From positions 1 through 63,824 of IMG/VR virus record IMGVR_UViG_3300036818_000131: DNA of 63,824 nucleotides; one strand, written 5' to 3'. The notes below the pieces were generated by a model. That model was not told the origin of the DNA. It searched no databases and worked only from the letters and a program-made list of their open reading frames with translations. Both the position numbers and the translations under genes were made by a program. Of this stretch, positions 1 through 63,824 are shown in pieces. Numbering within the stretch: position 1 is the stretch's first letter; each line of letters opens with the position of its first letter. Source of the stretch: a virus (taxonomy: Duplodnaviria > Caudoviricetes).

Positions 1-323
1 TCGACATGGACATGCAGGCGATGGTCCGGGTCGATCTGGTCGACGGGTGCGAAGATCACGCCGCAGCGGTCCGGCCGCAGTTCCGGCGGCATGCGGTCCC
101 AGGCCTGCCCATCCGGGCCCCCATTGGCGCCACGTGGACCGCGCTGCGACGCCAGCCACGTGCAGACAAAGGCGCGGCACGATTCCGGGCGGCTCTGATA
201 GATCGCGCAGCCGGTCCCGGGTTTGGCGTGGGTGCACCATTTGAGGCACGGCTTCTCGATCTCGCGGACCTCGAGCAGCCGGCAGCACAGCCGGCACTCG
301 CCGCATCCAACCGGCTCGGCCAT
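1..323 (-). CDS. YkgJ-like CxxCxxCC cysteine-cluster protein (runs off window edge)
   Basis: Manual translation, not in the ORF track: MAEPVGCGECRLCCRLLEVREIEKPCLKWCTHAKPGTGCAIYQSRPESCRAFVCTWL...RPDRCGVIF. The CxxCxxCC and C.IY..RP..CR.F.C.W motifs are typical of this family. Confidence 0.75.
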   Translation of the reverse strand, partial: MAEPVGCGECRLCCRLLEVREIEKPCLKWCTHAKPGTGCAIYQSRPESCRAFVCTWLASQRGPRGANGGPDGQAWDRMPPELRPDRCGVIFAPVDQIDPDHRLHVHV

Positions 324-327
324 CGGC

Positions 328-801
328 TCAGAAGAGCTCGCGCACCTTCATCGAGCCGCTCATCACGCGGGCGGCCGCCGGGGCGCTGTCGAGGCTGAAA
401 ATCAGGGCTTCGGAAAGCTTGGCGGTGGGCCGTGCCCGCTCCGGCCAGATCCACTGGTAGCCGTTGACCAGGTTGAAGGTGTCGGCGTGCTTGTAGTCGG
501 CGGTGCCGCCGGTCGTCGCTGGCGTCGTGTCGTTGATGCGGCTGGTGAAGGTCGCTGCCGGATCGGTCGGGGTGTCCGGGATGGGTGTGAACGAGCCGCC
601 GCCGGAACCGGCGCTGACCGTCGCCGGCAGATGCTTGACACTGATCTGCAGGATTTCGACGGCGGTCTGTGTGATCTGGCCGATCGTCAATGAGACGAGC
701 TCGATGGCCATCGAGGCGCCGCAATAGGCGGCGCAGAGATCCTGCACCGCCGCGACGCTGACATTGCGAAAGATGATGTTATAGGTGCGGCCTGCCGACA
801 T
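328..801 (-). CDS. Hypothetical virion-associated beta-rich protein
   Basis: 157-aa ORF with GGAG RBS, co-oriented with the structural genes; beta-strand-rich composition. Confidence 0.6.
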   Translation of the reverse strand: MSAGRTYNIIFRNVSVAAVQDLCAAYCGASMAIELVSLTIGQITQTAVEILQISVKHLPATVSAGSGGGSFTPIPDTPTDPAATFTSRINDTTPATTGGTADYKHADTFNLVNGYQWIWPERARPTAKLSEALIFSLDSAPAAARVMSGSMKVRELF

Positions 802-817
802 TCGTGGTCTCCAAATG

Positions 818-859
818 AAAAAGCCGCCCCCCTTTTGGCGTTAGGACTGGGGGCGGCTT
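818..859 (-). terminator. Intrinsic terminator-like hairpin
   Basis: AAGCCGCCCCC...GGGGGCGGCTT stem followed by a T run on the minus strand; long loop. Confidence 0.5.
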
Positions 860-898
860 GCGAAGGGCTCAGTGAGGGGCGTGGGCGCGTCTAGCGCG

Positions 899-1267
899 TT
901 ATGAATTGATCAGCAGGTAGGGGCGCAATCGGGCCGCAGGGGCAAACAATCCGACGCGATGTTGCGGCTGCCACGGCTGTTGCGGGTCGCCGTCAAACTC
1001 CTCGGGGGCGGTGACGACGCGCAGCCAGATCCACGGCTTGCGCATCGCTGGCGCCGGCGCGTCGATGAGCAGGACCTCGCGCCGGACGCCGCTAACGCTG
1101 AGGCTGCCGGTGCCGGCGCGGATGACCTCGCGGCGCAGCGCGCCGGCGTGCAGGTGGCCGCTCTCCGCGAGCAGCACCTCGCGGGCGACCCCGCCGATGC
1201 GCGCCTCGGGAGTGCTGGCGCGGATGATTTCGCGCGCGAGCCCGCCAGCCCAGGCGCTCGTCGTCAT
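899..1267 (-). CDS. Small virion protein with GG(L/V)xREV repeats; paralog of 4273-5127
   Basis: MTTSAWAGGLAREIIRASTPEARIGGVAREVLL...; ATG overlaps the upstream stop (TAATG). Confidence 0.7.
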   Translation of the reverse strand: MTTSAWAGGLAREIIRASTPEARIGGVAREVLLAESGHLHAGALRREVIRAGTGSLSVSGVRREVLLIDAPAPAMRKPWIWLRVVTAPEEFDGDPQQPWQPQHRVGLFAPAARLRPYLLINS

Positions 1268-2754
1268 TACGAGGCTACTTTGAAGCCCGACGTCGCGGAG
1301 TTGACGGCACCCGCCGCCCACGCCGACCCGGTGTTGGGGTCAGTCTCGAAATTGGCGTCGATCCACCCATAGCTGGTTCCGGGGCTGACGCTGGCGCCAG
1401 GGCTGTCGGTGCCGCTCGATTTGCACTGCATGCTGATGGTGCGCGCACCACTGTCGCTGCGCTTGATGTAGCCTTTGACGACGACGGCATAGACCGAGCT
1501 CGGGTTTGGTGTCGTCAGCGCCGGGAACGAATAGAGATCCTCGTGCCCGCTGGTGCTGTCCGACACATAGCTGACGTCACCGGGCGGCGGGTTGATGTTC
1601 TCCTCGAACCAGTTGGCCCCGGTGCTCGTCAGATTGCCGTAGATGACCCAGGACGGATCCCCGGAGGTCAGCGCGGTCGGCGAAGCCGGCGCGCCCGAGG
1701 CATAGGTGTTGGCCTTGTTCTGGCCGGTGAGAAGGCTGTCCGCCTCCTGCAGCGCGACCGAGGTGTCGGTGATGAAGCCGAGCCAGTAAGCCGTGCTCGA
1801 GGTTAGCGTCTGACCGGAGGAGAACGAGCTGGTCAGGACCGTGCCGCTGACGGCACCGGTGGTCTGGGTGCCGGTCGCGAGCAGCGCGCCCACCGAGCCC
1901 GCGCTGTCGGAATAGAGCACCGATTTGAAGTTGGCGCCGGCGCTGGTCGCGCCCGGGATGCACGCCACCGAATTCAGCACACAGCTCAGCGCTGGTGTCG
2001 TGAGTTTGCGCAGGAACAATTGATTGGCGCCTGGCGCGTTGGTGCCAGATACCCCTTGCGTTGCCTGCCCCAGCACGGCGGCACCAAACGAAAACTGCAC
2101 CGAGCTGTCGCCGCTCGGCAATTGCGTCTCGATCTGCGGGCTGGTCAAGAGCACCGCGTTGTTGGTCGAGCCCGAGGTGTCGAACAGGTAGAGATCGTCG
2201 AACGTCATGCCTTGACAACTCAGCTGCACCTGGCTGGCCGTGCTGTTCGCGCTGGTCTTGGTCGCGCCGGTGCCGCCCAGGATGCTGACCCCGTCGAGCC
2301 AGACTTGGTAGGACGCCGACGATCCGAAAGTGATGTCCCATTCGAGGTAATGGGTCGCGTTGGCCGAGGTGCTTTGGGTCGACGTCGCGAGCGCCGTGCC
2401 GCTGGTGCCCCCGGTCCTGATCACGATCTGTCCGCTCGTGCTGAGCGTGATGCTGCACTGAGCCGTGCCCGCGTCCAGCAAGGTGACGCCACCTGTGGAG
2501 ACGGTCAGGCCCGAGGCGAACCGCACGCCACCGATCAGCCGCGAATAGTTCGTCGCGAGCGTCTTTGTCAGGGTCGCGGCGAGGCTATTCGTGAGGGCGT
2601 AACCGATGGCACTGAGCCCAGACTGGATTGACCACCCGCTGGTGGTGCTGTCGCTCGTCCATTCGGTGAGCAGCGCGGCGCTGATGTTGGCGGTGACCGT
2701 CTGATCGGTCGGCGTCCCATATTTGTCGAAGCCATCACAGAACAGTAGCCCCAT
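1267..2754 (-). CDS. Ser/Thr/Gly-rich virion fibre/decoration protein, ConA/LamG-like; paralog B
   Basis: 495 aa; collinear with 2767-4254 (GFDKYG, HYLE.DITFG, DDLYLFD, EDLYSFPAL, DPNTGSAW). Confidence 0.7.
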   Translation of the reverse strand: MGLLFCDGFDKYGTPTDQTVTANISAALLTEWTSDSTTSGWSIQSGLSAIGYALTNSLAATLTKTLATNYSRLIGGVRFASGLTVSTGGVTLLDAGTAQCSITLSTSGQIVIRTGGTSGTALATSTQSTSANATHYLEWDITFGSSASYQVWLDGVSILGGTGATKTSANSTASQVQLSCQGMTFDDLYLFDTSGSTNNAVLLTSPQIETQLPSGDSSVQFSFGAAVLGQATQGVSGTNAPGANQLFLRKLTTPALSCVLNSVACIPGATSAGANFKSVLYSDSAGSVGALLATGTQTTGAVSGTVLTSSFSSGQTLTSSTAYWLGFITDTSVALQEADSLLTGQNKANTYASGAPASPTALTSGDPSWVIYGNLTSTGANWFEENINPPPGDVSYVSDSTSGHEDLYSFPALTTPNPSSVYAVVVKGYIKRSDSGARTISMQCKSSGTDSPGASVSPGTSYGWIDANFETDPNTGSAWAAGAVNSATSGFKVAS

Positions 2755-2766
2755 TGCCCGGCTCCT

Positions 2767-4254
2767 TTAGGATGCGACCTTGACGCCGGAGGTGGCGCTG
2801 TTGAGCCCGGTTGCGGTCCACGCCGAGCCGGTGTTCGGGTCGGTGTCGAAGAACGAGTCCATCCAGCCATAGGTCGTCGCCGGGGTCGCCGCTGCGGCAC
2901 TGCCGGAACTGTCGGTCGAGCCCGATTTGCACTGCAGGGTGATGGTGCGCGCGCCGGTGTCGGACTTCTTGATGTTGCCCTTGACCGCGACGGTGTAGAT
3001 GTTGTTGGGGGTCGTCGTCAGCGCCGGGAAGGAATAGAGGTCCTCGAACCCGGAGCTCGACGAGAAGACATAGGAAATGTCGCCGGGCGGCGGGTTGATG
3101 TCGGTCTCGTAGTAATTGACCGCGACCCCGGTCAGGTTGCCGTAGATGATCCAGCTGGCCTGGCTCGTCGTCATTGACGGGTTGGTCGGCGGCCCCGAGC
3201 CATAGGTGTTGGATTTGGTTGCGCCGGTCAAGTTGGTGTCGGCCAATTGCAGGGTGAGCGACGTGTCGGTGATGAACCCGAGCCAGTAGGCGGTGCTGGC
3301 CGACAAGGTCGGAGGGCTGGCAAAGGCGCTGGTCAAGGTCGCACCAGACACCGTGCCGGTGACTTGGGCGCCGGTGGCCAAAGCCGACCCGGTCGGCGAG
3401 CCCGCACTGTCGGCGTAAACCACGGCCTTGAAGTTGGCGGTCCCGCTGGCGACGAACGGGATGCAGGCGACGCTGGCGAGCTGTCCGGCTGGCCCGGCGG
3501 TGAATTTGCGCAGAAACAATTGATTGGCGCCTGGCGCGTTGACGGTGTTGGTCGTCCAGAGGGCCGTCCCGAGGATCGCGGCGCCAAAGCTGAACTGCAC
3601 CGAGCTGTCGGCGTTCGGCAACTGCGTCTCGATCCGCGGGTTGCTGTTGAGCACCGCGTTGTTGGTGCCGCCCGAGGAATCGAACAGGTAGAGATCGTCG
3701 GCGGTGAACGCGCCGCCGCCACTCTGACCGAGCCACACCTGGTTGGCGGTGCTGTTCGCGCTGGTCTTGGTCGCGCCGGTGCCGCTCAGGATGCTGACCC
3801 CGTCGAGCCAGACTTGGTAGGCGGCGGACGCCCCGAAGGTGATGTCGACCTCGAGATAGTGCGTCCCGTTGGCGCTGACCGTAGCGCTCGACGTCGCCAG
3901 CGCGGTGCCGCCGACGGCTCCGGTGCGCACGCTGACGGCACCGGTGGTGTTGAGGGTCACCGTGCACTGCGCAGTGCCGCTGTCGAAGAAACCGATGAGT
4001 GCGGCGTTGTTGGTGAGCGGCCCAGCGAACCGGACGCCGGCGATGAGCCGCGAGAAGTTGCTGGAGAGCGTCTTGGCGGCAATACCGCTGACAGCGACCA
4101 GGATCGCATTGCCGGTCGAACTGAGCCCGGCGACGATCGTTACCGAGCCCGTGAGCGTGTTCCAGTCGCCGGCGGTTAGCAGCGCGGCGACGTTGCTGGT
4201 GACCGAGTTGACCGGCCCATACTTGTCAAAGCCCTCGATGAACTGCACGGCCAT
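2767..4254 (-). CDS. Ser/Thr/Gly-rich virion fibre/decoration protein, ConA/LamG-like; paralog A
   Basis: 495 aa; tandem paralog of 1267-2754. Confidence 0.7.
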   Translation of the reverse strand: MAVQFIEGFDKYGPVNSVTSNVAALLTAGDWNTLTGSVTIVAGLSSTGNAILVAVSGIAAKTLSSNFSRLIAGVRFAGPLTNNAALIGFFDSGTAQCTVTLNTTGAVSVRTGAVGGTALATSSATVSANGTHYLEVDITFGASAAYQVWLDGVSILSGTGATKTSANSTANQVWLGQSGGGAFTADDLYLFDSSGGTNNAVLNSNPRIETQLPNADSSVQFSFGAAILGTALWTTNTVNAPGANQLFLRKFTAGPAGQLASVACIPFVASGTANFKAVVYADSAGSPTGSALATGAQVTGTVSGATLTSAFASPPTLSASTAYWLGFITDTSLTLQLADTNLTGATKSNTYGSGPPTNPSMTTSQASWIIYGNLTGVAVNYYETDINPPPGDISYVFSSSSGFEDLYSFPALTTTPNNIYTVAVKGNIKKSDTGARTITLQCKSGSTDSSGSAAAATPATTYGWMDSFFDTDPNTGSAWTATGLNSATSGVKVAS

Positions 4255-4272
4255 CGGCCCTCTCCCTTGTCT

Positions 4273-5127
4273 TTAATAGGCGCCGCCGCGGCCCATCCAG
4301 CGAGCGATATTGGCAATGAACAATGTGTCGCGAGGAGCGATGATCGTCGGCGGTGCCGGAGCCGATGCCGGCGCAAACCGGCGGGTAAACAGCGGCGCGC
4401 CGCTGTCCTCTTGCGCATCGGTCGCAAAAAACAGGCAAGGCTTCTGCGCAATCCAGACGATCGGCGCCGTGGCGAGGCGGCGGATGAAGAAGAGCCAATC
4501 GGGATCTTCTGTCTCATCGAGCTGGCGCAGCCACAGGCGCGGCGGCACTCCCGGCACCGTGACCACCGGCACCACGAACGTCGCGGGCCGGCGGATGAGA
4601 AATGACCGGTCCTCGGCGGTGCTGTCGTCGTCTGCGAAGGCGTGATGCAGCCAGGGCTGCCATAGCGGCCGCGGCAAGACCAGCGGCGTGACCGGCCGGC
4701 GGATGAAGAACGGCCAGAGGTCTTCGGCCTCATCTGCGGCCGTGTGGTGGACCGGCAGGACGCGGTGCTGCCGTGACGGGACGATCGGGAAGGCCCGCCG
4801 GCGAACAAAAAACGGCCAGTCGCCAAGGTCCTCCGGCTCGCGATGGTCGGTGAAGTGGTATTTCTTGGCCTGCCCTGGCGGCACCGGCTGCGCCGGGCCG
4901 AACCAGAAGACCAGCGCCTCGCGGACCAGCCCGTCGATGTAGATCTTGGTCGCCGGGCTGCTGCCGGCGGTGGTGACCAGCGCCTCGCGGACAACCCCGC
5001 CGATCCTCGCCTGGTCTGCGACGTCCTGGACCAGGACCTCGCGGACGACGCCGCTGACGCGCGCCTGCGGGGTATTGGCGCGAATGACCTCGCGGGCGAG
5101 ACCGCCGGCCCGGGCACTCGTCGCCAT
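4273..5127 (-). CDS. Repeat protein with N-terminal REV/REA repeats and C-terminal ED..W.FFIRR repeats
   Basis: 284 aa; four G(L/V)xRE(V/A)(I/L) units, then five acidic-aromatic-RR units. Confidence 0.7.
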   Translation of the reverse strand: MATSARAGGLAREVIRANTPQARVSGVVREVLVQDVADQARIGGVVREALVTTAGSSPATKIYIDGLVREALVFWFGPAQPVPPGQAKKYHFTDHREPEDLGDWPFFVRRRAFPIVPSRQHRVLPVHHTAADEAEDLWPFFIRRPVTPLVLPRPLWQPWLHHAFADDDSTAEDRSFLIRRPATFVVPVVTVPGVPPRLWLRQLDETEDPDWLFFIRRLATAPIVWIAQKPCLFFATDAQEDSGAPLFTRRFAPASAPAPPTIIAPRDTLFIANIARWMGRGGAY

Positions 5128-5130
5128 CGC

Positions 5131-5787
5131 TTATTCGGCGCCGAGTGCGGCTTTCAATTGCGCAGCGCGGTCGCGGATAGCCTGCTCGCGGGCGGCGACC
5201 CGCTCCTCGCGGCGCTGCACTTCCTCGCGCAGTCGCGCAGTCTCCGAGGCGGCGCAGGCCAGGATTTGTCGCGCCTCGTCTTCGGCGGCGGCGCGGATCT
5301 GTTGTGCCGCAGTCGCGGCCTCTTGGCGCTGCTTGGCGGCATCCTCTTGCGCCGTCCGGCGCTCGCCCGCGACGGCCGCCCGCTTGGCCTGGCACGCCTC
5401 GGCAAATTCGGCCTCGGTCTTGGTCTGCCGCAGGATGCGCCCGCTCAGTTCGTTCTCGCGTCCAGCCAGGGCGGTGCGCTGCTCGTCAAAGCTCGCCTGC
5501 AGGCGGCTGGTCGCCGCCGCACCCGCGGCGACATCGGCCTCGCGGCGGCCGAGTGCGGCCTCGCGTTCGTCCACGGCCGCCTTGCGCTCGGTGAGCTGCG
5601 CGCTGCGCGCCGCGGCTTCGCGCTCGGCAACCGACAAAGCCGCGAGCGCGCTTGCGATCCGCACCTCTTCGGCCGCCAGCGCGGCGAGCCGCCCGGCCAA
5701 GGTCGGATCGGCTTTCGCCAAGAGATCCGCCAGCAGCGCCAGCGCCGTCGTCAGTTCCGGCGGCGTTGCGCCGCGCGATCCCATCAT
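5131..5787 (-). CDS. Coiled-coil hypothetical protein
   Basis: Ala/Glu/Arg heptad-rich; likely start MMGSRG after an AAGGGG RBS. Confidence 0.65.
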   Translation of the reverse strand: MMGSRGATPPELTTALALLADLLAKADPTLAGRLAALAAEEVRIASALAALSVAEREAAARSAQLTERKAAVDEREAALGRREADVAAGAAATSRLQASFDEQRTALAGRENELSGRILRQTKTEAEFAEACQAKRAAVAGERRTAQEDAAKQRQEAATAAQQIRAAAEDEARQILACAASETARLREEVQRREERVAAREQAIRDRAAQLKAALGAE

Positions 5788-5800
5788 CGGTTTTCCCCTT

Positions 5801-6115
5801 TTACGAGTTCGAGATGACCGCGACGAGGTCGCCCGGGTTGACCGCGTAAAACCGCGTCTCACCCGCTCCCAATCGCTGATTGCTGGTCGTCGCCATGGGT
5901 GTGGCGCCCGGCTGTGGGCTGAACGCAATCGAGCAGATCGCGTCGGTGTGGATCTGCACAAACCGGGTCTTGCTGGTGAACGGGTCGCTCTGGGTGGAAG
6001 ACCCGGAGATGCCCACGGTCTGCTCGGCCGCGGGCGGCATCAGCGGTGCCAGAATGCCCGCACCCGTGCTGTCGAGGCCGAGCTTTTCGACCTCGGCGAT
6101 GTAAAGCGTCGACAT
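5801..6115 (-). CDS. Small beta-sandwich phage structural protein
   Basis: 104 aa, GAGG RBS; TRFVQIHTDAICSIAF...GETRFYAVNPGDLVAVI resembles small capsid-cement-like proteins. Confidence 0.6.
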   Translation of the reverse strand: MSTLYIAEVEKLGLDSTGAGILAPLMPPAAEQTVGISGSSTQSDPFTSKTRFVQIHTDAICSIAFSPQPGATPMATTSNQRLGAGETRFYAVNPGDLVAVISNS

Positions 6116-6130
6116 GAAATTTCCTCGGGC

Positions 6131-6151
6131 AAAAAAGCGCCCGAAGGCGCC
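6131..6151 (-). terminator. Intrinsic terminator
   Basis: GGCGCC-TTCG-GGCGC-TTTTTT on the minus strand. Confidence 0.65.
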
Positions 6152-6180
6152 TGATGGGAACGAGCTGACGGTCTAGCGGG

Positions 6181-6597
6181 TCAGCTGCCGGTGCCGGTGA
6201 GAGCCGCGGTGTAGAGATTGCCGCTGACCGGCCACGTGATCAGCGCCTGGACATTGGCGGTCCGTGCGCCCGTCGCGGTCGGGGTGAACGTCACAGAGAC
6301 GGTGCACTGCCCGTTGCCGCCGTTGAGCGGGTTGGCCGCCGCGCAATCATCGGTCTCCGAAAAGTCGCCGGCATCGCTGCCGGTCAGACTGATCGTGATG
6401 CTGTGATTGAAAGAATCATCGGCGTTTAACGCGACAACCGTCTGCACTGCGCTCGACGCGCCGACCACGGTCGAGGGGAAAGTCAGCGAGGTCGGGGTGA
6501 ATTGGATCGTCGGGAAAATTGTGACCGGCACGTTTTGGAACGTCTGGGCCATACCCAGCAGCGCCAGACCCAGGCCGAGCAAGAGGCGCGTGATCAT
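6181..6597 (-). CDS. Secreted Ig-like ASH / choice-of-anchor D domain protein
   Basis: Signal-like MITRLLLGLGLALLGMAQ; PTSLTFPST.VG, GSDAGDFSETDDC, CTVSVTFTPTATGARTA, ALTGTG; ATGA overlap with the upstream gene. Confidence 0.75.
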   Translation of the reverse strand: MITRLLLGLGLALLGMAQTFQNVPVTIFPTIQFTPTSLTFPSTVVGASSAVQTVVALNADDSFNHSITISLTGSDAGDFSETDDCAAANPLNGGNGQCTVSVTFTPTATGARTANVQALITWPVSGNLYTAALTGTGS

Positions 6598-7985
6598 GAT
6601 TGTGTCGCCACCAAGGTGAACTGATCGACCGTCGTGATGTTCGTATTGGCAATGCCCGGGCCGCTCGGGTTGATCTCGATCGAACTGCCGGAAATCGAGA
6701 AGATGCCGCCATCGTCGAAATAGGGCGCGCCAAACGCGACGGTGCCGATAAACGGCGAACCATCGCTCATGACCACCGCGAATGTCGCCAGTACCGTGCC
6801 CACTGGCGTCGTGTCGGGGATTGCAAACCCCCCCCTGACCTGGGTCACGGTCACGACCGGCACTGGCGTAAACGAGGCCCGCGCCCCGACGATCGTGCCA
6901 AAAAGCCCGACGATGGCGGCGTCGACCGAGAGCGGCGCATAGAGGCGCAAGCGATTGCCGCGCGCCACCGTAAAGGCCGCGCAAGAATAGCTGCCGGTCT
7001 TCTGCCCGGAAGTGATCGTCAATGTGCCGACGGTCGTCGCGGTACCGGCGGGAGTAACGGACTGGAAGGTCAGTGTGACATCCGCACCGGGTGCCACCTC
7101 GCAACCCGGCGGCGGGCTGCCGGCAAAATTCGCCGCAAAACCGATCGCCACCGGCATCTGGACGTCGAAAATCTCGAAGTGGTTATCCCACTCGTCCTTG
7201 ACCAGCTCGCCGAATTTGCCGCCGACCGAAAACGACTGATACCAGGGGTACGCCGCTTGCCCGCCGCTGCCGGTCAACGTGTAGGGGTATGCCGACGCCA
7301 GCGACAAATCCTGCAGCGCGCCATAAGAGTTGAGCGCCGGAAATTTGAAATAGAGCGTCCGGCCGATCAGGTTGGACTGGAATTTCTGCGAAAATGTCGT
7401 CGCGACAATGCGCCCGAAACTGCTTCCGACGCCGTGCGAGGCGATCGTCGTGCCGTAGCAGCCGCGCCGGATATAGCTGCCGAGATCATAGAGGAAGGCG
7501 CTCGTCAAGCTCGCGCCGGTGTACGCGATGAGCTCGCCCCCACCCGCATCACTGGCGCAATAGCACAAGCTGACGAAATCATCGGCATCCTGCTGCGTGG
7601 CGGGAAGCAATTGCGACTGGCTCTGCGTCAGATCGACCGACAAGGTGTCGGTCAGATCGGGATCGGAGCCCGAGGCGAACGGCGCGCTCACAATCCCCTG
7701 GATGCCGCCAGCGAGGATCGTGCCGATCGACGCATAGGTCGCATTGTCGAGGCTGACATAGACGCCGCAGCCGGCCCAATCGGGGCTCATGCCGGTGGCG
7801 ATGATCCACACCAGGAGCTCGCCATTGGTGAGCTCGGCCGGCGGCTCGAAGATGATCGGCCGGTTGGTGTTGCCGGGATCGACCTGGCCCGAGGTCGCCC
7901 AGCTGAGCATGCCGTTGCTCACCGTCTGCCGCGGATAGAGGAACGCGGTGGCAACACCGGAGGGCGAAATCGCGGACAATGGCAT
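6594..7985 (-). CDS. Tail tip / host-specificity protein, C-terminal half, ending in a cadherin-like domain
   Basis: PIIFEPP, W.GC.VYVS.D, DPD.TDTLSVDL, YIRRG.YGT, IGRTLYFKFPALN motifs of GTA-type baseplate proteins. Confidence 0.75.
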   Translation of the reverse strand: MPLSAISPSGVATAFLYPRQTVSNGMLSWATSGQVDPGNTNRPIIFEPPAELTNGELLVWIIATGMSPDWAGCGVYVSLDNATYASIGTILAGGIQGIVSAPFASGSDPDLTDTLSVDLTQSQSQLLPATQQDADDFVSLCYCASDAGGGELIAYTGASLTSAFLYDLGSYIRRGCYGTTIASHGVGSSFGRIVATTFSQKFQSNLIGRTLYFKFPALNSYGALQDLSLASAYPYTLTGSGGQAAYPWYQSFSVGGKFGELVKDEWDNHFEIFDVQMPVAIGFAANFAGSPPPGCEVAPGADVTLTFQSVTPAGTATTVGTLTITSGQKTGSYSCAAFTVARGNRLRLYAPLSVDAAIVGLFGTIVGARASFTPVPVVTVTQVRGGFAIPDTTPVGTVLATFAVVMSDGSPFIGTVAFGAPYFDDGGIFSISGSSIEINPSGPGIANTNITTVDQFTLVATQS

Positions 7986-7994
7986 TGCGGCCTC

Positions 7995-10361
7995 TCAGTG
8001 GAAGTAGAGCGCGTCGGCCATGAACATCCATTGCGGCCAGTACGCCAGCTGGCCGTTGAAGGTCATCAAATTGCCGTCGAGGTAGGCATTGGAAAACTGC
8101 GTGAAGTAGCGACCGGCGCAGGTTTGATAGCCCATGCTACCGACCGGAAACCCCTCCTCCACGAAGCCGGCGTCTAACAGGATGCTCGGCGCGACGCCCG
8201 GGAGCACGGCATCCAAGCCGGTGTAGTCGTAGCCAGAAACCGGGTCAGGGAACGTCTTCATCGGGTCCATGACCGAGAATTGCAGCACCATGCCGTCGGC
8301 ATGCCCGGTGTAGAAGTGCGGCGCACCCACCGGCCCGCCGGGGTCACTGTTCCAAATCGCAAACATTACCGTCTGGACACAATCCCACGGGGTCATGATG
8401 CCAGTGGCGCTGAACCCCTCAACGGCGTAAACCACGATCGTGCCGAGGATCGGTATGCCGCCAAGATCCGCCGTGACGATCTCATTGGTCAGCGGGGTCG
8501 GCGCCGGTGCCCACCACAATTCAGTCTTCAATATGCAATTGGTTCCCCGGTCGACCCATTCCGGTTGCATGATCTGGACGGCGCGGCGCTGAAAGCCGCC
8601 CAAGCTCGGGCTGCTGACGTTTATGACCGCCACATCGGGAACATCACTCGGGTCTCCGAGATCGTAATTCTCATAAGCGACAAACGCGACAATGACGGCC
8701 GGACCGCTCGTTGTCACACCGGCTGGGGTAGGAGGTAAAGAAAAGGACGGGGGAGAAAGGGGACTTGCCCAGGGGTACCACAGCGGCGGGTCAGCGTCTG
8801 GCTCGCCGAGGCCCCAGTTGCCACGACCGCCCCAATTGCCGTAAACCATCTGCAACGCGGGCGCCGGCAACGGCGGTCCTGGCGGGCTCGGGCCCGGGTT
8901 GACCGGGGACGCCGGAGAGGGCGACGCCGCTGTCCCGGTCACGACTTCCTCGGCCTCGACGGTCAGATCGCCATTGTCATTCTCTTCGATCGACAAGACC
9001 CGCACCGCCTCTTGCACGAGGTAGGCGTCGCCGGCGCTGCCGGTCAGCAGCACCAGGTCCATCGGCTCGAGCAAGGCCTTGTCCCAGCCGATCTGAAACT
9101 TGTAGAGGTTGCGGACGAATTGCGCGCGCTGCAGATAGAGCTGGGCCGCGACCTGCGCCGAGCCGGCATTGGCAAAGCACTTGCCCGGCAGGCTGTCGCC
9201 AATGCGCAAGCCATACTGATCGATGGCACCCTGGTCATAGACTGCGAGGATCGTCGAATTGTAGTAATTGGCGCGGTCGAAATACTCGATCGAGAACCAA
9301 TTGAACGCGTCGGCCGGGTTGCTGCGCGCGAGGATGATCGGGTCGTCTTGCCCGAGTTCCGGGTCGGCGCCGTCCTGATGCGGATGCCAGGGCAGGAAAT
9401 CGGCGTCGGTCAACGCGTAGACCGGCACCAGATTGGGCGTCCAGCTCGCGTCGTTGTTGCTCAGCGCGACATCGCCGTAGGGGATGAATTTGAGCAATTC
9501 GCCGGAGCACACGATCGCGGTGTTGAGCAATCGGCACAAGCCCTCGAGCCATTGCGCCGCCTTCTGCTGGCCGTCCAATGACACCGAGACGAGCAGGCCC
9601 GAGGCTTGGCAATAATCGCCAAATGTGTTGAGAGTGCCGTTGCTCCCGTCGAGAAAATCGAGATTATCCGACGGGAGGCCGGCGCCGTAGCGCTGGTTTG
9701 TCAGAAAATCGGCGATGACATTGCCGGGGTTGGCGTCGGCCGGAAAACTCGGCCCGCCCGTGTTGTAGAGCAGCCCGCTGATCTCAAACGCCAGGTTGGG
9801 GATCGCCGGCGATTTGCCGAGATCCACCGGCGTGCCGGTGATATAGCAGGTGCCGGAATAATTGACCCCGGTGCCGAGCCCGCCAAAGGTCGGGTCGGCC
9901 GCTTGCCCGTCACTGCCGATATAGAAGTTGAGCTGATTGCCGGTGCTGCCCTTGCCGGCGCTGGCGCGCGACGAGCCGAACGCCTCGACCGCGCCATCGG
10001 CAAAGATCAGGTTGTTCGAATTGAATGTCACCGGGCCTTGGCACATGCCGAACGCGACATCGACCGAAAAGTCGCCGCCGCCGCCCTTCTTGCCGCTGCC
10101 CTTGCCCTTGCCGCCGCCGCCCTTGCCCTGCACGGTGTTGGTGCCGCCGAGCGGCAGTGGCCCGCTCCCCTTGCCCTTGCTGCTGCCGTTCGGGCCCCGG
10201 TAATTGCCGAGTGCGATCAGATTGATCTGCTGCTTTACCGTGCCGTAGATCAGCGGCACGACCGAGCCGACTTGGCTGGTGTTGTATTTGAGCGCATTGA
10301 GCGCCTGGTTCTGCCACGCATTGTTCTGCAGAAACGGCGTCGTCGTGCGAAACAGGCTCAT
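7995..10361 (-). CDS. Tail tip protein (Phage-tail_3-like), N-terminal half plus extra C-terminal domain
   Basis: VVPLIYGT, IPNLAFEI, DANP..VI.DFLTN.RYGAG, SGELLKFIPYGD, LLEPMDLV.L; follows NlpC/P60. Confidence 0.85.
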   Translation of the reverse strand: MSLFRTTTPFLQNNAWQNQALNALKYNTSQVGSVVPLIYGTVKQQINLIALGNYRGPNGSSKGKGSGPLPLGGTNTVQGKGGGGKGKGSGKKGGGGDFSVDVAFGMCQGPVTFNSNNLIFADGAVEAFGSSRASAGKGSTGNQLNFYIGSDGQAADPTFGGLGTGVNYSGTCYITGTPVDLGKSPAIPNLAFEISGLLYNTGGPSFPADANPGNVIADFLTNQRYGAGLPSDNLDFLDGSNGTLNTFGDYCQASGLLVSVSLDGQQKAAQWLEGLCRLLNTAIVCSGELLKFIPYGDVALSNNDASWTPNLVPVYALTDADFLPWHPHQDGADPELGQDDPIILARSNPADAFNWFSIEYFDRANYYNSTILAVYDQGAIDQYGLRIGDSLPGKCFANAGSAQVAAQLYLQRAQFVRNLYKFQIGWDKALLEPMDLVLLTGSAGDAYLVQEAVRVLSIEENDNGDLTVEAEEVVTGTAASPSPASPVNPGPSPPGPPLPAPALQMVYGNWGGRGNWGLGEPDADPPLWYPWASPLSPPSFSLPPTPAGVTTSGPAVIVAFVAYENYDLGDPSDVPDVAVINVSSPSLGGFQRRAVQIMQPEWVDRGTNCILKTELWWAPAPTPLTNEIVTADLGGIPILGTIVVYAVEGFSATGIMTPWDCVQTVMFAIWNSDPGGPVGAPHFYTGHADGMVLQFSVMDPMKTFPDPVSGYDYTGLDAVLPGVAPSILLDAGFVEEGFPVGSMGYQTCAGRYFTQFSNAYLDGNLMTFNGQLAYWPQWMFMADALYFH

Positions 10362-10370
10362 ACGCGCCTC

Positions 10371-10829
10371 TCAGAACGCTGAGATGAAGACGAGCGGTCG
10401 GTGCTGCGCCAGCCGGCCGTGCTCGGCATTGCCCCAGCACACGCAGCGGCGCTCGGCGTAAGCGTGGATCAGCCGCGGCCAGTCGACGACGATCGCGCCA
10501 TGCCAAAAGACCCGGCCGTATTTGAACAACACGACGTCACCGGGCTCGGGCTGCTCGACGATCCGGCCGTGTTGCAGCAGCCCTTTGAGGTAGGTTTCCT
10601 CGCCGCGGTGCTGGAATTGATCGGGGCGGTAGAACGGGATCTTGACCTCGCCGACGAGGCCCACCGCGCGGTAGACGCCATAGATCAGACCGAGGCAATC
10701 GACCCCGGCACCCTTGAGGCAGGCCATGTGGTGAAAGGGCGTCGTGAGCCAGGTCTGCGCCTCATCGATGACGGCTTGGCGCAGACGGGTTATCGTGGAC
10801 GGGTCGCGATCCTCGGAGAGCACCGACAT
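10371..10829 (-). CDS. NlpC/P60 tail-associated peptidase
   Basis: A.TWL.TPFHH, GAGVDC.GL, PGDVVLF, HGAI, LIHA; canonical position after the hub gene. Confidence 0.9.
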   Translation of the reverse strand: MSVLSEDRDPSTITRLRQAVIDEAQTWLTTPFHHMACLKGAGVDCLGLIYGVYRAVGLVGEVKIPFYRPDQFQHRGEETYLKGLLQHGRIVEQPEPGDVVLFKYGRVFWHGAIVVDWPRLIHAYAERRCVCWGNAEHGRLAQHRPLVFISAF

Positions 10830-11043
10830 GGCAGACCCCTTCCGACGTCACGAGAACGATGCCAGCCGCACGCAGAGCCTTGCGCAGGCCGTGGCGAAGG
10901 CGGCGGAGCAGCAGCGGTTATTCGACCGCGACCCGCGCGTCGCGGCCTTCCCGGGCGGGATGGCCTTGCCGGGCGGGATTTGGGCGAAGCCCGCGGCACC
11001 GCGGCCGCAGGGTTATTTCAGCCGCCAGCGGAGGAAGGCGTGA
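10828..11043 (+). CDS. Hypothetical protein (antisense insert)
   Basis: MADPFRRHEND...; GGAG upstream; GTGA overlap with the next ORF. Confidence 0.4.
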   Translation: MADPFRRHENDASRTQSLAQAVAKAAEQQRLFDRDPRVAAFPGGMALPGGIWAKPAAPRPQGYFSRQRRKA

Positions 11044-11228
11044 GCCGCCCGATACCGGTGCGGCCGCGCATGGCACCGCTCGCGGTGACCCTGCTGCGCG
11101 CCGATGGTCTGCATACAAGGCAGATCGCCCGCCGCCTCAAGCGCCCGCGGCGCTGGGTCAGCCGGGTGATCCGCGACGACGAGATCTACCTTTTCGGCCG
11201 GCCCGCCTACATCGCGCGCCAGCGTTGA
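11040..11228 (+). CDS. Small HTH-like protein
   Basis: LLRADGLHTRQIARRLKRPRRWVSRVI fits a helix-turn-helix pattern; GGAGG RBS. Confidence 0.5.
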   Translation: MSRPIPVRPRMAPLAVTLLRADGLHTRQIARRLKRPRRWVSRVIRDDEIYLFGRPAYIARQR

Positions 11229-11325
11229 GCCAGCCCGCTTACGAGCCAGCCCCCCTCACGAGCCGGAGGCCGACACACCGACACATCCGCAGAAAATCGC
11301 GAGGCTGCCCAGCAGGTGAGCCGAC

Positions 11326-12417
11326 TCACGAAAACGTGCCGGTGCCGATCGACTGCAATACCGCGGCCGAGGTCGTCGTCAGGGTCAGGTAGAAATCGCG
11401 CCAGGTGTTCTGTGCGATCGTCATCGTGCCATTCAACGTCCAGCCGGTGTTGGTCGTGATCGTCCAGACGTGACTGGCGGATGACTGGTTGATGATGCGC
11501 AGTTTGTAGGTTTGCCCGGCGACCGCATTGGGGATCGCGGCGACGAGGTTGGCGACGGTCGGCAATTGCGCGTTGGCATCGCCCCCCATCGTGCCGGTCA
11601 TCGCCAAGGCAACCTCGAGCTGGCCCGCGCTGATATTGGCCCCGGTCAAGGTCGTGCCCGAGGTCGCGGTATTGGTGTTGTAAGCGAGGTCGGCTGTGAA
11701 CGACGGCAGGTTCATGATCTGCAACGTGCCGGCAACCGGACAATAGACCTCGCCGATAAAGCCGGCCGGCAACGTGACGCCGGTGCCGCTGGCAAAGCCG
11801 TTGACGGTCTCCGAGCCATTGCCAAAGAACTGGATCGGGTTGGCGGTGTTGTTGGCGATAAAGCGTTTCTGCCCGGCGGCCGCGGCGGCGCTGGGCTTGA
11901 CCGAATCGTAAGGTGCCGTCGCGGCGGTCGCGGTCGTGATGTTGCTGAACTCGGTGCTCAGCTGCGTCGCGCTCCCCTGGCCGCCGCCGCTGAACGCGGT
12001 GACCCCGGTCGCGGCCGAGCGGGTGATCAATCCGCTCAATGTCAGGCCGGCGATGGTCGCCGAATTGGCGGTGGCGATCAAGGCGCCGATCGAGATCTGC
12101 AGCCACACCGCCGCACTCGTCGCGGCGTTGACGCACACCCAGGCGCGACCCGGCGAGGCGGCGGTGTTGATCCACAGCGAGCCCGGCCCGTAATCCTGCG
12201 TGTTGTCATTGCCGACCGCCGGGTCGCTCGCCGCGGTAAAATTGTTGCGGCCGGTCGCGACCGGCGAAAATCCCATCGCCTGCAACGCGATCGCATCGAC
12301 CTGCGAGGTGACCGAAACAAACAGATTGGCGTCGACGGTATAGGTCGTCCCGGACAGCGGTTTGACCGTCGCACCAGCCAAAACGCCTGGCGGAGCCAGC
12401 ATTGCAACCATTGACAA
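11326..12417 (-). CDS. Thr/Ala-rich virion decoration/fibre protein
   Basis: 363 aa; short N-terminal domain, DNTQDY.PGSLWIN motif, C-terminal LPT..NLVAAIP...YKLRIIN beta domain. Confidence 0.65.
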   Translation of the reverse strand: MSMVAMLAPPGVLAGATVKPLSGTTYTVDANLFVSVTSQVDAIALQAMGFSPVATGRNNFTAASDPAVGNDNTQDYGPGSLWINTAASPGRAWVCVNAATSAAVWLQISIGALIATANSATIAGLTLSGLITRSAATGVTAFSGGGQGSATQLSTEFSNITTATAATAPYDSVKPSAAAAAGQKRFIANNTANPIQFFGNGSETVNGFASGTGVTLPAGFIGEVYCPVAGTLQIMNLPSFTADLAYNTNTATSGTTLTGANISAGQLEVALAMTGTMGGDANAQLPTVANLVAAIPNAVAGQTYKLRIINQSSASHVWTITTNTGWTLNGTMTIAQNTWRDFYLTLTTTSAAVLQSIGTGTFS

Positions 12418-12436
12418 GCCTCAATTGAATGGGAGG

Positions 12437-13381
12437 TTAGACCGCTGCCTCGGGTGGCGGGATGTCGGGAAATCCGCCAAACCGCAGCTGGTTCTGAAAG
12501 GTCCCCGAGCACGTCGTCAGGGTATGGTCGCAGCCCGGCAATAACTGAAACGTGTCGGTGCCGGCCGCGACCGGGAAGATCCACGGCTTCAGGTAAAACA
12601 CCCCGCTCGGCGCAATGCTGCTGTCGAGCTGGCCGATGGTCCGCGTATAGCCGGCATTCTGGCCGCTGAGGCCGATGATCGAGCCATTGTCGTAAGCCGT
12701 CGAGGGGCTCGGCACAAAATCCGTAAAGATGACGCTCTGCGTCGAGGTGACATCGCAGGTGATGGTTTGCGCACCAATGCCGGTCGCCGCCCCCACCGCG
12801 TTCGTGCCGTTGACCCGGTCATAGCCGCACATGCCGGTGCCGGGCTCGCCAAAGATGTGCGTGCAGGCCGCCTGAAAGAGCCGCCGCGGCATCTGCGCGG
12901 TCAACAGATCGGTGAGGCTGTTGACGTGGATCACCGTCTTGGTGCGGCCGATCTCGACATCGCCGACGCGGCCAAAAAACCGGCTGATCGTGCCGACGAC
13001 GTTGCCCGACGACAGATAGGCGCGCCACACGCGGCACCAGCCACCGTCGAAGAGGCCGGCTTGCAGTGCCGCTTGCCAGGTCAGGGTGCCGCCGAGACCC
13101 AATTGGTCATTGGCGCCGGCATAGAGCGTGACCTCGATGTGGCCGACCTCGACGCCGATCTTCTCGACGATCTTGGTGCGTTCGATCGGCGGTCCGAGCG
13201 CGAAGGTGAACAGCGGGTCGTCGGTATCGGGTGCCGGCGCGACCAGCGCGGTCTGAAAGCTCGAATAGCGCAGGATCTCGCCGCCCTGCAATGTGAAGGT
13301 GTAGAGGTCGGCCATTTGCACATTGACGTCCGGCCCCCAGCTCGCCAGCAGGGCTTGCAAGGCGGCTGTGGCGGGCCGCAT
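12437..13381 (-). CDS. DUF2163/BR0599-like baseplate hub protein
   Basis: ADLYTFTL, GLFDG, MPRRLFQAAC.H, LLPGCDHT...C...FQN.LRFGGFP.IP. Confidence 0.9.
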   Translation of the reverse strand: MRPATAALQALLASWGPDVNVQMADLYTFTLQGGEILRYSSFQTALVAPAPDTDDPLFTFALGPPIERTKIVEKIGVEVGHIEVTLYAGANDQLGLGGTLTWQAALQAGLFDGGWCRVWRAYLSSGNVVGTISRFFGRVGDVEIGRTKTVIHVNSLTDLLTAQMPRRLFQAACTHIFGEPGTGMCGYDRVNGTNAVGAATGIGAQTITCDVTSTQSVIFTDFVPSPSTAYDNGSIIGLSGQNAGYTRTIGQLDSSIAPSGVFYLKPWIFPVAAGTDTFQLLPGCDHTLTTCSGTFQNQLRFGGFPDIPPPEAAV

Positions 13382-13992
13382 TACAGCACGACCGAGGTCA
13401 GCTTTACTTGCTTGATCTCCCAATAATCATGAGCGAATTCCTCGAAATCGAGCGCGTCCGGGAAGTACACGCGAAAGTAATACGTGAAGTCGGCGGTGAC
13501 AACGACCCCGGGCCCCGGCGGCGTCGCAAACGTCACGAGGCCGGTGGTGTCGTCGACGCTCCAGCCGGCCACAGGCGAGTCGTTGAGATAGACATTGCCG
13601 ACGACATTGGGGGCGATCATCGCCTCGCCGCGGCCGCCCGGCACCAGCGCACGCAGCAATTGGAATTGCGTATTGGTGTTGTCGCCGGTGCCGAGAACCG
13701 AGCCGGTTGCCGTATTGTCGCTGGGATCGTTCAAGAGGAACGCATCGAACGCGCCCTGCGACGTGTTGAAGAAATCCATCATCGTGCGCAATTCGGTGGG
13801 GCTCGTGTAGGAGCACCACGGGCTGTCGTGCAGCACCGCGTAGATCAGCTTGAAATTCCAGATCGGGTTGGCGTAGTCGCTGGTCCGCAACGTGCGGCCG
13901 GAGACCGCGCGCTGCATGCGGGTCGCCCAACCGGGCGTCTTGGTCACGGTGTAGCTGAGACCCGGGAAGACCGGATATATTCTTTGACTCAT
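13381..13992 (-). CDS. DUF2460 distal tail protein (Dit)
   Basis: KTP.W.T, AVSGR, FF....G..D.FL..DP.D, GTGD....FQL, TADF.YYFRV.F. Confidence 0.9.
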   Translation of the reverse strand: MSQRIYPVFPGLSYTVTKTPGWATRMQRAVSGRTLRTSDYANPIWNFKLIYAVLHDSPWCSYTSPTELRTMMDFFNTSQGAFDAFLLNDPSDNTATGSVLGTGDNTNTQFQLLRALVPGGRGEAMIAPNVVGNVYLNDSPVAGWSVDDTTGLVTFATPPGPGVVVTADFTYYFRVYFPDALDFEEFAHDYWEIKQVKLTSVVL

Positions 13993-14005
13993 ATCGGCCC
14001 CCCGA

Positions 14006-17000
14006 TTACCCGCCCGGTGTGAAGCGGCTGTTGTTGCGGTGCGCCCGGAAGAAACTCTTCGCGATGGTGTCGGAATGCGCCATCAGGAAAGCAGCACCGC
14101 TGCGGCTGTCGATCGCCGACAGGTGGACGTGGGTGTCGCCATAATTGACCGACGGCCCGGCGGGCGACCCGCCACCAGAAGCGCCGCGCAACCCCTCGGC
14201 AAAGCTGCTCGGGATCACCTGTTCGCCGTGGTGCAGCAGGCCGACCATGTCGCGGTCGACCTCCCAGGCGCCCTGCGCGAAGTGCGGTATTTGCCGGCCG
14301 CCCATCATCGTCATGCCGAGGATGCGGCCGAGCCCGCCATCCGGCGGCGGCGGTGCCGCACTGGCGATCAAATTCTGCAGGCCGCGCGAGATTGGCGCCG
14401 GCAAGACCATTTCATTGGGGTGCGCGACGATGAGGCGGCCGCCCTTGCCATCGGCAACGGCACCGCCGCCACCGACCATCATGCCGCCAACCACCATGCC
14501 ACCGGCGGCCGACGGGATGACGCCGCCCTTCTCGAGGGCGAAGAGCCCGCCGAGGATTTTCGGCACAAAGCCGAGGACTCCACCGATGATCCCGCCGCCG
14601 CCACCGCCTTGGCCGCCGCTGAAGAGGCTGCCGAGCAGGCCGGAAAAGCCGGTGAGCCCGCTGCTGGCAGTCGTCGTGCTGCCGGTCAACCCTTGCAATG
14701 CGGGAGCGGCCTGGTTGGCCGCCGTGGTCAGGCCTTGCACTCCGGTACCGGCGCCGCCGCCACCTGAGCCGCCGCCGCCGAACAGGCCGCCCAGCCAGCC
14801 GAACAGCCCGCCGCCGCCCTGGCCGCCCTGACCGCCGCCGCCCTGACCGCCCTGACCGCCGCCGCCGAACAGGCCCCCGAGGAGCCCGCCCGAGCCCATC
14901 AGCTTCTGCAGCGCCATGAGCAGCGCCAGGATCTGCGTCAGACCCGCCAGATTGCTCTGCGGGTTGGCCGGCACGAGGGTCGGCGTGACAAAGCCGAGCG
15001 AGGAAACCGTCTGCTGCTCCGGCAGCCCGACGACGGTGCCGCCCGCGGCCGACATCACCCCTGGCGGCACGATGGCGCCGCCTTCCGACGACATCGCGCC
15101 GAGCACTTGGCTCGTCTCGGCGGCCGGCAAGATCATCTCGCCGGGGTGGACAACGGCGATCTGGCCGCCTTTGCCATCGGCCACCGGGGCACCGCCGAGC
15201 GCGCTGGTCAGCCGCCCCTTGGCGAAGGGTGCGACATCGCCCTTGGCGGCGAGCGCCCGCACGCCGCTCTTGATGGCTTGCGGCAGTGCCGTCTCGTGGA
15301 CCTGCAATCCACCCGCGGCCGACGGGATGACGCCCCCGCCGGCGAATTCGTGGACATCGGCAACATCGGGAAAGCCGGTGCCGATATCGGCCATGCCGAC
15401 AGTGCCAAAGTCTTGCGCCACGAGCTCGCCACCGAGCTCGGCGGCGTCGGCCTCGCCGAGATCCTGCGCCGCGAGTTGACCGCCGAGATCGGCGGCATCG
15501 GCGGTCGACAAATCGCCCGCGCTGCCGCCCGGCAGCCCCGAGATCTGCGCCGAGGTCGGTCCGGTGAGTTTTGCCGACCCGGCGGCGAGCGGCGTTGTCT
15601 TCTGCGACGTCGCACCGCTGGCCTGGCCCTTCTGCCCGCCCTTGCCCATCAGCATCATCAAGAGCGCGAGCAGCGCCGCCCAAATCTCCCAGCCTTTGCC
15701 GAGGCCCGGGATCGGCGGCAATGTCGGCGATGCGGATCCCTGCGTCGCGACCGGCGCGATCTCGCCGGGAACCACGATGGCGCCGCCGGCGGCCGAGGGG
15801 ATGACGGCCCCCTCGAGCATCGAGTCCGAGGACCAATCGCCGTCGGCACTGGTGTCGCCGGCGCTGGAAGACCAGTTCGGCGCCCGCCGCGGGTCGTCGG
15901 GATCGGTCGGGTCAGGCGCACCGGTGAGCCCGCGATACTGCTCGCCGATCGGCTGGCCAAAGACTCGAGCGACGATCTGCGCGATCGGGTGGAACGGATC
16001 GGTAAACCCGGCCGCCGGCGAGTCGCTGGCGCTCGCCACCTGATCGGCCGGGATGATGAACTCGCCCTGGTGGACCAGCGCGAGCCCGGTTTGCTCGACC
16101 GGGCCGCCATCATCAAAGCTCGGCACGTCGCTCGACCAGTCGCTGCCCGCTTCAAACGGCGTCAGCGGTGTTCCGAGCGGGTTGTCGGCATTGATGACGA
16201 GCGGGTTGCCGGTGTTGCCGGTATCGCCGAACCCAGTCCAGCCCTGGGCGCGGTTCATCGCCGCCAAATTCGCCGTGATCGTCGGCACGCCCGGGATCGG
16301 GCTGGTGATTTGCGCCACGGCATTGGCCGCGTCGAGCGTGCCCTTGATGAAATTCTGCGGGCCTTCCGGTGACGTAAAGCCGGCAGCAAGCAACTTGTCG
16401 CTGAGGCCGCCACCAGATGTGCCGGTTGGCGTTGCCGCGACACTGGCCAGTTGCGTTGCTGCGGCATTGGCCGGCGGCGTCGCACTCGGTGTCGCCGGTG
16501 CCCCCTGTTCCCTGCCAGGGGCAGGGTTGCCAGGGGCAAGCGTGGCGGGCGCCGCTTGCGGCTGATCGGTCTGGTGTTGCAGCAGCGCCTGCGTGTTCTG
16601 GTCGGTCGCCGCGGTGTTTTTGTCGGTCGCCTGCGCGCTCGGGTCTTGGCCCTTGTCGCCGCCACCAAAGAGGCCGCCGAGACCGCCCTTGCCGCTGAAC
16701 AGCGCGAGCATCGCGGCACCGGCCGCGGCCCAAATCTCCCAGCCCTTGCCGAGGCCGTTCTGCTGCGGCTGCAATGTCGCAATCGCCGGCTGCTGCTGTG
16801 TGATCGTCGAGGCCGGCAGCACGATTTCGCCGGCATGGACGACGGCCGCACCCGACTGCGTGACGGTGCCGCCGGCTGCCAGATGCGGCAACTTCGACGG
16901 CAGCGTGTCGGGGAGGTCATCGAGATCGAGGACGACGTGCGCCGGGAAGGATTTGGCGCCGAGCATCTGCAGCGCGTCGTAGCGATGGCCGCCTTCGAGG

Positions 17001-20000
17001 ATGTAGGGGCCACCGGAGTCGACCGCGACAATGAGCGGGTCGAGCTCGGCCGATTGATTGATGTCAGCGGCTAATTTGGTGGTGCGCTCAGTGATCTCCG
17101 GCTTGCCCGAGAAATAACTGAGCGGGACCTCGCGGACGCCCGACAAAACCTCATAGTTGCCGAAGGACGCGCCAATCGAGTCTTGATTGGGCGTATGCGC
17201 GCGCACAGTGCGACCGTCGACACTCTCGCCCGCCAATGGATAGAGCTGGTGGAGTGTCTCGTCGGTGGTGTCGAGCGCGACATGCCCCGATGGTGCTGGC
17301 GGCGTCATTCCAGCGCCCGGCGCGGCGCCCTTCGACGTTATGTAGCCATCGCGGTCAATGTCGTAGGTATTGCGGAAGAACGATGCCCCCTCGTCCGTCA
17401 TCATTGAGAGGCGGATTTTTTTGTCGGGGAACTCGCGGAAGAGATCGTTGACGAGCGCGGTGGCGGAGCCTTGCCGCCGTGCGTCCTCACGCGTGTGGAT
17501 GTTCTGAATTTGGACGTCGTCGCCGTAGATCGACAGATCAGCAGCGGCGCGGATTTGTCCATTTTCCGAAATGGATTTCGTGCCGAACAGTTCGCCGTGA
17601 TAGGCATCGTGGACGCTGGTATCTGCGATTTTCCGTGCAGCTTGATCGAGCGCCTCGGCGGCTTTGGCTTCCTTGCCGGCACCCATGCCGAGCACCATGC
17701 CGGCCGAGGCGAGACCACTGAGCCCGGTACCGATTGCGGCGGTGGTGTCGCCGCGCTGCAATGCCGGGACAACCCCGGCCAATGAGCGCATCGCGCTCCC
17801 GGTGTCGCTGACACCGGCCACGCGCATTGCGGCATCGACCGCCGAACTCGCCACCGTGGCCGGGCCGCCGCCGAGCTTCAGCGGGTCTGAGCGATCAGGA
17901 GCAGCATTGACGACATCGGCCGGGACGACGTATTCGCCCTCGTGCAGCAATGCCAGCCCAGTCTCGTCGACCGGGCCGCCATCATCGAAGCTCGGCACGT
18001 CGCTCGGCAATTGCTGCGTCGCTGCGGGGGTGACATTGGCGGGTGTCGTCGTCAGCGGCGATTGCGGGTTGATCTTCGCCTGCTCGGCCAGGATCTTCTG
18101 CGACGCCGCCTCGTCGAAGACCGGGTTTTCGCCCTGCGTCATCGCCTGCGAGCGATTGGTCGGGTTGGCCTCCCAATTGGCATAAGCGTCGCGCAGGCTT
18201 TGATTGTGCAGCAAATCCTGCGTGCGAACGATCTGGCCGCTGCTCAGGTGCCCGATATCATCGCCCTGTGAGGTCGGCTCGAACCCGCGGCCGTAATTGG
18301 TCCATTGCTGGCCGAGTTCGTTCACGCGGGTCTCAAGGGCGGGGCCGAACTGCTCAGGGGATGACAGATAGCCGGTGGTCGGCGGGCCCTCATGCGTAAC
18401 TTGGCTAAGGTCGCGACCAGTGTACGGCTGCGAAAAGAGATCGGGTCTCGAGGCCATGTAGGCCTCGGCCTCCGACGAGCTCATCGTCGGCCGGCCGCTC
18501 ATGTCTTGCAGGTAGGAGACGGTCTGCTCGCCGGTCATGAAGAACTGCTGGGGCCCGGCTGCGGTGTCCTCCGTGATGATCGGCGAGCCGCCCGCTAACT
18601 GGGCATAGCGCCCGCCGGTGGTGATGTCGCCGCGGGCATAGGCTGCCTGCGCTATTCCCAGATAGTCACCACCAGTACCGGTGCCGGTTCCAGCGCCGCT
18701 GCCGGTGTCTATGGTCTGGTCGCCCGGTCCAGAAGCTGTCCCAGGGACGGTAGCTTGCGTCGCGGTCGGGCTCTGCAAATCATGGAGGGCTTGCGTGTTG
18801 TCCTTTGTCGCCTGCGTGTTGTCGGCGGTGTCGCCGGTCAGCTTCTGGTCGGCCGTAACCGATTGGGCGATCTGCGAGGTCTGTGCGTTGGACTGGGTGG
18901 CGCTGTGGTCCGTCGCGTGCGCCGCGGCCGTGCCGTTGCCCGTTGCGGTAGCCGTTGTCAGTGCCGGGGCGAGCGCCGGCGGGGCGAGCTCGAGGTTGAA
19001 TTTGTCGAGTGTCGCGGTGGTCTGGCCGAGGGTGTCGATCAGATCGGCATTGGCCGATCGGATCGCCGACTGAAAGCTCTGCGTCGAGCTGCCGATCACC
19101 TCGGCATTAGCTGTCGCCAGCGCATTGCCGAATGACGGCGCGCTGCTGTCGACACCTTGCGACACCGCTTCGGTGATCTGGGTATTCAGAGCCGAGCCGC
19201 CGCCATCGAACCCAACCTGGGGATCGAACCCGAGTTGGGGCAGTGGTGCGTTGGGAGCCGGCGCAGAGCGGCCGAGCTGCCCCGTGCCGCGATCGGTGGT
19301 TGCCAGCGCGGTGCCGGTTTCACCAGCCGCAGCCCGACCGGCCCCGGCGCTGAGCGCGCCGCTCGGCACGTTGATCAGCAGATGCTCGGCGACAAAGCTG
19401 GCCATATCGTCGGCCGGCACCGGCACGCCGGTATTGCCGGCGTCTTGGATATGCCGGACCTGCCCGGCGTAATTATTCGCGGTGCCGACAAACGCATCGC
19501 CCAGATTGGTGAGCTGCTGTTGGACGTGTGCGATCGGCTGGTCGAAGAAATCCTGAAAGTCCTGGCCGATGCCTTCGACGAACCCGGGCTTGGCGCTAAC
19601 GCCGGCCGTGGCGGCATCGGCCGGGATGATCGTCTCGCCGGCATGCACGAACGCCAGCCCGGTGCTCTCGACGGTGCCGCCTTGCTCAAAGGCCGGGACG
19701 CTATCGGGGGCGCCGCCGGCGAGCGGCAGGCACATTTGCTCGGTCGCGGGTGTCGGGGCGGCGGGCTCCACGGGAGCCGCAGAGGGGGGAGCTGCGGCTG
19801 TGACGGGTAACCCGCCGCCCGACGGTGTGGCCGGCGCCGAAAGAGTGGTGCCGGCGACCTGTGCGACGTTGACTAGCTGTGGGCCGGTCTGTTGTGCGAC
19901 GTTGACTGGCTGTGGGCCGGTCTGTGCGGCATAGACCTGATTGGCGTAATCCGCACGCCGTGGCGCGTCGGCTAGTGATTTCGGCCGCTCGAGGTTTTTC

Positions 20001-23000
20001 TCGAACCGCTTCGCCAGTTCGCCGGCCGCATCGCCGGCCTTTTTGAAGGTTGGATCGAGCTTCGAGAGCTGCTGATCCATGAACTCCATCTGGACTTGCC
20101 AGTCGGTCGGTGACCGGCCACTCGACGCCGCATAGGCCTCCATCGCCTGCCGGTTGCCGACCTGCGGATTTTCCTGGAACAGCCCGAGTTCGCCGGCTTT
20201 GCCGACGGCATCGGTGCGCAGATGGGACTCGGCCGCGGCATTGCCAATGACCGCGGCTGCAGCGCTCGGCGAATAGCCGTGCGCCAGCAGCCACTGGTAC
20301 ATCTGCGATTGCATCGCGGCGGAGCCCGGCACTGGGCCTTCGCCGGCGGTGGATTCCGCCGCCGTCTTGCTCGGGCTCTGGCCGCCCGCGATCGTTGGCG
20401 TGCCGCCAGCACCGCCCGGCGCGCCCGCACCGCTCAGCGCGCGCAATGCGTCGGTATTGGCCTTGGTCGCATCGGTATTGGCGCCGGTCGCCAGCCGCAG
20501 CTGGTCCTCGGGCTTCAGCTTGTCGCTGTCGCCAAACCCCAGCATATCGCCGAGGCCACCAAACAGCTCGCCAATGCCCGATTGGTCGAACAGCTTTTGC
20601 AAGGTCTTTTCGAGCAGCTTCTTTTCCTGCTGCTCGAAGAATTTCGCGATCGCCTGACCCCAACTCTCCTTGTGCTCCATGACGCCGGTGATTGCGTCGG
20701 TGAGCGAGCTCGCCAATTCCTTGTCGATGTCTTTGGCGCGTTTGACGCGCTCTTCCTCTGCCTTTTCCCAGATCTCGCGCTGTTTGTCGGCGTCGCGCTG
20801 TGCCACTTCCGCCGAGCGATCGGCGATCTGGTTTTCGAGCTCTTCGTTCCCTTTGGCCTTGGCGGCTTCTTGCGCCAGGATCTGCTGCACCGCTGCCGCA
20901 TGGCTGGCGACGATGCGGTCTTCGAGGGCGGCCGCGGTCGACGCGGTGAGCTCGCCCATCGAGCGGCGGCGCTCGACCGAGTGCAGATCGGCCTGCTCCT
21001 GCTGATCGATGATGCGGCGCTGGTTCTCCAGCTGTTTGATCGCGCGCCGGGCTTCTTGGTCGGCGTAATTTTGCTGCTGGGTCTCGAGACGCTTTCTGCC
21101 CTCGCTGCGCTCGCCCTCGTCCTTGTTGTTCTGGATCTGCTGTGCCTCGGGGCCGAGCCGCACGCCGGCGTCCTCGCGGGCCTTCTTCTCCTTGGCAATG
21201 GTTTCATCGATCAGCGCGATGCGCGCGCGCAAGAGCCGCTCGATTTCCGCCTCGTTGTGGCGGGCCGCGGTGATCTCTTCGTCGAGCGCCTTCAGCCGTG
21301 CCGATTTGTCGGACTCGATGAGCCGGATGACCTCATTGAGGTGGCTGCGTTCGGCTGCGGCAACCCGCTCCTTCTGCGCCAGGACCTCGCCTTCGCCGAC
21401 CAGCTCCTGTTGCTGCGCCTGCTGCAGCAATTCGAGGATATGGCGCTCGGTCGCGAGCCGCTCGGTGGAGCCGCTTTCGGTCTCGTCGGCGCGGGCCCGT
21501 TCGGTCGCGATGGTGCTCTGCAGACGTTCTTTGGCGGCTCTGCGTTCCGCGTCGGTGACGGCATTGATCTGCTGTTTGACGGCCGGGGTCTGATCGGCCA
21601 GCTGACCCGCTTCTTCGGGGGTTTTGCCCTGCTCCGTCAGGCGTTGGATTTCGAGGTTGCGGACCGCATCGCGCTTCTTCTTCTCGATCTCGACAACCAG
21701 GTCGGCATTCTTCTGATGCTGGCGCGCCTCCTCATCGAGATCGCGCAGGGTTGTCTGCAGCGCCTCGTCCGCGGCCTGCTTTTTGACCTCGGCAAGGTGC
21801 TTGTCGGCAGCCTCGACGGCGGTGGCATTGACGAGCGGGTGCGCTTCGGCCGCGGCGGCACGGATCGCCGCGTTGACCTGCTCCTCGATCGCGACGCGCT
21901 GTTGGCCCGATTTCCCGGCTTGCGCCTCGGCCTCGCGCATCTGGTCGATCCAGGTCTTGAACTCCTGTTCGCGCTGCGTGCGGACCGCGGACTGGTATTG
22001 GTTTTCCGCGGCGATCGCTGTCGGGGTCTGCCGCGCCAGCGGCGCCGCTTCCTCGCGGGCCCGCGGCAATGCTTCGGCGACCGGGATGCTTTCACGTTCA
22101 GAAATCGCCAGCGCATGGACCTTGGCGATGGCCTCGGCCTCGTAACGCACGACCTCGTCGGCGATCTGCCGGCGGATGGCGATCACCGCCTGGGCGTTGT
22201 TGCGCTGCGCTTCGAGCTCGCCCTGCAATTTCGCCATGCGCGCGGCGTGCTGCTCGGTCTCGGCAGCACCATGAGTGTTCGCGGCTTCGATCTCGAGGCG
22301 TTGCTGCGCGGTCTTGACGTTTTCGAGTTGTGTCTGCAATTGCTGAGCGGCGGCATTGTTGCCCGCCATCAGCGCGCCTTCGATCTGCCCCTCTAGCGCG
22401 AGTTGGGTGTTTTTCAGTTGATTGAGTTGCAGGCCGAGGGTGTTGCGCTTCTGCTCTTCTTTGGTGAGGTCGGAGGCGGTGTCCAACCCCGCCGAGACCT
22501 CGGGCAGTTGTGCTGGTGTCGGACGCTTCTCTTCCCCGATATGCTCTTTCGGCAGCTCCTTTGGGTAGACTTCAGTGAGGCCGCTCAGGCCTCCCATCGC
22601 GCCCTCGCCCATCGCCGCGGCGAGCGAATAATATTCGCGCAGCGCGTTGGTCTTCTTTTGACGGGCCTCGGCCTGGCCGCCCGCACCGCCCTCGATCGCT
22701 CGCGTTACCGCGTCATAGGCCTCGGGGATCCGGTGTGTTTCCTCGAGAGACTTGACATAATCACGAAGCAACTGACCGTTTTCGGCCAATGCTCCGTTGG
22801 TGTCCAAGATCTTCTCAGCCCATTTCTCGTAAGCCTCGGGACCGCCGCTGACGGCCTGGACAACCTTTTTGGCTTCCTCCGCCGCAGTGGTGTGTCCGAG
22901 TTGGGCCAACGCCTCGGAGAGCCTGGCGAAGCCCTCCTGCGATGCCAATGCGTTGGAAGGCAGATTGCGAAATTCGTCACTGATCGCGCGGATTTGCGCA

Positions 23001-23761
23001 CCGGTCTCGTGGTATTCGCTCGACAGCATCCGGGTGAATGACGCCGCCTGTGTTTTTGCTTGTTCGTAGCCGACACCGCCCTGCACCAGCCGATCGGTCG
23101 CATCGCGCAGTGCCAGCACGCCTTCGATGGCCTGGTAGGCGGCATAGCCGATCGCCGCCAATGCGCCGACACCGGCAACCGCGGCAACGCCCCACACGCC
23201 GGAAAGGCTGCTGACGATCGTGTGCAGTGAGCCCATGCGCTCGAGCAGCACGACGATCGAGCCGGGGATGCGGTTGAAATTCCCGGTCATCGCCTCGTGG
23301 CCGAGGACGAGGAATTCGCGCGTCGTGCCGGCGGTGGCGAATTGCAGTCTGCCGTGCGCCTCGGTGAGGCCTTCGGCATTTTCATTCGCGGCTTGGAACG
23401 CCTCGCTCGCGCGATTGATGCCGGCGACCGACTCGTCGAATGAACCGAGCCCGGATTGGACGCGCGAGAGCGAGGCAACGAACTCTTGCTCGGCCTGCGA
23501 GAGGACCCGCGTCGACTGTGCCGCCTGCGCGGCACTCTGCGCCAATTTGACATTGGCGGCGGACGCCGCCTGTGCGGCGTCGGCCTCCTTGGCGAGGAGT
23601 TCGAGCGCCTTTTCGAAATTGCCATTGGTCTGCGCGAGCGCCGCAGCCATTTGTTTTTGGCTGACTTCGAGCTGCTGTGTCGCCGCCCCCACCTGGTTGA
23701 CGCCGGCGACAAAGCCCGAGGTCTCAGCGGTGATTTTGACGTTGATCGAGCCGTCGGGCAT
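14006..23761 (-). CDS. Giant multidomain tape measure protein (3251 aa)
   Basis: Lies between the tail chaperone and Dit; N-terminal INVKITA and ~1100 aa of helical/coiled coil; C-terminal HVHLSAIDSRS typical of GTA-type TMPs. Confidence 0.9.
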   Translation of the reverse strand: MPDGSINVKITAETSGFVAGVNQVGAATQQLEVSQKQMAAALAQTNGNFEKALELLAKEADAAQAASAANVKLAQSAAQAAQSTRVLSQAEQEFVASLSRVQSGLGSFDESVAGINRASEAFQAANENAEGLTEAHGRLQFATAGTTREFLVLGHEAMTGNFNRIPGSIVVLLERMGSLHTIVSSLSGVWGVAAVAGVGALAAIGYAAYQAIEGVLALRDATDRLVQGGVGYEQAKTQAASFTRMLSSEYHETGAQIRAISDEFRNLPSNALASQEGFARLSEALAQLGHTTAAEEAKKVVQAVSGGPEAYEKWAEKILDTNGALAENGQLLRDYVKSLEETHRIPEAYDAVTRAIEGGAGGQAEARQKKTNALREYYSLAAAMGEGAMGGLSGLTEVYPKELPKEHIGEEKRPTPAQLPEVSAGLDTASDLTKEEQKRNTLGLQLNQLKNTQLALEGQIEGALMAGNNAAAQQLQTQLENVKTAQQRLEIEAANTHGAAETEQHAARMAKLQGELEAQRNNAQAVIAIRRQIADEVVRYEAEAIAKVHALAISERESIPVAEALPRAREEAAPLARQTPTAIAAENQYQSAVRTQREQEFKTWIDQMREAEAQAGKSGQQRVAIEEQVNAAIRAAAAEAHPLVNATAVEAADKHLAEVKKQAADEALQTTLRDLDEEARQHQKNADLVVEIEKKKRDAVRNLEIQRLTEQGKTPEEAGQLADQTPAVKQQINAVTDAERRAAKERLQSTIATERARADETESGSTERLATERHILELLQQAQQQELVGEGEVLAQKERVAAAERSHLNEVIRLIESDKSARLKALDEEITAARHNEAEIERLLRARIALIDETIAKEKKAREDAGVRLGPEAQQIQNNKDEGERSEGRKRLETQQQNYADQEARRAIKQLENQRRIIDQQEQADLHSVERRRSMGELTASTAAALEDRIVASHAAAVQQILAQEAAKAKGNEELENQIADRSAEVAQRDADKQREIWEKAEEERVKRAKDIDKELASSLTDAITGVMEHKESWGQAIAKFFEQQEKKLLEKTLQKLFDQSGIGELFGGLGDMLGFGDSDKLKPEDQLRLATGANTDATKANTDALRALSGAGAPGGAGGTPTIAGGQSPSKTAAESTAGEGPVPGSAAMQSQMYQWLLAHGYSPSAAAAVIGNAAAESHLRTDAVGKAGELGLFQENPQVGNRQAMEAYAASSGRSPTDWQVQMEFMDQQLSKLDPTFKKAGDAAGELAKRFEKNLERPKSLADAPRRADYANQVYAAQTGPQPVNVAQQTGPQLVNVAQVAGTTLSAPATPSGGGLPVTAAAPPSAAPVEPAAPTPATEQMCLPLAGGAPDSVPAFEQGGTVESTGLAFVHAGETIIPADAATAGVSAKPGFVEGIGQDFQDFFDQPIAHVQQQLTNLGDAFVGTANNYAGQVRHIQDAGNTGVPVPADDMASFVAEHLLINVPSGALSAGAGRAAAGETGTALATTDRGTGQLGRSAPAPNAPLPQLGFDPQVGFDGGGSALNTQITEAVSQGVDSSAPSFGNALATANAEVIGSSTQSFQSAIRSANADLIDTLGQTTATLDKFNLELAPPALAPALTTATATGNGTAAAHATDHSATQSNAQTSQIAQSVTADQKLTGDTADNTQATKDNTQALHDLQSPTATQATVPGTASGPGDQTIDTGSGAGTGTGTGGDYLGIAQAAYARGDITTGGRYAQLAGGSPIITEDTAAGPQQFFMTGEQTVSYLQDMSGRPTMSSSEAEAYMASRPDLFSQPYTGRDLSQVTHEGPPTTGYLSSPEQFGPALETRVNELGQQWTNYGRGFEPTSQGDDIGHLSSGQIVRTQDLLHNQSLRDAYANWEANPTNRSQAMTQGENPVFDEAASQKILAEQAKINPQSPLTTTPANVTPAATQQLPSDVPSFDDGGPVDETGLALLHEGEYVVPADVVNAAPDRSDPLKLGGGPATVASSAVDAAMRVAGVSDTGSAMRSLAGVVPALQRGDTTAAIGTGLSGLASAGMVLGMGAGKEAKAAEALDQAARKIADTSVHDAYHGELFGTKSISENGQIRAAADLSIYGDDVQIQNIHTREDARRQGSATALVNDLFREFPDKKIRLSMMTDEGASFFRNTYDIDRDGYITSKGAAPGAGMTPPAPSGHVALDTTDETLHQLYPLAGESVDGRTVRAHTPNQDSIGASFGNYEVLSGVREVPLSYFSGKPEITERTTKLAADINQSAELDPLIVAVDSGGPYILEGGHRYDALQMLGAKSFPAHVVLDLDDLPDTLPSKLPHLAAGGTVTQSGAAVVHAGEIVLPASTITQQQPAIATLQPQQNGLGKGWEIWAAAGAAMLALFSGKGGLGGLFGGGDKGQDPSAQATDKNTAATDQNTQALLQHQTDQPQAAPATLAPGNPAPGREQGAPATPSATPPANAAATQLASVAATPTGTSGGGLSDKLLAAGFTSPEGPQNFIKGTLDAANAVAQITSPIPGVPTITANLAAMNRAQGWTGFGDTGNTGNPLVINADNPLGTPLTPFEAGSDWSSDVPSFDDGGPVEQTGLALVHQGEFIIPADQVASASDSPAAGFTDPFHPIAQIVARVFGQPIGEQYRGLTGAPDPTDPDDPRRAPNWSSSAGDTSADGDWSSDSMLEGAVIPSAAGGAIVVPGEIAPVATQGSASPTLPPIPGLGKGWEIWAALLALLMMLMGKGGQKGQASGATSQKTTPLAAGSAKLTGPTSAQISGLPGGSAGDLSTADAADLGGQLAAQDLGEADAAELGGELVAQDFGTVGMADIGTGFPDVADVHEFAGGGVIPSAAGGLQVHETALPQAIKSGVRALAAKGDVAPFAKGRLTSALGGAPVADGKGGQIAVVHPGEMILPAAETSQVLGAMSSEGGAIVPPGVMSAAGGTVVGLPEQQTVSSLGFVTPTLVPANPQSNLAGLTQILALLMALQKLMGSGGLLGGLFGGGGQGGQGGGGQGGQGGGGLFGWLGGLFGGGGSGGGGAGTGVQGLTTAANQAAPALQGLTGSTTTASSGLTGFSGLLGSLFSGGQGGGGGGIIGGVLGFVPKILGGLFALEKGGVIPSAAGGMVVGGMMVGGGGAVADGKGGRLIVAHPNEMVLPAPISRGLQNLIASAAPPPPDGGLGRILGMTMMGGRQIPHFAQGAWEVDRDMVGLLHHGEQVIPSSFAEGLRGASGGGSPAGPSVNYGDTHVHLSAIDSRSGAAFLMAHSDTIAKSFFRAHRNNSRFTPGG
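16915..17250 (-). other. ParB/Srx-like domain within TMP
   Basis: VREVPLS.F...LAADI......PLIVAVD..GPYILEGGHRYDAL..LG. Confidence 0.75.
17330..17600 (-). other. GNAT acetyltransferase domain within TMP
   Basis: IQNIHTREDARRQGSATALV (motif A, R/QxxGxA) and MTDEGASFF. Confidence 0.75.
19930..20314 (-). other. Phage tail lysozyme (Phage_lysozyme2-like) domain within TMP
   Basis: GYS..AAAAVIGN..AES, GLFQ, Q.EFM..L, A..FE..LERP, R..YA..VY. Confidence 0.85.
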
Positions 23762-23820
23762 GGTCGACCTCCGTCACATCCGTTGAATGGAAAAACCCAG
23801 GAAAACCGCGGTCTTTTTCA

Positions 23821-23849
23821 ATGCACGCAATGGTGCAATGTGCTACAAT
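23821..23849 (+). promoter_or_regulatory. Possible sigma70-type promoter for the moron at 23884
   Basis: AT-rich intergenic region; ATGCAC-17 bp-TACAAT; contains TGCAC...GTGCA. Confidence 0.4.
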
Positions 23850-23883
23850 CTTAGGTAGTTGAACGGCTCACAGGACAGCAAGC

Positions 23884-24237
23884 ATGTTTAAAACCGAGCT
23901 CAAAAACAGACTCGCATTCGGCATAGCCGTGGCGGTCATAGCCGTCGCGACCATTGGGACCGCGATCTCTCTCTACGATCTTCGGAGCCGCCAGAACCAT
24001 GTCGTCGATTGGGTCCAAGGCTTCCACCAAAGGGGGGGCTCACCGGTCCCCGCAGAAGACGACATCCGGTTCGTCTTCAGCTTGCTACACGACCGGGGCT
24101 ACACTGATAAGGAGATCTACGCCTGCGCGACCTTCATCGCGCTGGACCGGTGCCTGTATGAGGCGCACCACCCGTCGGCGGCATTGCTCGCGGGCATTAG
24201 GGGGTGGGAAGGGCCGTATTTCCCCTTTCCACAATGA
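23884..24237 (+). CDS. Membrane-anchored moron protein
   Basis: One N-terminal TM helix, two Cys, AGGA RBS; antisense to the tail operon. Confidence 0.6.
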   Translation: MFKTELKNRLAFGIAVAVIAVATIGTAISLYDLRSRQNHVVDWVQGFHQRGGSPVPAEDDIRFVFSLLHDRGYTDKEIYACATFIALDRCLYEAHHPSAALLAGIRGWEGPYFPFPQ

Positions 24238-24489
24238 GGGCAACCGGGTCATCGGCGTCGTTGGAGTGCTTGGATTGGTGGGTGTCGCGGGTCGGCTCGT
24301 TGCGATTGAGACCAAGCGCGGTTAGGGTCGCCCCGAAAACTGCATGTACTTTCGCGACTGACGAGAAGGCCCGCAAGGCCGCCGAGAGCGCCAAACCGCC
24401 GAAGCCCAGGTCGAAGCCATAGGGTCGATCGATGAGCGACGAGAAGGTAGTCGGATGGCTCAATTCGGCATCGATAGGAGAATAGCCGC

Positions 24490-24825
24490 ATGAGCAAGGG
24501 CATCGAGGACGAGCTTTACGAGATGGTGAACATCTATCCGGCGGATAGCGGCTTGCCGATGACCGTTTGGGCCGGGCCCCGCGGCAATGCTCGCCATGAT
24601 GTTCGGGTCAAGGTCAACATGGCGCACGGCGATCGGATGTCGATCGCCAACACCGCAGTCGTTGCAGTTCGTCCGGTGCCACGCTTGATTGCCGGGCGGT
24701 TGTCCTCGGCTGATCTGCAAGCCGTCAGTGACTGGTTGCGGCTCAACCAGGCGGCGCTCGTGGCGCATTGGGACGGCCAGATTTCCGGCGTCGAGTTCGG
24801 TCGGCGATTGCAGCGCCTGCCATAA
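24490..24825 (+). CDS. DUF4160-like protein
   Basis: EM.N....SGLPM.VW...RG.ARH..RVKV...WL.LN..AL..HW; AGGAG RBS. Confidence 0.65.
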   Translation: MSKGIEDELYEMVNIYPADSGLPMTVWAGPRGNARHDVRVKVNMAHGDRMSIANTAVVAVRPVPRLIAGRLSSADLQAVSDWLRLNQAALVAHWDGQISGVEFGRRLQRLP

Positions 24826-24829
24826 CGGG

Positions 24830-25102
24830 CTAATTGAGCCCGATGACGCCGCCCGGGAACTCACTGAGCATCTGGAACGCATTGACCGTGCGCTGCGGCT
24901 TCTTGTAGCCGAAATAGGAGGCGACAAAGAGATCGGCGGGCGGCTCGTCGACCCATTCTTCGTACATTGCATTGAGCCGCGGCATCGTGAGGTCGTCTTC
25001 CCACCATTCCCAGCGCGAGCCCTTCAGCCGGTTGCAGACATGGGCGATGATCTTGTCCCAATCGGGGAGCTCGGGTTCGGGCTCCCCGGCTCGGCCAAAG
25101 GG
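24830..25102 (-). CDS. Tail assembly chaperone frameshift extension (gpGT-like C-terminal part)
   Basis: The -1 frame after the slippery site reads PFGRAGEPEPELPDWDKIIAHV...LTMPRL.AM...W...PP. Confidence 0.75.
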   Translation of the reverse strand, partial: PFGRAGEPEPELPDWDKIIAHVCNRLKGSRWEWWEDDLTMPRLNAMYEEWVDEPPADLFVASYFGYKKPQRTVNAFQMLSEFPGGVIGLN

Positions 25103-25683
25103 GCGGTAACCGGTTCGGACCTCTTCATCATGCCGGTCTGCTGTGCGACGATGCCGATCGCGTCGATCATTTCCAGCATGCCGATCGCCATGTCGTCGAA
25201 CTGCGCCCGGGTCGTTTGCGGATGCGCCCGGGTCAATGCCCAATAGAGCGCATCGCAGATCACATCGAAAAACTGCGGCTCCAATTCCATCGCGATTTCG
25301 AACGAGAAATCGGTGATCTGCCAGATCTTTTGGCGCAGCGCCGCCTCCGAGCCGAGCTGCGCGACGAGGCTCGCCTTCTCCTCGGCAGCGAACTTGCCGA
25401 GCTTGGCCTCGGCGATCTCGCGCATGCGCTTGGTGACTTTTGCGACCGCCGGCACGACGATGCGGTTCTGCCGCGGCGCCAGGAGCGGGATCGGCCACTC
25501 CTTGCCGGCGAGGTGGATCGTCGGGGTCGAGCCGTCCTTGGCGCGCTCATTGGGCTCGGGCATCAGAGCCATGGGATTTTGGGTCGTGCTGCCATTGGGG
25601 AAGGGCGGCGGCAGTGCGGATGGCGCAGCGGCCGATGGAACAGCCGCGCCGAGCACTTGCGCGATGTCGGCAATGTCGGCCAT
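25024..25683 (-). CDS. Tail assembly chaperone (gpG-like)
   Basis: TI.LAGKEWPIP.LAPRQNRIVVP, ALTRAHP; lies between tail tube and TMP. Confidence 0.8.
   Translation of the reverse strand: MADIADIAQVLGAAVPSAAAPSALPPPFPNGSTTQNPMALMPEPNERAKDGSTPTIHLAGKEWPIPLLAPRQNRIVVPAVAKVTKRMREIAEAKLGKFAAEEKASLVAQLGSEAALRQKIWQITDFSFEIAMELEPQFFDVICDALYWALTRAHPQTTRAQFDDMAIGMLEMIDAIGIVAQQTGMMKRSEPVTAPLAEPGSPNPSSPIGTRSSPMSATG
25096..25102 (-). promoter_or_regulatory. -1 programmed ribosomal frameshift site C-CCT-TTG
   Basis: In-frame XXXYYYZ heptamer joining the chaperone ORF to the downstream overlapping ORF. Confidence 0.8.
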
Positions 25684-25913
25684 CACCGCTGCTCCGTATC
25701 GGGTGCCGTCGCGGCAGCCGGTATGTTCTCGACCCGGCCGCCATAGGCGATGATGCACCAGACGATGGCGTCTTCGAGCACCTGGTTCTGGTGCTCCGAC
25801 AATTCCGGCTGCTTGCCGAAATCGAGCCGCATCTGCACCGATTTGATGACCGCCAGCGCGAAATCATCCGGCCCGTAGCCGGGGATCACCGTCTGAATTC
25901 TTGGTTCGCTCAT
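25683..25913 (-). CDS. Hypothetical protein
   Basis: 76 aa; TGATG coupling to the chaperone gene. Confidence 0.6.
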   Translation of the reverse strand: MSEPRIQTVIPGYGPDDFALAVIKSVQMRLDFGKQPELSEHQNQVLEDAIVWCIIAYGGRVENIPAAATAPDTEQR

Positions 25914-25922
25914 TGCCCACCC

Positions 25923-26645
25923 TTATTGTTGCAGAGACAATTGCCAGTCGCGCTCGCCTCTGACGTAATCGCAATATCGACTGTGGTCGAAGGCATGCAG
26001 AACAAACGCCATGTCGTGCCAACCCCGGACCATGCCGAGCTTGTGCGACAAGCCGTTGATGCGCGCCAGTTTGCGCATGCCATGCGCATCGTTGAATTCG
26101 CGGATCGCCAAGAGCTCGCCGACATAGTCGCAATGGATCTCGGTCAAATCGCCGATGATGTCGTCGAAATGACAGTGGACCCGCGGCAACAGCAGCGCCT
26201 CTGACGCCTCGAACAGCGCCAGCGCCTTCGTGGTGCTGGAATAGTAATCGAGATCGAACGCGACAAACCCGACCGGCGGGACCGCGCCAAGATCCGTCGC
26301 CGCAGCGATGAATTCGGGCAGACAGTCGCCAATATCACCGAGCAATACCTGGGCGCGCCGCAGCCTTCGCCGCAGCGCATCCTGGTCCATCCGGAAGAAA
26401 CCTGGCCGCCAATTATAGGGCAGGTCCCGGTAATCGGTGGGTGGCGGCAACCCGGAGCCGAGATCGAAACCGACGACGGCAAAAGCCACACCGGTGTCGC
26501 GCTCGATCTCGAGGGCCGCCTCTTCCATCGCGACGAGCCCATTGCCGCCCGCGACCCCGAATTCGATCGCGGTGCACGCGGCAAGCCCCAGCGCCTTGGC
26601 GAGCGCTGCGGCTTGCTTCATGCCAAAGGTGTACTCATCGCGCAT
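25923..26645 (-). CDS. SAM-dependent methyltransferase-like protein (TylF/MycF-like fold)
   Basis: IEFGVAGGNG, VGFD.G.GLP, FVAFDLDYYSST, HFDD, GELLAI.EFN. Confidence 0.7.
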   Translation of the reverse strand: MRDEYTFGMKQAAALAKALGLAACTAIEFGVAGGNGLVAMEEAALEIERDTGVAFAVVGFDLGSGLPPPTDYRDLPYNWRPGFFRMDQDALRRRLRRAQVLLGDIGDCLPEFIAAATDLGAVPPVGFVAFDLDYYSSTTKALALFEASEALLLPRVHCHFDDIIGDLTEIHCDYVGELLAIREFNDAHGMRKLARINGLSHKLGMVRGWHDMAFVLHAFDHSRYCDYVRGERDWQLSLQQ

Positions 26646-26649
26646 TGCG

Positions 26650-26787
26650 TTACTCGCCGGACACCTCGGCCGGGTGAAACGCCGGCCACGGGCCGAGATC
26701 GGCCGGTGGGGCATCGGCCGTGGGGACCGCGCAGCCGGCGAGAACCAGCAGCGCGGCCCCGATGGCCGATAGGAACAATGCCCGCAC
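26650..26787 (-). CDS. Small proline-rich lipoprotein (45 aa)
   Basis: Manual translation MRALFLSAIGAALLVLAGCAVPTADAPPADLGPWPAFHPAEVSGE; LAGC lipobox; fills the gap exactly. Confidence 0.6.
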   Translation of the reverse strand: MRALFLSAIGAALLVLAGCAVPTADAPPADLGPWPAFHPAEVSGE

Positions 26788-26790
26788 CGA

Positions 26791-27543
26791 TTAGGCGTCG
26801 GACATCGCAATCGTGCCCCAGGCGCCGGAGCAATCGGCAAACGCCTGGAATTCGAGGTCGAACATCAGATAGTCGACGTTCTTGAACGGCATCCCGGTCT
26901 TGCTGGCCTTGCACTGGTTCAGCTTGATCGAGATCGTCTTGTTGGTGCCGCACACGTTGTAGGTATTGGAGCCGATCAATTCGAACGTCGTGCCCTGGCC
27001 CATGACCTGGTTCACGGCACTGATCTGCTGCATCGTCGTCACGGTGTAGCTGTAGTAGACGTCGAGCGCGACACTGACATCGCCGGCGGCGATCGTGTAT
27101 TGCCCGACCGCGGCAGCGCCCGCGATATACGAGCCAGTGGTCGCCCCGGACGGAACCGGCTGCAGCGGAATGCCGGTCGCGTGGTAGCGCACCCCGAGAT
27201 CCTCGGAGAATGTCGCGCCGTGCGAGACCGTGAAGGTCGTCGCGGCGGGTGTCACGGCCTCGGGTGCGGCGAGCTGGAAGCCGGAAGCGCTGCTGATGCT
27301 CTGGCCGAGGATCGTGTTGTTGATATTGCCGGCGGCGACCTGGGCGTATTTGCCCTTGCCGGTGATCTTCATCGCCGCCTGCGCGACGTCGACCGGCAAG
27401 GCGTATTGCCCGATCAGCTCTTTCAAGGTGCGGTCGATGTCGATTTCCATATCCTGCAATACGCCGAGCAGGGTCGGGATCTGATTGGCGGTGTCGGTAC
27501 GCTTGCAGAACCAGTTACCGACGCCAAAATTGTAGGCGACCAT
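26791..27543 (-). CDS. Major tail (tube) protein
   Basis: FG.G, LG.LQD..ID....KEL.GQY..PVDVA....KITGK; position upstream of the chaperone. Confidence 0.85.
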   Translation of the reverse strand: MVAYNFGVGNWFCKRTDTANQIPTLLGVLQDMEIDIDRTLKELIGQYALPVDVAQAAMKITGKGKYAQVAAGNINNTILGQSISSASGFQLAAPEAVTPAATTFTVSHGATFSEDLGVRYHATGIPLQPVPSGATTGSYIAGAAAVGQYTIAAGDVSVALDVYYSYTVTTMQQISAVNQVMGQGTTFELIGSNTYNVCGTNKTISIKLNQCKASKTGMPFKNVDYLMFDLEFQAFADCSGAWGTIAMSDA

Positions 27544-27729
27544 TGATTACACTCCGTCTAAGGGATACCGACGCCGTCACGGCGTTGGCACTGGTGGGCG
27601 ATGCATCGATCGGACGGCCCCCCTATGGGCTCCCCCCAATGGGCTCCCGCGCAGGGAATGCCGACGATCATCGATGGTTGGCGAGCGCCTTGCCCAAGGG
27701 CGTTTGGGAACGAAAAATCGGTCAGCGGC

Positions 27730-27834
27730 TCACAGGCCGACCGGATAGCCGAGCAGCCACCGGAATACGGCACGCAAATATTCGAGGTAGTGGTCGAACT
27801 GCGGAGCTTGCGGGAAGGGACCGCGGTCTACCAT
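27730..27834 (-). CDS. Small peptide (34 aa)
   Basis: Strong GAGGAGGAG RBS; MVDRGPFPQAPQFDHYLEYLRAVFRWLLGYPVGL. Confidence 0.45.
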   Translation of the reverse strand: MVDRGPFPQAPQFDHYLEYLRAVFRWLLGYPVGL

Positions 27835-27864
27835 TGTGACTGTCTCCTCCTCGCGGGATTGCAG

Positions 27865-29376
27865 CTAAGCGGCGACGAGCGGCCGCGTCTCAGTGACAGT
27901 GGTTTCCGACTCGATCTCGGCTTCGCAAATGATTGACTTGACCTGGTCGATGACCCCCGGCCAATCGCCCGGGGTCTCCTGGGTCACCAGGCGCATCGAG
28001 GGGTACCACGGCGTGTCGTCGCGGCCAGTGAGCCAGCGCCAGCAGCGCCAGTTCGACAGCAATGCAATGGTCGGCCGCCCGAGGGCACCGGCGAGGTGCA
28101 ACACCGAGGTGTCGACCGAGACGACGAGATCGACCTGCATCAATGCCGCGGCGGTGTCGGCAAAATCGCCGAGGATCCCCGAGAGGTCGCCAATCAGCGA
28201 GCGCATGCCGTGGTTGGCGATGTCCGCGACCCGCTCGCCCTTTTGCAGTGACACAAAGGAGAGCTGCGGCAGATCGACCAATTGCAGCATGTGGTGGAAC
28301 GGCATCGAGCGCCGCATGTCGGGCACATAGCCCGAGGATCCGGCCCAGCACAGGCCGACCGTCAACAGGCACCCGGCGGGCTTGTGGATCGGGATCCCCA
28401 AACCATTATCCGGCGCGCGCAGATAGGGGGCTCCCGCCATTGACGCGCCAGGTGGCCCAAAGGGAATCGTCTCGAGGGTCAATCCGAGAAAGGCCGGCAC
28501 CGACAGCATCGGCGAGTGATAATCGGCGGGCGGCGGCGGCCCGTTGACTTCGGCGACCTCATCGGCGAGGCCGGAAATCGCGATCAGCCGCAACAAGGGC
28601 TGCGGCACCGCGGCGATGACATGCGCGCCGCGCTCTTTGAGCCACGGCAGAAAGCGGCAGAACTGGATCGTGTCGCCAAAGCCCTGCTCGTGGTGCACGA
28701 TGATGGTTCGGCCCGCGAGATCCTGGCCTTCCCAGCGCGGGATGCCGCTATCCCAGATCGGGTTTTTCTGCAGTTCGTCCCAGCGCGCTTCGTGCGCCAC
28801 AAGGCCTTCGCCGAATTGCCCCGAACCCAACAGCGCGATGCCGAGATCGCGGCGGATGCGGGCCTCCTGCGGGGCCAGTTCCAGTGCCGTGCGAAAGCAT
28901 TGCACCGCCTGCTCCGGCCGGCTCGCGGCCATCCGCGCCAGGCCCAAATTGTGCCACAGCCCGGCGAGCCCGAATTGATTGACCTCTTCGCCGGCGGCGC
29001 GGCGCTCGCTGGCGATGCGGATCGCCTGCATATGGCAACGTGCGGCCTCGTCATAGCGGTCGGCGCGGAACAGCGCATTGCCGAGATTGCCGAGATAGGC
29101 CGGGTTTTGCGGTTCGAGATTGACCGCGCGCTGCGCCAATGCCAATGACGCGGCGAACTGGCGGCGGTCCTGGACAATGCAGGCGAGGCTCGTCAGTGCG
29201 GCGTGATGGTTGGGGTCGAGGCGCAATGCCGAAACCAGGCAATGCTCGGCACCGCCGATATTGCCGCGCTGGTAATATTCCTTACTCGACAGAAAGAAAC
29301 GCTGCGCCGTCGGGACGAACTTGCCGTCCCCAGGGGCCATTGGGGACGGGGCAATCAGCGGTGCTTCGATCATCAC
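27865..29376 (-). CDS. TPR-repeat GT9-like (GT-B) glycosyltransferase
   Basis: TPRs, then W.G.DL.G.TI.V..EQGFGDTIQF.RF, VGL.WAG, DFADTAA....DLVVSVDTSV.HLAGALG, WRW...R.DTPWYPSMRL. Confidence 0.9.
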   Translation of the reverse strand: MMIEAPLIAPSPMAPGDGKFVPTAQRFFLSSKEYYQRGNIGGAEHCLVSALRLDPNHHAALTSLACIVQDRRQFAASLALAQRAVNLEPQNPAYLGNLGNALFRADRYDEAARCHMQAIRIASERRAAGEEVNQFGLAGLWHNLGLARMAASRPEQAVQCFRTALELAPQEARIRRDLGIALLGSGQFGEGLVAHEARWDELQKNPIWDSGIPRWEGQDLAGRTIIVHHEQGFGDTIQFCRFLPWLKERGAHVIAAVPQPLLRLIAISGLADEVAEVNGPPPPADYHSPMLSVPAFLGLTLETIPFGPPGASMAGAPYLRAPDNGLGIPIHKPAGCLLTVGLCWAGSSGYVPDMRRSMPFHHMLQLVDLPQLSFVSLQKGERVADIANHGMRSLIGDLSGILGDFADTAAALMQVDLVVSVDTSVLHLAGALGRPTIALLSNWRCWRWLTGRDDTPWYPSMRLVTQETPGDWPGVIDQVKSIICEAEIESETTVTETRPLVAA

Positions 29377-29681
29377 TGCTCGGTGGACTCTACTGGGTGC
29401 TCCGCGGGCTCGACAAACCCGACGGCCTCGGGCTCGGCCCCGGGCTCGGCCTTGGGCATGATCGCCTGCGCCACCGGGTCGACCGGGGCGTCGGCTTTCA
29501 CGGCCTCGGGCTCGACCGGCGCCGCCCCCTGTTCACTGCCAGGGGCAGGGACGCAGCCGAGCCGGCTCATTTCCGCGACGTCCTCGGCCGCGACGACAAT
29601 CACCCGCTCGGCCGCGGCGCGGTAGAACGGGCCGTGCGCGAGGTGGAATGACTGCCCGGCCACGGGGGCGAGCATTTTCAT
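29373..29681 (-). CDS. Small protein with short N-terminal domain and acidic Pro/Ala tail
   Basis: MKMLAPVAGQSF...; GAAGGA RBS; overlaps the GT start. Confidence 0.65.
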   Translation of the reverse strand: MKMLAPVAGQSFHLAHGPFYRAAAERVIVVAAEDVAEMSRLGCVPAPGSEQGAAPVEPEAVKADAPVDPVAQAIMPKAEPGAEPEAVGFVEPAEHPVESTEQ

Positions 29682-29912
29682 GGCAAGTCCTTCTGTTGGG
29701 GGGAGTGCGGGCAACAAGCCGACGAGGAATTTGCCGCCCGGCACATGCTCAATGGCGGCGCGGATCTGGCGGCACGGGCAACCCATGTGCTAAGATCTCC
29801 AGTGCTGCAGCCTGCGGTGGCGTGGAGCAACACGGCTAAGGCCGGCCGTCGACGCCTGGGATGGGCGCGCTACCGGCACGACCGGAACATCCCGGCCCGC
29901 AGTTGCGGCAGT

Positions 29913-31136
29913 TCATTTTTCGAGACGCGGCTGGATCTTGGCGGTAAAGAGCTTCATCGCCCGCGCGATCGCCTGGTCCATATCCCAATATTTGTATTCT
30001 CCGAGCCGCCCGGCAAAGATCACGTTTGGCACTTTGTCGGCGAGCTTGCGATAGCTCTGGTAGAGCGCGCGATCCTTCGCTGCGGGGTAGGGGTATTCGT
30101 AGGCGTCGGGATCGCTCGGCGAATAGGCATATTCCTCGGTCAGCAATGTCCCGCCATAGGCGCCATCCCCATGGGCGCCGTCCCTATGGGCGCCATGTGG
30201 GCCGATCTCGGATGCCATGTGGCGCCATTCGATGACGCGGATCCACGGCACCGCGGGGTTCGGGTTGTTGGTCTGCACCGTCGGGTAGAGCGGCGGCGAC
30301 CCCTTCAGCCAGCTCAGCTCGCGCTGCTGTGCGCGGTAGCGCAACCGGCCGAGATCAAACCAGAAGAATTCGTCGATCGGCCCGGTGAACACGACGGTCG
30401 ATGGCCCATTGCGACCCGATTGCGCGATGTGTTGGTGACGCTGCAGGTAATCGACGCCGCAATGCACCTCGATCGCGCCGGCGGCATCCCCGGCGGCCTC
30501 ATTGGCCAGCATGGCTTCGACCAGTGCCGAATACCCGTCGACCGGCACACCCTGCCAGCGGCTCGTCTTCAGCCGGTGATCGATGCGCCCATCGGGCCCG
30601 CTGTGGCGGATCTCGAAGCGCTTGGCGAGGCCGGGCTCGAGCTCGCGCGGGTCGGCACCCCACTGTTTGGCGGTGTAACCCCGGACAAAATCATCATAGG
30701 CCTGCCGCGGCATCGCAGCGAGACAAGCATCCTCGAAATGCCGCAGATCGGTTTGCCAATAGATCGGGACCAATTGCTGCCACTTCGGGCCCCACCGGCG
30801 TTCGAGATACTCGCTCGTCAGCGGCCAGTCTTCGAGATGGCCGTCAACCGACGTCTTGACCTCGGCGGCGAACGGCCGAAACGCGCCGAACCGATTGACA
30901 AAGTCCCAGATCTTGCGCGAGGAGGTGCGGAAGTAATGCGGGCCATAGAGACCATAGCGGATGCCGCTCTCGTGCACCGCATCGCGGATGTTGCCACCGA
31001 CCACCTCGCGGCGCTCGAGGACGAGCACGCGATAGCCGGCATCGCTCGCCAGGCGCGCGATCGTCGCACCGGTGAGCCCCGAGCCGACGATGAGGAGATC
31101 ATGCCCCGCTTGCTCGCGGCAATGGCGATTGGTCAT
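29913..31136 (-). CDS. glf: UDP-galactopyranose mutase
   Basis: IVGSGLTG (FAD binding), GGN..D, YGPH.F.T, GYT.KQWG, QG.P.DGY, FTGPIDEFF, L.YR, EY, YPYP, GRLGEYKY.DMDQ. Confidence 0.92.
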   Translation of the reverse strand: MTNRHCREQAGHDLLIVGSGLTGATIARLASDAGYRVLVLERREVVGGNIRDAVHESGIRYGLYGPHYFRTSSRKIWDFVNRFGAFRPFAAEVKTSVDGHLEDWPLTSEYLERRWGPKWQQLVPIYWQTDLRHFEDACLAAMPRQAYDDFVRGYTAKQWGADPRELEPGLAKRFEIRHSGPDGRIDHRLKTSRWQGVPVDGYSALVEAMLANEAAGDAAGAIEVHCGVDYLQRHQHIAQSGRNGPSTVVFTGPIDEFFWFDLGRLRYRAQQRELSWLKGSPPLYPTVQTNNPNPAVPWIRVIEWRHMASEIGPHGAHRDGAHGDGAYGGTLLTEEYAYSPSDPDAYEYPYPAAKDRALYQSYRKLADKVPNVIFAGRLGEYKYWDMDQAIARAMKLFTAKIQPRLEK

Positions 31137-31261
31137 TATTGCGCTCGCCTCTATCCGTTCCGAACCGCGGTGCAGGGAGAGCGCGGCTTTTGGTGGCGCC
31201 ACGGATCAAGTCTGTGGGCTAAAGGCCCACGGCATTGGCTGCGCCGCATGCAGCAGGAGTG

Positions 31262-31522
31262 ATGATGATCGAAGAGACACTGAGTGAGGAGAACCGCCGC
31301 CTTGTTCCAATGAAGCTCTATGAGATCGAGCTAGAGGTGAAGGTCGGCGGCATGCTGCGCGTGCCGGCAGCCGACGCGGTTGCCGCACGCGATCTAGCCA
31401 TAAGGCTTGTCGCGCTGACGGGTGAAGCGCTGAACAATGCCCTCAAATCCAATAGGCGGTTCACCTATCACCCAAAGCCGTTCGATATCATCACGTTGAG
31501 CCCACCCGTCGAGGTCGAATGA
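31262..31522 (+). CDS. Hypothetical protein
   Basis: AGGAG RBS; ATGA overlap with the DUF4422 gene. Confidence 0.55.
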   Translation: MMIEETLSEENRRLVPMKLYEIELEVKVGGMLRVPAADAVAARDLAIRLVALTGEALNNALKSNRRFTYHPKPFDIITLSPPVEVE

Positions 31523-32283
31523 AACTCAAGGTCTACACCGTGCACCACGCGGTACCGCAATGGTACATGGCCGATGACACCTTTGTGCCGTTCATTGTCG
31601 GCGAGGCCGGCGAAGGCCCGCTCGATCCGGTCTTTCAGACCGACCGCGAACCGCCGACCCTCACCGATCACCACAGCCTGGCCGAGATGCGCTGCCACTA
31701 TTGGGTGTGGCAGCATCTACCGCCAACGGCCCATGGTGGCGGCAATTATGTCGGCTTCCAGCATTACCGGCGGGCGTTCGCCGGGGAGATGAGTGCCGGC
31801 CGGGTCGCCGAGTTCCGGGTGAGTGCGGCCGATTGGCTGCGCCGCGAGCCCGGGCTGACGGCGCATTGGTTCAACGGAACCCTGAACCATGCCGACATCA
31901 TCGTGCCGCGCAAATGGCCGGCAGCACCCGATCTCGGCACCGATTATGCGCGCTCGCACAGTGCCGAGGATTGGCAGACGCTGCTGCACGCACTTCCCTC
32001 GCCCGAACTCACAACCCTGGCGGCGCAGATCGATTTCATCCACCGCGCCAATATGTTCGTGATGCGCGTCGATCTGTTCAATGAATACATGACCTGGTGG
32101 GATATGATCATGACCAGAGTGATGCTGGCGATCATCCCGCCGGCGGACGGCTATCAGTCGCGCACCTTTGGCTTTATGAGCGAGCGGCTGTTCACGATGT
32201 GGGTGACGCAATTGCGCCACCAGCGGCCGCAATTGCGCATCCTCGAATTGCCATTGGTCCTCGGCGATTTCCCCGCGATCTAA
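31519..32283 (+). CDS. DUF4422 (GT111-like) putative galactofuranosyltransferase
   Basis: E...HYWVW, YVGFQHYRR, DIIVP, NMFVM, YQ.R..GF.SERLF. Confidence 0.85.
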   Translation: MKLKVYTVHHAVPQWYMADDTFVPFIVGEAGEGPLDPVFQTDREPPTLTDHHSLAEMRCHYWVWQHLPPTAHGGGNYVGFQHYRRAFAGEMSAGRVAEFRVSAADWLRREPGLTAHWFNGTLNHADIIVPRKWPAAPDLGTDYARSHSAEDWQTLLHALPSPELTTLAAQIDFIHRANMFVMRVDLFNEYMTWWDMIMTRVMLAIIPPADGYQSRTFGFMSERLFTMWVTQLRHQRPQLRILELPLVLGDFPAI

Positions 32284-32294
32284 GGGATTGGCAG

Positions 32295-32417
32295 ATGCTC
32301 GCGAGGTTTTACGATATGGCTTATCGGCGACCCGTCCTCGCCACCGCCGTCTGCGGTGGCATTTTGACGGCCATCGCAATCGCCGTTGATCTTCATTTTC
32401 GCGTGCACGCGTTTTAG
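32295..32417 (+). CDS. Small single-TM peptide
   Basis: 40 aa with a hydrophobic segment. Confidence 0.35.
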   Translation: MLARFYDMAYRRPVLATAVCGGILTAIAIAVDLHFRVHAF

Positions 32418-32431
32418 CGGGTAAGGGCGCT

Positions 32432-32626
32432 ATGATGTCCAACCTGACGATCCACTTCGTCGTGCTGGCCGTGCAAATCGCATGCTTGGCGCTGACCGTG
32501 CGCAATCTTGCGGCGATGCGCCGGCAGAGAGCGGTAATGGACGCGCATGTGGCCGCGGTGGATCAGCGGATTGTGCTGGCGCTGGCGTTGTGGCGGCACA
32601 CCCGGCGCCGGGCCATCATTACTTGA
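32432..32626 (+). CDS. Small membrane protein
   Basis: N-terminal hydrophobic helix, basic C-terminus. Confidence 0.4.
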   Translation: MMSNLTIHFVVLAVQIACLALTVRNLAAMRRQRAVMDAHVAAVDQRIVLALALWRHTRRRAIIT

Positions 32627-32639
32627 GGCCGCTCTCGCA

Positions 32640-33299
32640 TCACGCGGTACCGGGGCAGGGCTCGGCCGCATAATACTCGCCCGGCGCAAACCGGCAGCCC
32701 ATGTTGACCGAACGCGCCCCAGATCCCAATGGACCCTCGCGGTAGAGCCGCACCGGCAGGCAGCGAAAATCGAAGCTGACCCGGCTCCAGCGCTCTTGAT
32801 TGATGTGGTTGCCGTGCTGCCGTGCCACCGCGTCGAACACGACGACATCGCCGGGATAGGCGTAGATCGGGCGCTCCCAGCGTTGGTCCTCGATGTAGAT
32901 CGAGTTGGTCTCGACCGCACTCGTCAATGGCAGCCAAAAATTCACTTCGCCGGCCGGGTGACCGTATTCGGCGTCGCTGTGCCAAGCGCCGACCGCGACA
33001 TTGCCCGGCAATTGCACGCGAAAGGTCGGGATCGCCTGGTAATAAAACGGCTCGCAGAATTGCCTGGCGACGAACTCGGTCACGAATCGCTGGTAGAGCG
33101 GACCCCAGACCTCGCGTGTCGCATAAAAGCGCTCGTGCCACTTGGTCCTTTGGTCATTCTCGCGCGACTGCAGCGGAAACGCATTTTCGCGCAATGCCGC
33201 CAGATCGACCTCGTCGAGGAAATAGGTGATCAGCGCCGGGAACGGGTAGCGCCGTAATGGATAGCTGAGCACCGCGTAGAAGGTGTCGGGCGTGATCAT
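32640..33299 (-). CDS. StrG-like / Fe(II)-2OG oxygenase-fold protein
   Basis: YQ.IPTFRVQLP.N.AVG.WHSD..YGHP.GE.NFWLPLT, HGN..N, R.SFDFR (HxD...H). Confidence 0.7.
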   Translation of the reverse strand: MITPDTFYAVLSYPLRRYPFPALITYFLDEVDLAALRENAFPLQSRENDQRTKWHERFYATREVWGPLYQRFVTEFVARQFCEPFYYQAIPTFRVQLPGNVAVGAWHSDAEYGHPAGEVNFWLPLTSAVETNSIYIEDQRWERPIYAYPGDVVVFDAVARQHGNHINQERWSRVSFDFRCLPVRLYREGPLGSGARSVNMGCRFAPGEYYAAEPCPGTA

Positions 33300-34066
33300 C
33301 GCGCGGCCTCGCCACCTTTGACGTGATCTATGGCGCGGATCGTGTCGCGGTTTTTCAGCATCTGCGCGATGAGCTGCGTCTTATTGACGACATAGGCGCT
33401 CGCCGCATCGAGCCGCGCAGCGATCTCCTCGTCGCTCAATACCCAGCCCCAATTGCGCACATCGTGAAAGCCAAAGCTTGGCCCTGGCGGGGAACAGGGG
33501 GGCGGCGGGTGGCCATGCTCGAACGAAAACCGCGCCGCCAGCTCATAGGGCGCAAAGCGGAACCCGCACCTCTCCAGCATCGGCCGGTAGAGCCGGCCGA
33601 GCGCATCGTCTTCCGGGTAGCGGTAGGGGAAGGTCTTCCGGTGTTCGGCGAGGAACTGCGCGAGCCGCAGCGAGCGCAATGAAAACCCGCCATTGCCGAC
33701 ATTCTGGCCGGGCGGATGCCAGGGCCAGGGTGCGCCGATATAGTCGTAATCGAGAAACGCCGGGTCCCACTGACCGGCATCGACGACCCAGCCATCCCAT
33801 TGCACGGTGAGGAAATGGCTGGTCTCGACCTGGTGCGGCACCTCGTACCACAGCGGCTGATCGGCGGCTTGCTTGCCGTGCTCGTGGAACGGGAACTCGC
33901 GCGCCCGGATCCAGTCGTACTCCGGCTCGCTGCCGCCGCCATCGGTCCACAACAGCACCGCGGCCGGGGTGATCTGGCGCAACGTGTCGCGCAACGCCAG
34001 GCGCGCGAGGTCCTGCGCGACATTGTCGATACACACGAGCGTGACCTCGGGCAGAGCGAGCAACAT
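33296..34066 (-). CDS. DUF5672 GT-A-like protein
   Basis: LP.VTLVCID, TSHFL.VQWDG.V, FLDYDYIGAPW, VGNGGFSLRS, PED, A.RFSFE, FGFH. Confidence 0.85.
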   Translation of the reverse strand: MLLALPEVTLVCIDNVAQDLARLALRDTLRQITPAAVLLWTDGGGSEPEYDWIRAREFPFHEHGKQAADQPLWYEVPHQVETSHFLTVQWDGWVVDAGQWDPAFLDYDYIGAPWPWHPPGQNVGNGGFSLRSLRLAQFLAEHRKTFPYRYPEDDALGRLYRPMLERCGFRFAPYELAARFSFEHGHPPPPCSPPGPSFGFHDVRNWGWVLSDEEIAARLDAASAYVVNKTQLIAQMLKNRDTIRAIDHVKGGEAAR

Positions 34067-34089
34067 GAGCGACCCTCCAGTTCTTTCGG

Positions 34090-34257
34090 TTAGGTGTGCG
34101 GGTGCGGCTGCTCCTTTTGCCACTCCTCGAGCAAGATTTGGGCCCGGGCACAAGCTGCCTTGGCGTCGGCCGGGGTCAGCAGACTCGCGGCGAGGCGTGC
34201 CACGCGAATGGCGGTGCTCTCGACTGTCGCGGTGTCGTTGATTATTCCGTCGGTCAT
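34090..34257 (-). CDS. Small hypothetical protein
   Basis: AGGA RBS; 55-aa helical ORF. Confidence 0.4.
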   Translation of the reverse strand: MTDGIINDTATVESTAIRVARLAASLLTPADAKAACARAQILLEEWQKEQPHPHT

Positions 34258-34307
34258 TTCAATGATTTCCTGACTTGCGGCTCGCATGCTCGAAGGTATG
34301 GGCGAGC

Positions 34308-34359
34308 CGGGAATAGGTTCTTGCGTCCAACCTCGGGAATAGGTTCTTGCGTCCAACCT
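34308..34359. repeat. 26-bp perfect tandem direct repeat (x2)
   Basis: CGGGAATAGGTTCTTGCGTCCAACCT twice, intergenic. Confidence 0.9.
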
Positions 34360-34478
34360 ACTTATCAAAACCCGAGGCGGGAAGACGCTGGCGGCGCGCT
34401 GTGCCGTGCGAAATGCCCCAACGGATCCCCCTGGCGGGAGGTCGGTACAGGACGCGATGATCCCGGGGTCCCGCCGAA

Positions 34479-35090
34479 TTAGGGTTGGGTCGTCGTGCCG
34501 AGGCTGTTCCACGCAGACGTAGATGCGTTCCATTGCCACCAGTTGTTGGCGGAGTCCCGGATATAGACCTGGCCGACATGGTGCACGGTGTAGAGGTTGC
34601 CGCACCCACTCCCGACGTGGGAGCCGTTGAGCAGGGTCGCGAAGGAGCCGAAGCACGCCGCGCCGAGGCTCCACGTCCCGGCGGCGCTGACCACCGTTGT
34701 TCCGGACTGGCCATCGGCCGTGTAGGGCAGCGTCCCGCACAGCGGACCGGGTGCGGTGGCCGCGGCGGCGAATTTGCCGGCACTCGGGCTCCACTGGAAC
34801 CACACGCCATAGCCGTCCATCAGATACGGATCGGCCCCGTTGATGCCGCGAAAGCAAATCCCCGAGACGCCGGCGAGGACCGTGCCGTTGCGGCTCACAT
34901 GCCACTGCGCCGCCGGACAATCGCTGCCGGTGCATTGTGCGCCAAAGGAAAAGTTACCGTCGGGTGTGGCAAGGATCCCACTGGTCGGAGTGCTGACAGC
35001 GACCGGGAGGTCAGCCGCATGCGCAGACCCCGAGGCGAGCAACAGGATCAAGACGGCGCGCCGAAGGCAACGCAGATTTCGCGTGATCAT
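34479..35090 (-). CDS. Secreted Cys/Trp-rich protein with two internal repeats
   Basis: Signal peptide ending AHA-A; two G.(F/W)S.GA.C...NG...W.QW units. Confidence 0.7.
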   Translation of the reverse strand: MITRNLRCLRRAVLILLLASGSAHAADLPVAVSTPTSGILATPDGNFSFGAQCTGSDCPAAQWHVSRNGTVLAGVSGICFRGINGADPYLMDGYGVWFQWSPSAGKFAAAATAPGPLCGTLPYTADGQSGTTVVSAAGTWSLGAACFGSFATLLNGSHVGSGCGNLYTVHHVGQVYIRDSANNWWQWNASTSAWNSLGTTTQP

Positions 35091-35101
35091 GGACCGTCCT
35101 C

Positions 35102-35548
35102 TCATGGCACCAGGATCTTGACGGGGATAACCGCCCCCCCCTGGCCGTGGTCGATATCGACGTCGCTGATCGCCTTGACCGTGGCGCCGTCGATATAGAC
35201 CGCCTGCACGAGACCGCCCAAGGTTTGCGTCTGGTGCACCGGGTTGTCGGGCATCAAGGCCGCCTCGACCGCGTCGATCAGCGGGTTGAGGAGTGTCGCA
35301 CCGGCGACATTCTGGTCGTTGTTGTAGTAGACGATGATCAGCCAGACTTCCCACCAGCGCTTGCGCAGACCGCGCTCGCTGCCTTCAGTCTTTTCGGGCT
35401 GCTCCCAGGTCATCAGGATCGGCGTGTTGATCGCCTCGACCGCTGACGGGCGGATATAGCGCCGCGTCGTCACTTTGAAGCCGGGCACCGTCGCGACCAG
35501 GTTGAAGAGCGCCTGGAAGACGGTCTCGCGGGTTGGCGGACAGACCAT
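35102..35548 (-). CDS. Tail terminator/completion protein
   Basis: TRE.VF.ALF, LN.L.DAVE.AL.PD, QTLGGLV, AVIPV.IL. Confidence 0.75.
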   Translation of the reverse strand: MVCPPTRETVFQALFNLVATVPGFKVTTRRYIRPSAVEAINTPILMTWEQPEKTEGSERGLRKRWWEVWLIIVYYNNDQNVAGATLLNPLIDAVEAALMPDNPVHQTQTLGGLVQAVYIDGATVKAISDVDIDHGQGGAVIPVKILVP

Positions 35549-35660
35549 AAATCGCCCTCCTCACCAGCGCACGAAACCGCGCACCGCTCGGGATGCGGTT
35601 GCCGAGCGCGGCAACGAGCGTGTGCATCGCGGTAAAATCGGCACTGAACATCCGCCCACT

Positions 35661-35735
35661 CCCAAATCAGGCGGCCCCAAATCAGGCGGCCCCAAATCAG
35701 GCGGCCCCAAATCAGGCGGCCCCAAATCAGGCGGC
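35661..35735. repeat. 15-bp tandem repeat x5
   Basis: CCCAAATCAGGCGGC five times; the last copy holds the stop codon of 35727-36212. Confidence 0.95.
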
Positions 35736-36212
35736 CGCGGCGAGGTCGCCGACGGTGCCGTGAAACGCCGCCATGATGTCGGCCTCGCGCTGGGTCAACG
35801 CCGAGCGCAGATAGGAGCGCTCCGGGATCCGCGTGTCGTGCGCGGCGGTATGCCGGGCAAAGACATCGCCGCCCCCCCCGTTGGCGCCACTGGGAACCCA
35901 ATGCAATGCCTGCGCGTGCACCGGAAAGATCTCCGGCGTGTGGATGGTGCCGCCATACTCGTGGATCCCCGCGTAGGGCGTGCCGCCGGCGGTGATGGTA
36001 CCGGTGATGACCTCGCCGCTATCGCTGAGCGCGGTCGAGATCTGCGCCACCGGGCCACGGAAGAGCCGCGCCATATTGGCGCGCGCGGTCTCGGCGACGA
36101 GCTCGGTGAGATCGCGCACGGTAGTGACGAGCCGCTGCCGGGTCGCGCCCGGCAAGCGGCCGAATTTGACGCGGAGCTCCTCGAGCCCCCGCCACTCGGC
36201 GGTAAAGCTCAC
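35727..36212 (-). CDS. Neck/virion morphogenesis protein (HK97 gp10 / Mu gpG-like)
   Basis: GLEEL, PYA.IHEYGG, IPERSYLRSAL. Confidence 0.8.
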   Translation of the reverse strand: MSFTAEWRGLEELRVKFGRLPGATRQRLVTTVRDLTELVAETARANMARLFRGPVAQISTALSDSGEVITGTITAGGTPYAGIHEYGGTIHTPEIFPVHAQALHWVPSGANGGGGDVFARHTAAHDTRIPERSYLRSALTQREADIMAAFHGTVGDLAAAA

Positions 36213-36580
36213 TTAGCCGGGCCCGCGGCCTGGAGGCCCAGGCCAATGCCTTCGAGCCGCTGCCGCTCGCGCTGCCGCTCGGGGTGCTGCCAGCACGATT
36301 GTTCCGGCCGCACCTCGGGCCAATAGGTGATGATGCCGTGCACGACGAGCTCGGGCGCTGATATCGGTTGGGCGCCGGCGGCGGTGAGAACCGGCCGCTT
36401 CGGCTCGGGCGGCTTGAAATAATAGACGGCCTGCGCTTTGGCCGAGTCTTCGCGGCAATAGAGCAGCCCGTCATCGGCGTCGCGCTCGGCGAACGGGCAA
36501 TTGCCGCATTGCGGCACCGTGCGGAGCGACTCCAGCGCCTGCTGCATCGGGATGTCGTCGGCCATCCCTGCGATGTTCAT
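36209..36580 (-). CDS. Hypothetical Cys-containing protein
   Basis: CGNCPF, YCR, WPEV...SCWQH. Confidence 0.6.
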   Translation of the reverse strand: MNIAGMADDIPMQQALESLRTVPQCGNCPFAERDADDGLLYCREDSAKAQAVYYFKPPEPKRPVLTAAGAQPISAPELVVHGIITYWPEVRPEQSCWQHPERQRERQRLEGIGLGLQAAGPAK

Positions 36581-36616
36581 TGCGATATACCCCCGTTCGA
36601 TCGGCACATTGCCGCG

Positions 36617-36646
36617 TTGACATTAAGCAAAACCGCGCCGTACCGT
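36617..36646 (+). promoter_or_regulatory. Sigma70-like promoter, probably giving a leaderless mRNA
   Basis: TTGACA-18 bp-TACCGT, 6 bp before the ATG at 36653; no RBS. Confidence 0.55.
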
Positions 36647-36652
36647 CGGCGC

Positions 36653-37105
36653 ATGAGCGAAGAACACTTGTCCCGCATCGAAGCCGCCATCGCCGGTGTG
36701 CGCGCCGAGATGGCGACCAAGGCCGATCTCGAAGCCGCCATCGCCGGGGTGCGCGCCGAGATGGCGACCAAGGCCGATCTCGAAGCCGCCATCGCCGGTG
36801 TGCGCGCCGAGATGACGACCAAGGCCGATCTCGAAGCCGCCATCGCCGGTGTGCGCGCCGAGATGGCGACCAAGGCCGACATCGACGGCGTCGCGAAGAA
36901 CGTCGATGTGGCGGCGCTCGGTCGTCTCGTGCAGCAATTGACGACCGATCAACTGGCTCTCAAAGACCAAGTTGCCGTTTTCTCGGCGCAGGTCAGCCAA
37001 CTGGTCAATCTTGTCGGCGGCTTCGGCAATCTGCTACAAAGGGTTGCCGAGCAGCAATTACGCCTCAGCGACCGCGTGCGGGAATTGGAAACCCGCGAAC
37101 CGTAA
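36653..37105 (+). CDS. Coiled-coil repeat protein (ATKAD repeats, DUF1640/CCDC90-like)
   Basis: Four 17-aa EAAIAGVRAEMATKADL units. Confidence 0.75.
   Translation: MSEEHLSRIEAAIAGVRAEMATKADLEAAIAGVRAEMATKADLEAAIAGVRAEMTTKADLEAAIAGVRAEMATKADIDGVAKNVDVAALGRLVQQLTTDQLALKDQVAVFSAQVSQLVNLVGGFGNLLQRVAEQQLRLSDRVRELETREP
36678..36879. repeat. 51-bp coding tandem repeat x4
   Basis: Near-identical TCGAAGCCGCCATCGCCGGTGTGCGCGCCGAGATGGCGACCAAGGCCGA units. Confidence 0.95.
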
Positions 37106-37119
37106 TCAATACCCCCTTA

Positions 37120-37986
37120 TCAATACCCCCTGGGCATTGCCGAAACTGGCGCCACCGCCCTGAATTGCTTCAGTGTGCTGGCCATCCAGGCGTTCATGTC
37201 CTTTTGGCTGTAAGTGACGCCGTCGCCGGCGGCGGTGCCGATATGATCGGCGGTGACACCGGGATGCTGGCGCTCGAGCTTGTAGCGGGTCGCCACCAAT
37301 TCGATGCAGGCCTGCGCGATCTCATACGGCACAGCCGGATAGCCGGCCTGGTAGATCAGGCTGACGCTGAGCGGCACGCGCGGCACGGGGTAGCCCGAAA
37401 TCACCAATTTGGTCGGCGTGTAGCTGTAGCCGATCGGCGGATAGAACCCGGTGATCTGCGGCATGACGATGCCGCCGGGTGCCGGACCAAACACGATCAG
37501 ATCGCTCGAGCCGACACCCGGGGCGGCGGCGTCTTGGTTCATCACCACCGTCGTCGCGGTCACCGATTGCACCGTCGTGTTGACCTGGATGGCGCCCGGG
37601 GTGGTGGGATCGGTGATCCCCATGCCGGCGATGATCCAGCTCGCAACCGCAGCGAAATTCAATGTCGGGTTGCCGGCCGCCGTCGTGCCGTTGGTGGTCA
37701 ATGTGCCGCTGGTTCGCGGGATCGGCGGAATGTTGACGCCGCCGACATCGACCCCATAGACCGCAGTGACCGGGTAATTGGCGAAGACAAAGGTGTTGCC
37801 GGCGAGCCCGTCGCGCAACTCGCTGTAATTGGTCAAGACGACGTCGCGCCCGAGATAGCGCGCGAGAAACGAGCTCGCCGCGGTGATCAATCGGCTGAGG
37901 ATCGCATCATCGGTCGTGCCAAAGGTGCCGCTCGTGTTGAGCCACGCCTTGACGTCAGCGAGGGTCGTCAGATCGCCAGCTGCCAT
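37120..37986 (-). CDS. Head-tail adaptor (gp6-like) with inserted Thr-rich domain
   Basis: DLTTLADVKAWL, DD..L.RLI.AAS, YPVTAV, Y.AGY..VP.EI.QACIELV. Confidence 0.85.
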   Translation of the reverse strand: MAAGDLTTLADVKAWLNTSGTFGTTDDAILSRLITAASSFLARYLGRDVVLTNYSELRDGLAGNTFVFANYPVTAVYGVDVGGVNIPPIPRTSGTLTTNGTTAAGNPTLNFAAVASWIIAGMGITDPTTPGAIQVNTTVQSVTATTVVMNQDAAAPGVGSSDLIVFGPAPGGIVMPQITGFYPPIGYSYTPTKLVISGYPVPRVPLSVSLIYQAGYPAVPYEIAQACIELVATRYKLERQHPGVTADHIGTAAGDGVTYSQKDMNAWMASTLKQFRAVAPVSAMPRGY

Positions 37987-38452
37987 GCGGCCCTCCCGGC
38001 AAAATCATGTTGGGCTCACCTATGGGGCGATACCCCGGTGCCCATGTCGCGCGCAGGCGCGTGCTGAGGCGCCCGCCTTGGCCGCGGTCTTGGCGAAACT
38101 GGATGAACTCGACGTCGGAGGCCGCAAACAAGCCATAGCCGGCGCCGCGCTTTGTCGCGATGGCGAAGGGACTGCCCTTCAGCGCACGGCGCAATTGCAT
38201 GATGTGGATCTTGAGCGCCTCGGTGCTGCCGCCGTCACCCGGGAGCCGCTCGGAAGCGCTCGCCAGGAAGTCGAACGGGACAAACCGCCCGAAGCGCTCG
38301 CGCAGCAATTGCAATACCCGCCACCACATCTTGGTCGTCCGGCGGGCCTCGCCATCCACGACAATGCAGCGCCGCGCGTCATCAAACGTCGGATGCAACA
38401 GCGGCTGTGGAGCACCCGCGTCGATCAACCCGCCACAATGCGGACATTCCAT
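37955..38452 (-). CDS. Zn-ribbon plus OmpR/PhoB-type winged-helix DNA-binding protein
   Basis: MECPHCGG; W.VL.LL..R.GR.V, LKIHI.QLRRAL, IAT.RG.GY.L. Confidence 0.7.
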   Translation of the reverse strand: MECPHCGGLIDAGAPQPLLHPTFDDARRCIVVDGEARRTTKMWWRVLQLLRERFGRFVPFDFLASASERLPGDGGSTEALKIHIMQLRRALKGSPFAIATKRGAGYGLFAASDVEFIQFRQDRGQGGRLSTRLRATWAPGYRPIGEPNMILPGGPHGSWRSDDPR

Positions 38453-38490
38453 CAGGCAATGCCCATCAGGCAATGCCCATCAGGCAATGC
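38449..38490. repeat. 14-bp tandem repeat x3 at a stop/start junction
   Basis: CCATCAGGCAATGC three times. Confidence 0.9.
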
Positions 38491-38851
38491 GTGTGCGAGA
38501 GGATTGCGCCATGCGGACATAGGGCGGGATATCCGACGGGTCATCGAAGATCGCGGTGTAACCCGCCTCGAATTCCGCCTTTGGGCAAATCGATTTGTCG
38601 CCGTCGCGGTAGAGCAGCCAGTAATCGCCGGGCACCGGCGTGTAGCGGGCGAACATGAGTGGCTCGGCGGGCAGCGGGCCAAAGCGCTGGTCGACGAAAT
38701 AGATCGCCGGCCCCGCAGCGGAATATTCGACCCGGGCGATCTGCAGCGCCTTCACTTCGTTGAACGAGCGGTATCTCGGGATCTCGGCGGACAACCCGTC
38801 GCCGCCGTGCAATTCCGCGCCGGGCGGCAGGCGGCCGGTTTGCCTGGGCAT
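38480..38851 (-). CDS. Conserved phage protein (PRY.S..EV.AL.I / GDY...Y.DG.KS..P..FE.GY family)
   Basis: Motif recognition; TAATG coupling to the GT gene. Confidence 0.65.
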   Translation of the reverse strand: MPRQTGRLPPGAELHGGDGLSAEIPRYRSFNEVKALQIARVEYSAAGPAIYFVDQRFGPLPAEPLMFARYTPVPGDYWLLYRDGDKSICPKAEFEAGYTAIFDDPSDIPPYVRMAQSSRTRIA

Positions 38852-39954
38852 TACCCGACCGCAGCCAATGTCGGCTTGCCGACCAGCATTTGCGACCACG
38901 TGGCGAGGCCCTGGGCATTATGCGTGGTCAAGGCCTTGAGCCCGTCCGCCGCGGCGTTCGGGTTGTGCAACAGGGCCACGCCGGCCGCGGCGATGTCGTT
39001 GGCGTCGTCGGAGGCCGCGGTCCATCGCGGCGGCACCCAATCGATCGCATCGGAGGTGACCGACGGCACGCCCTCGGCGACACCATCGGCGACGACCATG
39101 CAGAAACTCTCGGTATAGGACGGCTGGATCAAGAGATCCATGTGCCGCACGATGCGGCGGAAGGCCGGCCAGCTCTGCCAGCCCGATTGCATGATCGTGA
39201 CCCCCGGCAAATTCGCATAGAGCGCTTCGAGCGCGCGGGTGATCGTATCGCCGCCGCCCTCGGCGCGCCCCGAGGAGGTCCAGAACTCAAGATCCGCCTG
39301 CAGGCGGCCCGCCACTTCGAGTGCCGCCGCACCCGCGGTCAGGATGTTCTTCAACGGCCGCGTCGCGCCAAACGAGCCGATCCGCAAAATCTTGCCGGGC
39401 TGCCAGCGCTGCGCCACGGTGCGGGCGGCGCTGAGGTCGTACATATTGGGCAGCCAGCGCATCGGCATGTGGTAGACGTTGTGCCACCACTCGATCAATT
39501 TCTTGTTGTTGGCGCCGATTTTGAAATTGCCCGTGCTGGTCTGCAGATCCGAGTCCTCGCGCAACAACCGCACGCCATTGGCGTCGGCCTGCAGAAAGCC
39601 GACATTGCTATGCGATACGACGGTAAACTCGACATCGTGATATCGGCTGCACAACGCCATCAGATCGGTGGTCGGGATCCACGGCGCGCTGATCACGACG
39701 TGGCTCAGCGGCACCTGGCTCATCGCGAGCGTGCCCTTGCGGCTCTGTTCGATCTTTGCCACCAGATCGGCGGCCGAGGTGACCGGCCAGACCTCGGTCC
39801 AATAGCCCGCGGCGTTCAACATCCGCGCATTGGTCAATGCCGTCACGCCGAGCCCGATATGGCTGATGTGCTTGGCGGCGGCGAAATTCTTGTAGGCGAT
39901 CGCGAGGTGCGCCCGCTCGGGACTAGGGCGCACGGATTGTGGTGAGCTTTGCAT
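38851..39954 (-). CDS. GT4-like (GT-B) glycosyltransferase
   Basis: LPN.Y, IGSFGA.RPLKN, MDLLIQPSYTESFCMVVAD....GVP.V.S. Confidence 0.85.
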   Translation of the reverse strand: MQSSPQSVRPSPERAHLAIAYKNFAAAKHISHIGLGVTALTNARMLNAAGYWTEVWPVTSAADLVAKIEQSRKGTLAMSQVPLSHVVISAPWIPTTDLMALCSRYHDVEFTVVSHSNVGFLQADANGVRLLREDSDLQTSTGNFKIGANNKKLIEWWHNVYHMPMRWLPNMYDLSAARTVAQRWQPGKILRIGSFGATRPLKNILTAGAAALEVAGRLQADLEFWTSSGRAEGGGDTITRALEALYANLPGVTIMQSGWQSWPAFRRIVRHMDLLIQPSYTESFCMVVADGVAEGVPSVTSDAIDWVPPRWTAASDDANDIAAAGVALLHNPNAAADGLKALTTHNAQGLATWSQMLVGKPTLAAVG

Positions 39955-40093
39955 TGCTTGCAACCCCCCTTGGGTTGGCGACGGATGAGCGGATGGATCG
40001 CGAGTTGTCAGTCGGGCGCGAGTTGTGGTGACGGGCCAGCCCGTTAATCCCGAGAGCAAAGCATGCGATACTCGGCGCGAACTGGCCCGAAAC

Positions 40094-40342
40094 TCACTCG
40101 GGAATGGCGACGGCGCGGACGGTGGCGTCCTTGCTCTCCAAAAGTTTCCTGAGACAGACGGTGCGCTCCGGACCCGCCGGCACGATCTCGACGAGGTGAT
40201 GCGCCAATTCGGCAAACGGCTTCGAGACCGCCTGCAGATCCTCGCGCAGGTGCGCGTAGGCGAAAAACTTCAGCATGCGTTCCGGTGGTCGCCGCAATGC
40301 GCCGGTTGCGGCATCGCGGTCGCCGGGTGCATTCCCGTCCAT
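40094..40342 (-). CDS. Conserved phage helical-hairpin protein (start uncertain)
   Basis: LKFFAYAHL..LQAVSKPF..LA...P.GPERTV.LRKLLE.KD..VRA. Confidence 0.7.
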   Translation of the reverse strand: MDGNAPGDRDAATGALRRPPERMLKFFAYAHLREDLQAVSKPFAELAHHLVEIVPAGPERTVCLRKLLESKDATVRAVAIPE

Positions 40343-40476
40343 TTCACGTTCCGAAATCACCAAAGACCTCTCGTAAGCGAGCTCGGTTGCACGACGGCGG
40401 CGTTCCAGCGCCCGGTTCACCAGACGCCGTAGCCGAGCGGCAGGCGGAGTATTGATGTATTGCATTGCCCGGCACG

Positions 40477-40650
40477 TCAGACGCCGTAGCCGAGCGGGAG
40501 CATCGCCAAGAGATCGCGGCGCAGCTCGGCCTTGGTGTCTTCCTTGGCGAGGTAGGTCTTGTCGGCATGCGGCGAGTCGAGCTTGTCGGCGATCTCGCGG
40601 ATGCGCCGTGCCGCGTGCGCTTGGTCCCAGGCGGTCTGTGCTCCCGACAT
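40477..40650 (-). CDS. Small hypothetical protein (57 aa)
   Basis: Manual translation MSGAQTAWDQAHAARRIREIADKL...; AGGA RBS. Confidence 0.5.
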   Translation of the reverse strand: MSGAQTAWDQAHAARRIREIADKLDSPHADKTYLAKEDTKAELRRDLLAMLPLGYGV

Positions 40651-40653
40651 CGC

Positions 40654-41214
40654 TCAGCTTTTCCTGACCTTCGCCGCCGGTGCGGAAGCCGACGCGGCGA
40701 CCTCGGCCGCGATCGGCGGGTCTTGCAACGCCGGCTGCGGGCCGCCCAGCGGGTGGTCGCCCTCGGCCGGGAAGATGGTCGGGCGAACCGCACCGCCATC
40801 GCTCGTCTGCTCGCCCTTCGCGGCGGCCGGATCGGCGGGCGCCCCCTGTTCCCTGCCAGGATCGAGCTCGGCGATGTGCGCCCGCAGCATCGCGTTCGAG
40901 GCCTCGAGCTCGGCGATATAGAGCTCACGCGAGCTGGCCCCCGGTTCCCCGCCAGAGCCTGCCCCCCAGGGCCCAGCCTGGGGCGAAAGCAGGGGGGCAT
41001 GCTTCGGATCGGACGCCACGGCACCCGGTACGCCGACCATGCCGTGCGAGGAGGTCATCTCGCTGACCGCCTCGACCGGCAGCCAGTTGATGCCGCGCTC
41101 GTCGGGCGGAAACGAGAAGCCGTTCCACGACACCGCCCGCGGTTCGCCGTCGCGATGCGTCAGCGGCACCAGCGGGTGGGGCGTCTGAAAAATCACTGTT
41201 CCTGCGGTGTCCAT
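40654..41214 (-). CDS. Hypothetical protein with low-complexity Pro/Ala tail
   Basis: MDTAGTVIFQ...; AGGA RBS. Confidence 0.6.
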   Translation of the reverse strand: MDTAGTVIFQTPHPLVPLTHRDGEPRAVSWNGFSFPPDERGINWLPVEAVSEMTSSHGMVGVPGAVASDPKHAPLLSPQAGPWGAGSGGEPGASSRELYIAELEASNAMLRAHIAELDPGREQGAPADPAAAKGEQTSDGGAVRPTIFPAEGDHPLGGPQPALQDPPIAAEVAASASAPAAKVRKS

Positions 41215-41378
41215 GGATGAAATCCTGCGTTGTGGCAAAGATGGACGGCGACCTCGGGCGGCACGTCGACGAGCCATGGGCTGGCCGGGTCGGTGTGGTC
41301 GGCGCGAAACGGCGGGTAGGAGGTGGTGCCGTGCGAGATCGGCGCGCTCTCGGCGCCCGCCGGGAGGACGAGGATCAC
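41193..41378 (-). CDS. Small hypothetical protein
   Basis: GTGA overlap; MILVLPAGAESAPISHGTTSY...VDVPPEVAVHL.HNAGF. Confidence 0.55.
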   Translation of the reverse strand: MILVLPAGAESAPISHGTTSYPPFRADHTDPASPWLVDVPPEVAVHLCHNAGFHPWTPQEQ

Positions 41379-42085
41379 GGCTGCCCCAGCCCCAAGGCAC
41401 CGAGGCCCAAATGGCCGAGGCGCCGATAGGTGCGGCCATTGCGCTGCGCCCGGCGGCTCAGCTTGCCGTCGAGATCCTGCTTGACGATCTGCGTCCACTC
41501 GCCATTGGCGAGCTCGATCCCGAGATAGCCGCCATGCAACAGCGCCGGCGCCGGCTTTGTCAGATGCCGCATCGCGTCATAGGGCCCGTGGCCGCCGGTG
41601 AAATAGGCCGGGTAGCAGAAATCGGTGAGCCGCACGTGCGGCCAGCGCGGCTTGGTGTAGCCGTAGCGATCGGCCTCGACCGCGTCGCACACTTCCTGAT
41701 AGCAATGCAGTCGCGTGTGCGGGATCGGCAATATCGTGTTGACATCGGGGTCGCCGAGCATCTCGAGGAGCTCGTGCGTCGCGTCGACGGTCCAGGCTTC
41801 GCCGTACTGCATTGCATCGGCGGCGAACACCTTGCCCTGTGGCAACCCGCTGTCGTCATCGTGATAGCCGCCGGCGCCCGGGACATCGGTCACATCGAGG
41901 ATGTAGAGCGGCCACATGCCGACCGGGACCAAACCCCGCAGACCGGCAAAGTGCAAATTGGCACCGCGGCCCGGCCAATGCGACAGCCAGTCTTCGGCGA
42001 CCTGCGCCTGGAAGGCCGGGATCACCGATTGGATTTCGGCGTCGCTCAATACGGTCGAGCGGTTGACGAGGACGATATCGGTCAC
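41375..42085 (-). CDS. Zincin-like metallopeptidase-fold protein
   Basis: GA.GYH, THELLEML.DP, EVCD.VE, DF.YP.YF. Confidence 0.65.
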   Translation of the reverse strand: MTDIVLVNRSTVLSDAEIQSVIPAFQAQVAEDWLSHWPGRGANLHFAGLRGLVPVGMWPLYILDVTDVPGAGGYHDDDSGLPQGKVFAADAMQYGEAWTVDATHELLEMLGDPDVNTILPIPHTRLHCYQEVCDAVEADRYGYTKPRWPHVRLTDFCYPAYFTGGHGPYDAMRHLTKPAPALLHGGYLGIELANGEWTQIVKQDLDGKLSRRAQRNGRTYRRLGHLGLGALGLGQP

Positions 42086-42282
42086 GGGAATTCCTTTTCG
42101 TTCAGTGCCGCCAATGCGGCTTTGGTTTTGCTGATCTTGCGCATCGCCTCGTCGCGGATCGCGCGTGCCGCGCGGTTCTCCTGCAGGCGGGCGCGCTTCC
42201 AGGCGGCGTATTCGGGATTGGGGTTGCGCCGGTATTTGTGCGAGCGCGGATAAAGCGAGCGATCGTAGACACCATGCGGCAT
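42082..42282 (-). CDS. Small basic protein
   Basis: MPHGVYDRSLYPRSH...; overlaps the next start. Confidence 0.5.
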   Translation of the reverse strand: MPHGVYDRSLYPRSHKYRRNPNPEYAAWKRARLQENRAARAIRDEAMRKISKTKAALAALNEKEFP

Positions 42283-42370
42283 GGCTGACCGCCTATTTGA
42301 CCGGTTGTGGGGACGGCAAAACTCTCGGAATTCCGCGGTCACCGCGGTGTCCGCGGTGTGTGTGTGGACC

Positions 42371-42586
42371 TCAGATGTCTTGGCGGTGCGGGAAAGGCTC
42401 GCCGATACGGCACCGCGCGCGGTTGAATTGATAGCCCGGGTGGTTTTCGAGCCACTGTGCGGCGAGCTCCTGGCCGCGGATCGCACAGCCGGCCAAGCTC
42501 GTCTCCTCATCGGGGTAGATCTCAAGGCAGCTCTGCTGCGCTGAAGAGCCCATCAGGCAAAAGACGAGCGCGACATAGACCGGCAT
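42371..42586 (-). CDS. Small secreted Cys-containing protein
   Basis: Hydrophobic N-terminus, 4 Cys, A.W...HP motif; AAGGA RBS. Confidence 0.65.
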   Translation of the reverse strand: MPVYVALVFCLMGSSAQQSCLEIYPDEETSLAGCAIRGQELAAQWLENHPGYQFNRARCRIGEPFPHRQDI

Positions 42587-42611
42587 GCGACATTGTCCTT
42601 TTCTGCGGCTT

Positions 42612-42857
42612 TCACTTTTGCGTCGCGGTGACGGTGAGGCTTTGGGTCGAGCCGCAATGGCTCGGGTCGATCGCGTTCAGACCGACGACGATGACAGTGC
42701 CGCGAACGCGAAAATCGGCACTGTCGCCGCCAATGATCTGGTAAGTGATCGGGTTGCCGTTGCCGCCGCTCTTCAACACCGCCACGACGGTACCCGGCGG
42801 CGCGTCGCACGGCACCGAGGCGCTGAACAGCAACGTGAGCGCCGCCGCGGTCAGCAT
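42612..42857 (-). CDS. Small exported cadherin-like domain protein
   Basis: VPCDAPPGTVVA.L..GG.GNP.TY....D..DF.V.G; paralog of 42858-43211. Confidence 0.65.
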   Translation of the reverse strand: MLTAAALTLLFSASVPCDAPPGTVVAVLKSGGNGNPITYQIIGGDSADFRVRGTVIVVGLNAIDPSHCGSTQSLTVTATQK

Positions 42858-43211
42858 TTACGGCTGACTTGCGGTGATCGCCACGGTCGGTACCGACCCG
42901 CAATTGGCCGGATTGACGCCATTGGGGCCGACTATGACATTCGCCCCGGACACCGCAAAATCACTGGTGTCGCCGCTGCTCGCCGTAAACGTCGCGGGAT
43001 TGCCGGTGCCGCCGGTCACACTGAGAGCCGAAACCACGGTGCCCGGTGCGCTGGTGCACGGGATCGTCGGTGCGGCCGGGGTGAAGACGATCTGCAGCGG
43101 CTTCTGGATCGTGATCGAGAGGGTGCCGGTGACAGTGCCGGCGCGCGCATGCGCGGAAGCAGCACAAAGGATCAGCGCCGCAGTCAGCGCCGGGAATGCG
43201 AATTTCATCAT
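42858..43211 (-). CDS. Secreted cadherin-like domain protein
   Basis: Signal peptide ending AHARA; IPC..APGTVV..L.V.GG.GNP...DF.VSG. Confidence 0.7.
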   Translation of the reverse strand: MMKFAFPALTAALILCAASAHARAGTVTGTLSITIQKPLQIVFTPAAPTIPCTSAPGTVVSALSVTGGTGNPATFTASSGDTSDFAVSGANVIVGPNGVNPANCGSVPTVAITASQP

Positions 43212-43231
43212 GGGAATTCCTTGCAAAAATA

Positions 43232-43272
43232 GACCCGCCCCTGGCACGCCGCATCGCGCCAGGGGCGGGGTT
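43232..43272. other. Strong intergenic hairpin downstream of the capsid gene
   Basis: CCCGCCCCTGGC...GCCAGGGGCGGG inverted repeat. Confidence 0.6.
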
Positions 43273-43514
43273 CCGCCGGATTTTGCGGCCCGGCGGGGGG
43301 TGAAAATCAGCCGTTTGCGATGCGGTTCTCTCGGCGCAGAATGCGACCCGCTTGCGATGGAGCCAGAAGGCACAATCGGGTAAAGGTGCGCGGGCCATCG
43401 GCTGGTCCAATCAGCTGGTGGTCAAGGGTCAATGGCGGTGTTCGCTGCACCGCTGTTGACCCGGCCACTTAACTGACTGGAACGCCGATAGGTCAAGCTA
43501 CCCGATTGATTTGA

Positions 43515-45029
43515 TTAACCATTTGCGATGTTGGTGAGGACGCCCATCGCAAACGGTGCGTACACCGCGAGCACCTCTTCGGCATAGACGCCGACCTGGC
43601 GCTGGCGGGTGACGATCGGCCAGTCGATCTGGTAGTAGTCTTGCCGCGTCTTGACTTCCGCGACATTGGGCACTTCGTTCGACTGGTATTGGATCGGCAG
43701 GTTTTCGGCCCAGCCGATGATCGTCCCCGGCGGTACGCGCGGGTGGATGCGGATCGGGATGCGCAACCCGCCATTGATCGCGAACGGGTTGTAGTAGTAT
43801 TGGATCACCCCAGAGGCGGTCAGCTGATACTCGCCACCGCTGCCATCGGCCGAAGCCTCATAGCGCAGCAAGGGCCCGGAACTGTTGGTCAGCACCTTGG
43901 TGGTGATGTTCTTGAGCTCTTGGCTGTTGACATAGAGCACGGTCGGGCTGAGCTCGAAATTGTCCCACATAGCCTGGAACATCGTGTCGATCTCGGTGAC
44001 CGAGCCGCGGCCCGAGGCGGTGAGCACGGTGCCGGTGCCGGCGGTACCGGTCGCCAATGACTTGACATAGGCGTTGTTGCCCGATTTCAGCGCCGTGGTG
44101 AGCAGCCCGTCATAGGCATAGTTCGGGTTGGCCGAATTGTCGGCGGTGATCGCCGAGGCCGGCTGGTTGCCGGTGGCGAGCGGTACCGCTTGGACATAGC
44201 TGTTGATCGTGGTGATCGCCTGCAATGTCTCGGTGCCGGCGCTGTTCACAGTGGAGATGAACCACGCATAGGCGACCGCACCCTGGATCGCGGTCGTCGT
44301 CATCGCCAGCGCATTGGTCGAGATCGTGACCGCCTGGCCGGCACTCTCGGCCGAGATGTTGGACGAGCCGCCCGACAATGTGTAGGGCTTGCCATCCGCA
44401 CCGGTGATCGCTTTCGAGGTCGCAACCCCGGCGAGGACCGTGCTGTTCTGGTAGCCCTCGAGGGTGAGTGCCACGACCTTGACGTAGTACGTGCCGGTCG
44501 GCAGTGTGCTGTTGGCGTTGGTCTGCGGCGACAGGCTCGGCGTCGCCGGGGTGCCCAATAGCAGTGAGGCGTTGCCGGCGAGGATCGCCATCTCTTCTTT
44601 GAGCATCATCTTCTGCAGAAGGCGGAAGGTCATCTTCGCCTGGATGTCTTCGAACGAGCGGCCAGCGCTGATCGCCTCGAAGGTCGCCGCGTCTTCTTCG
44701 CCGATCGTGACAAAGGACGCGACCTTGTTCGAGGTGTTGTAGCTCATCTGGCCAGAGCGCTGACCCTCTGGGACCCAGCCCATTGCGTCAAAGCCCGAAC
44801 CAATGATGGCATTGACCTGCCGCCAGTTGGTCCCAGTCCCCGTGCCGCCTCCGATCCGCGGCATGACATTGCGGATCGGTGTGACAAACGGGTAGAGGTT
44901 TTTCGACGGGGCCTGCAGATCGTAAGCAATGAGGCCCGTGCCGGTCGAGATCGTTTTCGCGATCTCGTCATTGGGGGACGCAAGCGCCACCTTCATCAGA
45001 TCCAGAGATTCCTGGGTAATCGGTTGCAT
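43515..45029 (-). CDS. Major capsid protein with Fn3-like insertion
   Basis: Follows the prohead protease; YDLQAP.K.LYP..TPIRN..PR, IHP.VPPGTI, GVY.EEVL..YAPF; GGAGGAG RBS. Confidence 0.85.
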   Translation of the reverse strand: MQPITQESLDLMKVALASPNDEIAKTISTGTGLIAYDLQAPSKNLYPFVTPIRNVMPRIGGGTGTGTNWRQVNAIIGSGFDAMGWVPEGQRSGQMSYNTSNKVASFVTIGEEDAATFEAISAGRSFEDIQAKMTFRLLQKMMLKEEMAILAGNASLLLGTPATPSLSPQTNANSTLPTGTYYVKVVALTLEGYQNSTVLAGVATSKAITGADGKPYTLSGGSSNISAESAGQAVTISTNALAMTTTAIQGAVAYAWFISTVNSAGTETLQAITTINSYVQAVPLATGNQPASAITADNSANPNYAYDGLLTTALKSGNNAYVKSLATGTAGTGTVLTASGRGSVTEIDTMFQAMWDNFELSPTVLYVNSQELKNITTKVLTNSSGPLLRYEASADGSGGEYQLTASGVIQYYYNPFAINGGLRIPIRIHPRVPPGTIIGWAENLPIQYQSNEVPNVAEVKTRQDYYQIDWPIVTRQRQVGVYAEEVLAVYAPFAMGVLTNIANG

Positions 45030-45119
45030 TGGGGTTCACTCCTCCCAAGAGGGGGGCTATTGGCGAAACTGCGTTTCGCCTGACGCCGTCAGGCCGAGCT
45101 CGCCCGGCCGGTAGGCAAC

Positions 45120-45156
45120 AAAAAACCCGCCACCCGAGGGGATTGGATGGGCGGGT
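45120..45156 (-). terminator. Terminator-like hairpin between protease and capsid genes
   Basis: ACCCGCC...GGCGGGT followed by a T run on the minus strand. Confidence 0.5.
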
Positions 45157-45184
45157 CCATTCGGGGGTTATCGGATGCCGAGGA

Positions 45185-47857
45185 TCAGGTTCTGCCGCTG
45201 ACCGCGCGCCCTGGCGCCGGCGCGTCGGTGAAACCGTGAATTTTCAGCGGGGTGCGCAACGAGCGCTTGATCAGCGCCTTGGTCACATCGTCGTCGCTCA
45301 TGTGCGCCAGCGCGTCGGTGACATCGACCGCGGCAGCAGTGGTGCCGCCGGCATTGTCCTGGCTCTTGGTCAGCCCCCCATTGCCGCCAATTGCACCGCC
45401 GGCGACCCGAGCCAGCGCCTTGGGCGGCACCTCTTGCTGTGCGATGTCTTCGACCCGAGCGCGCAGTTCCTGGTTCTGCGTGACGAGCCCCTGCACCAAT
45501 TCGGTGAGGCCGGTCGTCGTCTTGATCAATTGCTCGAGGCCCGGACTGCCTTCGGCGACCGCCAGGAACTCGGCCTTGATCAGAGGCTCGCCGGCAGTGG
45601 CGCCGGTCGTGGCGCCGGTCGTGGCGGTGGTCGTGGCGGTGGTCGTGGCGGTGGCTGCCTTGCCGGTATCGATGGCGGGCCCCCCCTTGGCGCTAATGGG
45701 GCCTTCACCTTCGCCAGCAGAATTGGGGGTGCCGCCCGGTGCCTCCTTGGTGGCGTGGCCGGCCCCCTGTTCCCCGCCAGGGGCATGCTTGCAGACCATC
45801 GCCATGCCTTCGCATTTCGTCAGGTGGAAATGCGCCTTGTCGAGGTTCGCCATCGTGGCACCGGTGTGCCGTGACGGCTTGCTGCCATCGGCCTTGCAGG
45901 TCTCACCATCGGCGACCGCGGCGATGCAGTGATGGGCGATTTCCATCAGCGATTTGTGGCCGGCTCCGGCCTTCTCGACATCGCGCCCGGGGGCTGCGAG
46001 CAAGGCCTCGATGATTGCGAGTGCGGTCGCATCGCTGGCCCCCTGTTCCCTGCCAGGGGCAGGCCCCTGTTCCCTGCCGGGGGCAGCCTTGGCGGCACCC
46101 GGCACCGGGGCTGCCGGCACCGCGCCCGTCGGGTTCGGCGCTGTCGTCTCGGGGTTCTTGCCGGTGTCGACCGTCGAATGCTGTGTGGCGGCCGCGGCGC
46201 CCTGCTCGGGGTTGCCGTCCTCTAGCATTTCGCGGCCATCGGCATTGAGATGAGTGGCGCCCTCGTCGAGCACCGCTTTCATCGCATCGCCCAAATGCAT
46301 GCGGTCGCCTTTGATGCACGAGGCCAGGTTCATCGCCTTGTGCATCGCAGTGGCAGCAACATCGAGTAATGCTTGGTCGCGGGCGTTGTGCTTGGCGCCC
46401 GCCTTTAAAATAAGAGTCACGAGCGCCTCCGCTCTGGGTTGATCGGGAATGGATTTCCGTAGGCATTCGGTGATGACCGAGAGCGCCACCCCCCCCATTG
46501 GGGCGACCGGCCCGTCAATGAGTTCGGGGATTTCGGTGCCCTCGAGCACCTCTTGGGTTTCCTCGGCGACGAGGTCGACGAGGAACTGGCAGAGATCGGC
46601 GCACATCGCGGCGGCGCGGCCCGGCAGGCTCGACTCGTCGCCTTCCATCGCCGCCTCGAGCGCCAGTCTTTCGCGCAGCCAGCGCAGGCTGCCGATCATC
46701 TGCGCGACGTCGCCGATGTCCCATAGGCTCTTGGCAAGCTCGGCGAGCGAGGCCTTCTCGCTCGCGGCGGGTGGCCCGTCCCCCTTTGGTCCATTGGGGT
46801 CGATCGTCTCTTTCCAGGCGGCGACAATGTGCGCCTTGAGCGCGCTCAGAGGCTCGCTGGAATATTTTCCGGAATATTTGCCGGCGTTCTTGGCTTTGTG
46901 GATGTACCGCCACGCCGCGCGGATGCGCCCCTCGGTGTCGAGCACAACGGCATAAGGCGTGGAGCCCCCATTGGCGCCCTCGGGACCCCCAACGGATCCC
47001 CCTGCTTTCGCCCCGGGCTGCGCCCCGGCGGGCAGGCTTTTGGCCGCATCGCCGCCCTTGGCGATAGCTGCGGCATCGGCGGCTGGCGCCAGCGCCACGG
47101 TGCCGGCCTCGATCGCGGCCAATGCCGCGTCGATCGCCGCCTGCGCGGTATTGGCGCCCTCGCCGGCGCGCTTCTCGATCGCGCTCTGAGTGGGCGGTTG
47201 CGCTTGGCCATCCGCAACCAAACCCGAATTGCCGGGCGCGGCGTCAACCGCGTCGCCCTCGGCGGTCAATGGCGCAGCGAGATCCTGCTGGCTCGACTTT
47301 TCGAGGCATTTGATCGCGTCGGCCTTGGCAATGTGGTGGTGCCTGGTGTCGCCGCACGACCAGATCTGGATCGGCGGATTGAACGCGGCAGCACCTGCCG
47401 CAATAGGCCCTGGAGGTCCTGCCATACTCGCTTTCCAACAGTCAAAAGTGGCTTCGGGATTGGCGGGCCGGTCGACCAGTGAGATCTCGTTGAGGACGAG
47501 CCCGGTGATCGTCTTGGGATTGCCGGCTTCGCGTTTTGTCACCCGACCGCCAATGGAGAACCCCCTGTAGACTTGGTTCTTGACCTTCGCGACGGCGATT
47601 GGATCGACGATGTGTGCGACGATGCGCGTGACATTGTCGTCGCCGACATCGGCCTCGAGTGCGGTACCCGCCGCCTGCAACTGGTGCATCTCGCGGATCG
47701 CGGGAAAGCGCATATAGTCGGGCAAGGCCGCGCGCATCGCCTCGGCCTTGACCATTTCCCCCTGATCGTCGATTGATTCGGTCGAGGCAATGCCGTGCAC
47801 CTTGACGGTGTCGTCGGCTTGCACCTCGACCTTCTCGATTTTTCCGAATAATCTCAT
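45185..47857 (-). CDS. HK97-type prohead protease with long scaffold-like extension (890 aa)
   Basis: V.GIAS.E..D.QGE, REMH, Y.GFSIGG, EISLVDRPANP; internal DTE..IRAAW.YI (DUF6582-like). Confidence 0.9.
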   Translation of the reverse strand: MRLFGKIEKVEVQADDTVKVHGIASTESIDDQGEMVKAEAMRAALPDYMRFPAIREMHQLQAAGTALEADVGDDNVTRIVAHIVDPIAVAKVKNQVYRGFSIGGRVTKREAGNPKTITGLVLNEISLVDRPANPEATFDCWKASMAGPPGPIAAGAAAFNPPIQIWSCGDTRHHHIAKADAIKCLEKSSQQDLAAPLTAEGDAVDAAPGNSGLVADGQAQPPTQSAIEKRAGEGANTAQAAIDAALAAIEAGTVALAPAADAAAIAKGGDAAKSLPAGAQPGAKAGGSVGGPEGANGGSTPYAVVLDTEGRIRAAWRYIHKAKNAGKYSGKYSSEPLSALKAHIVAAWKETIDPNGPKGDGPPAASEKASLAELAKSLWDIGDVAQMIGSLRWLRERLALEAAMEGDESSLPGRAAAMCADLCQFLVDLVAEETQEVLEGTEIPELIDGPVAPMGGVALSVITECLRKSIPDQPRAEALVTLILKAGAKHNARDQALLDVAATAMHKAMNLASCIKGDRMHLGDAMKAVLDEGATHLNADGREMLEDGNPEQGAAAATQHSTVDTGKNPETTAPNPTGAVPAAPVPGAAKAAPGREQGPAPGREQGASDATALAIIEALLAAPGRDVEKAGAGHKSLMEIAHHCIAAVADGETCKADGSKPSRHTGATMANLDKAHFHLTKCEGMAMVCKHAPGGEQGAGHATKEAPGGTPNSAGEGEGPISAKGGPAIDTGKAATATTTATTTATTGATTGATAGEPLIKAEFLAVAEGSPGLEQLIKTTTGLTELVQGLVTQNQELRARVEDIAQQEVPPKALARVAGGAIGGNGGLTKSQDNAGGTTAAAVDVTDALAHMSDDDVTKALIKRSLRTPLKIHGFTDAPAPGRAVSGRT

Positions 47858-47880
47858 TGATGCGTTCCTAGAGATTTCCG

Positions 47881-48477
47881 GTGTCTACGACTGATGCAAA
47901 CGTGAAACGTTGCGGCGGCTGCAGCCGGGGATTACCCCGTCAAGCCTTCGCCAAAAACCGAACGAAGCCTGACGGATTGGCAACGCAGTGCAGGCAATGC
48001 ACAGCCGAATATTTGAGTCGATACCGGAGTGAAAAACTGGAGCTGGTGAGGGCGGGCCAACGGCGGCACTACGTCAGAAACCGTATTGCCGTTCGGCGGG
48101 CCCAGCGTTGTTATCGCCTCGAAAACGTTGAGACGCTAAGAGGGAAGAAGCGCGCGTACAATCGAGTGTATTATCGAACGGAGGTCGGCAGATCGTCGAA
48201 GCGCAACGCCGTGCATCGTCGGCGCGCTCGCAAATTGGGCAATGGAAGTACCTTCACCCTGGCGGATTGGCACGCTCTCATTGCTCGATCGCCCCATTGT
48301 CATTGGCGCAAAACGCCCTTCGCGGCCACGCGGCGACCGACGCACGACCACGTCATCCCTCTATCGGAGGATGGCGAGGATACCCTGGAGAACAGCGTTT
48401 GCGCCTGCATGGAGTGCAATCTCCGCAAAGGGGCGCGGGCAATCGATCCGGTTACCGGCCAGGCGTTGTTGCTGTAG
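47881..48477 (+). CDS. HNH endonuclease with N-terminal Zn finger
   Basis: KRC..C, F.KN...DGL...C..C, FT..DW, DHVIPLS..G, N.V.AC..CN..KG; lower GC than its flanks. Confidence 0.85.
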   Translation: MSTTDANVKRCGGCSRGLPRQAFAKNRTKPDGLATQCRQCTAEYLSRYRSEKLELVRAGQRRHYVRNRIAVRRAQRCYRLENVETLRGKKRAYNRVYYRTEVGRSSKRNAVHRRRARKLGNGSTFTLADWHALIARSPHCHWRKTPFAATRRPTHDHVIPLSEDGEDTLENSVCACMECNLRKGARAIDPVTGQALLL

Positions 48478-48517
48478 CTCTCCCAAAGGCGTAAAGACGC
48501 ATCGGAGTGGCCTTGCA

Positions 48518-48757
48518 ATGAATGATCGAAAAGAAATTGTCGAAGCCCTCGGCGCCGAGCTGGTCGAGCTGATCGAGCGCGACAATAGCTTGCGCCTGCT
48601 GCAGGCCTGCGGCGTCGAGGTGGCGTTTGGTCCGACCGGCTGGCGTGCCGTGGTCGGCGGCCGCGAGATCAGCAATACCGATATCGACGTCGTTATCCGT
48701 CGCGGTCTCGCCGTGATACGCGGGCGGCGCGATCTGTGGCCGACGCCGCCGGTATGA
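48518..48757 (+). CDS. Hypothetical protein
   Basis: GGAG RBS; ATGA overlap with the next gene. Confidence 0.55.
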   Translation: MNDRKEIVEALGAELVELIERDNSLRLLQACGVEVAFGPTGWRAVVGGREISNTDIDVVIRRGLAVIRGRRDLWPTPPV

Positions 48758-49080
48758 CCGAAGAGCGTCGTGTCTGGATTGCGCAATGCCTGTGCCCGCA
48801 GCGGCATTGCATAATGGCGACCGCCGGCGAAGCCGAAAATCGCCGCGCCGCCGAGGCGACCGTCGGCGCACTTCTCCGAGCCAACGTCAAGGCGAAGCTG
48901 CTATCAGGCGAGTTCAATCCGTGGTGTGGCCTCTGCCACGCTGCGGCCGAGAGCTGGCGCTATGAGGTCGCCCGCTCGCGGTTCCGTTCGATGGCGGAAG
49001 CGACGCCGGCGTTAAAGGAGAGCGAAGGGCAGCAGCAGGTTACACGCGCGCTGTGGGGCGGTATGCGGCGCAGCGATTGA
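48754..49080 (+). CDS. Putative Zn-binding protein
   Basis: QCLCP.RHCI and NPWCGLC. Confidence 0.6.
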   Translation: MTEERRVWIAQCLCPQRHCIMATAGEAENRRAAEATVGALLRANVKAKLLSGEFNPWCGLCHAAAESWRYEVARSRFRSMAEATPALKESEGQQQVTRALWGGMRRSD

Positions 49081-49090
49081 GGGCGCCGAC

Positions 49091-49405
49091 ATGAGTGAAT
49101 TGCACGACATCGATCGGCGGGTTGCGGTGCTCGAGCAGATCGCGCGCGACACCGCGGCGGGACTGGCCGACATCCGAAGCGAGTTGCGGCAGATGCGCAC
49201 CGAATCCCGCACCGAATTGCAGGGGCTGCGCACCGAGTTCCGCACCGAATTGCACGAGTTCCGCACCGAATTGCAGGGGCTGCGCACCGACATCCGCGAG
49301 CAGAGTAGAGAGCTGCACGCCGATTTTCGTTGGTTGCTGCGGTTTACGATCGGCGGCTTTGTCGGCACGTGGGCGCTGCTCGCGCACGGGCTGCATTGGT
49401 TTTGA
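49091..49405 (+). CDS. Coiled-coil protein with C-terminal TM helix (DUF1640/XhlA-like)
   Basis: RV..LE head, RTE repeats, DFRWLL...ALLAHG.HW tail. Confidence 0.7.
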   Translation: MSELHDIDRRVAVLEQIARDTAAGLADIRSELRQMRTESRTELQGLRTEFRTELHEFRTELQGLRTDIREQSRELHADFRWLLRFTIGGFVGTWALLAHGLHWF

Positions 49406-49468
49406 GGGCACCCCTCAACGCGATTTGCGAACTCCTCAAGGACACCACCCTAACAGGGAGATCTAGCG

Positions 49469-50014
49469 ATGGTCGACTGGCTCGCGCCCACCAAATGCAT
49501 GTTCTGGCGCCTCGACGACAACCACACGCCGGTCCAGTGCGAGACCTTCGAGGAGTATTTCGCATCCGTCGAGAAGGACCATCAAGTCGCCGAGACGTGG
49601 ATCGCCGACGGGGTGCGGGTCTCGACGATCTTTCTGCCGGTCGGCCACGGCTTTATCGAGAACCCGGCATTCTTCGAAACGATGGTGTTTGGCGGCCCAC
49701 TCGACCATTGCCAAGTGCGCTATCGCACCTGGGACGAGGCGGCCGCCGGCCACGAGCGTCTGTGTACCGAAACCCGCAGGCTGCTGGCATTGCCGCCGGC
49801 CGAGCTCGAAGCCGAGATGAGCCGGCGAACGAGCGAGCGGTTCCGCTTCATCCGCGAACAGGCTTTGGCGGTCGGCGTGCCCGAGGAGATCGCCGATCAC
49901 CTGGGCCGCGCCCTCAATCAACGAAACGCCGGCCAACGAAACGCCGGCCAACGAAACGCCGACCAAACAAAACGCCGGCCAACAAAACGACTGCCAAGAA
50001 AGCGACCCGAGTGA
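49469..50014 (+). CDS. Conserved phage hypothetical protein with repeat tail
   Basis: VSTIFL, FETMVFGG, RY.TW.EA.AGH. Confidence 0.7.
   Translation: MVDWLAPTKCMFWRLDDNHTPVQCETFEEYFASVEKDHQVAETWIADGVRVSTIFLPVGHGFIENPAFFETMVFGGPLDHCQVRYRTWDEAAAGHERLCTETRRLLALPPAELEAEMSRRTSERFRFIREQALAVGVPEEIADHLGRALNQRNAGQRNAGQRNADQTKRRPTKRLPRKRPE
49919..49990. repeat. Degenerate 15-bp tandem repeat (~5 copies)
   Basis: CAACGAAACGCCGGC units. Confidence 0.85.
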
Positions 50015-50021
50015 TTGACCG

Positions 50022-50402
50022 ATGCCGGCGCTCTCCGAGCAGGTGAAGCGCGGCCTCAAGAGCCTGCGCTACCTCGCCGAACACGGTCCGCGCATGTCAC
50101 TGCCGGAAGTGCTCGGGCAAAAGCTCATCCCCAGCGTGCATTGCGCCGAACTTACCGTCGACGCAGAGATGTGGATCGTCTGCTACGGGCTCGAAGTGCA
50201 GCCGAGCGGCGTCTATCGCCATCTCAGCATCAGCAATATCGACCGCGGCACCCTGCCGTTACCGGAAACCCTCATGCTGATCGCTCGCGAAATGGGTTTC
50301 ACCGCCGAGCGGATGCAGGTCTCGGTGGCGCGGTATCCTAAGCGCGGTCTTGCCGTCCAAGTCATGGAGCCAATCACACAGGCTCGCGAAACACCAATCT
50401 AA
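50022..50402 (+). CDS. Hypothetical protein
   Basis: 126 aa; RHLSIS...LP.P...IA..GF motif. Confidence 0.6.
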   Translation: MPALSEQVKRGLKSLRYLAEHGPRMSLPEVLGQKLIPSVHCAELTVDAEMWIVCYGLEVQPSGVYRHLSISNIDRGTLPLPETLMLIAREMGFTAERMQVSVARYPKRGLAVQVMEPITQARETPI

Positions 50403-50482
50403 GCCGCGTTGCCGGCCTGGTCGACCGCGGTGACCGCATTGGCCGACGGTGCGGAAGCGAGGAAAACGTAGGTCAGTGCCAT
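50399..50482 (-). pseudogene. Internally deleted copy of 51458-51814
   Basis: MALTYVF...AVT..DQAGNAA* shares both termini with the 118-aa gene. Confidence 0.65.
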
Positions 50483-50499
50483 CGTTTGATCCGATCGGG

Positions 50500-51429
50500 T
50501 CAGGAAAGCGTGATGCCGTAATAGGCGGCGATGTTCTGGCGGGTCGCCAGGCGGTTGGCCCCGCTGAGATACGACGGCCATCCCAAGAATTCCGTAGCGA
50601 CGCCGTCAAAAAACGCCGTCGCCGTACCAAGAAGATCTTCGGCCCCGATATTGAATTGTTCGGCGATTACTCCGGTATCCCCTGATGTAAAGTCGGCTGT
50701 TCGCGTCAATTGCGCGCCGTTCAATAGGGCGGTTGGTGACCCGGCGGACGCGTCCCACAACAACTCGAAGAGATAAAACTGACCTGTTTCAACGTCGGCA
50801 CTGCTGAAGCTGCCGCCGCCGTCATCCGCAAATCCGGCATCGTCCGCACCGAACGTAAGGCTGCCGGAACTTGCCGCCGATGACGATCCTATCTGAATGT
50901 AAATATCCGGACCGCTGCCGTCCACATTGGCACCGGCAATGTAGTGGATGCCACCATCAACGGAGCTCTTGGCGACAAAAAAGAAAGTGAAACTGCTGCT
51001 CGGCCATGTGGCGCTGCCGGGCGTGGTTAGGACGTTAGAATTGGCGGCGACGAATGAAATCCCTGGCTTGCTATTCAGCGCAGCGGCGTCCCAGCCCGGC
51101 TGATTTGCGTTCGTTGCCTGCGAAACATCATTGCCGTTGCCGCTTTGGTCCGTCCACGCCGCGACAAAGCCGTTTGCGGCGCCGATGAAGGACGAGATCG
51201 ACGCGGCCGGCGCATCGCCAGTCGTCGCATCACTGTTGTAAGTGTGTGTCGTGTCGTCGCTGTCGCGGCGGATCGTGTAAAGCGCCGAGCCGCGTTTGGC
51301 GGCCGACAATGCGCGCTGGCTGTAGGCGACGACCGCGCCGCCAACGATATCGAGCGGGCCGGTGTAGGACGACCCGTGCGGCCGCGCGATGGTCGCGATG
51401 CCCGGTACACTGAGACCGAGCCTGGGCAT
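50500..51429 (-). CDS. ConA/LamG-like (GH54 arabinofuranosidase-like N-terminus) spike/fibre protein
   Basis: YTGPLD.V...AYS.R.LS, IRRDSD, W.DQSGNG.D..QAT..NQP, NI..YYGIT; N-terminal MPRLGLSV. Confidence 0.7.
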   Translation of the reverse strand: MPRLGLSVPGIATIARPHGSSYTGPLDIVGGAVVAYSQRALSAAKRGSALYTIRRDSDDTTHTYNSDATTGDAPAASISSFIGAANGFVAAWTDQSGNGNDVSQATNANQPGWDAAALNSKPGISFVAANSNVLTTPGSATWPSSSFTFFFVAKSSVDGGIHYIAGANVDGSGPDIYIQIGSSSAASSGSLTFGADDAGFADDGGGSFSSADVETGQFYLFELLWDASAGSPTALLNGAQLTRTADFTSGDTGVIAEQFNIGAEDLLGTATAFFDGVATEFLGWPSYLSGANRLATRQNIAAYYGITLS

Positions 51430-51457
51430 GCTACTGCCACACCGCGACGATGTCGGC

Positions 51458-51814
51458 TTACGCCGCGTTGCCGGCCTGGTCGAGCCAGCCGGTCGAAGAA
51501 CGTTGCGTCCCGACAAAATAGACCGTCTTCGAGAGCGTCGTGTCGTAATAGGACATGCCCAACGAGGGTGCCGGGTTGAGGTTGTTCAAGGCGCCGGTGA
51601 GTGCCGTTCCCGGCTGTGGCGCGGGCCGATCGGTGGTCGCTCCGGTCGCCAGCAGCGGCTGCACCGTGGCATTACCGACGCCCTCGAGGGTGAGCGCGTC
51701 GGCCGCCGCGACACCGGTGATGATGCCGGCGCTGTTGGGGTTGTAGCGGGTGCCGCCGATGGTCACCGCCTGTCCAGTGGCGGGGATGATCGCGAAGACG
51801 TATGTCAGTGCCAT
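51458..51814 (-). CDS. Small virion decoration/fibre protein
   Basis: GATTDRP...G..YYDTTLSK...W.D..GN motif, common in fibre proteins. Confidence 0.65.
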   Translation of the reverse strand: MALTYVFAIIPATGQAVTIGGTRYNPNSAGIITGVAAADALTLEGVGNATVQPLLATGATTDRPAPQPGTALTGALNNLNPAPSLGMSYYDTTLSKTVYFVGTQRSSTGWLDQAGNAA

Positions 51815-51884
51815 ATGTTGCCGCCTTTTTGCTTCAGGTCATGGTCGGGGCGCCGCGATCCGCGAAAAATCGTCGGTGCCGAGG

Positions 51885-54158
51885 TCACGCCACCCCCAGC
51901 GCAAACCCGAGCTTGAGCCGCGTCGCTGCCGCGTCCGGGGCGGTGTAAGCACCGATACTGAACCCCTTCGCGTCCTTGACCGGGTTGCCGTAGAAATCCT
52001 GCAGCCCGGGATTGATCGAATAGAGCGCCGCGAGATCGCGCCCGGCGCCGATCAATCGCGAGGCGCCTTGCAGATGATAGGCGGCCGGTGCCGGCGGCGC
52101 ATAGCCGCCGATCGTGCCGCCGCTGCCGGGATCGACCAATTTCGGGTCTTGAAAGAGCGAATGCGCTTCCTGCGACGACGCCGCCTGATAGGCGGCGAGC
52201 GAGCTATAGGTCGTGCTGTGGTAAGAGGCCGAGAACCCCGTCCCATAATAGCAGTTGCCGTCGAGCGTGCACGACTGATTGTCAAAGGACAGAGTGCAGG
52301 AACCGCTTGCTCGAATGAGATTGTTGGCGAAATAGCCGGTGGGCCCGACCCCGTCATTGTTGCCCTGCAGGTAGACGACTTCCGATCCCGGCTGATTGGT
52401 GCAATAGACCGTATTGTTGTAGATCGCGATGCTCTTCGGGCAGGTGCTGCCGTCGCCGCCGGCATTCCAGACGCTGATCTCTTCGAGGTGAAGCGCGGCG
52501 TTGCTTTCCAGGATATTGAACCGTGCCGTGCACCCGGTATGGGTATTGCCGCTGCCAAAATTGAAGAAGAAGATCCCGGCGCCGTCGCAATGATGGATGT
52601 AGCAGTATTCGACCGTGCAGTTGTGGCAATCGACATCGAAATCGACGCCGTCGCCATCTTCCGGCGCATTGACCGCGATCTGGTTGTAGACCTCGCAAAA
52701 CGAGACGACGCTGCCGGTCGTCCAGTTGTATTCGATGCCGGCGTTGCCTTGGGCCTCGTTGGCGCCGCAGTCGTGCACGTAGCACAGCGTAACCAAGCCG
52801 TTGTGGGAATTGCCGACAAAGATCCCGGTGCTCGACTGATAGGGGCTGTTCGACGACGCCGTGCCGGGGCAGTTGCCGACCGTACAGCCGGATATCGTGA
52901 CATTGTCGAAGGCGCGGGTCAGTGTGAAGGTGCCGCCGGTGCCGCCGCGCTGGCCGACCGAGCCGGCGATCCCAAAGCAGATGCCGGCGGTGATGTTGCT
53001 GCTGATGTCGACATTGTCGGTGCAATTCGTGACCGTGCAATTCTGCACCGTGACATTGCTGACCGCGTCGGCGGTGTCGGGGCAGGTCCCGAGAATGCCG
53101 CTGCGCCCGAACCCGGAGGCCCTCAGCCCCAAGAACGTGATGTCGGCGATCGCCCCGGCAGCACCGTCGCTCCAGAGGTAGGCGCCATTGTAATTGGCGG
53201 TGTCGTCGCCGGCGAAGGTCAGGTTCTGGAGCGTGATACTGCCGATGTTGTGCAGCAGCGCGCCATCCAGTCCGCTTGGCGCGATCGTCGCATTGCCGGT
53301 GCCATAGGAGTCGACGACCAATGGCGAGCCGGAGGTCGGCGGGGTCTGCGAGGAGTAATTTGTCGTGGTCAGTTGCAGAGAGCCGGGAAATGTCTGGCCG
53401 CCCTGAAACAACACCTGGTCGCCGGCCATAAAAACCGAGCTGTTGACCTGGCCGACCGTCTGCCACGGCTGCGCCAAGGTGCCGGGGTTGCTGTCATTGC
53501 CGCTGTTCGCGACATGAAAGGCGGTCGCGACTGGCGGCGTCCCGATCGCAAACCCGATAATCTCGTATGGGATGTCGCTCGCCGTGCTGGTCGTCATCGC
53601 TTGCGTGCTGCGGTACGACGGCGCGGTCGCGTACTCCGCGAGCCACGTCGTACTGACATACTGCGCTTGCGTCTGACCGGCGTTCAATCCGGACGAATTG
53701 ACATCGACGGCATAGCCGATCAAGAGATCGCCGCTGTTGGCGGTAAAATTGCCCGATGATTGCGTCGTCCCGGTCGTGCCGCTGGCGCCCGCGAAACCAT
53801 TCAGTACGGCATTGCTCGGAACACCGCCCCACTCGTCGCCGATCACGACGCCGAAGGTGACCCCGCCCGTCGATGAGGCCGAGAGGGTGATCGTCGAGGG
53901 GCTGTTGGTTACATCAAGGAGCCGGAATGCCACCCAGTAATAGTTTGAGCTGGCGAGGAACAGCGCCTTGACGACCGGGTAACTGTTGCCTTTGTCGTCG
54001 AGTATGCTGGTGATGCTGTCGGTGCCGTCATTGGTTCCGACCCAGCCGGCGACGCCGGTCACCGGGTTGCCCGAGGTCACCGCCGCGTCGAAGGTCAGAG
54101 TCAGCGTTGTGCCCGATTGCCCCGAGTGGGTTTTGCCCTGGACGTGGCTGTAGCTCAT
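51885..54158 (-). CDS. Right-handed beta-helix (pectin lyase-like) spike/depolymerase
   Basis: FHV.NSGNDSNPGT..QPW.T, GD.VLF.GG.TF.G, Asn/Cys ladder repeats, DGDG.DFD, YNNT.Y, DFYGN, SIGA. Confidence 0.85.
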   Translation of the reverse strand: MSYSHVQGKTHSGQSGTTLTLTFDAAVTSGNPVTGVAGWVGTNDGTDSITSILDDKGNSYPVVKALFLASSNYYWVAFRLLDVTNSPSTITLSASSTGGVTFGVVIGDEWGGVPSNAVLNGFAGASGTTGTTQSSGNFTANSGDLLIGYAVDVNSSGLNAGQTQAQYVSTTWLAEYATAPSYRSTQAMTTSTASDIPYEIIGFAIGTPPVATAFHVANSGNDSNPGTLAQPWQTVGQVNSSVFMAGDQVLFQGGQTFPGSLQLTTTNYSSQTPPTSGSPLVVDSYGTGNATIAPSGLDGALLHNIGSITLQNLTFAGDDTANYNGAYLWSDGAAGAIADITFLGLRASGFGRSGILGTCPDTADAVSNVTVQNCTVTNCTDNVDISSNITAGICFGIAGSVGQRGGTGGTFTLTRAFDNVTISGCTVGNCPGTASSNSPYQSSTGIFVGNSHNGLVTLCYVHDCGANEAQGNAGIEYNWTTGSVVSFCEVYNQIAVNAPEDGDGVDFDVDCHNCTVEYCYIHHCDGAGIFFFNFGSGNTHTGCTARFNILESNAALHLEEISVWNAGGDGSTCPKSIAIYNNTVYCTNQPGSEVVYLQGNNDGVGPTGYFANNLIRASGSCTLSFDNQSCTLDGNCYYGTGFSASYHSTTYSSLAAYQAASSQEAHSLFQDPKLVDPGSGGTIGGYAPPAPAAYHLQGASRLIGAGRDLAALYSINPGLQDFYGNPVKDAKGFSIGAYTAPDAAATRLKLGFALGVA

Positions 54159-54172
54159 CGCTCAGGCCAATG

Positions 54173-54412
54173 TCATTGCCACACGGCGACGATGCTCGCT
54201 GCAGTCGTCCCGCTGCTCCAGACCCGTCTGACCCGGATCGGGTGCCAGCCGGCCGGAGCGGCGGTAAAGGTCACGATCTCGCCATCCATCATCGTCACTC
54301 TGAGGTCGCCGCTGCCGCCGACATACAGCGCTGTCGTGAATTCCGGTAAATCGACACTGTCGCTGGGTGTGACCGCGACGGCATGCGGCACGGGATCGGA
54401 AAGTTCGGCCAT
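54173..54412 (-). CDS. Head spike base protein (RcGTA Rcc01079-like)
   Basis: P...AVTPSD..DL...T.ALYVG..GDL.V......VTF....G..PIRV.RV...GTTA..IVA. Confidence 0.85.
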   Translation of the reverse strand: MAELSDPVPHAVAVTPSDSVDLPEFTTALYVGGSGDLRVTMMDGEIVTFTAAPAGWHPIRVRRVWSSGTTAASIVAVWQ

Positions 54413-54413
54413 G

Positions 54414-55889
54414 TCAACCAAGCCTCTGTTTGAGTTCCCAATCGGGATCGGCGATCCGGCCGCGCACGAGATGGTGCAATTCGTGAAGCGGGCCGCTCCA
54501 ATCGTCGTGCGCCGCCTGGCGTAAGAGCCGCATGGTCGGGTACCACGAGGTCCGTTCGGTAGCAAAGCCCCAGCGCCAGCACGGCAGGTGGGGCAACAGC
54601 CCGATCACCGGCCGCCCCATCGCACCCGCGAGATGCAGGGGTGCCGAGTCGACCGAGACGATGAGATCGAGGGCGGCCATGTAGGAGGCGGTGTCGGCCC
54701 AATCGCGCAAGCGGCGCGAGAGGTCGTGGACCAGCACGCCGGCGCCGGCCGCGAGCTCGTGCGCCGCACCGTCGGATCCATGTGGGCCGGATCCATGTGG
54801 GCCGACCTGCAGGCTGTAGAGCGCCACACCGGGGATCGCGGCGAGCCCGACAAGCTCGCCGAGCGGCACACCGCGCCGCGCCGAGCGTTCCCCAAGCGAT
54901 CCCGGGAGCGACCGCGGCGCCCAGACGAGACCGATTGCGAGCCGCGTCCCGGGGGGCTTGTCGAGCACGACCGGCTCGGCGGTGAGATAGCGGGTCAATT
55001 TCGCCGACGGCAATTCGACGTCGAGATGCCGCAGGTAGGAGCAGACGGGCGAGTGATAATCCGCCCGATCGGGTCCATCGGCCGGCAGATCACCCTCGAG
55101 GTCGACGAGCTCGAGCATTGGGCAGGCGCGAAAGCGCGGCCAGGCAAAGAGCGGCAGCAGATCGCGCGGTGCCGCCAATGTGATGCGCCCCGCCCGTTGT
55201 GCCAGCGCGCCGAGAAAGCGCGCGAATTGGATCGTATCGCCCTGCCCCTGATCGTGGTGCACGAGGATGTGCTTGCCGGTCAGGTCCTCGCCCTGCCATT
55301 CCGGGATCCCGAGCTCCCACACCTGAGTGCGGCCGATTTCCGCAAAACGGTGCTCGTAGAGCGCCAGGCCACGGCGGTAATCGGCCGCGGAATTTTGATT
55401 TGGGGAACTTGCCTTGGCCAGCACCGGGTAGGCGAGATGGGTCAGCGCCCGCGCCCGCCGCCCCTCGTCAGTGCCGGCGACCGCACCAGCGGATTGCGTG
55501 TACCAATCCTCGGAGGCCACGAGCTCGCCGAGCGCGTAGCACACCGCACCCAAGTTGAAGGTGATCTCGGCATCGCCGGGGCGGCGCTGGTTGGCCGCTT
55601 CGAGCCACACCCGAGCCTTGTGGTAGCGACCCATCCGATAGAGGATGCAGCCGAGGTTTTTCAACGCGTCGGGGTGCTCGGGAGCGATCCCGACGGCCTT
55701 TTCCGCGCAGGTCAGTGCCGCCCCGTATTGCCCACGATCGGCCAATAGCGAGGCGACAGAGAACCAGGCCTCGGGCCGCCCAGCGCAATCCACTGGAGCA
55801 GCCCTAAGCCCGGTCGTGTAATAGGCCAGCGCGCCATCGAGATCGCCAGCGATGTGGCGGTTGAAGGCCGCCCGGAGTGCGGTACTCAG
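54414..55889 (-). CDS. Second TPR-repeat GT9-like glycosyltransferase (probable CTG start)
   Basis: TPRs; W.GEDL.GK.IL...QG.GDTIQFARF, DWADTA...LDLIVSVDS...HLAGAMG, WRWG....T.WYPTMRL. Confidence 0.85.
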   Translation of the reverse strand: MSTALRAAFNRHIAGDLDGALAYYTTGLRAAPVDCAGRPEAWFSVASLLADRGQYGAALTCAEKAVGIAPEHPDALKNLGCILYRMGRYHKARVWLEAANQRRPGDAEITFNLGAVCYALGELVASEDWYTQSAGAVAGTDEGRRARALTHLAYPVLAKASSPNQNSAADYRRGLALYEHRFAEIGRTQVWELGIPEWQGEDLTGKHILVHHDQGQGDTIQFARFLGALAQRAGRITLAAPRDLLPLFAWPRFRACPMLELVDLEGDLPADGPDRADYHSPVCSYLRHLDVELPSAKLTRYLTAEPVVLDKPPGTRLAIGLVWAPRSLPGSLGERSARRGVPLGELVGLAAIPGVALYSLQVGPHGSGPHGSDGAAHELAAGAGVLVHDLSRRLRDWADTASYMAALDLIVSVDSAPLHLAGAMGRPVIGLLPHLPCWRWGFATERTSWYPTMRLLRQAAHDDWSGPLHELHHLVRGRIADPDWELKQRLG

Positions 55890-55915
55890 GTTGTATCCCC
55901 CTTATGTCGATGCAG

Positions 55916-56611
55916 TTACGGCGCAATCGTCGAGTAGACGACCCCATAGGTGTGCGTGGCGTTGGGTGCAGTATGGGGAGTCCAAATTCCCGCGTTGGTC
56001 AGGGCCCCGAGAGTGGTCGAGTTGTCGGCGCCGTCGGTCTCTTCCTTGAGGATCGTGACGTCGACCGCATTGGGCGGCACCGGCACCGCGAGAGCCGCAG
56101 TCGTGTCGATCTGGATCTTCGGGCTGGCGCCACCGACAAGCCCGCTGGTGATCGCCGAGGCGACGGTCAACACACCCTTGGTGAACGGCACGGTCAGCAA
56201 CGTCGAGGCCGCGGTCACCATGGACAATGCGTCGACCTGCGCGGCGGTGCCGTCATTGGCGGCATAGGTCACGGTGCACACGCCGGCGGTGATCGCCACG
56301 GTGCCGGGATCGACCCGCATTTGGCACTTGCGCAGCGTGTCCGGGTTGGCGGCGACGGTGAGCGTGGTGTTGGTCAGTGCGACCGATGCGACAATGGCGC
56401 CGACGGCGGCGGCGGCCGGAGCGCTGATGAGCGAGTTATAGGTGCGCGTGTCGCGCCGCACCGGGACATAACCGGCCTTCAGCGCATCGTTCTGGTCGCG
56501 CGGATCGATCGTAAACGTGCCGTCGGAATTTTGCGCAACGGTGCCCGAGAACGGGCCCTGAAAGGCGCCGGCCGGGGTAACACCGACGGCGGCGATGACC
56601 AAAACTGTCAT
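55916..56611 (-). CDS. Thr/Ala/Val-rich virion structural protein
   Basis: 231 aa; AGGAG RBS; beta-rich; ends ..APNATH.Y.V.Y. Confidence 0.65.
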   Translation of the reverse strand: MTVLVIAAVGVTPAGAFQGPFSGTVAQNSDGTFTIDPRDQNDALKAGYVPVRRDTRTYNSLISAPAAAAVGAIVASVALTNTTLTVAANPDTLRKCQMRVDPGTVAITAGVCTVTYAANDGTAAQVDALSMVTAASTLLTVPFTKGVLTVASAITSGLVGGASPKIQIDTTAALAVPVPPNAVDVTILKEETDGADNSTTLGALTNAGIWTPHTAPNATHTYGVVYSTIAP

Positions 56612-56666
56612 GGGTAGCTCCTACTGGGGGAATACCGACGCCGTCGCGGCGTGGGTTGGGGAAAGG

Positions 56667-57404
56667 CTATTCTTCGTCTTCGTCGAGGTCGGCGAGCTCG
56701 TACCAACATCTGCAATTTGGGTGCGGGTAGTCGCCATTGGGCCAATCGTCGGCGATCGCAATGACGCCGGCATCGGCGTTCTCCTCGCAATCGGCCTCGA
56801 CGGCATCATCCTCCTGGGTCCGCCAGACCTTGCCTGGTGCGACTCGGCTGTTGCGCATTGCGACATTGAGCCCTTCGCGCTCGGCCTGCGTCACTTCGTT
56901 CTGCGCAATGCGATCGGCGCGCGCGCGGTTGAAGGCTGGCGCCTCGGCGACTGCGGCGACCAATTGCGCCGCGGTGAAGCCCCCAGCAGTTGCATTGGCC
57001 GCGAGGGCCGCGAGGGCCGCGAGGACCGTCGTCTCGAGCATGCCGCGGCTGCGTTCCTTGAGCCCGGGGACCAGATCGGCCGCCTGGCTCTGCGCCCACC
57101 CATCGGCGCGGTTGTCGAGGTCGTCGACGATATCGGGGACCTCGTCCCCGCCCGCATCATCGGGCAGCGGCGGCAAGCCGAGAGTGGCGCGGGCCTCGTT
57201 GCGCGTTCGGGCTTGCCCGCCGAACCCTGCGGCTCGGAGCCCATCGGCGTAGACCGGCGCGAGATCGGCGGCGAGGGTCGCGACGAGCCCCGACCAATCG
57301 CCGAAATCGAGCCCTGCCAGCAAGGCTGCGGCCCGCCGGCGTTCTTCGTCTTGCGGGTCGGTGCCATCGCCATCGGCGCTGACGGCACCGCGGTCCTCGC
57401 TCAT
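56667..57404 (-). CDS. MuF-like (Mu gpF / SPP1 gp7) head morphogenesis protein
   Basis: RA..IA.NE, K.W.T..D..V...C..N, HPNCRC. Confidence 0.85.
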   Translation of the reverse strand: MSEDRGAVSADGDGTDPQDEERRRAAALLAGLDFGDWSGLVATLAADLAPVYADGLRAAGFGGQARTRNEARATLGLPPLPDDAGGDEVPDIVDDLDNRADGWAQSQAADLVPGLKERSRGMLETTVLAALAALAANATAGGFTAAQLVAAVAEAPAFNRARADRIAQNEVTQAEREGLNVAMRNSRVAPGKVWRTQEDDAVEADCEENADAGVIAIADDWPNGDYPHPNCRCWYELADLDEDEE

Positions 57405-57661
57405 TCGATAAAGAGGCTTTCGAGCGGCTTGACCTCGATCGTGCAGCTCGAAACGTCGTAGCTGTTGGTATCGGCCAGCACCATGTGGCCCTGTGCGGTG
57501 ACGCTGATCGGGCCCGCTCTTCGGATGCCCTCGATGGCACTCTCGACGAACACAAAGACCGGCTCGGGGACATTGTGCAGCGAGCCCGCCTGGCGCAGAT
57601 CGGCCAGGTGCGCCAGTGCGCGAGCCCGGTCCTTGGCAATGAAATTAAAATGGAATGACAA
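57401..57661 (-). CDS. Hypothetical protein
   Basis: 86 aa; ATGA overlap with MuF. Confidence 0.55.
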   Translation of the reverse strand: MSFHFNFIAKDRARALAHLADLRQAGSLHNVPEPVFVFVESAIEGIRRAGPISVTAQGHMVLADTNSYDVSSCTIEVKPLESLFIE

Positions 57662-57708
57662 TGCTTTCCCCCGCTATTTCGAAAGGCTAAGGCGCCGGAT
57701 TAGAAAGG

Positions 57709-58011
57709 CTAAAACCGCAAATCTGCGATCTGCTCGGGGGTCCAGCCAACGGGCGGCTCAGAGACCGGCAGGGTAACCTGGTGGATCGTTCGCAGCTGCT
57801 CAGCGACCTCGCGATCGGCGAGCGCGACGACAATCCCGGGCAGATACAGCATCCTGATATCGGGGTGGCGTTGCTGCATCCACTCCTCAAACTGTAGGAT
57901 CATCCTGGCGCTCCAGCAATCGGGCACGAAGACCAGCAACACATCGGTCGGGGCCATTGACAGTTTTGCAATGGCCACGTCCGTGACCCCGGTTTCGTCG
58001 ACTATCGCCAC
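57709..58011 (-). CDS. Hypothetical protein
   Basis: GAGGAG RBS, GTG start, 100 aa. Confidence 0.6.
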   Translation of the reverse strand: MAIVDETGVTDVAIAKLSMAPTDVLLVFVPDCWSARMILQFEEWMQQRHPDIRMLYLPGIVVALADREVAEQLRTIHQVTLPVSEPPVGWTPEQIADLRF

Positions 58012-58062
58012 GTTAGCTCCTCAAATCCGCAATCAAATTAGACCCTTAACCCTCATTGCGCA

Positions 58063-58091
58063 TTGCAATAGTGCACCGGGTGCACTATGTT
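58063..58091 (+). promoter_or_regulatory. Sigma70-type promoter with palindromic operator
   Basis: TTGCAA-17 bp-TATGTT; perfect inverted repeat ATAGTGCAC-CGG-GTGCACTAT at 58068-58088. Confidence 0.75.
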
Positions 58092-58132
58092 ACGACTCGG
58101 CGCTGCAACGCCGCGGAAATCGGAGACCCTCG

Positions 58133-58501
58133 ATGAACATCGCAGAACGCAACCGGGCCATCAAAAGCACTCTCGCGATGGCCTTTGGCCGCGACAAGAT
58201 CAGGGTGCGCGGCTCACGCGGCACCGGCTACGGCTGGGTCAGCGTCCACATCGACTACACGCCGCTCGACGTCGAGATCCGGCGCGAGCTCGAACAGCAC
58301 TGCAAGGCGCTGCTGCGGGCGGCCAAGGTCGACCTCGGCTTTACCTACACTGACGACACCTGCCAGTCGACCAGCGACCAGTGTCTGATCAGTTTCAATC
58401 CCTGCCGCTATCAGCGCACGTTCCGCGATGCCGATGGGCGCCTGCATGCGCAGCGCGATTACCAGGGCCAGTGGGAACCGGTCGATGGAGCAGCCCAATG
58501 A
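58133..58501 (+). CDS. Hypothetical protein
   Basis: GGAG RBS; first gene of a translationally coupled plus-strand cassette. Confidence 0.7.
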   Translation: MNIAERNRAIKSTLAMAFGRDKIRVRGSRGTGYGWVSVHIDYTPLDVEIRRELEQHCKALLRAAKVDLGFTYTDDTCQSTSDQCLISFNPCRYQRTFRDADGRLHAQRDYQGQWEPVDGAAQ

Positions 58502-58671
58502 GCATCTACGACTATTCTGAGTGCGACGAGGTCGCGGACAACATGCCGCAACCGACCAAGCCGCTCTCGTTCGACGAGGCGCTCGCAATCATCAACGCGC
58601 AGATGCCGGACGAGACTTTCACGATCCGCGCCAATGTCGCGCAAGCGCTCGCCCAGAGGAGCAAACGCTGA
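58498..58671 (+). CDS. Small hypothetical protein
   Basis: ATGA overlap, GGAG RBS. Confidence 0.55.
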   Translation: MSIYDYSECDEVADNMPQPTKPLSFDEALAIINAQMPDETFTIRANVAQALAQRSKR

Positions 58672-58961
58672 TGGCCACACTCTACAAGCATGGCCCGATC
58701 CGCGGCGTCTTCAAGCGCGGCGGCGACCGCTACGTGTGCTTCGAGAACGGCACGGTGCTGCGCAACCGCCCCAATGGCTGCGGCGGCTTCGCCGGCTGGC
58801 GCCTGACCGCCTTCAATACCGACCGGCTACTGTCGGGCACCCTGCTGACTCCTGACACCAGCGCAGCGGCGCAGGCGATCCTGGCGCGCGCCAACCGCGA
58901 CAATCACGTCCACGAGGGCGCCAAGCGGCTCCGCCACATCGAGCGCCGCATCGCACTCTAA
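58671..58961 (+). CDS. Hypothetical protein
   Basis: TGATG overlap, GAGGAG RBS; MATLYKHG. Confidence 0.65.
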   Translation: MATLYKHGPIRGVFKRGGDRYVCFENGTVLRNRPNGCGGFAGWRLTAFNTDRLLSGTLLTPDTSAAAQAILARANRDNHVHEGAKRLRHIERRIAL

Positions 58962-58973
58962 CGGGAGACTGAG

Positions 58974-59519
58974 ATGAGCAAGAAAATTCGCATCGAGTAT
59001 TTCGGCGTCGAGGGCGAGGGCCCGACCGTCACCGCCGCCAAGCAGGACGCTGGCCGCCGGCTTGAGCATCTGGTCAAGCAGACCGAGGAGTCGCCGACCA
59101 TCATCAAGGTCGGCGGCGTTGCCGCACTGGTGGCGTTCCAACGCCACGGCTGGGGCTGGCGGCTGATCCAGACGACGGGCCAAGCGCTCAACACCGGACG
59201 CATTCACGTCAGCAGCGGCTACGACAAGCGCGAGGCCGAGCTCGGTGCGCTGAAGCACGTCCTCGATGTCGCGTGGAATTTCCCCAACGACGTCACTGAC
59301 GAGGAGTGGATCACCGAGTCTCTTAAAGGGTGCGGCGTCTATCTCTCGCTCGGCGACGAACGCCAGATTAAAGCCGATGCACTGCGCGGTTTTGGCTGGC
59401 AGCGCCGCTACCGCGTCGCCCGCGCCCAGGGCTATGACGACGCGGATGCCTTCCACATCGCCGGCAACCTGCCGCACATGACCAAGGCCGCCAGAGCGGC
59501 TGCGGCGGAGGTCGCGTGA
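58974..59519 (+). CDS. Hypothetical protein
   Basis: 181 aa, GGGAG RBS. Confidence 0.7.
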   Translation: MSKKIRIEYFGVEGEGPTVTAAKQDAGRRLEHLVKQTEESPTIIKVGGVAALVAFQRHGWGWRLIQTTGQALNTGRIHVSSGYDKREAELGALKHVLDVAWNFPNDVTDEEWITESLKGCGVYLSLGDERQIKADALRGFGWQRRYRVARAQGYDDADAFHIAGNLPHMTKAARAAAAEVA

Positions 59520-59722
59520 TGGTCACCCAGGTCGACGTCGAGGTCGAAAACCACGGCACGATCTTTCTCGTCCGCCCGCTGACCGAGACGGCCCGCGACT
59601 GGCTCGACGAGAATGTCAGCGACGATGCGCAGTATTTTGGCGGCGCGCTCGTCGTCGAGCACCGCTACATCGAGGACCTCGTCGAGGGGATGCTCGGCGA
59701 TGACCTCAATGTGGGATCGTGA
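59516..59722 (+). CDS. Conserved small phage protein
   Basis: NHG.IFLVRPL...A.DWL.ENV....G..LVVEHRY. Confidence 0.7.
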   Translation: MMVTQVDVEVENHGTIFLVRPLTETARDWLDENVSDDAQYFGGALVVEHRYIEDLVEGMLGDDLNVGS

Positions 59723-59744
59723 CCATGGCATCAGACGCACTAGG

Positions 59745-61691
59745 CTAGAGTTTCTCCCAGCCCTCCAATCGCATCTCGCGCGCCAGCTGGCGCGCCACGT
59801 CCTCAGCGCGCGCGGCAAAGAAGGGCTCGAGCTTCCGCTGCAACCGGGTCCGGCTCTGCTCCAGCAATGCCGTGTTGCGCCGCGACACCCGCGTCGTCTT
59901 GGCAAAAGGGCTGTCGGCGGTTTTGCCTACCTCGCCCTTGGGTTTACCACCTGGTCCAGTCGACTCGCCCTTTGGTGGTTTGCCGCCCTCGGCATCGGCC
60001 GCAGGCGTCCTCTTGCCGGGCGGTGAATTTTTCCCAGGCTTGCCGGGTTTGCCAGGTTTCCCGCCGGCTTCCGCGGGAGGATTCTTCCCCTTGGAGCCCG
60101 GCGCCTCGCCTGGCGCCGCCTCGCCTGGCACCACCATCGGCGGCGGCTCGGGCGGGTTGAGCACCGAGTCCAATGTCACCGGTCCCGTGGCGGTCTTGAA
60201 CAGGATCTCGTCGCCGCCTTCGACCGGCTCGAGCCCCAATTGGTCGCGCCCCTCGTTCACCGTCATCAGGCCATTGCCCGTCAGATTGACCAGCATGTCG
60301 GCCTGGTCTGTCGGGTCGATCGGCTTCTGGTCGGACCAGGCGAATTCGAGGTCCGGATGGCCCTGCATGCGAATGATGCCGTCGATCAACCGCTTCACGT
60401 ACCCCATCAGCGGCGCCAAACCCTCTTCGAGGGCGGCTTCCTGCGCCGTCTCGGCGGTGGCGCGGTTGACCTGGCGGGTGAACGCGGTCGGCGGCAACGA
60501 GAACGCAAAGCAGATGACGCGGGCGCGCCATTCGTCGAAATCGTCCTTGACCGGCGGCTGTTTGATCGCCTGATACTTGGCGCCTTCCGGGCCCCACAGC
60601 AGCTTGGTGCGCTCGGCGGTGTTGCCGGCGTATTTGCTGTCGAAAAACTCCTGGAACCCCGCGATCTGCTCCGGCGTCCAGCCCGCCGGCGAATTGACCA
60701 TCCCGGCTGGAACATTGCCCTCCGTGAAATGCTGCAATTGCATCACGCCGCGCCGGATCGAGGTGTTGATCGTCAGCACGATCTGCTCGACCGGGCTGAA
60801 GCCATAAAGGTGGTCGGCGCGCGGGTTGCGCGGGAAGTAGATCAATTCCTGGTCGGTGAACTCATTATAGATCTCCCCCTCGTCGACATTCGAGCGCCCG
60901 CCGTCCGCGAGCATGACCCACGGGCGGCCATGGACGATCTGCTGAAACGCCGGTGCGGGCGGCTGCGGCCGCCGTCCGGTGTCGTCGATCAGCACCTTGA
61001 TCGTCGAGCCATCGATGACGTCGAAGCCGATGACATCGCCGCCGCGATTGCGCCGCGGTTCCAGCGCCGGGCAATCGGCGACGAGGATCTGGTCCATCAA
61101 TGTCCGCAGCCAGGTCGCGAAGGGCACCCGCCGGTCGGGGTATTGCCAGAATTCGGTCAGCTGCTGGATCCGCGCCGGGGCGTTGCGCGCGGGGTCCTTT
61201 TCGTTGCGCGGTTTGATCGTCCAAGTGAGCTTTTCGACTTGGTCCTTGCGCGTCTCGATGCACAGCCGCGTAATGTCGTCGCGCGCCAGCGCCTTCAGCT
61301 CGGGAAACCCGATCGTCTCGAATGAACGCGGTGTGTAGATGTAATTGACGCCGACCGGGAAGTTGAAGATGCGCAAGCGCTCGCGCTCGACCGGCACGAG
61401 CGGATAGCCTGGCGCAAAGAGCCCGCCCGACGGCTGGAAGACCGGGGCAAATTGCGTGATGTCGGCCGGCGACCGCGGGGTGTTGCCGCCACCATTGGGG
61501 CCGCCGCCGTTCTGCCCCCAGCTGTGGGAGTAGATCGGCGCGCCCCCTGTTCTAGCCAGGGGCAGGCTTTTGCCCTGAAATGGCGCCGGTGCGCCGCCAT
61601 TTGAGCCATTTGGGCCGGACTCCCGGCGAAACGGCGCCGTTAGCGCATTGATCATCCCGACCAGCGAGGTCTGCACGCCGCCGCGCGGCAT
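59745..61691 (-). CDS. Portal protein
   Basis: Follows terL; IETRKDQ, DGSTIK, YGFSPVE, F.EGNVP, T.NE.R..LGL.P..GGD. Confidence 0.93.
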   Translation of the reverse strand: MPRGGVQTSLVGMINALTAPFRRESGPNGSNGGAPAPFQGKSLPLARTGGAPIYSHSWGQNGGGPNGGGNTPRSPADITQFAPVFQPSGGLFAPGYPLVPVERERLRIFNFPVGVNYIYTPRSFETIGFPELKALARDDITRLCIETRKDQVEKLTWTIKPRNEKDPARNAPARIQQLTEFWQYPDRRVPFATWLRTLMDQILVADCPALEPRRNRGGDVIGFDVIDGSTIKVLIDDTGRRPQPPAPAFQQIVHGRPWVMLADGGRSNVDEGEIYNEFTDQELIYFPRNPRADHLYGFSPVEQIVLTINTSIRRGVMQLQHFTEGNVPAGMVNSPAGWTPEQIAGFQEFFDSKYAGNTAERTKLLWGPEGAKYQAIKQPPVKDDFDEWRARVICFAFSLPPTAFTRQVNRATAETAQEAALEEGLAPLMGYVKRLIDGIIRMQGHPDLEFAWSDQKPIDPTDQADMLVNLTGNGLMTVNEGRDQLGLEPVEGGDEILFKTATGPVTLDSVLNPPEPPPMVVPGEAAPGEAPGSKGKNPPAEAGGKPGKPGKPGKNSPPGKRTPAADAEGGKPPKGESTGPGGKPKGEVGKTADSPFAKTTRVSRRNTALLEQSRTRLQRKLEPFFAARAEDVARQLAREMRLEGWEKL

Positions 61692-61692
61692 C

Positions 61693-63186
61693 TCAGCTCT
61701 CGGCCCCTTCCGTGCCGCCAGGCGCGGCGCCTGGGGCGGGCTTCGGCGATTGGCGTTTTTTCATCATCTCAAACCACTCCACCGATCCTGGCTGCGGCGG
61801 CGAGGGCGGCTTCTTGTCGCGCTCGGCTTTCGCGGCGATTTTTGCGGCGTGCTCGCGCCGGTACAGTTCGTAGAGCCCCTCGCTCGCCATCGGCTCGACG
61901 AGCAGGTCGGTGAACGCCCACACCAACGCGTCGACGCGGTCGGGTGAATAGCCGGCCTTGGCGCGATCGAAATCCGTCGTAAACGCGCACATCTGGTCTT
62001 CCAATGTCGCGAACGAGCCGATGTGGTAGACGCGGCCGGGCTTCTGCTCGTAGAGCGCTGCCACCGGCTCGGCGCGGATCACCTTGCCGCGCGTGGCGCG
62101 CACTGGCGTATAGGCGACACTGCGGTCGATCATGCGCAATGTGTTCTCGACCATCTCGCCGCCGTTATTGACCTCGGCGACGACGCGGTCGGCTTTGTGC
62201 TCGCGGTAGAGCGCGATCGCCCTGTTGGCCCATTCGGTTGGCGTGTAGCGGCCGGAATGGTCACCCAATACATAACCGCAGCCATTGGCATCTTTGCCGG
62301 CGAGGATGATGCCGGTCTCGTCGGCGTCCTCACCGCTCGACGCGGCGGGGTCGATCGCGACGACGATGCGAACGAGCTCGGGCGCTGGTTTGTAATGCGG
62401 CCAGCGCAGTTCCTCGAGGCGCTGGCGGTTCCACAATGCGCCCGGGACATCGTCGAGGATCTCGGCGTTGAGCTCCTGGCGGCCGAGGCGCGTGCCTTCG
62501 TATTTCTTGACGATCTGGGCGAGAAAAGCCGGCGCCAGATTGGCCCTATTGTCGTAAGTCGAGCCGCGCGTGATCTCGGTCGTCGAATCGGCGACCAATT
62601 CGCGAATGATCCGGTTGGGCTTTGGCGTCGTGGTCACGACGACGCGCGGATCCTCGCCGAGGCGCAGCCCGAACATCAGCATGTCCCAGGCTTCAGGATA
62701 GCGCCAGGTGGCGAGCTCGTCGCACCACGCGAGATCGTGCTGCGGTCCGCGCAGCCGCTCCGGTTCGTCGGCACTATAGGTCGTGGCGATTGCGCCATTC
62801 GGCCACGTCAAACGCCGCTTCGAGGGTTCATAACGCGGCCGCTCGCGCTCGATCCCGATGGCGAGCAGACCACTTTCGCCCTCGACCATGACGTCGCGGG
62901 CGTCAGCTGCCGTCGGTGCGACCAGCGCGATGCGGCGGCGCTCGTGCTTAATGACCTGGTCGTGGACATATTCGGCGCCGGTGCGGGTCTTGCCAAAGCC
63001 ACGGCCGGCGAGCAATAGCCAGGTGCGCCACTCGCCGGGCGGCGGCTTCTGCTCTTCCCGCGCCCAATATTTCCACCTGTGCTGCAGCAGTTCGCGTTGC
63101 GTGTCACTCAGACTCCGGAGGAATTTTCTCCGTTGTGCTGCCGGTAAGAGTGCGAGTGATCTTACGATCGAGATCGGCTTCGACAT
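61693..63186 (-). CDS. terL: Terminase large subunit
   Basis: AGRGFGKT (Walker A), LRGPQ, WCDE (Walker B), TTTP, VAIDP, AE.NNGG, SPDR.DA. Confidence 0.97.
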   Translation of the reverse strand: MSKPISIVRSLALLPAAQRRKFLRSLSDTQRELLQHRWKYWAREEQKPPPGEWRTWLLLAGRGFGKTRTGAEYVHDQVIKHERRRIALVAPTAADARDVMVEGESGLLAIGIERERPRYEPSKRRLTWPNGAIATTYSADEPERLRGPQHDLAWCDELATWRYPEAWDMLMFGLRLGEDPRVVVTTTPKPNRIIRELVADSTTEITRGSTYDNRANLAPAFLAQIVKKYEGTRLGRQELNAEILDDVPGALWNRQRLEELRWPHYKPAPELVRIVVAIDPAASSGEDADETGIILAGKDANGCGYVLGDHSGRYTPTEWANRAIALYREHKADRVVAEVNNGGEMVENTLRMIDRSVAYTPVRATRGKVIRAEPVAALYEQKPGRVYHIGSFATLEDQMCAFTTDFDRAKAGYSPDRVDALVWAFTDLLVEPMASEGLYELYRREHAAKIAAKAERDKKPPSPPQPGSVEWFEMMKKRQSPKPAPGAAPGGTEGAES

Positions 63187-63556
63187 TTTTCAGTTCAATC
63201 GGATCGCCGCCTGCCACGCCGGTGTGTTTGTGGATGCTGGTCTCGTACCAGCCGCCCCTGGTTTTCAGCCAAAAAATCGCGCCGGTCATGCGCGCCCTAT
63301 CGTCGGTGATCGGCCACGCAACCGGCGCTCCGTCATCGTCTTCGGTGTAGCCCACGATCGCAGTGAAGAGAAACGTGGCGACCTTGTTATTGGCCTCGGT
63401 TGCGCCGGTGTCGAGCTCGACCGCGCAATGCTTGCGCAACGTCGTTTTCGAGATCCCCATGACCATTGCAATCTCGGTCTGCGGGATGCCGTTGCCGGCC
63501 ATTGTGCGCGCCTGCCTTCTGGCGCTTTCGGTTGGTTCCCAGCGCGGTCGTGCCAT
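63104..63556 (-). CDS. terS: Terminase small subunit
   Basis: HTH (GIPQ.EIA..GIS..TL.KH), AIFWLKTR.GW; overlaps the terL start. Confidence 0.85.
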   Translation of the reverse strand: MARPRWEPTESARRQARTMAGNGIPQTEIAMVMGISKTTLRKHCAVELDTGATEANNKVATFLFTAIVGYTEDDDGAPVAWPITDDRARMTGAIFWLKTRGGWYETSIHKHTGVAGGDPIELKNVEADLDRKITRTLTGSTTEKIPPESE

Positions 63557-63592
63557 TGGCCAAATTTCTGTAGTTAACGCGTGTCATTGTCG

Positions 63593-63621
63593 TTGCGACG
63601 GTGCACCCGGTGCACTATATT
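63593..63621 (+). promoter_or_regulatory. Sigma70-type promoter with the same palindromic operator as 58063
   Basis: TTGCGA-17 bp-TATATT with GTGCAC-CCG-GTGCAC in the spacer. Confidence 0.75.
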
Positions 63622-63662
63622 CGCAGTGTCACAGAGGCAGTGTCACAGAGAAAGAGCAGCAC

Positions 63663-63824
63663 ATGAATTTGCAACGTCTAATGAGCTACGCCGGGGCACT
63701 GACCGCCGCCATTCGGCGGGAGGGCGCGATCCTCGACATTGACGGGCTGCGCTTCGAGCGGCGCGCCGACATCGTCGTGCCCACCGATTACGTCAGCCCA
63801 ATGGCGCAAGGCGGCGGGCGGCAC
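63663..63824 (+). CDS. Hypothetical protein (partial, runs off the window)
   Basis: ATG downstream of the promoter; reading frame open to the end of the window. Confidence 0.5.
   Translation, partial: MNLQRLMSYAGALTAAIRREGAILDIDGLRFERRADIVVPTDYVSPMAQGGGRH

Follow-up and report, generated by a model that had tools for sequence, protein, structure and literature searches.

Carbohydrate-related genes in the late operon of a soil siphophage

The window, i.e., the whole 63,824-nucleotide stretch analyzed here, is a genome fragment of an uncultured soil siphophage of Alphaproteobacteria, with ORFs truncated at both termini and no replication genes among the 68 ORFs scanned. The alphaproteobacterial host proposed in a preliminary description is supported by the major capsid protein, relatives of which are common in Stellaceae (Alphaproteobacteria) genomes; this protein is 40% identical to its counterparts in Brevundimonas phages and 26% identical to the annotated capsid protein of an Arthrobacter phage. 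Eight carbohydrate-related genes (hereafter, the kit) lie among the structural genes, and their positions and strands were all confirmed, with DUF4422 alone on the + strand. The kit and the genes relevant to it are as follows.

25923..26840, − strand: class I SAM methyltransferase-like protein, just downstream of the tail-tube gene (phrog_6608 "methyltransferase", E 2.9e-9)
26791..27543, − strand: probable major tail tube protein, listed for context and as a candidate acceptor (phrog_8234, E 1.1e-29)
27865..29376, − strand: TPR-GT9a, N-terminal TPR arm and GT-B domain (Pfam TPR families; PF01075, Glyco_transf_9, 29.9 bits)
29373..29786, − strand: small protein without known family; 4-nt overlap of its stop with the TPR-GT9a start
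29913..31202, − strand: UDP-galactopyranose mutase, Glf (PF03275, GLF, 130.8 bits; NAD_binding_8, 60 bits)
31235..31522, + strand: small ORF of no family and uncertain coding status, overlapping the DUF4422 start (GC3 0.68)
31519..32283, + strand: DUF4422/GT111-type putative galactofuranosyltransferase, divergent from Glf (PF14393, 95.7 bits)
32640..33299, − strand: PhyH/2OG-oxygenase-like, "StrG-like" protein; start overlapping with the DUF5672 gene end
33296..34153, − strand: DUF5672, modeled GT-A fold glycosyltransferase (PF18922, 60.6 bits)
38851..40215, − strand: GT4-like (GT-B) putative glycosyltransferase, with the capsid/decoration genes on one side and the head-tail adaptor on the other (PF13692, Glyco_trans_1_4)
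43515..45029, − strand: major capsid protein, listed for context and as a candidate acceptor (phrog_13692, E 7.9e-97)
54414..55793, − strand: TPR-GT9b, second TPR and GT-B protein, in the operon's head-morphogenesis section (Pfam TPR; PF01075, 29.3 bits)
55916..56611, − strand: Thr-rich (15%) protein without known family, immediately upstream of TPR-GT9b

Six kit genes have a Pfam match, the exceptions being the methyltransferase-like and oxygenase-like genes. Five assignments are clear (the two TPR and GT9-like proteins, Glf, DUF4422/GT111, and DUF5672), and three are weaker (the GT4-like protein, the TylF-like methyltransferase, and the StrG/PhyH-like oxygenase). Three ORFs are probably over-extended at their 5′ ends: homologs of DUF5672, the GT4-like protein, and Glf begin at about residues 30, 88, and 23–34 of the listed ORFs, and the real starts are probably near 34066, 39954, and 31136, respectively. 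A 50-nt overlap with the tube gene makes the start of the methyltransferase-like ORF uncertain. The placement of the tube gene, with the neck genes on one side and the tape measure on the other, is retained in 47 of 80 viral and 66 of 80 genome loci.

Two proteins combining TPR arms with GT-B domains

The match of TPR-GT9a to Glyco_transf_9 (cut-off 22 bits) spans residues 389–441 only. Its AF2 model (pLDDT 92.5) comprises a TPR arm (residues ~20–205) and a GT-B domain (~206–490). The modeled GT domain aligned with WaaF (1psw; Z 18.1, rmsd 3.2, 245 aa; VIA, AF2 model), with a GT9 enzyme (3tov, Z 18.0), with WaaC (Z 16.7), and with the protein heptosyltransferase TibC (Z 16.2), and on this modeling it appears most like the heptosyltransferases. 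The full chain aligned with bacterial OGT (2jlb; Z 17.1, 364 residues; VIA), and a Foldseek search with the whole chain returned SPINDLY as the top match (E 2.9e-12), the best SPINDLY/OGT matches ranging from E 2.9e-12 to 1e-9. Both SPINDLY and OGT are protein glycosyltransferases, and the TPR-GT9a model shares their TPR and GT-B architecture. Residues G231, G233, and D234 are invariant across 57 sequences, and TPR-GT9b, 35% identical to TPR-GT9a, shares this G-x-G-D motif. In sequence, the TPR-GTs resemble GT9 over ~30–50 residues only, a profile of their GT domain found no match among PDB sequences at E ≤ 0.01, and TPR domains are also present in the capsule polymerase 8qoy. In Caulobacter, flagellins are bound by the TPR N-domain of FlmG, which is needed for their glycosylation, according to passages of PMC7591256.

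Each TPR-GT gene has a companion. The 29373 protein, which has no Pfam, PHROG, or NCBIfam match, co-occurs with TPR-GT9a; its N-terminal 80 aa are 55–65% identical in two related loci (L083 and L084), immediately upstream of TPR-GT9a. The Thr-rich 55916 protein was seen only with TPR-GT9b: copies 69–76% identical lie upstream of that gene in L004–L006, and 0 of 80 chromosomal relatives carry one. It is a candidate partner or acceptor of TPR-GT9b.

Galactofuranose genes and the remaining enzymes

Glf matched UDP-galactopyranose mutase 3hdq over its full length (E 7e-53), although its score against TIGR00031 (200.5 bits) is under the equivalog cut-off of 303.75. The DUF4422 protein aligned to WbbM's N-terminal domain (6u4b residues 29–281, E 2e-12), a domain classed as GT111 in passages of PMC12269835, in agreement with the earlier identification. 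A phage-supplied Galf pathway, as first proposed, is thus well supported at the level of predicted function by the Pfam, 3hdq, and 6u4b matches. The 31235 ORF, overlapping the DUF4422 start, had no Pfam, PHROG, or NCBIfam match.

The DUF5672 protein has 2704 relatives at E ≤ 0.001 and invariant D137 and D182. Its AF2 model (pLDDT 86.8), which predicts a GT-A fold, aligned best with the Aspergillus fumigatus Galf-transferase GfsA (8yrl; Z 13.8, rmsd 3.6, 199 aa; VIA), followed by many GT-A enzymes, including PBCV-1 A64R (Z 10.9; VIA). The GT4-like protein matched PF13692 marginally (27.3–28.0 bits, cut-off 27) and phrog_2170 "glycosyltransferase" (E 7e-5), with no significant match among PDB sequences. 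For the methyltransferase-like protein, no Pfam or NCBIfam match was found; among Atlas clusters, the closest to it are class I SAM MTase (0.98/228) and TylF/MycF/NovP (0.95/202), and it is possibly a TylF-type sugar O-methyltransferase. The oxygenase-like protein matched the Atlas StrG cluster (0.97/207) and had no match among PDB sequences; its score against TIGR04324, the "sporadic carbohydrate cluster 2OG-Fe(II) oxygenase", was 42 bits, far under the cut-off of 150. Its structural neighbors include fusions to DegT-type sugar aminotransferases in viruses.

Distribution of the kit among relatives

None of the 80 loci of chromosomal relatives carries TPR-GT9, DUF5672, the oxygenase, Glf, DUF4422, or the methyltransferase, and the enrichment of the window is therefore not due to chance. 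The kit is limited to one subclade, its bearers being known solely as viral contigs, and no glycosyltransferase is present among the 70 listed features of Brevundimonas phage Polewnik. Gene position is conserved across L003–L010 and L022 for TPR-GT9b, the GT4-like gene, DUF5672, and the oxygenase. Copies of TPR-GT9b are 61–63% identical and unchanged in position in L004–L006, those of the oxygenase 65–67% identical at the equivalent position in six related loci, and those of the GT4-like gene 62–76% identical in nine close loci, with a 28% identical copy in L025. In both L083 and L084, TPR-GT9a still lies upstream of the tail-tube gene, though the surrounding genes differ.

Among the relatives examined, Glf, DUF4422, and the methyltransferase occur in this record only: the methyltransferase is missing from all related loci, Glf and DUF4422 from all five related contigs searched (for DUF4422, with the window itself as positive control), and no close relative of DUF4422 was found in IMG/VR. 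The cassette between the position-conserved genes is swapped: this phage has Glf and GT111 where relatives have methyltransferases, GT2, or SIS. The pairing of a conserved core with an exchangeable decorating cassette suggests that an exposed glycan is under selection.

Across IMG/VR, genes for a TPR-GT9-like protein are present at 485 loci or more. In 15 loci selected for full 8-kb flanks, PHROG head, tail, or connector genes were found within five ORFs of the TPR-GT9-like gene in 12, and these 12 included a capsid gene (from one of four PHROG families) in 10 and a methyltransferase in 7. With 11 capsid probes, 43 of 80 viral TPR-GT9-like loci proved to have a capsid gene, at a distance of 61 bp to 6.7 kb from the glycosyltransferase gene. 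These 43 loci belong to four capsid families only and hence represent few independent events; in two of the families, the TPR-GT gene is on the strand opposite to the capsid gene (28 of 28 loci), which means that co-transcription of the two is not general.

Virion proteins as candidate acceptors

Cytoplasmic, phage-encoded glycosylation of virion proteins, before or during assembly, is in our view the best explanation of the kit, with about an even chance of being correct. The TPR arms of TPR-GT9a and TPR-GT9b would bind a structural protein, and the enzymes would attach the first sugar; the candidates at hand include the tail-tube protein, whose gene TPR-GT9a adjoins, and, in the head module, the Thr-rich protein beside TPR-GT9b. 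The GT4-like and DUF5672 (GT-A) enzymes would lengthen the glycan, Glf would convert host UDP-Galp to UDP-Galf for addition by the GT111-type enzyme, and the TylF-like methyltransferase and PhyH-like oxygenase might alter sugars or sugar nucleotides. The sequence of priming, extension, and modification is purely conjectural.

The proposal that virion proteins are the acceptors is indirectly favored by the OGT/SPINDLY-like architecture, the conserved position, and the adjacency to capsid genes in four families, but no acceptor signature was found in the capsid and tube C-termini or in the capsid S+T comparison. Many virion proteins had been described as very Ser/Thr-rich, which is true in part: S+T content was 16.2% in structural proteins versus 9.2% in kit enzymes, reaching 25.7% and 28.7% in two paralogous fiber-like proteins. 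However, this richness does not track the kit: capsid S+T was 19.5% in 7 kit-bearing relatives versus 18.4% in 135 relatives without any observed kit gene. The middle region of the capsid protein is Ser/Thr-rich, equally so in relatives without the kit, and neither capsid nor tube proteins have Ser/Thr-rich C-terminal tails. In mycobacteriophages with glycosylated capsid and tube, glycosyltransferase genes lie downstream of an O-methyltransferase gene, according to a passage of PMC11600133 (citing Freeman 2023); the kit described here also includes a methyltransferase.

Alternative explanations

A less probable explanation is remodeling of the host envelope, in which the soluble glycosyltransferases would modify undecaprenyl-linked LPS, EPS, or capsule intermediates at the inner membrane face; host flippases and exporters would then deliver a changed surface glycan, for instance with added Galf or O-methyl sugars. 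As first reported, the enzymes lack convincing membrane segments: the 19-residue hydropathy maxima (1.68 and 1.61) sit on core strands of confident models. This absence had been taken to favor protein acceptors, an argument weaker than it seemed, as it does not separate protein-directed glycosyltransferases from those with lipid-linked acceptors. In their classical roles, GT9, GT4, and GT111 are polysaccharide or LPS enzymes with lipid-linked glycans as substrates, and they are soluble or peripheral, without TM segments, as are WaaC, WaaF, and WbbM. Other observations also fit envelope remodeling. GT111 is placed among such polysaccharide enzymes in passages of PMC12269835, and the same operon contains other morons. 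Moreover, 88 phage records carry a glf annotation, those of Rhizobium, Agrobacterium, and Sinorhizobium phages among them. The earlier description knew of no such pathway in an alphaproteobacterial phage; phage-borne glf has, however, been published for PhiM9 and Atu_ph04 and was read by the authors as a host cell-wall type gene. In the cultured Synechococcus phage S-SRM01, a TPR-GT homolog is clustered with a sulfotransferase and a glycosyltransferase beside tail-fiber genes, a layout that fits host-envelope genes as well. Against envelope remodeling stand the TPR arm and OGT-like architecture, the late-operon position in a virus whose kit-bearing relatives are known solely as viral contigs, the repeated adjacency of TPR-GT genes to capsid genes, and the cellular homologs, 0 of 17 of which lie in an evident LPS or O-antigen cluster. 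The fragment also contains no membrane protein, initiating transferase, or ligase, and flippase, polymerase, and Gtr families had no match among the 68 ORFs; the earlier statement on flippase, polymerase, and GtrAB thus stands for the fragment, not for the whole phage.

It is improbable that the TPR-GTs instead modify host or phage non-structural proteins for takeover or counter-defence, with surface appendages, translation factors, or defence proteins as possible host targets. The TPR and GT-B architecture favors a protein acceptor without specifying which; one cellular homolog is part of a flagellin island (L299), two others adjoin RTX proteins, and 26 of 35 members of the GT4-like family match PF20706, "GT4 in conflict systems" (22 of 35 match PF13692). 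However, the genes are kept within head and tail modules, beside capsid genes in four lineages, and a multi-enzyme set for glycan elaboration exceeds the need of a simple inactivating glycosylation.

We also doubt that the genes are independent morons, of unrelated or no roles, occupying permissive gaps in a long late operon. The kit is interleaved with structural genes, as described previously, but the operon family also holds a C5 DNA methylase (L083), a muramidase (L084), HTH/winged-helix and Trans_reg_C proteins, and an HNH endonuclease, which makes position alone weak evidence; the confinement of Glf, DUF4422, and the methyltransferase to this record points the same way. Chance assembly is nevertheless hard to reconcile with eight carbohydrate-related genes versus none in 80 chromosomal relatives, with the adjacency of matched pairs (Glf and the GT111-type Galf-transferase; DUF5672 and the oxygenase overlapping it), and with the replacement of the cassette by other sugar enzymes rather than random genes.

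Hypermodification of phage DNA bases is highly improbable, as the kit location is structural, the window fragment has no base-hydroxymethylation or nucleotide-metabolism genes, and, to our knowledge, TPR arms, Glf, and GT111 are foreign to known DNA-glycosyltransferase systems. Phage glycosyltransferases acting on DNA are themselves well known, according to a passage of PMC12619734 (citing Pyle 2024).

Significance

If the host envelope were the target, superinfection would be blocked, or progeny would not be lost on debris. Virion-protein glycosylation has so far been shown for phages of mycobacteria only; if it accounts for the kit, this alphaproteobacterial phage would put a sugar coat on the proteins of its own particle.

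Genomic context of the carbohydrate genes

The window is an entire IMG/VR virus record from an uncultured phage. Nearly all of its convincing genes are encoded on the minus strand, where they make up a single long late operon; the following structural genes were recognized in it.

Structural genes of the late operon (coordinates, strand, product)
61693-63186, minus, large terminase
59745-61691, minus, portal
56667-57404, minus, Mu-F-like head protein
45185-47857, minus, prohead protease/scaffold fusion
43515-45029, minus, major capsid protein (phrog_13692)
37986-35102, minus, head-tail adaptor and neck proteins
26791-27543, minus, probable tail tube protein (phrog_8234)
14006-23761, minus, tape measure protein, 3251 residues
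RcGTA-like distal tail set: DUF2460, BR0599, NlpC/P60, Phage-tail_3, and Rcc01698_C

The ORFs at both ends of the window are cut (1-323 and 63363-63824), and no replication gene was found in its 63,824 bp. For these two reasons we read it as a fragment, probably of a much larger genome, even though CheckV gives it a completeness of 100%; related contigs of 16-39 kb received 19-41%.

The capsid protein shares 40% identity with its counterparts in Brevundimonas phages Strzyga and Polewnik and has 363 relatives in IMG/VR and 121 in bacterial genomes, the latter at 66-83% identity on contigs of up to 3.1 Mb. Alphaproteobacteria or Stellaceae were named in 77 of the 80 titles listed among these 121 capsid-bearing genomes, which supports the earlier attribution to an alphaproteobacterial phage. 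The chromosomal capsid copies (loci L165-L244) may belong to prophages or GTA-like elements. No cultured phage matched 20 kb of the window by megablast. A search for promoters and terminators between 24 and 42 kb gave no signal above shuffled controls, and no transcript boundaries were called.

Two adjacent 495-residue paralogues (1267-2754 and 2767-4254, both minus), 60% identical and both assigned to phrog_2448, are probably tail fibres. A plus-strand island (47881-50402) lies within the minus-strand operon and holds an HNH/endonuclease VII-like gene (47881-48477, phrog_1035, E 1.8e-18) and four small ORFs without family matches. In the protease/scaffold fusion, residues ~730-750 form a low-complexity linker that is rich in Thr and Ala and contains runs of T, A, and G.

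Identification of the eight genes

The preliminary description had proposed that a kit of eight carbohydrate genes glycosylates virion proteins. All eight were recovered where it had placed them, and the DUF4422 gene is indeed the sole member on the plus strand.

Carbohydrate genes of the window (coordinates, strand, product and matches)
25923-26840, minus, methyltransferase-like; PHROG match alone (E 2.9e-9), Atlas leads to class I SAM and TylF/MycF/NovP sugar O-methyltransferases
27865-29376, minus, TPR-GT9a; TPR repeats and Glyco_transf_9 (Pfam, 29.9 bits, cut-off 22)
29913-31202, minus, Glf; GLF PF03275 (130.8 bits) and FAD/NAD Rossmann PF13450 (60 bits)
31519-32283, plus, DUF4422/GT111-type; DUF4422 (95.7 bits, cut-off 25)
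32640-33299, minus, 'StrG-like' oxygenase; NCBIfam carbohydrate-cluster 2OG oxygenase (42 bits against 150), Atlas lead to a StrG/PhyH cluster
33296-34153, minus, DUF5672; Pfam DUF5672 (60.6 bits)
38851-40215, minus, GT4-like; Glyco_trans_1_4 (PF13692), marginal at 27.3-28.0 bits against a cut-off of 27
54414-55793, minus, TPR-GT9b; TPR repeats and Glyco_transf_9 (Pfam, 29.3 bits, cut-off 22)

As had been noted from the sequence, none of the kit enzymes has a credible membrane segment, and no flippase, polymerase, or Gtr family match was found among the 68 ORFs. In the same ORFs, which represent a genome fragment only, the Gtr-type seroconversion set (GtrA/GtrB/GtrC), which consists of a membrane flippase, a bactoprenol glucosyltransferase, and a serotype-specific membrane glycosyltransferase, gave no Pfam match and no multi-TM protein was seen.

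Glf matches solved UDP-galactopyranose mutases (UGM) over its full length (13 UGM chains, E 7e-53 to 2e-42, residues 23-427). It is a divergent UGM, carries an insertion near residues 329-355, and scored 200.5 bits with the TIGR00031 equivalog, below the cut-off of 303.75. IMG/VR yielded no close relative of the DUF4422 protein, which aligns to the GT111 domain of WbbM (6u4b residues 29-281, E 2e-12), a DUF4422 domain that founded family GT111 and is a galactofuranose (Galf) transferase (PMC12269835). We consider the window protein a putative UDP-Galf transferase, the adjacent Glf gene being the one feature that points to this donor.

Among the structural genes, 50500-51516 (minus) encodes a 'virion structural protein' (phrog_10356) with a domain resembling GH54 alpha-L-arabinofuranosidase B (31.5 bits, cut-off 25), and 51885-54158 (minus) a 757-residue right-handed beta-helix protein located between the genes for portal and protease, where a depolymerase-like protein is unusual. 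Arabinofuranose resembles galactofuranose, and a link between the GH54-like domain protein and the Galf genes is conceivable.

The preliminary description had assumed that DUF5672 is a glycosyltransferase, and the structural model supports this without fixing the sugar: it has a GT-A fold (pLDDT 86.8), matching best the Aspergillus galactofuranosyltransferase GfsA (8yrl, Z 13.8, rmsd 3.6, 199 residues), followed by ~50 GT-A and related nucleotidyltransferase chains (Z 9.7-12.7). Across 64 sequences, D137 and D182 do not vary. The model thus supports a putative GT-A glycosyltransferase, a fold match being no proof of activity. In the literature searched, DUF5672 was mentioned in one paper only, on an unrelated subject.

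The GT4-like protein belongs to a family of ~360-residue proteins, of which 26/35 match PF20706 ('GT4 in conflict systems') and 22/35 match PF13692; the window protein itself scored under the cut-offs of PF00534 and PF20706. Searches of PDB sequences with this protein and with its family profile gave nothing significant (E only ~0.1-0.9), and the oxygenase-like protein had no match there.

Architecture of the TPR-GT proteins

The AlphaFold2 model of TPR-GT9a (pLDDT 92.5) shows an N-terminal TPR superhelix followed by a C-terminal GT-B domain. The catalytic domain (~residues 206-490) has a fold closest to heptosyltransferases, with WaaF (1psw, Z 18.1, rmsd 3.2, 245 residues), a Veillonella GT9 protein (3tov, Z 18.0), WaaC (2h1f, Z 16.7), and the autotransporter protein heptosyltransferase TibC (4rap, Z 16.2) as matches. 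The whole chain matched bacterial O-GlcNAc transferases (OGTs) at Z 17.1 (2jlb, 364 aa) and 16.9. Foldseek placed SPINDLY first (E 2.9e-12) and OGTs at E 1e-10 to 1e-8, with low TM-scores of 0.25-0.39.

By sequence, the GT9 Pfam match of the catalytic domains spans just positions 159-210 (TPR-GT9a) and 178-208 (TPR-GT9b) of the 247-position profile (30-50 residues), the NCBIfam heptosyltransferase models scored 16-27 bits against cut-offs of 170-437, and neither TPR-GT had a Pfam Glyco_transf_41 match at E<=0.01. A profile of 33 TPR-GT glycosyltransferase domains matched no PDB sequence at E<=0.01, and where OGT chains in the PDB were matched by sequence, the match was confined to the TPR region. 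Two motifs are fully or almost fully conserved, G-x-G-D in the first Rossmann loop, with its Asp at D234 in TPR-GT9a, and D-x4-H-L-A-G in the second domain; they resemble GT9 motifs and may correspond to the catalytic and donor-binding residues of WaaC. The model thus depicts a protein with the architecture of an OGT-/FlmG-type protein glycosyltransferase and a GT9-like catalytic fold, and at the level of sequence the TPR-GTs appear to be marginal GT9 members and no demonstrable members of GT41.

The family is large: more than 7000 of 8000 scored candidates matched, many titled just 'tetratricopeptide repeat protein', and we counted at least 655 loci in bacterial genomes and at least 485 in IMG/VR.

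A conserved core and a variable cassette in the relatives

The kit is confined to the subclade of the window (capsid identity of at least 83%). The GT4-like, DUF5672, and oxygenase-like genes keep the same order among structural genes in the viral relatives L003-L010 and L022 wherever these are covered, except in L008, where the GT4-like gene follows the adaptor. TPR-GT9b and both flanking small genes recur in 3/3 loci that reach this stretch, and in L083 and L084 the tail-tube gene is again immediately preceded by TPR-GT9a with its small upstream gene.

Relatives at ~80% capsid identity have a compact module without a glycosyltransferase between capsid and tube, and viral contigs with capsid identities like the chromosomal ones combine a compact, RcGTA-like tail module with a short tape measure. 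None of the 80 chromosomal relatives' loci searched encodes TPR-GT9a/b, DUF5672, the oxygenase, Glf, DUF4422, or the methyltransferase; a weak GT4-like match (28-31% identity) was found in nine of the 80.

The stretch between the oxygenase and TPR-GT9a genes varies among relatives. The window has DUF4422 and Glf there, neither of which was found in five related contigs (0/5, with the window as positive control). L084 has instead a Methyltransf_24 gene, a CmcI-type rhamnosyl O-methyltransferase, a GT2, a further methyltransferase, and a muramidase, and L005 has Methyltransf_24 and the CmcI-type rhamnosyl O-methyltransferase plus a SIS_2 (GmhA-like) gene. The pattern is one of a conserved core combined with a decorating cassette that changes fast. 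The SIS_2 (phosphoheptose-isomerase-like) gene of L005 (16362-17033) is wedged between two connector genes, a hint that heptose may be a donor for the GT9-like enzymes of that phage.

The head-tail adaptor (37120-37986, minus) has 288 residues and those of kit-less relatives ~215-250, which align only to residues 4-90 and 168/186-285; the adaptor of the window clade therefore carries an insertion of roughly 80-100 residues. A Trans_reg_C (winged-helix) protein (37955-38473, minus) is encoded in the structural operon between the GT4-like gene and the adaptor, and its homologue in L083 (5875-6543) is placed after the tube gene. The tape measure ORF (14006-23761, minus) has a Phage_lysozyme2 domain at residues 1151-1278 and, at 3251 residues, compares with ~2000 in L083 and only ~340-510 in kit-less relatives. 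Tape measure proteins correspond to ~1.5 angstrom of tail length per residue, a rule by which this tail would measure several hundred nm. A long tape measure and a TPR-GT gene occur together in both records that show the two (the window and L083).

Neighborhoods of TPR-GT9-like genes in other viruses

From 80 of the at least 485 IMG/VR loci with TPR-GT9-like genes, 15 with full 8-kb flanks (GC 40-66%) were used as a neighborhood sample, and five ORFs on each side of the glycosyltransferase gene were compared with PHROGs. Head, tail, or connector genes were present in 12 of the 15, a capsid gene in 10 (four PHROG families: 13692, 1328, 138, and 371), and a non-DNA methyltransferase in 7. The three exceptions were L112 (replication module), L130 (ParA/invertase region), and L086, a relative of the window whose neighbors have no category.

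With 11 capsid probes, a capsid gene was detected in 43 of the 80 loci, 61 bp to 6.7 kb from the glycosyltransferase gene; this is a lower bound, as many loci are short. These 43 loci represent just four capsid families, and in all 28 loci of two of them (phrog_371 and phrog_138) the glycosyltransferase gene is on the strand opposite to the capsid gene. The phrog_371 and phrog_138 groups (L113, L152, L136, L138, L145, L161, and similar) are unrelated, with a GC of 40-47% and the glycosyltransferase gene 61-2515 bp from the capsid gene. Among cultured phages, cyanophages S-SRM01 and BUCT-ZZ01 carry a TPR-GT9-like gene, which in Synechococcus phage S-SRM01 adjoins tail-fibre genes, a sulfotransferase, and a glycosyltransferase.

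Candidate acceptors in the virion

Many of the virion proteins had been described as very Ser/Thr-rich. The enrichment is real and only modest (S+T of 16.2% in structural proteins vs 9.2% in the enzymes), and it is highest in the fibre-like paralogues 1267-2754 (28.7%) and 2767-4254 (25.7%). ORFs 24460-24972 and 42082-42525 were rejected as Ser/Thr-rich virion proteins; both are Arg/Ser-rich and look off-frame.

A Ser/Thr-rich tail is missing from the C-terminus of both the window capsid and the tube protein, which are as long as those of kit-less relatives. Between kit-bearing and kit-less relatives, no acceptor signature was found in the capsid with respect to S/T content, length, or C-terminal tail (S+T of 19.5% in 7 kit-bearing sequences vs 18.4% in 135 others). 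By co-occurrence, the best candidates are the tube protein for TPR-GT9a and, for TPR-GT9b, the Thr-rich product of 55916-56611 (minus), directly upstream of it. The latter is present in 3/3 relatives covering the stretch and in 0/80 chromosomal relatives. A complex prediction for TPR-GT9b and this protein scored 0.28, with the mark at 0.32, and counts neither for nor against binding.

Comparison with known systems and possible roles

A close known parallel is found in mycobacteriophages, where phage glycosyltransferases and an O-methyltransferase target capsid and tail-tube subunits (PMC11600133, PMC12619734), with the glycans located on the C-termini of these subunits (PMC12619734). The window shares glycosyltransferase and O-methyltransferase genes in or beside the structural operon with the system described in PMC11600133, and here the virion target is a proposal. 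Unlike the mycobacteriophages, the window phage has a host of another phylum with a Gram-negative envelope; its enzymes are TPR-fused GT-B, GT-A, GT111, and Glf proteins, its genes are scattered at several points of the operon rather than in tandem, and Ser/Thr-rich C-terminal tails, a sequence precondition, are lacking on its capsid and tube. Chlorovirus PBCV-1, a eukaryotic giant virus, encodes a cytoplasmic GT-A enzyme, A64R, by which its major capsid protein is glycosylated; the DUF5672 model resembles this enzyme (2p6w, Z 10.9) in the general GT-A fold only.

We give an even chance to the kit serving to glycosylate virion proteins in the cytoplasm. This is the reading we favor, since it alone covers the TPR arms, the conserved positions at tube and head genes, the adjacency to capsid genes elsewhere, the methyltransferases, the cassette swapping, and the absence of membrane components.

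Alternatively, the enzymes could act at the cytoplasmic face to remodel the LPS, EPS, or capsule of the host, a reading that we regard as the strongest competitor and yet as rather unlikely. GT9, GT4, and GT111 enzymes normally do so without TM segments. WaaC, WaaF, and TibC are the best fold matches of the TPR-GT9a catalytic domain (Z 16.2-18.1, rmsd 3.1-3.8, ~245 aa); in contrast to these GT9 enzymes, the TPR-GTs add a TPR arm, match in sequence over ~30-50 residues, and have cellular homologues without LPS-core context (an evident LPS cluster in 0 of 17). As in the window, a UDP-Galp mutase gene adjoins a DUF4422/GT111-type gene in the Galf modules that serve O-antigen or LPS galactan synthesis (Klebsiella WbbM and Kingella PamA/PamB; PMC12269835), whereas the window pair is phage-encoded within a structural operon, and no GT2/GT8 polymerising partner or export genes were found with it. 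The alphaproteobacterial phages PhiM9 and Atu_ph04 also carry glf, which was read as a host-type gene (PMC4621102, PMC6630229). Identity of the window Glf to these and other alphaproteobacterial phage Glf proteins is only ~30%, and no virion role is known to have been proposed for those genes. The glf of PhiM9 is ~3.3 kb from a tail-collar (short tail fibre-like) gene, and the 15 kb around it, where most features are 'hypothetical protein', contain no annotated glycosyltransferase or TPR protein.

In architecture, the TPR-GTs resemble protein glycosyltransferases. The soluble cytoplasmic alphaproteobacterial enzyme FlmG of Caulobacter crescentus, likened to the TPR-GTs by its N-terminal TPR and C-terminal GT-B domains, binds flagellins through its TPR domain, which is required for flagellin glycosylation; FlmG transfers pseudaminic acid, while the window lacks nonulosonic-acid genes (PMC7591256). 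OGT and SPINDLY (GT41) share the TPR and GT-B layout and are the best whole-chain fold matches of TPR-GT9a; the TPR-GTs differ from them in lacking a Pfam GT41 match, in the low TM-scores of 0.25-0.39, and in a catalytic fold nearer to GT9 heptosyltransferases. The 17 cellular TPR-GT9 homologues have mostly housekeeping neighbors, with one in a flagellin island and two beside RTX proteins. A TPR arm could also be directed at proteins outside the virion; such glycosylation leaves the conserved tube and head positions uncovered, and we think it improbable.

To a similarly small degree, the eight genes could be unrelated morons without a common pathway. Unrelated genes do fill the same operon gaps (a C5 DNA methylase in L083, HTH/winged-helix proteins, and the HNH endonuclease 47881-48477), so that interleaving with structural genes is weak evidence by itself. 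Glycosylation of DNA is very improbable.

To our knowledge, virion glycosylation by phage-encoded enzymes has been shown in mycobacteriophages only, and Freeman et al. (2023, Cell Host Microbe) reportedly saw little evidence for it beyond them. No report of virion glycosylation mediated by TPR-GTs or in a Gram-negative phage was found in the literature searched, from which most subscription journals were outside coverage. Phage glf by itself was already known. Unreported in that literature is the combination, in one structural operon, of two OGT-like TPR-GTs, a Glf and GT111 Galf module, and GT-A, GT4-like, and tailoring enzymes.

More broadly, we tentatively propose, with somewhat more doubt than confidence, that TPR-fused GT9-fold enzymes are a widespread, unrecognized class of phage protein glycosyltransferases that decorate capsids and tails in many Gram-negative and cyanobacterial phage lineages (at least 485 IMG/VR loci, four capsid families), with fast-swapping cassettes adding lineage-specific glycans, including galactofuranose.

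In mycobacteriophages, virion glycosylation shields particles from antibodies (PMC11600133, PMC12619734). The window points to an enzyme set unlike theirs, with OGT-like TPR-GTs and a private Galf supply, in a phage of soil Alphaproteobacteria. Were the kit instead to act on the host envelope, it would be an unusually rich case of phage-driven host-surface remodelling. The comparative data suggest that this TPR-GT class adjoins capsid genes in a number of phage groups that are unrelated to one another and partly cultured, and if our reading of the class is true, virion glycosylation would be common beyond actinobacteriophages. This raises the question of whether phage particles are commonly glycosylated, and of how the glycans might affect adsorption, stickiness in soil, and recognition by host defences.
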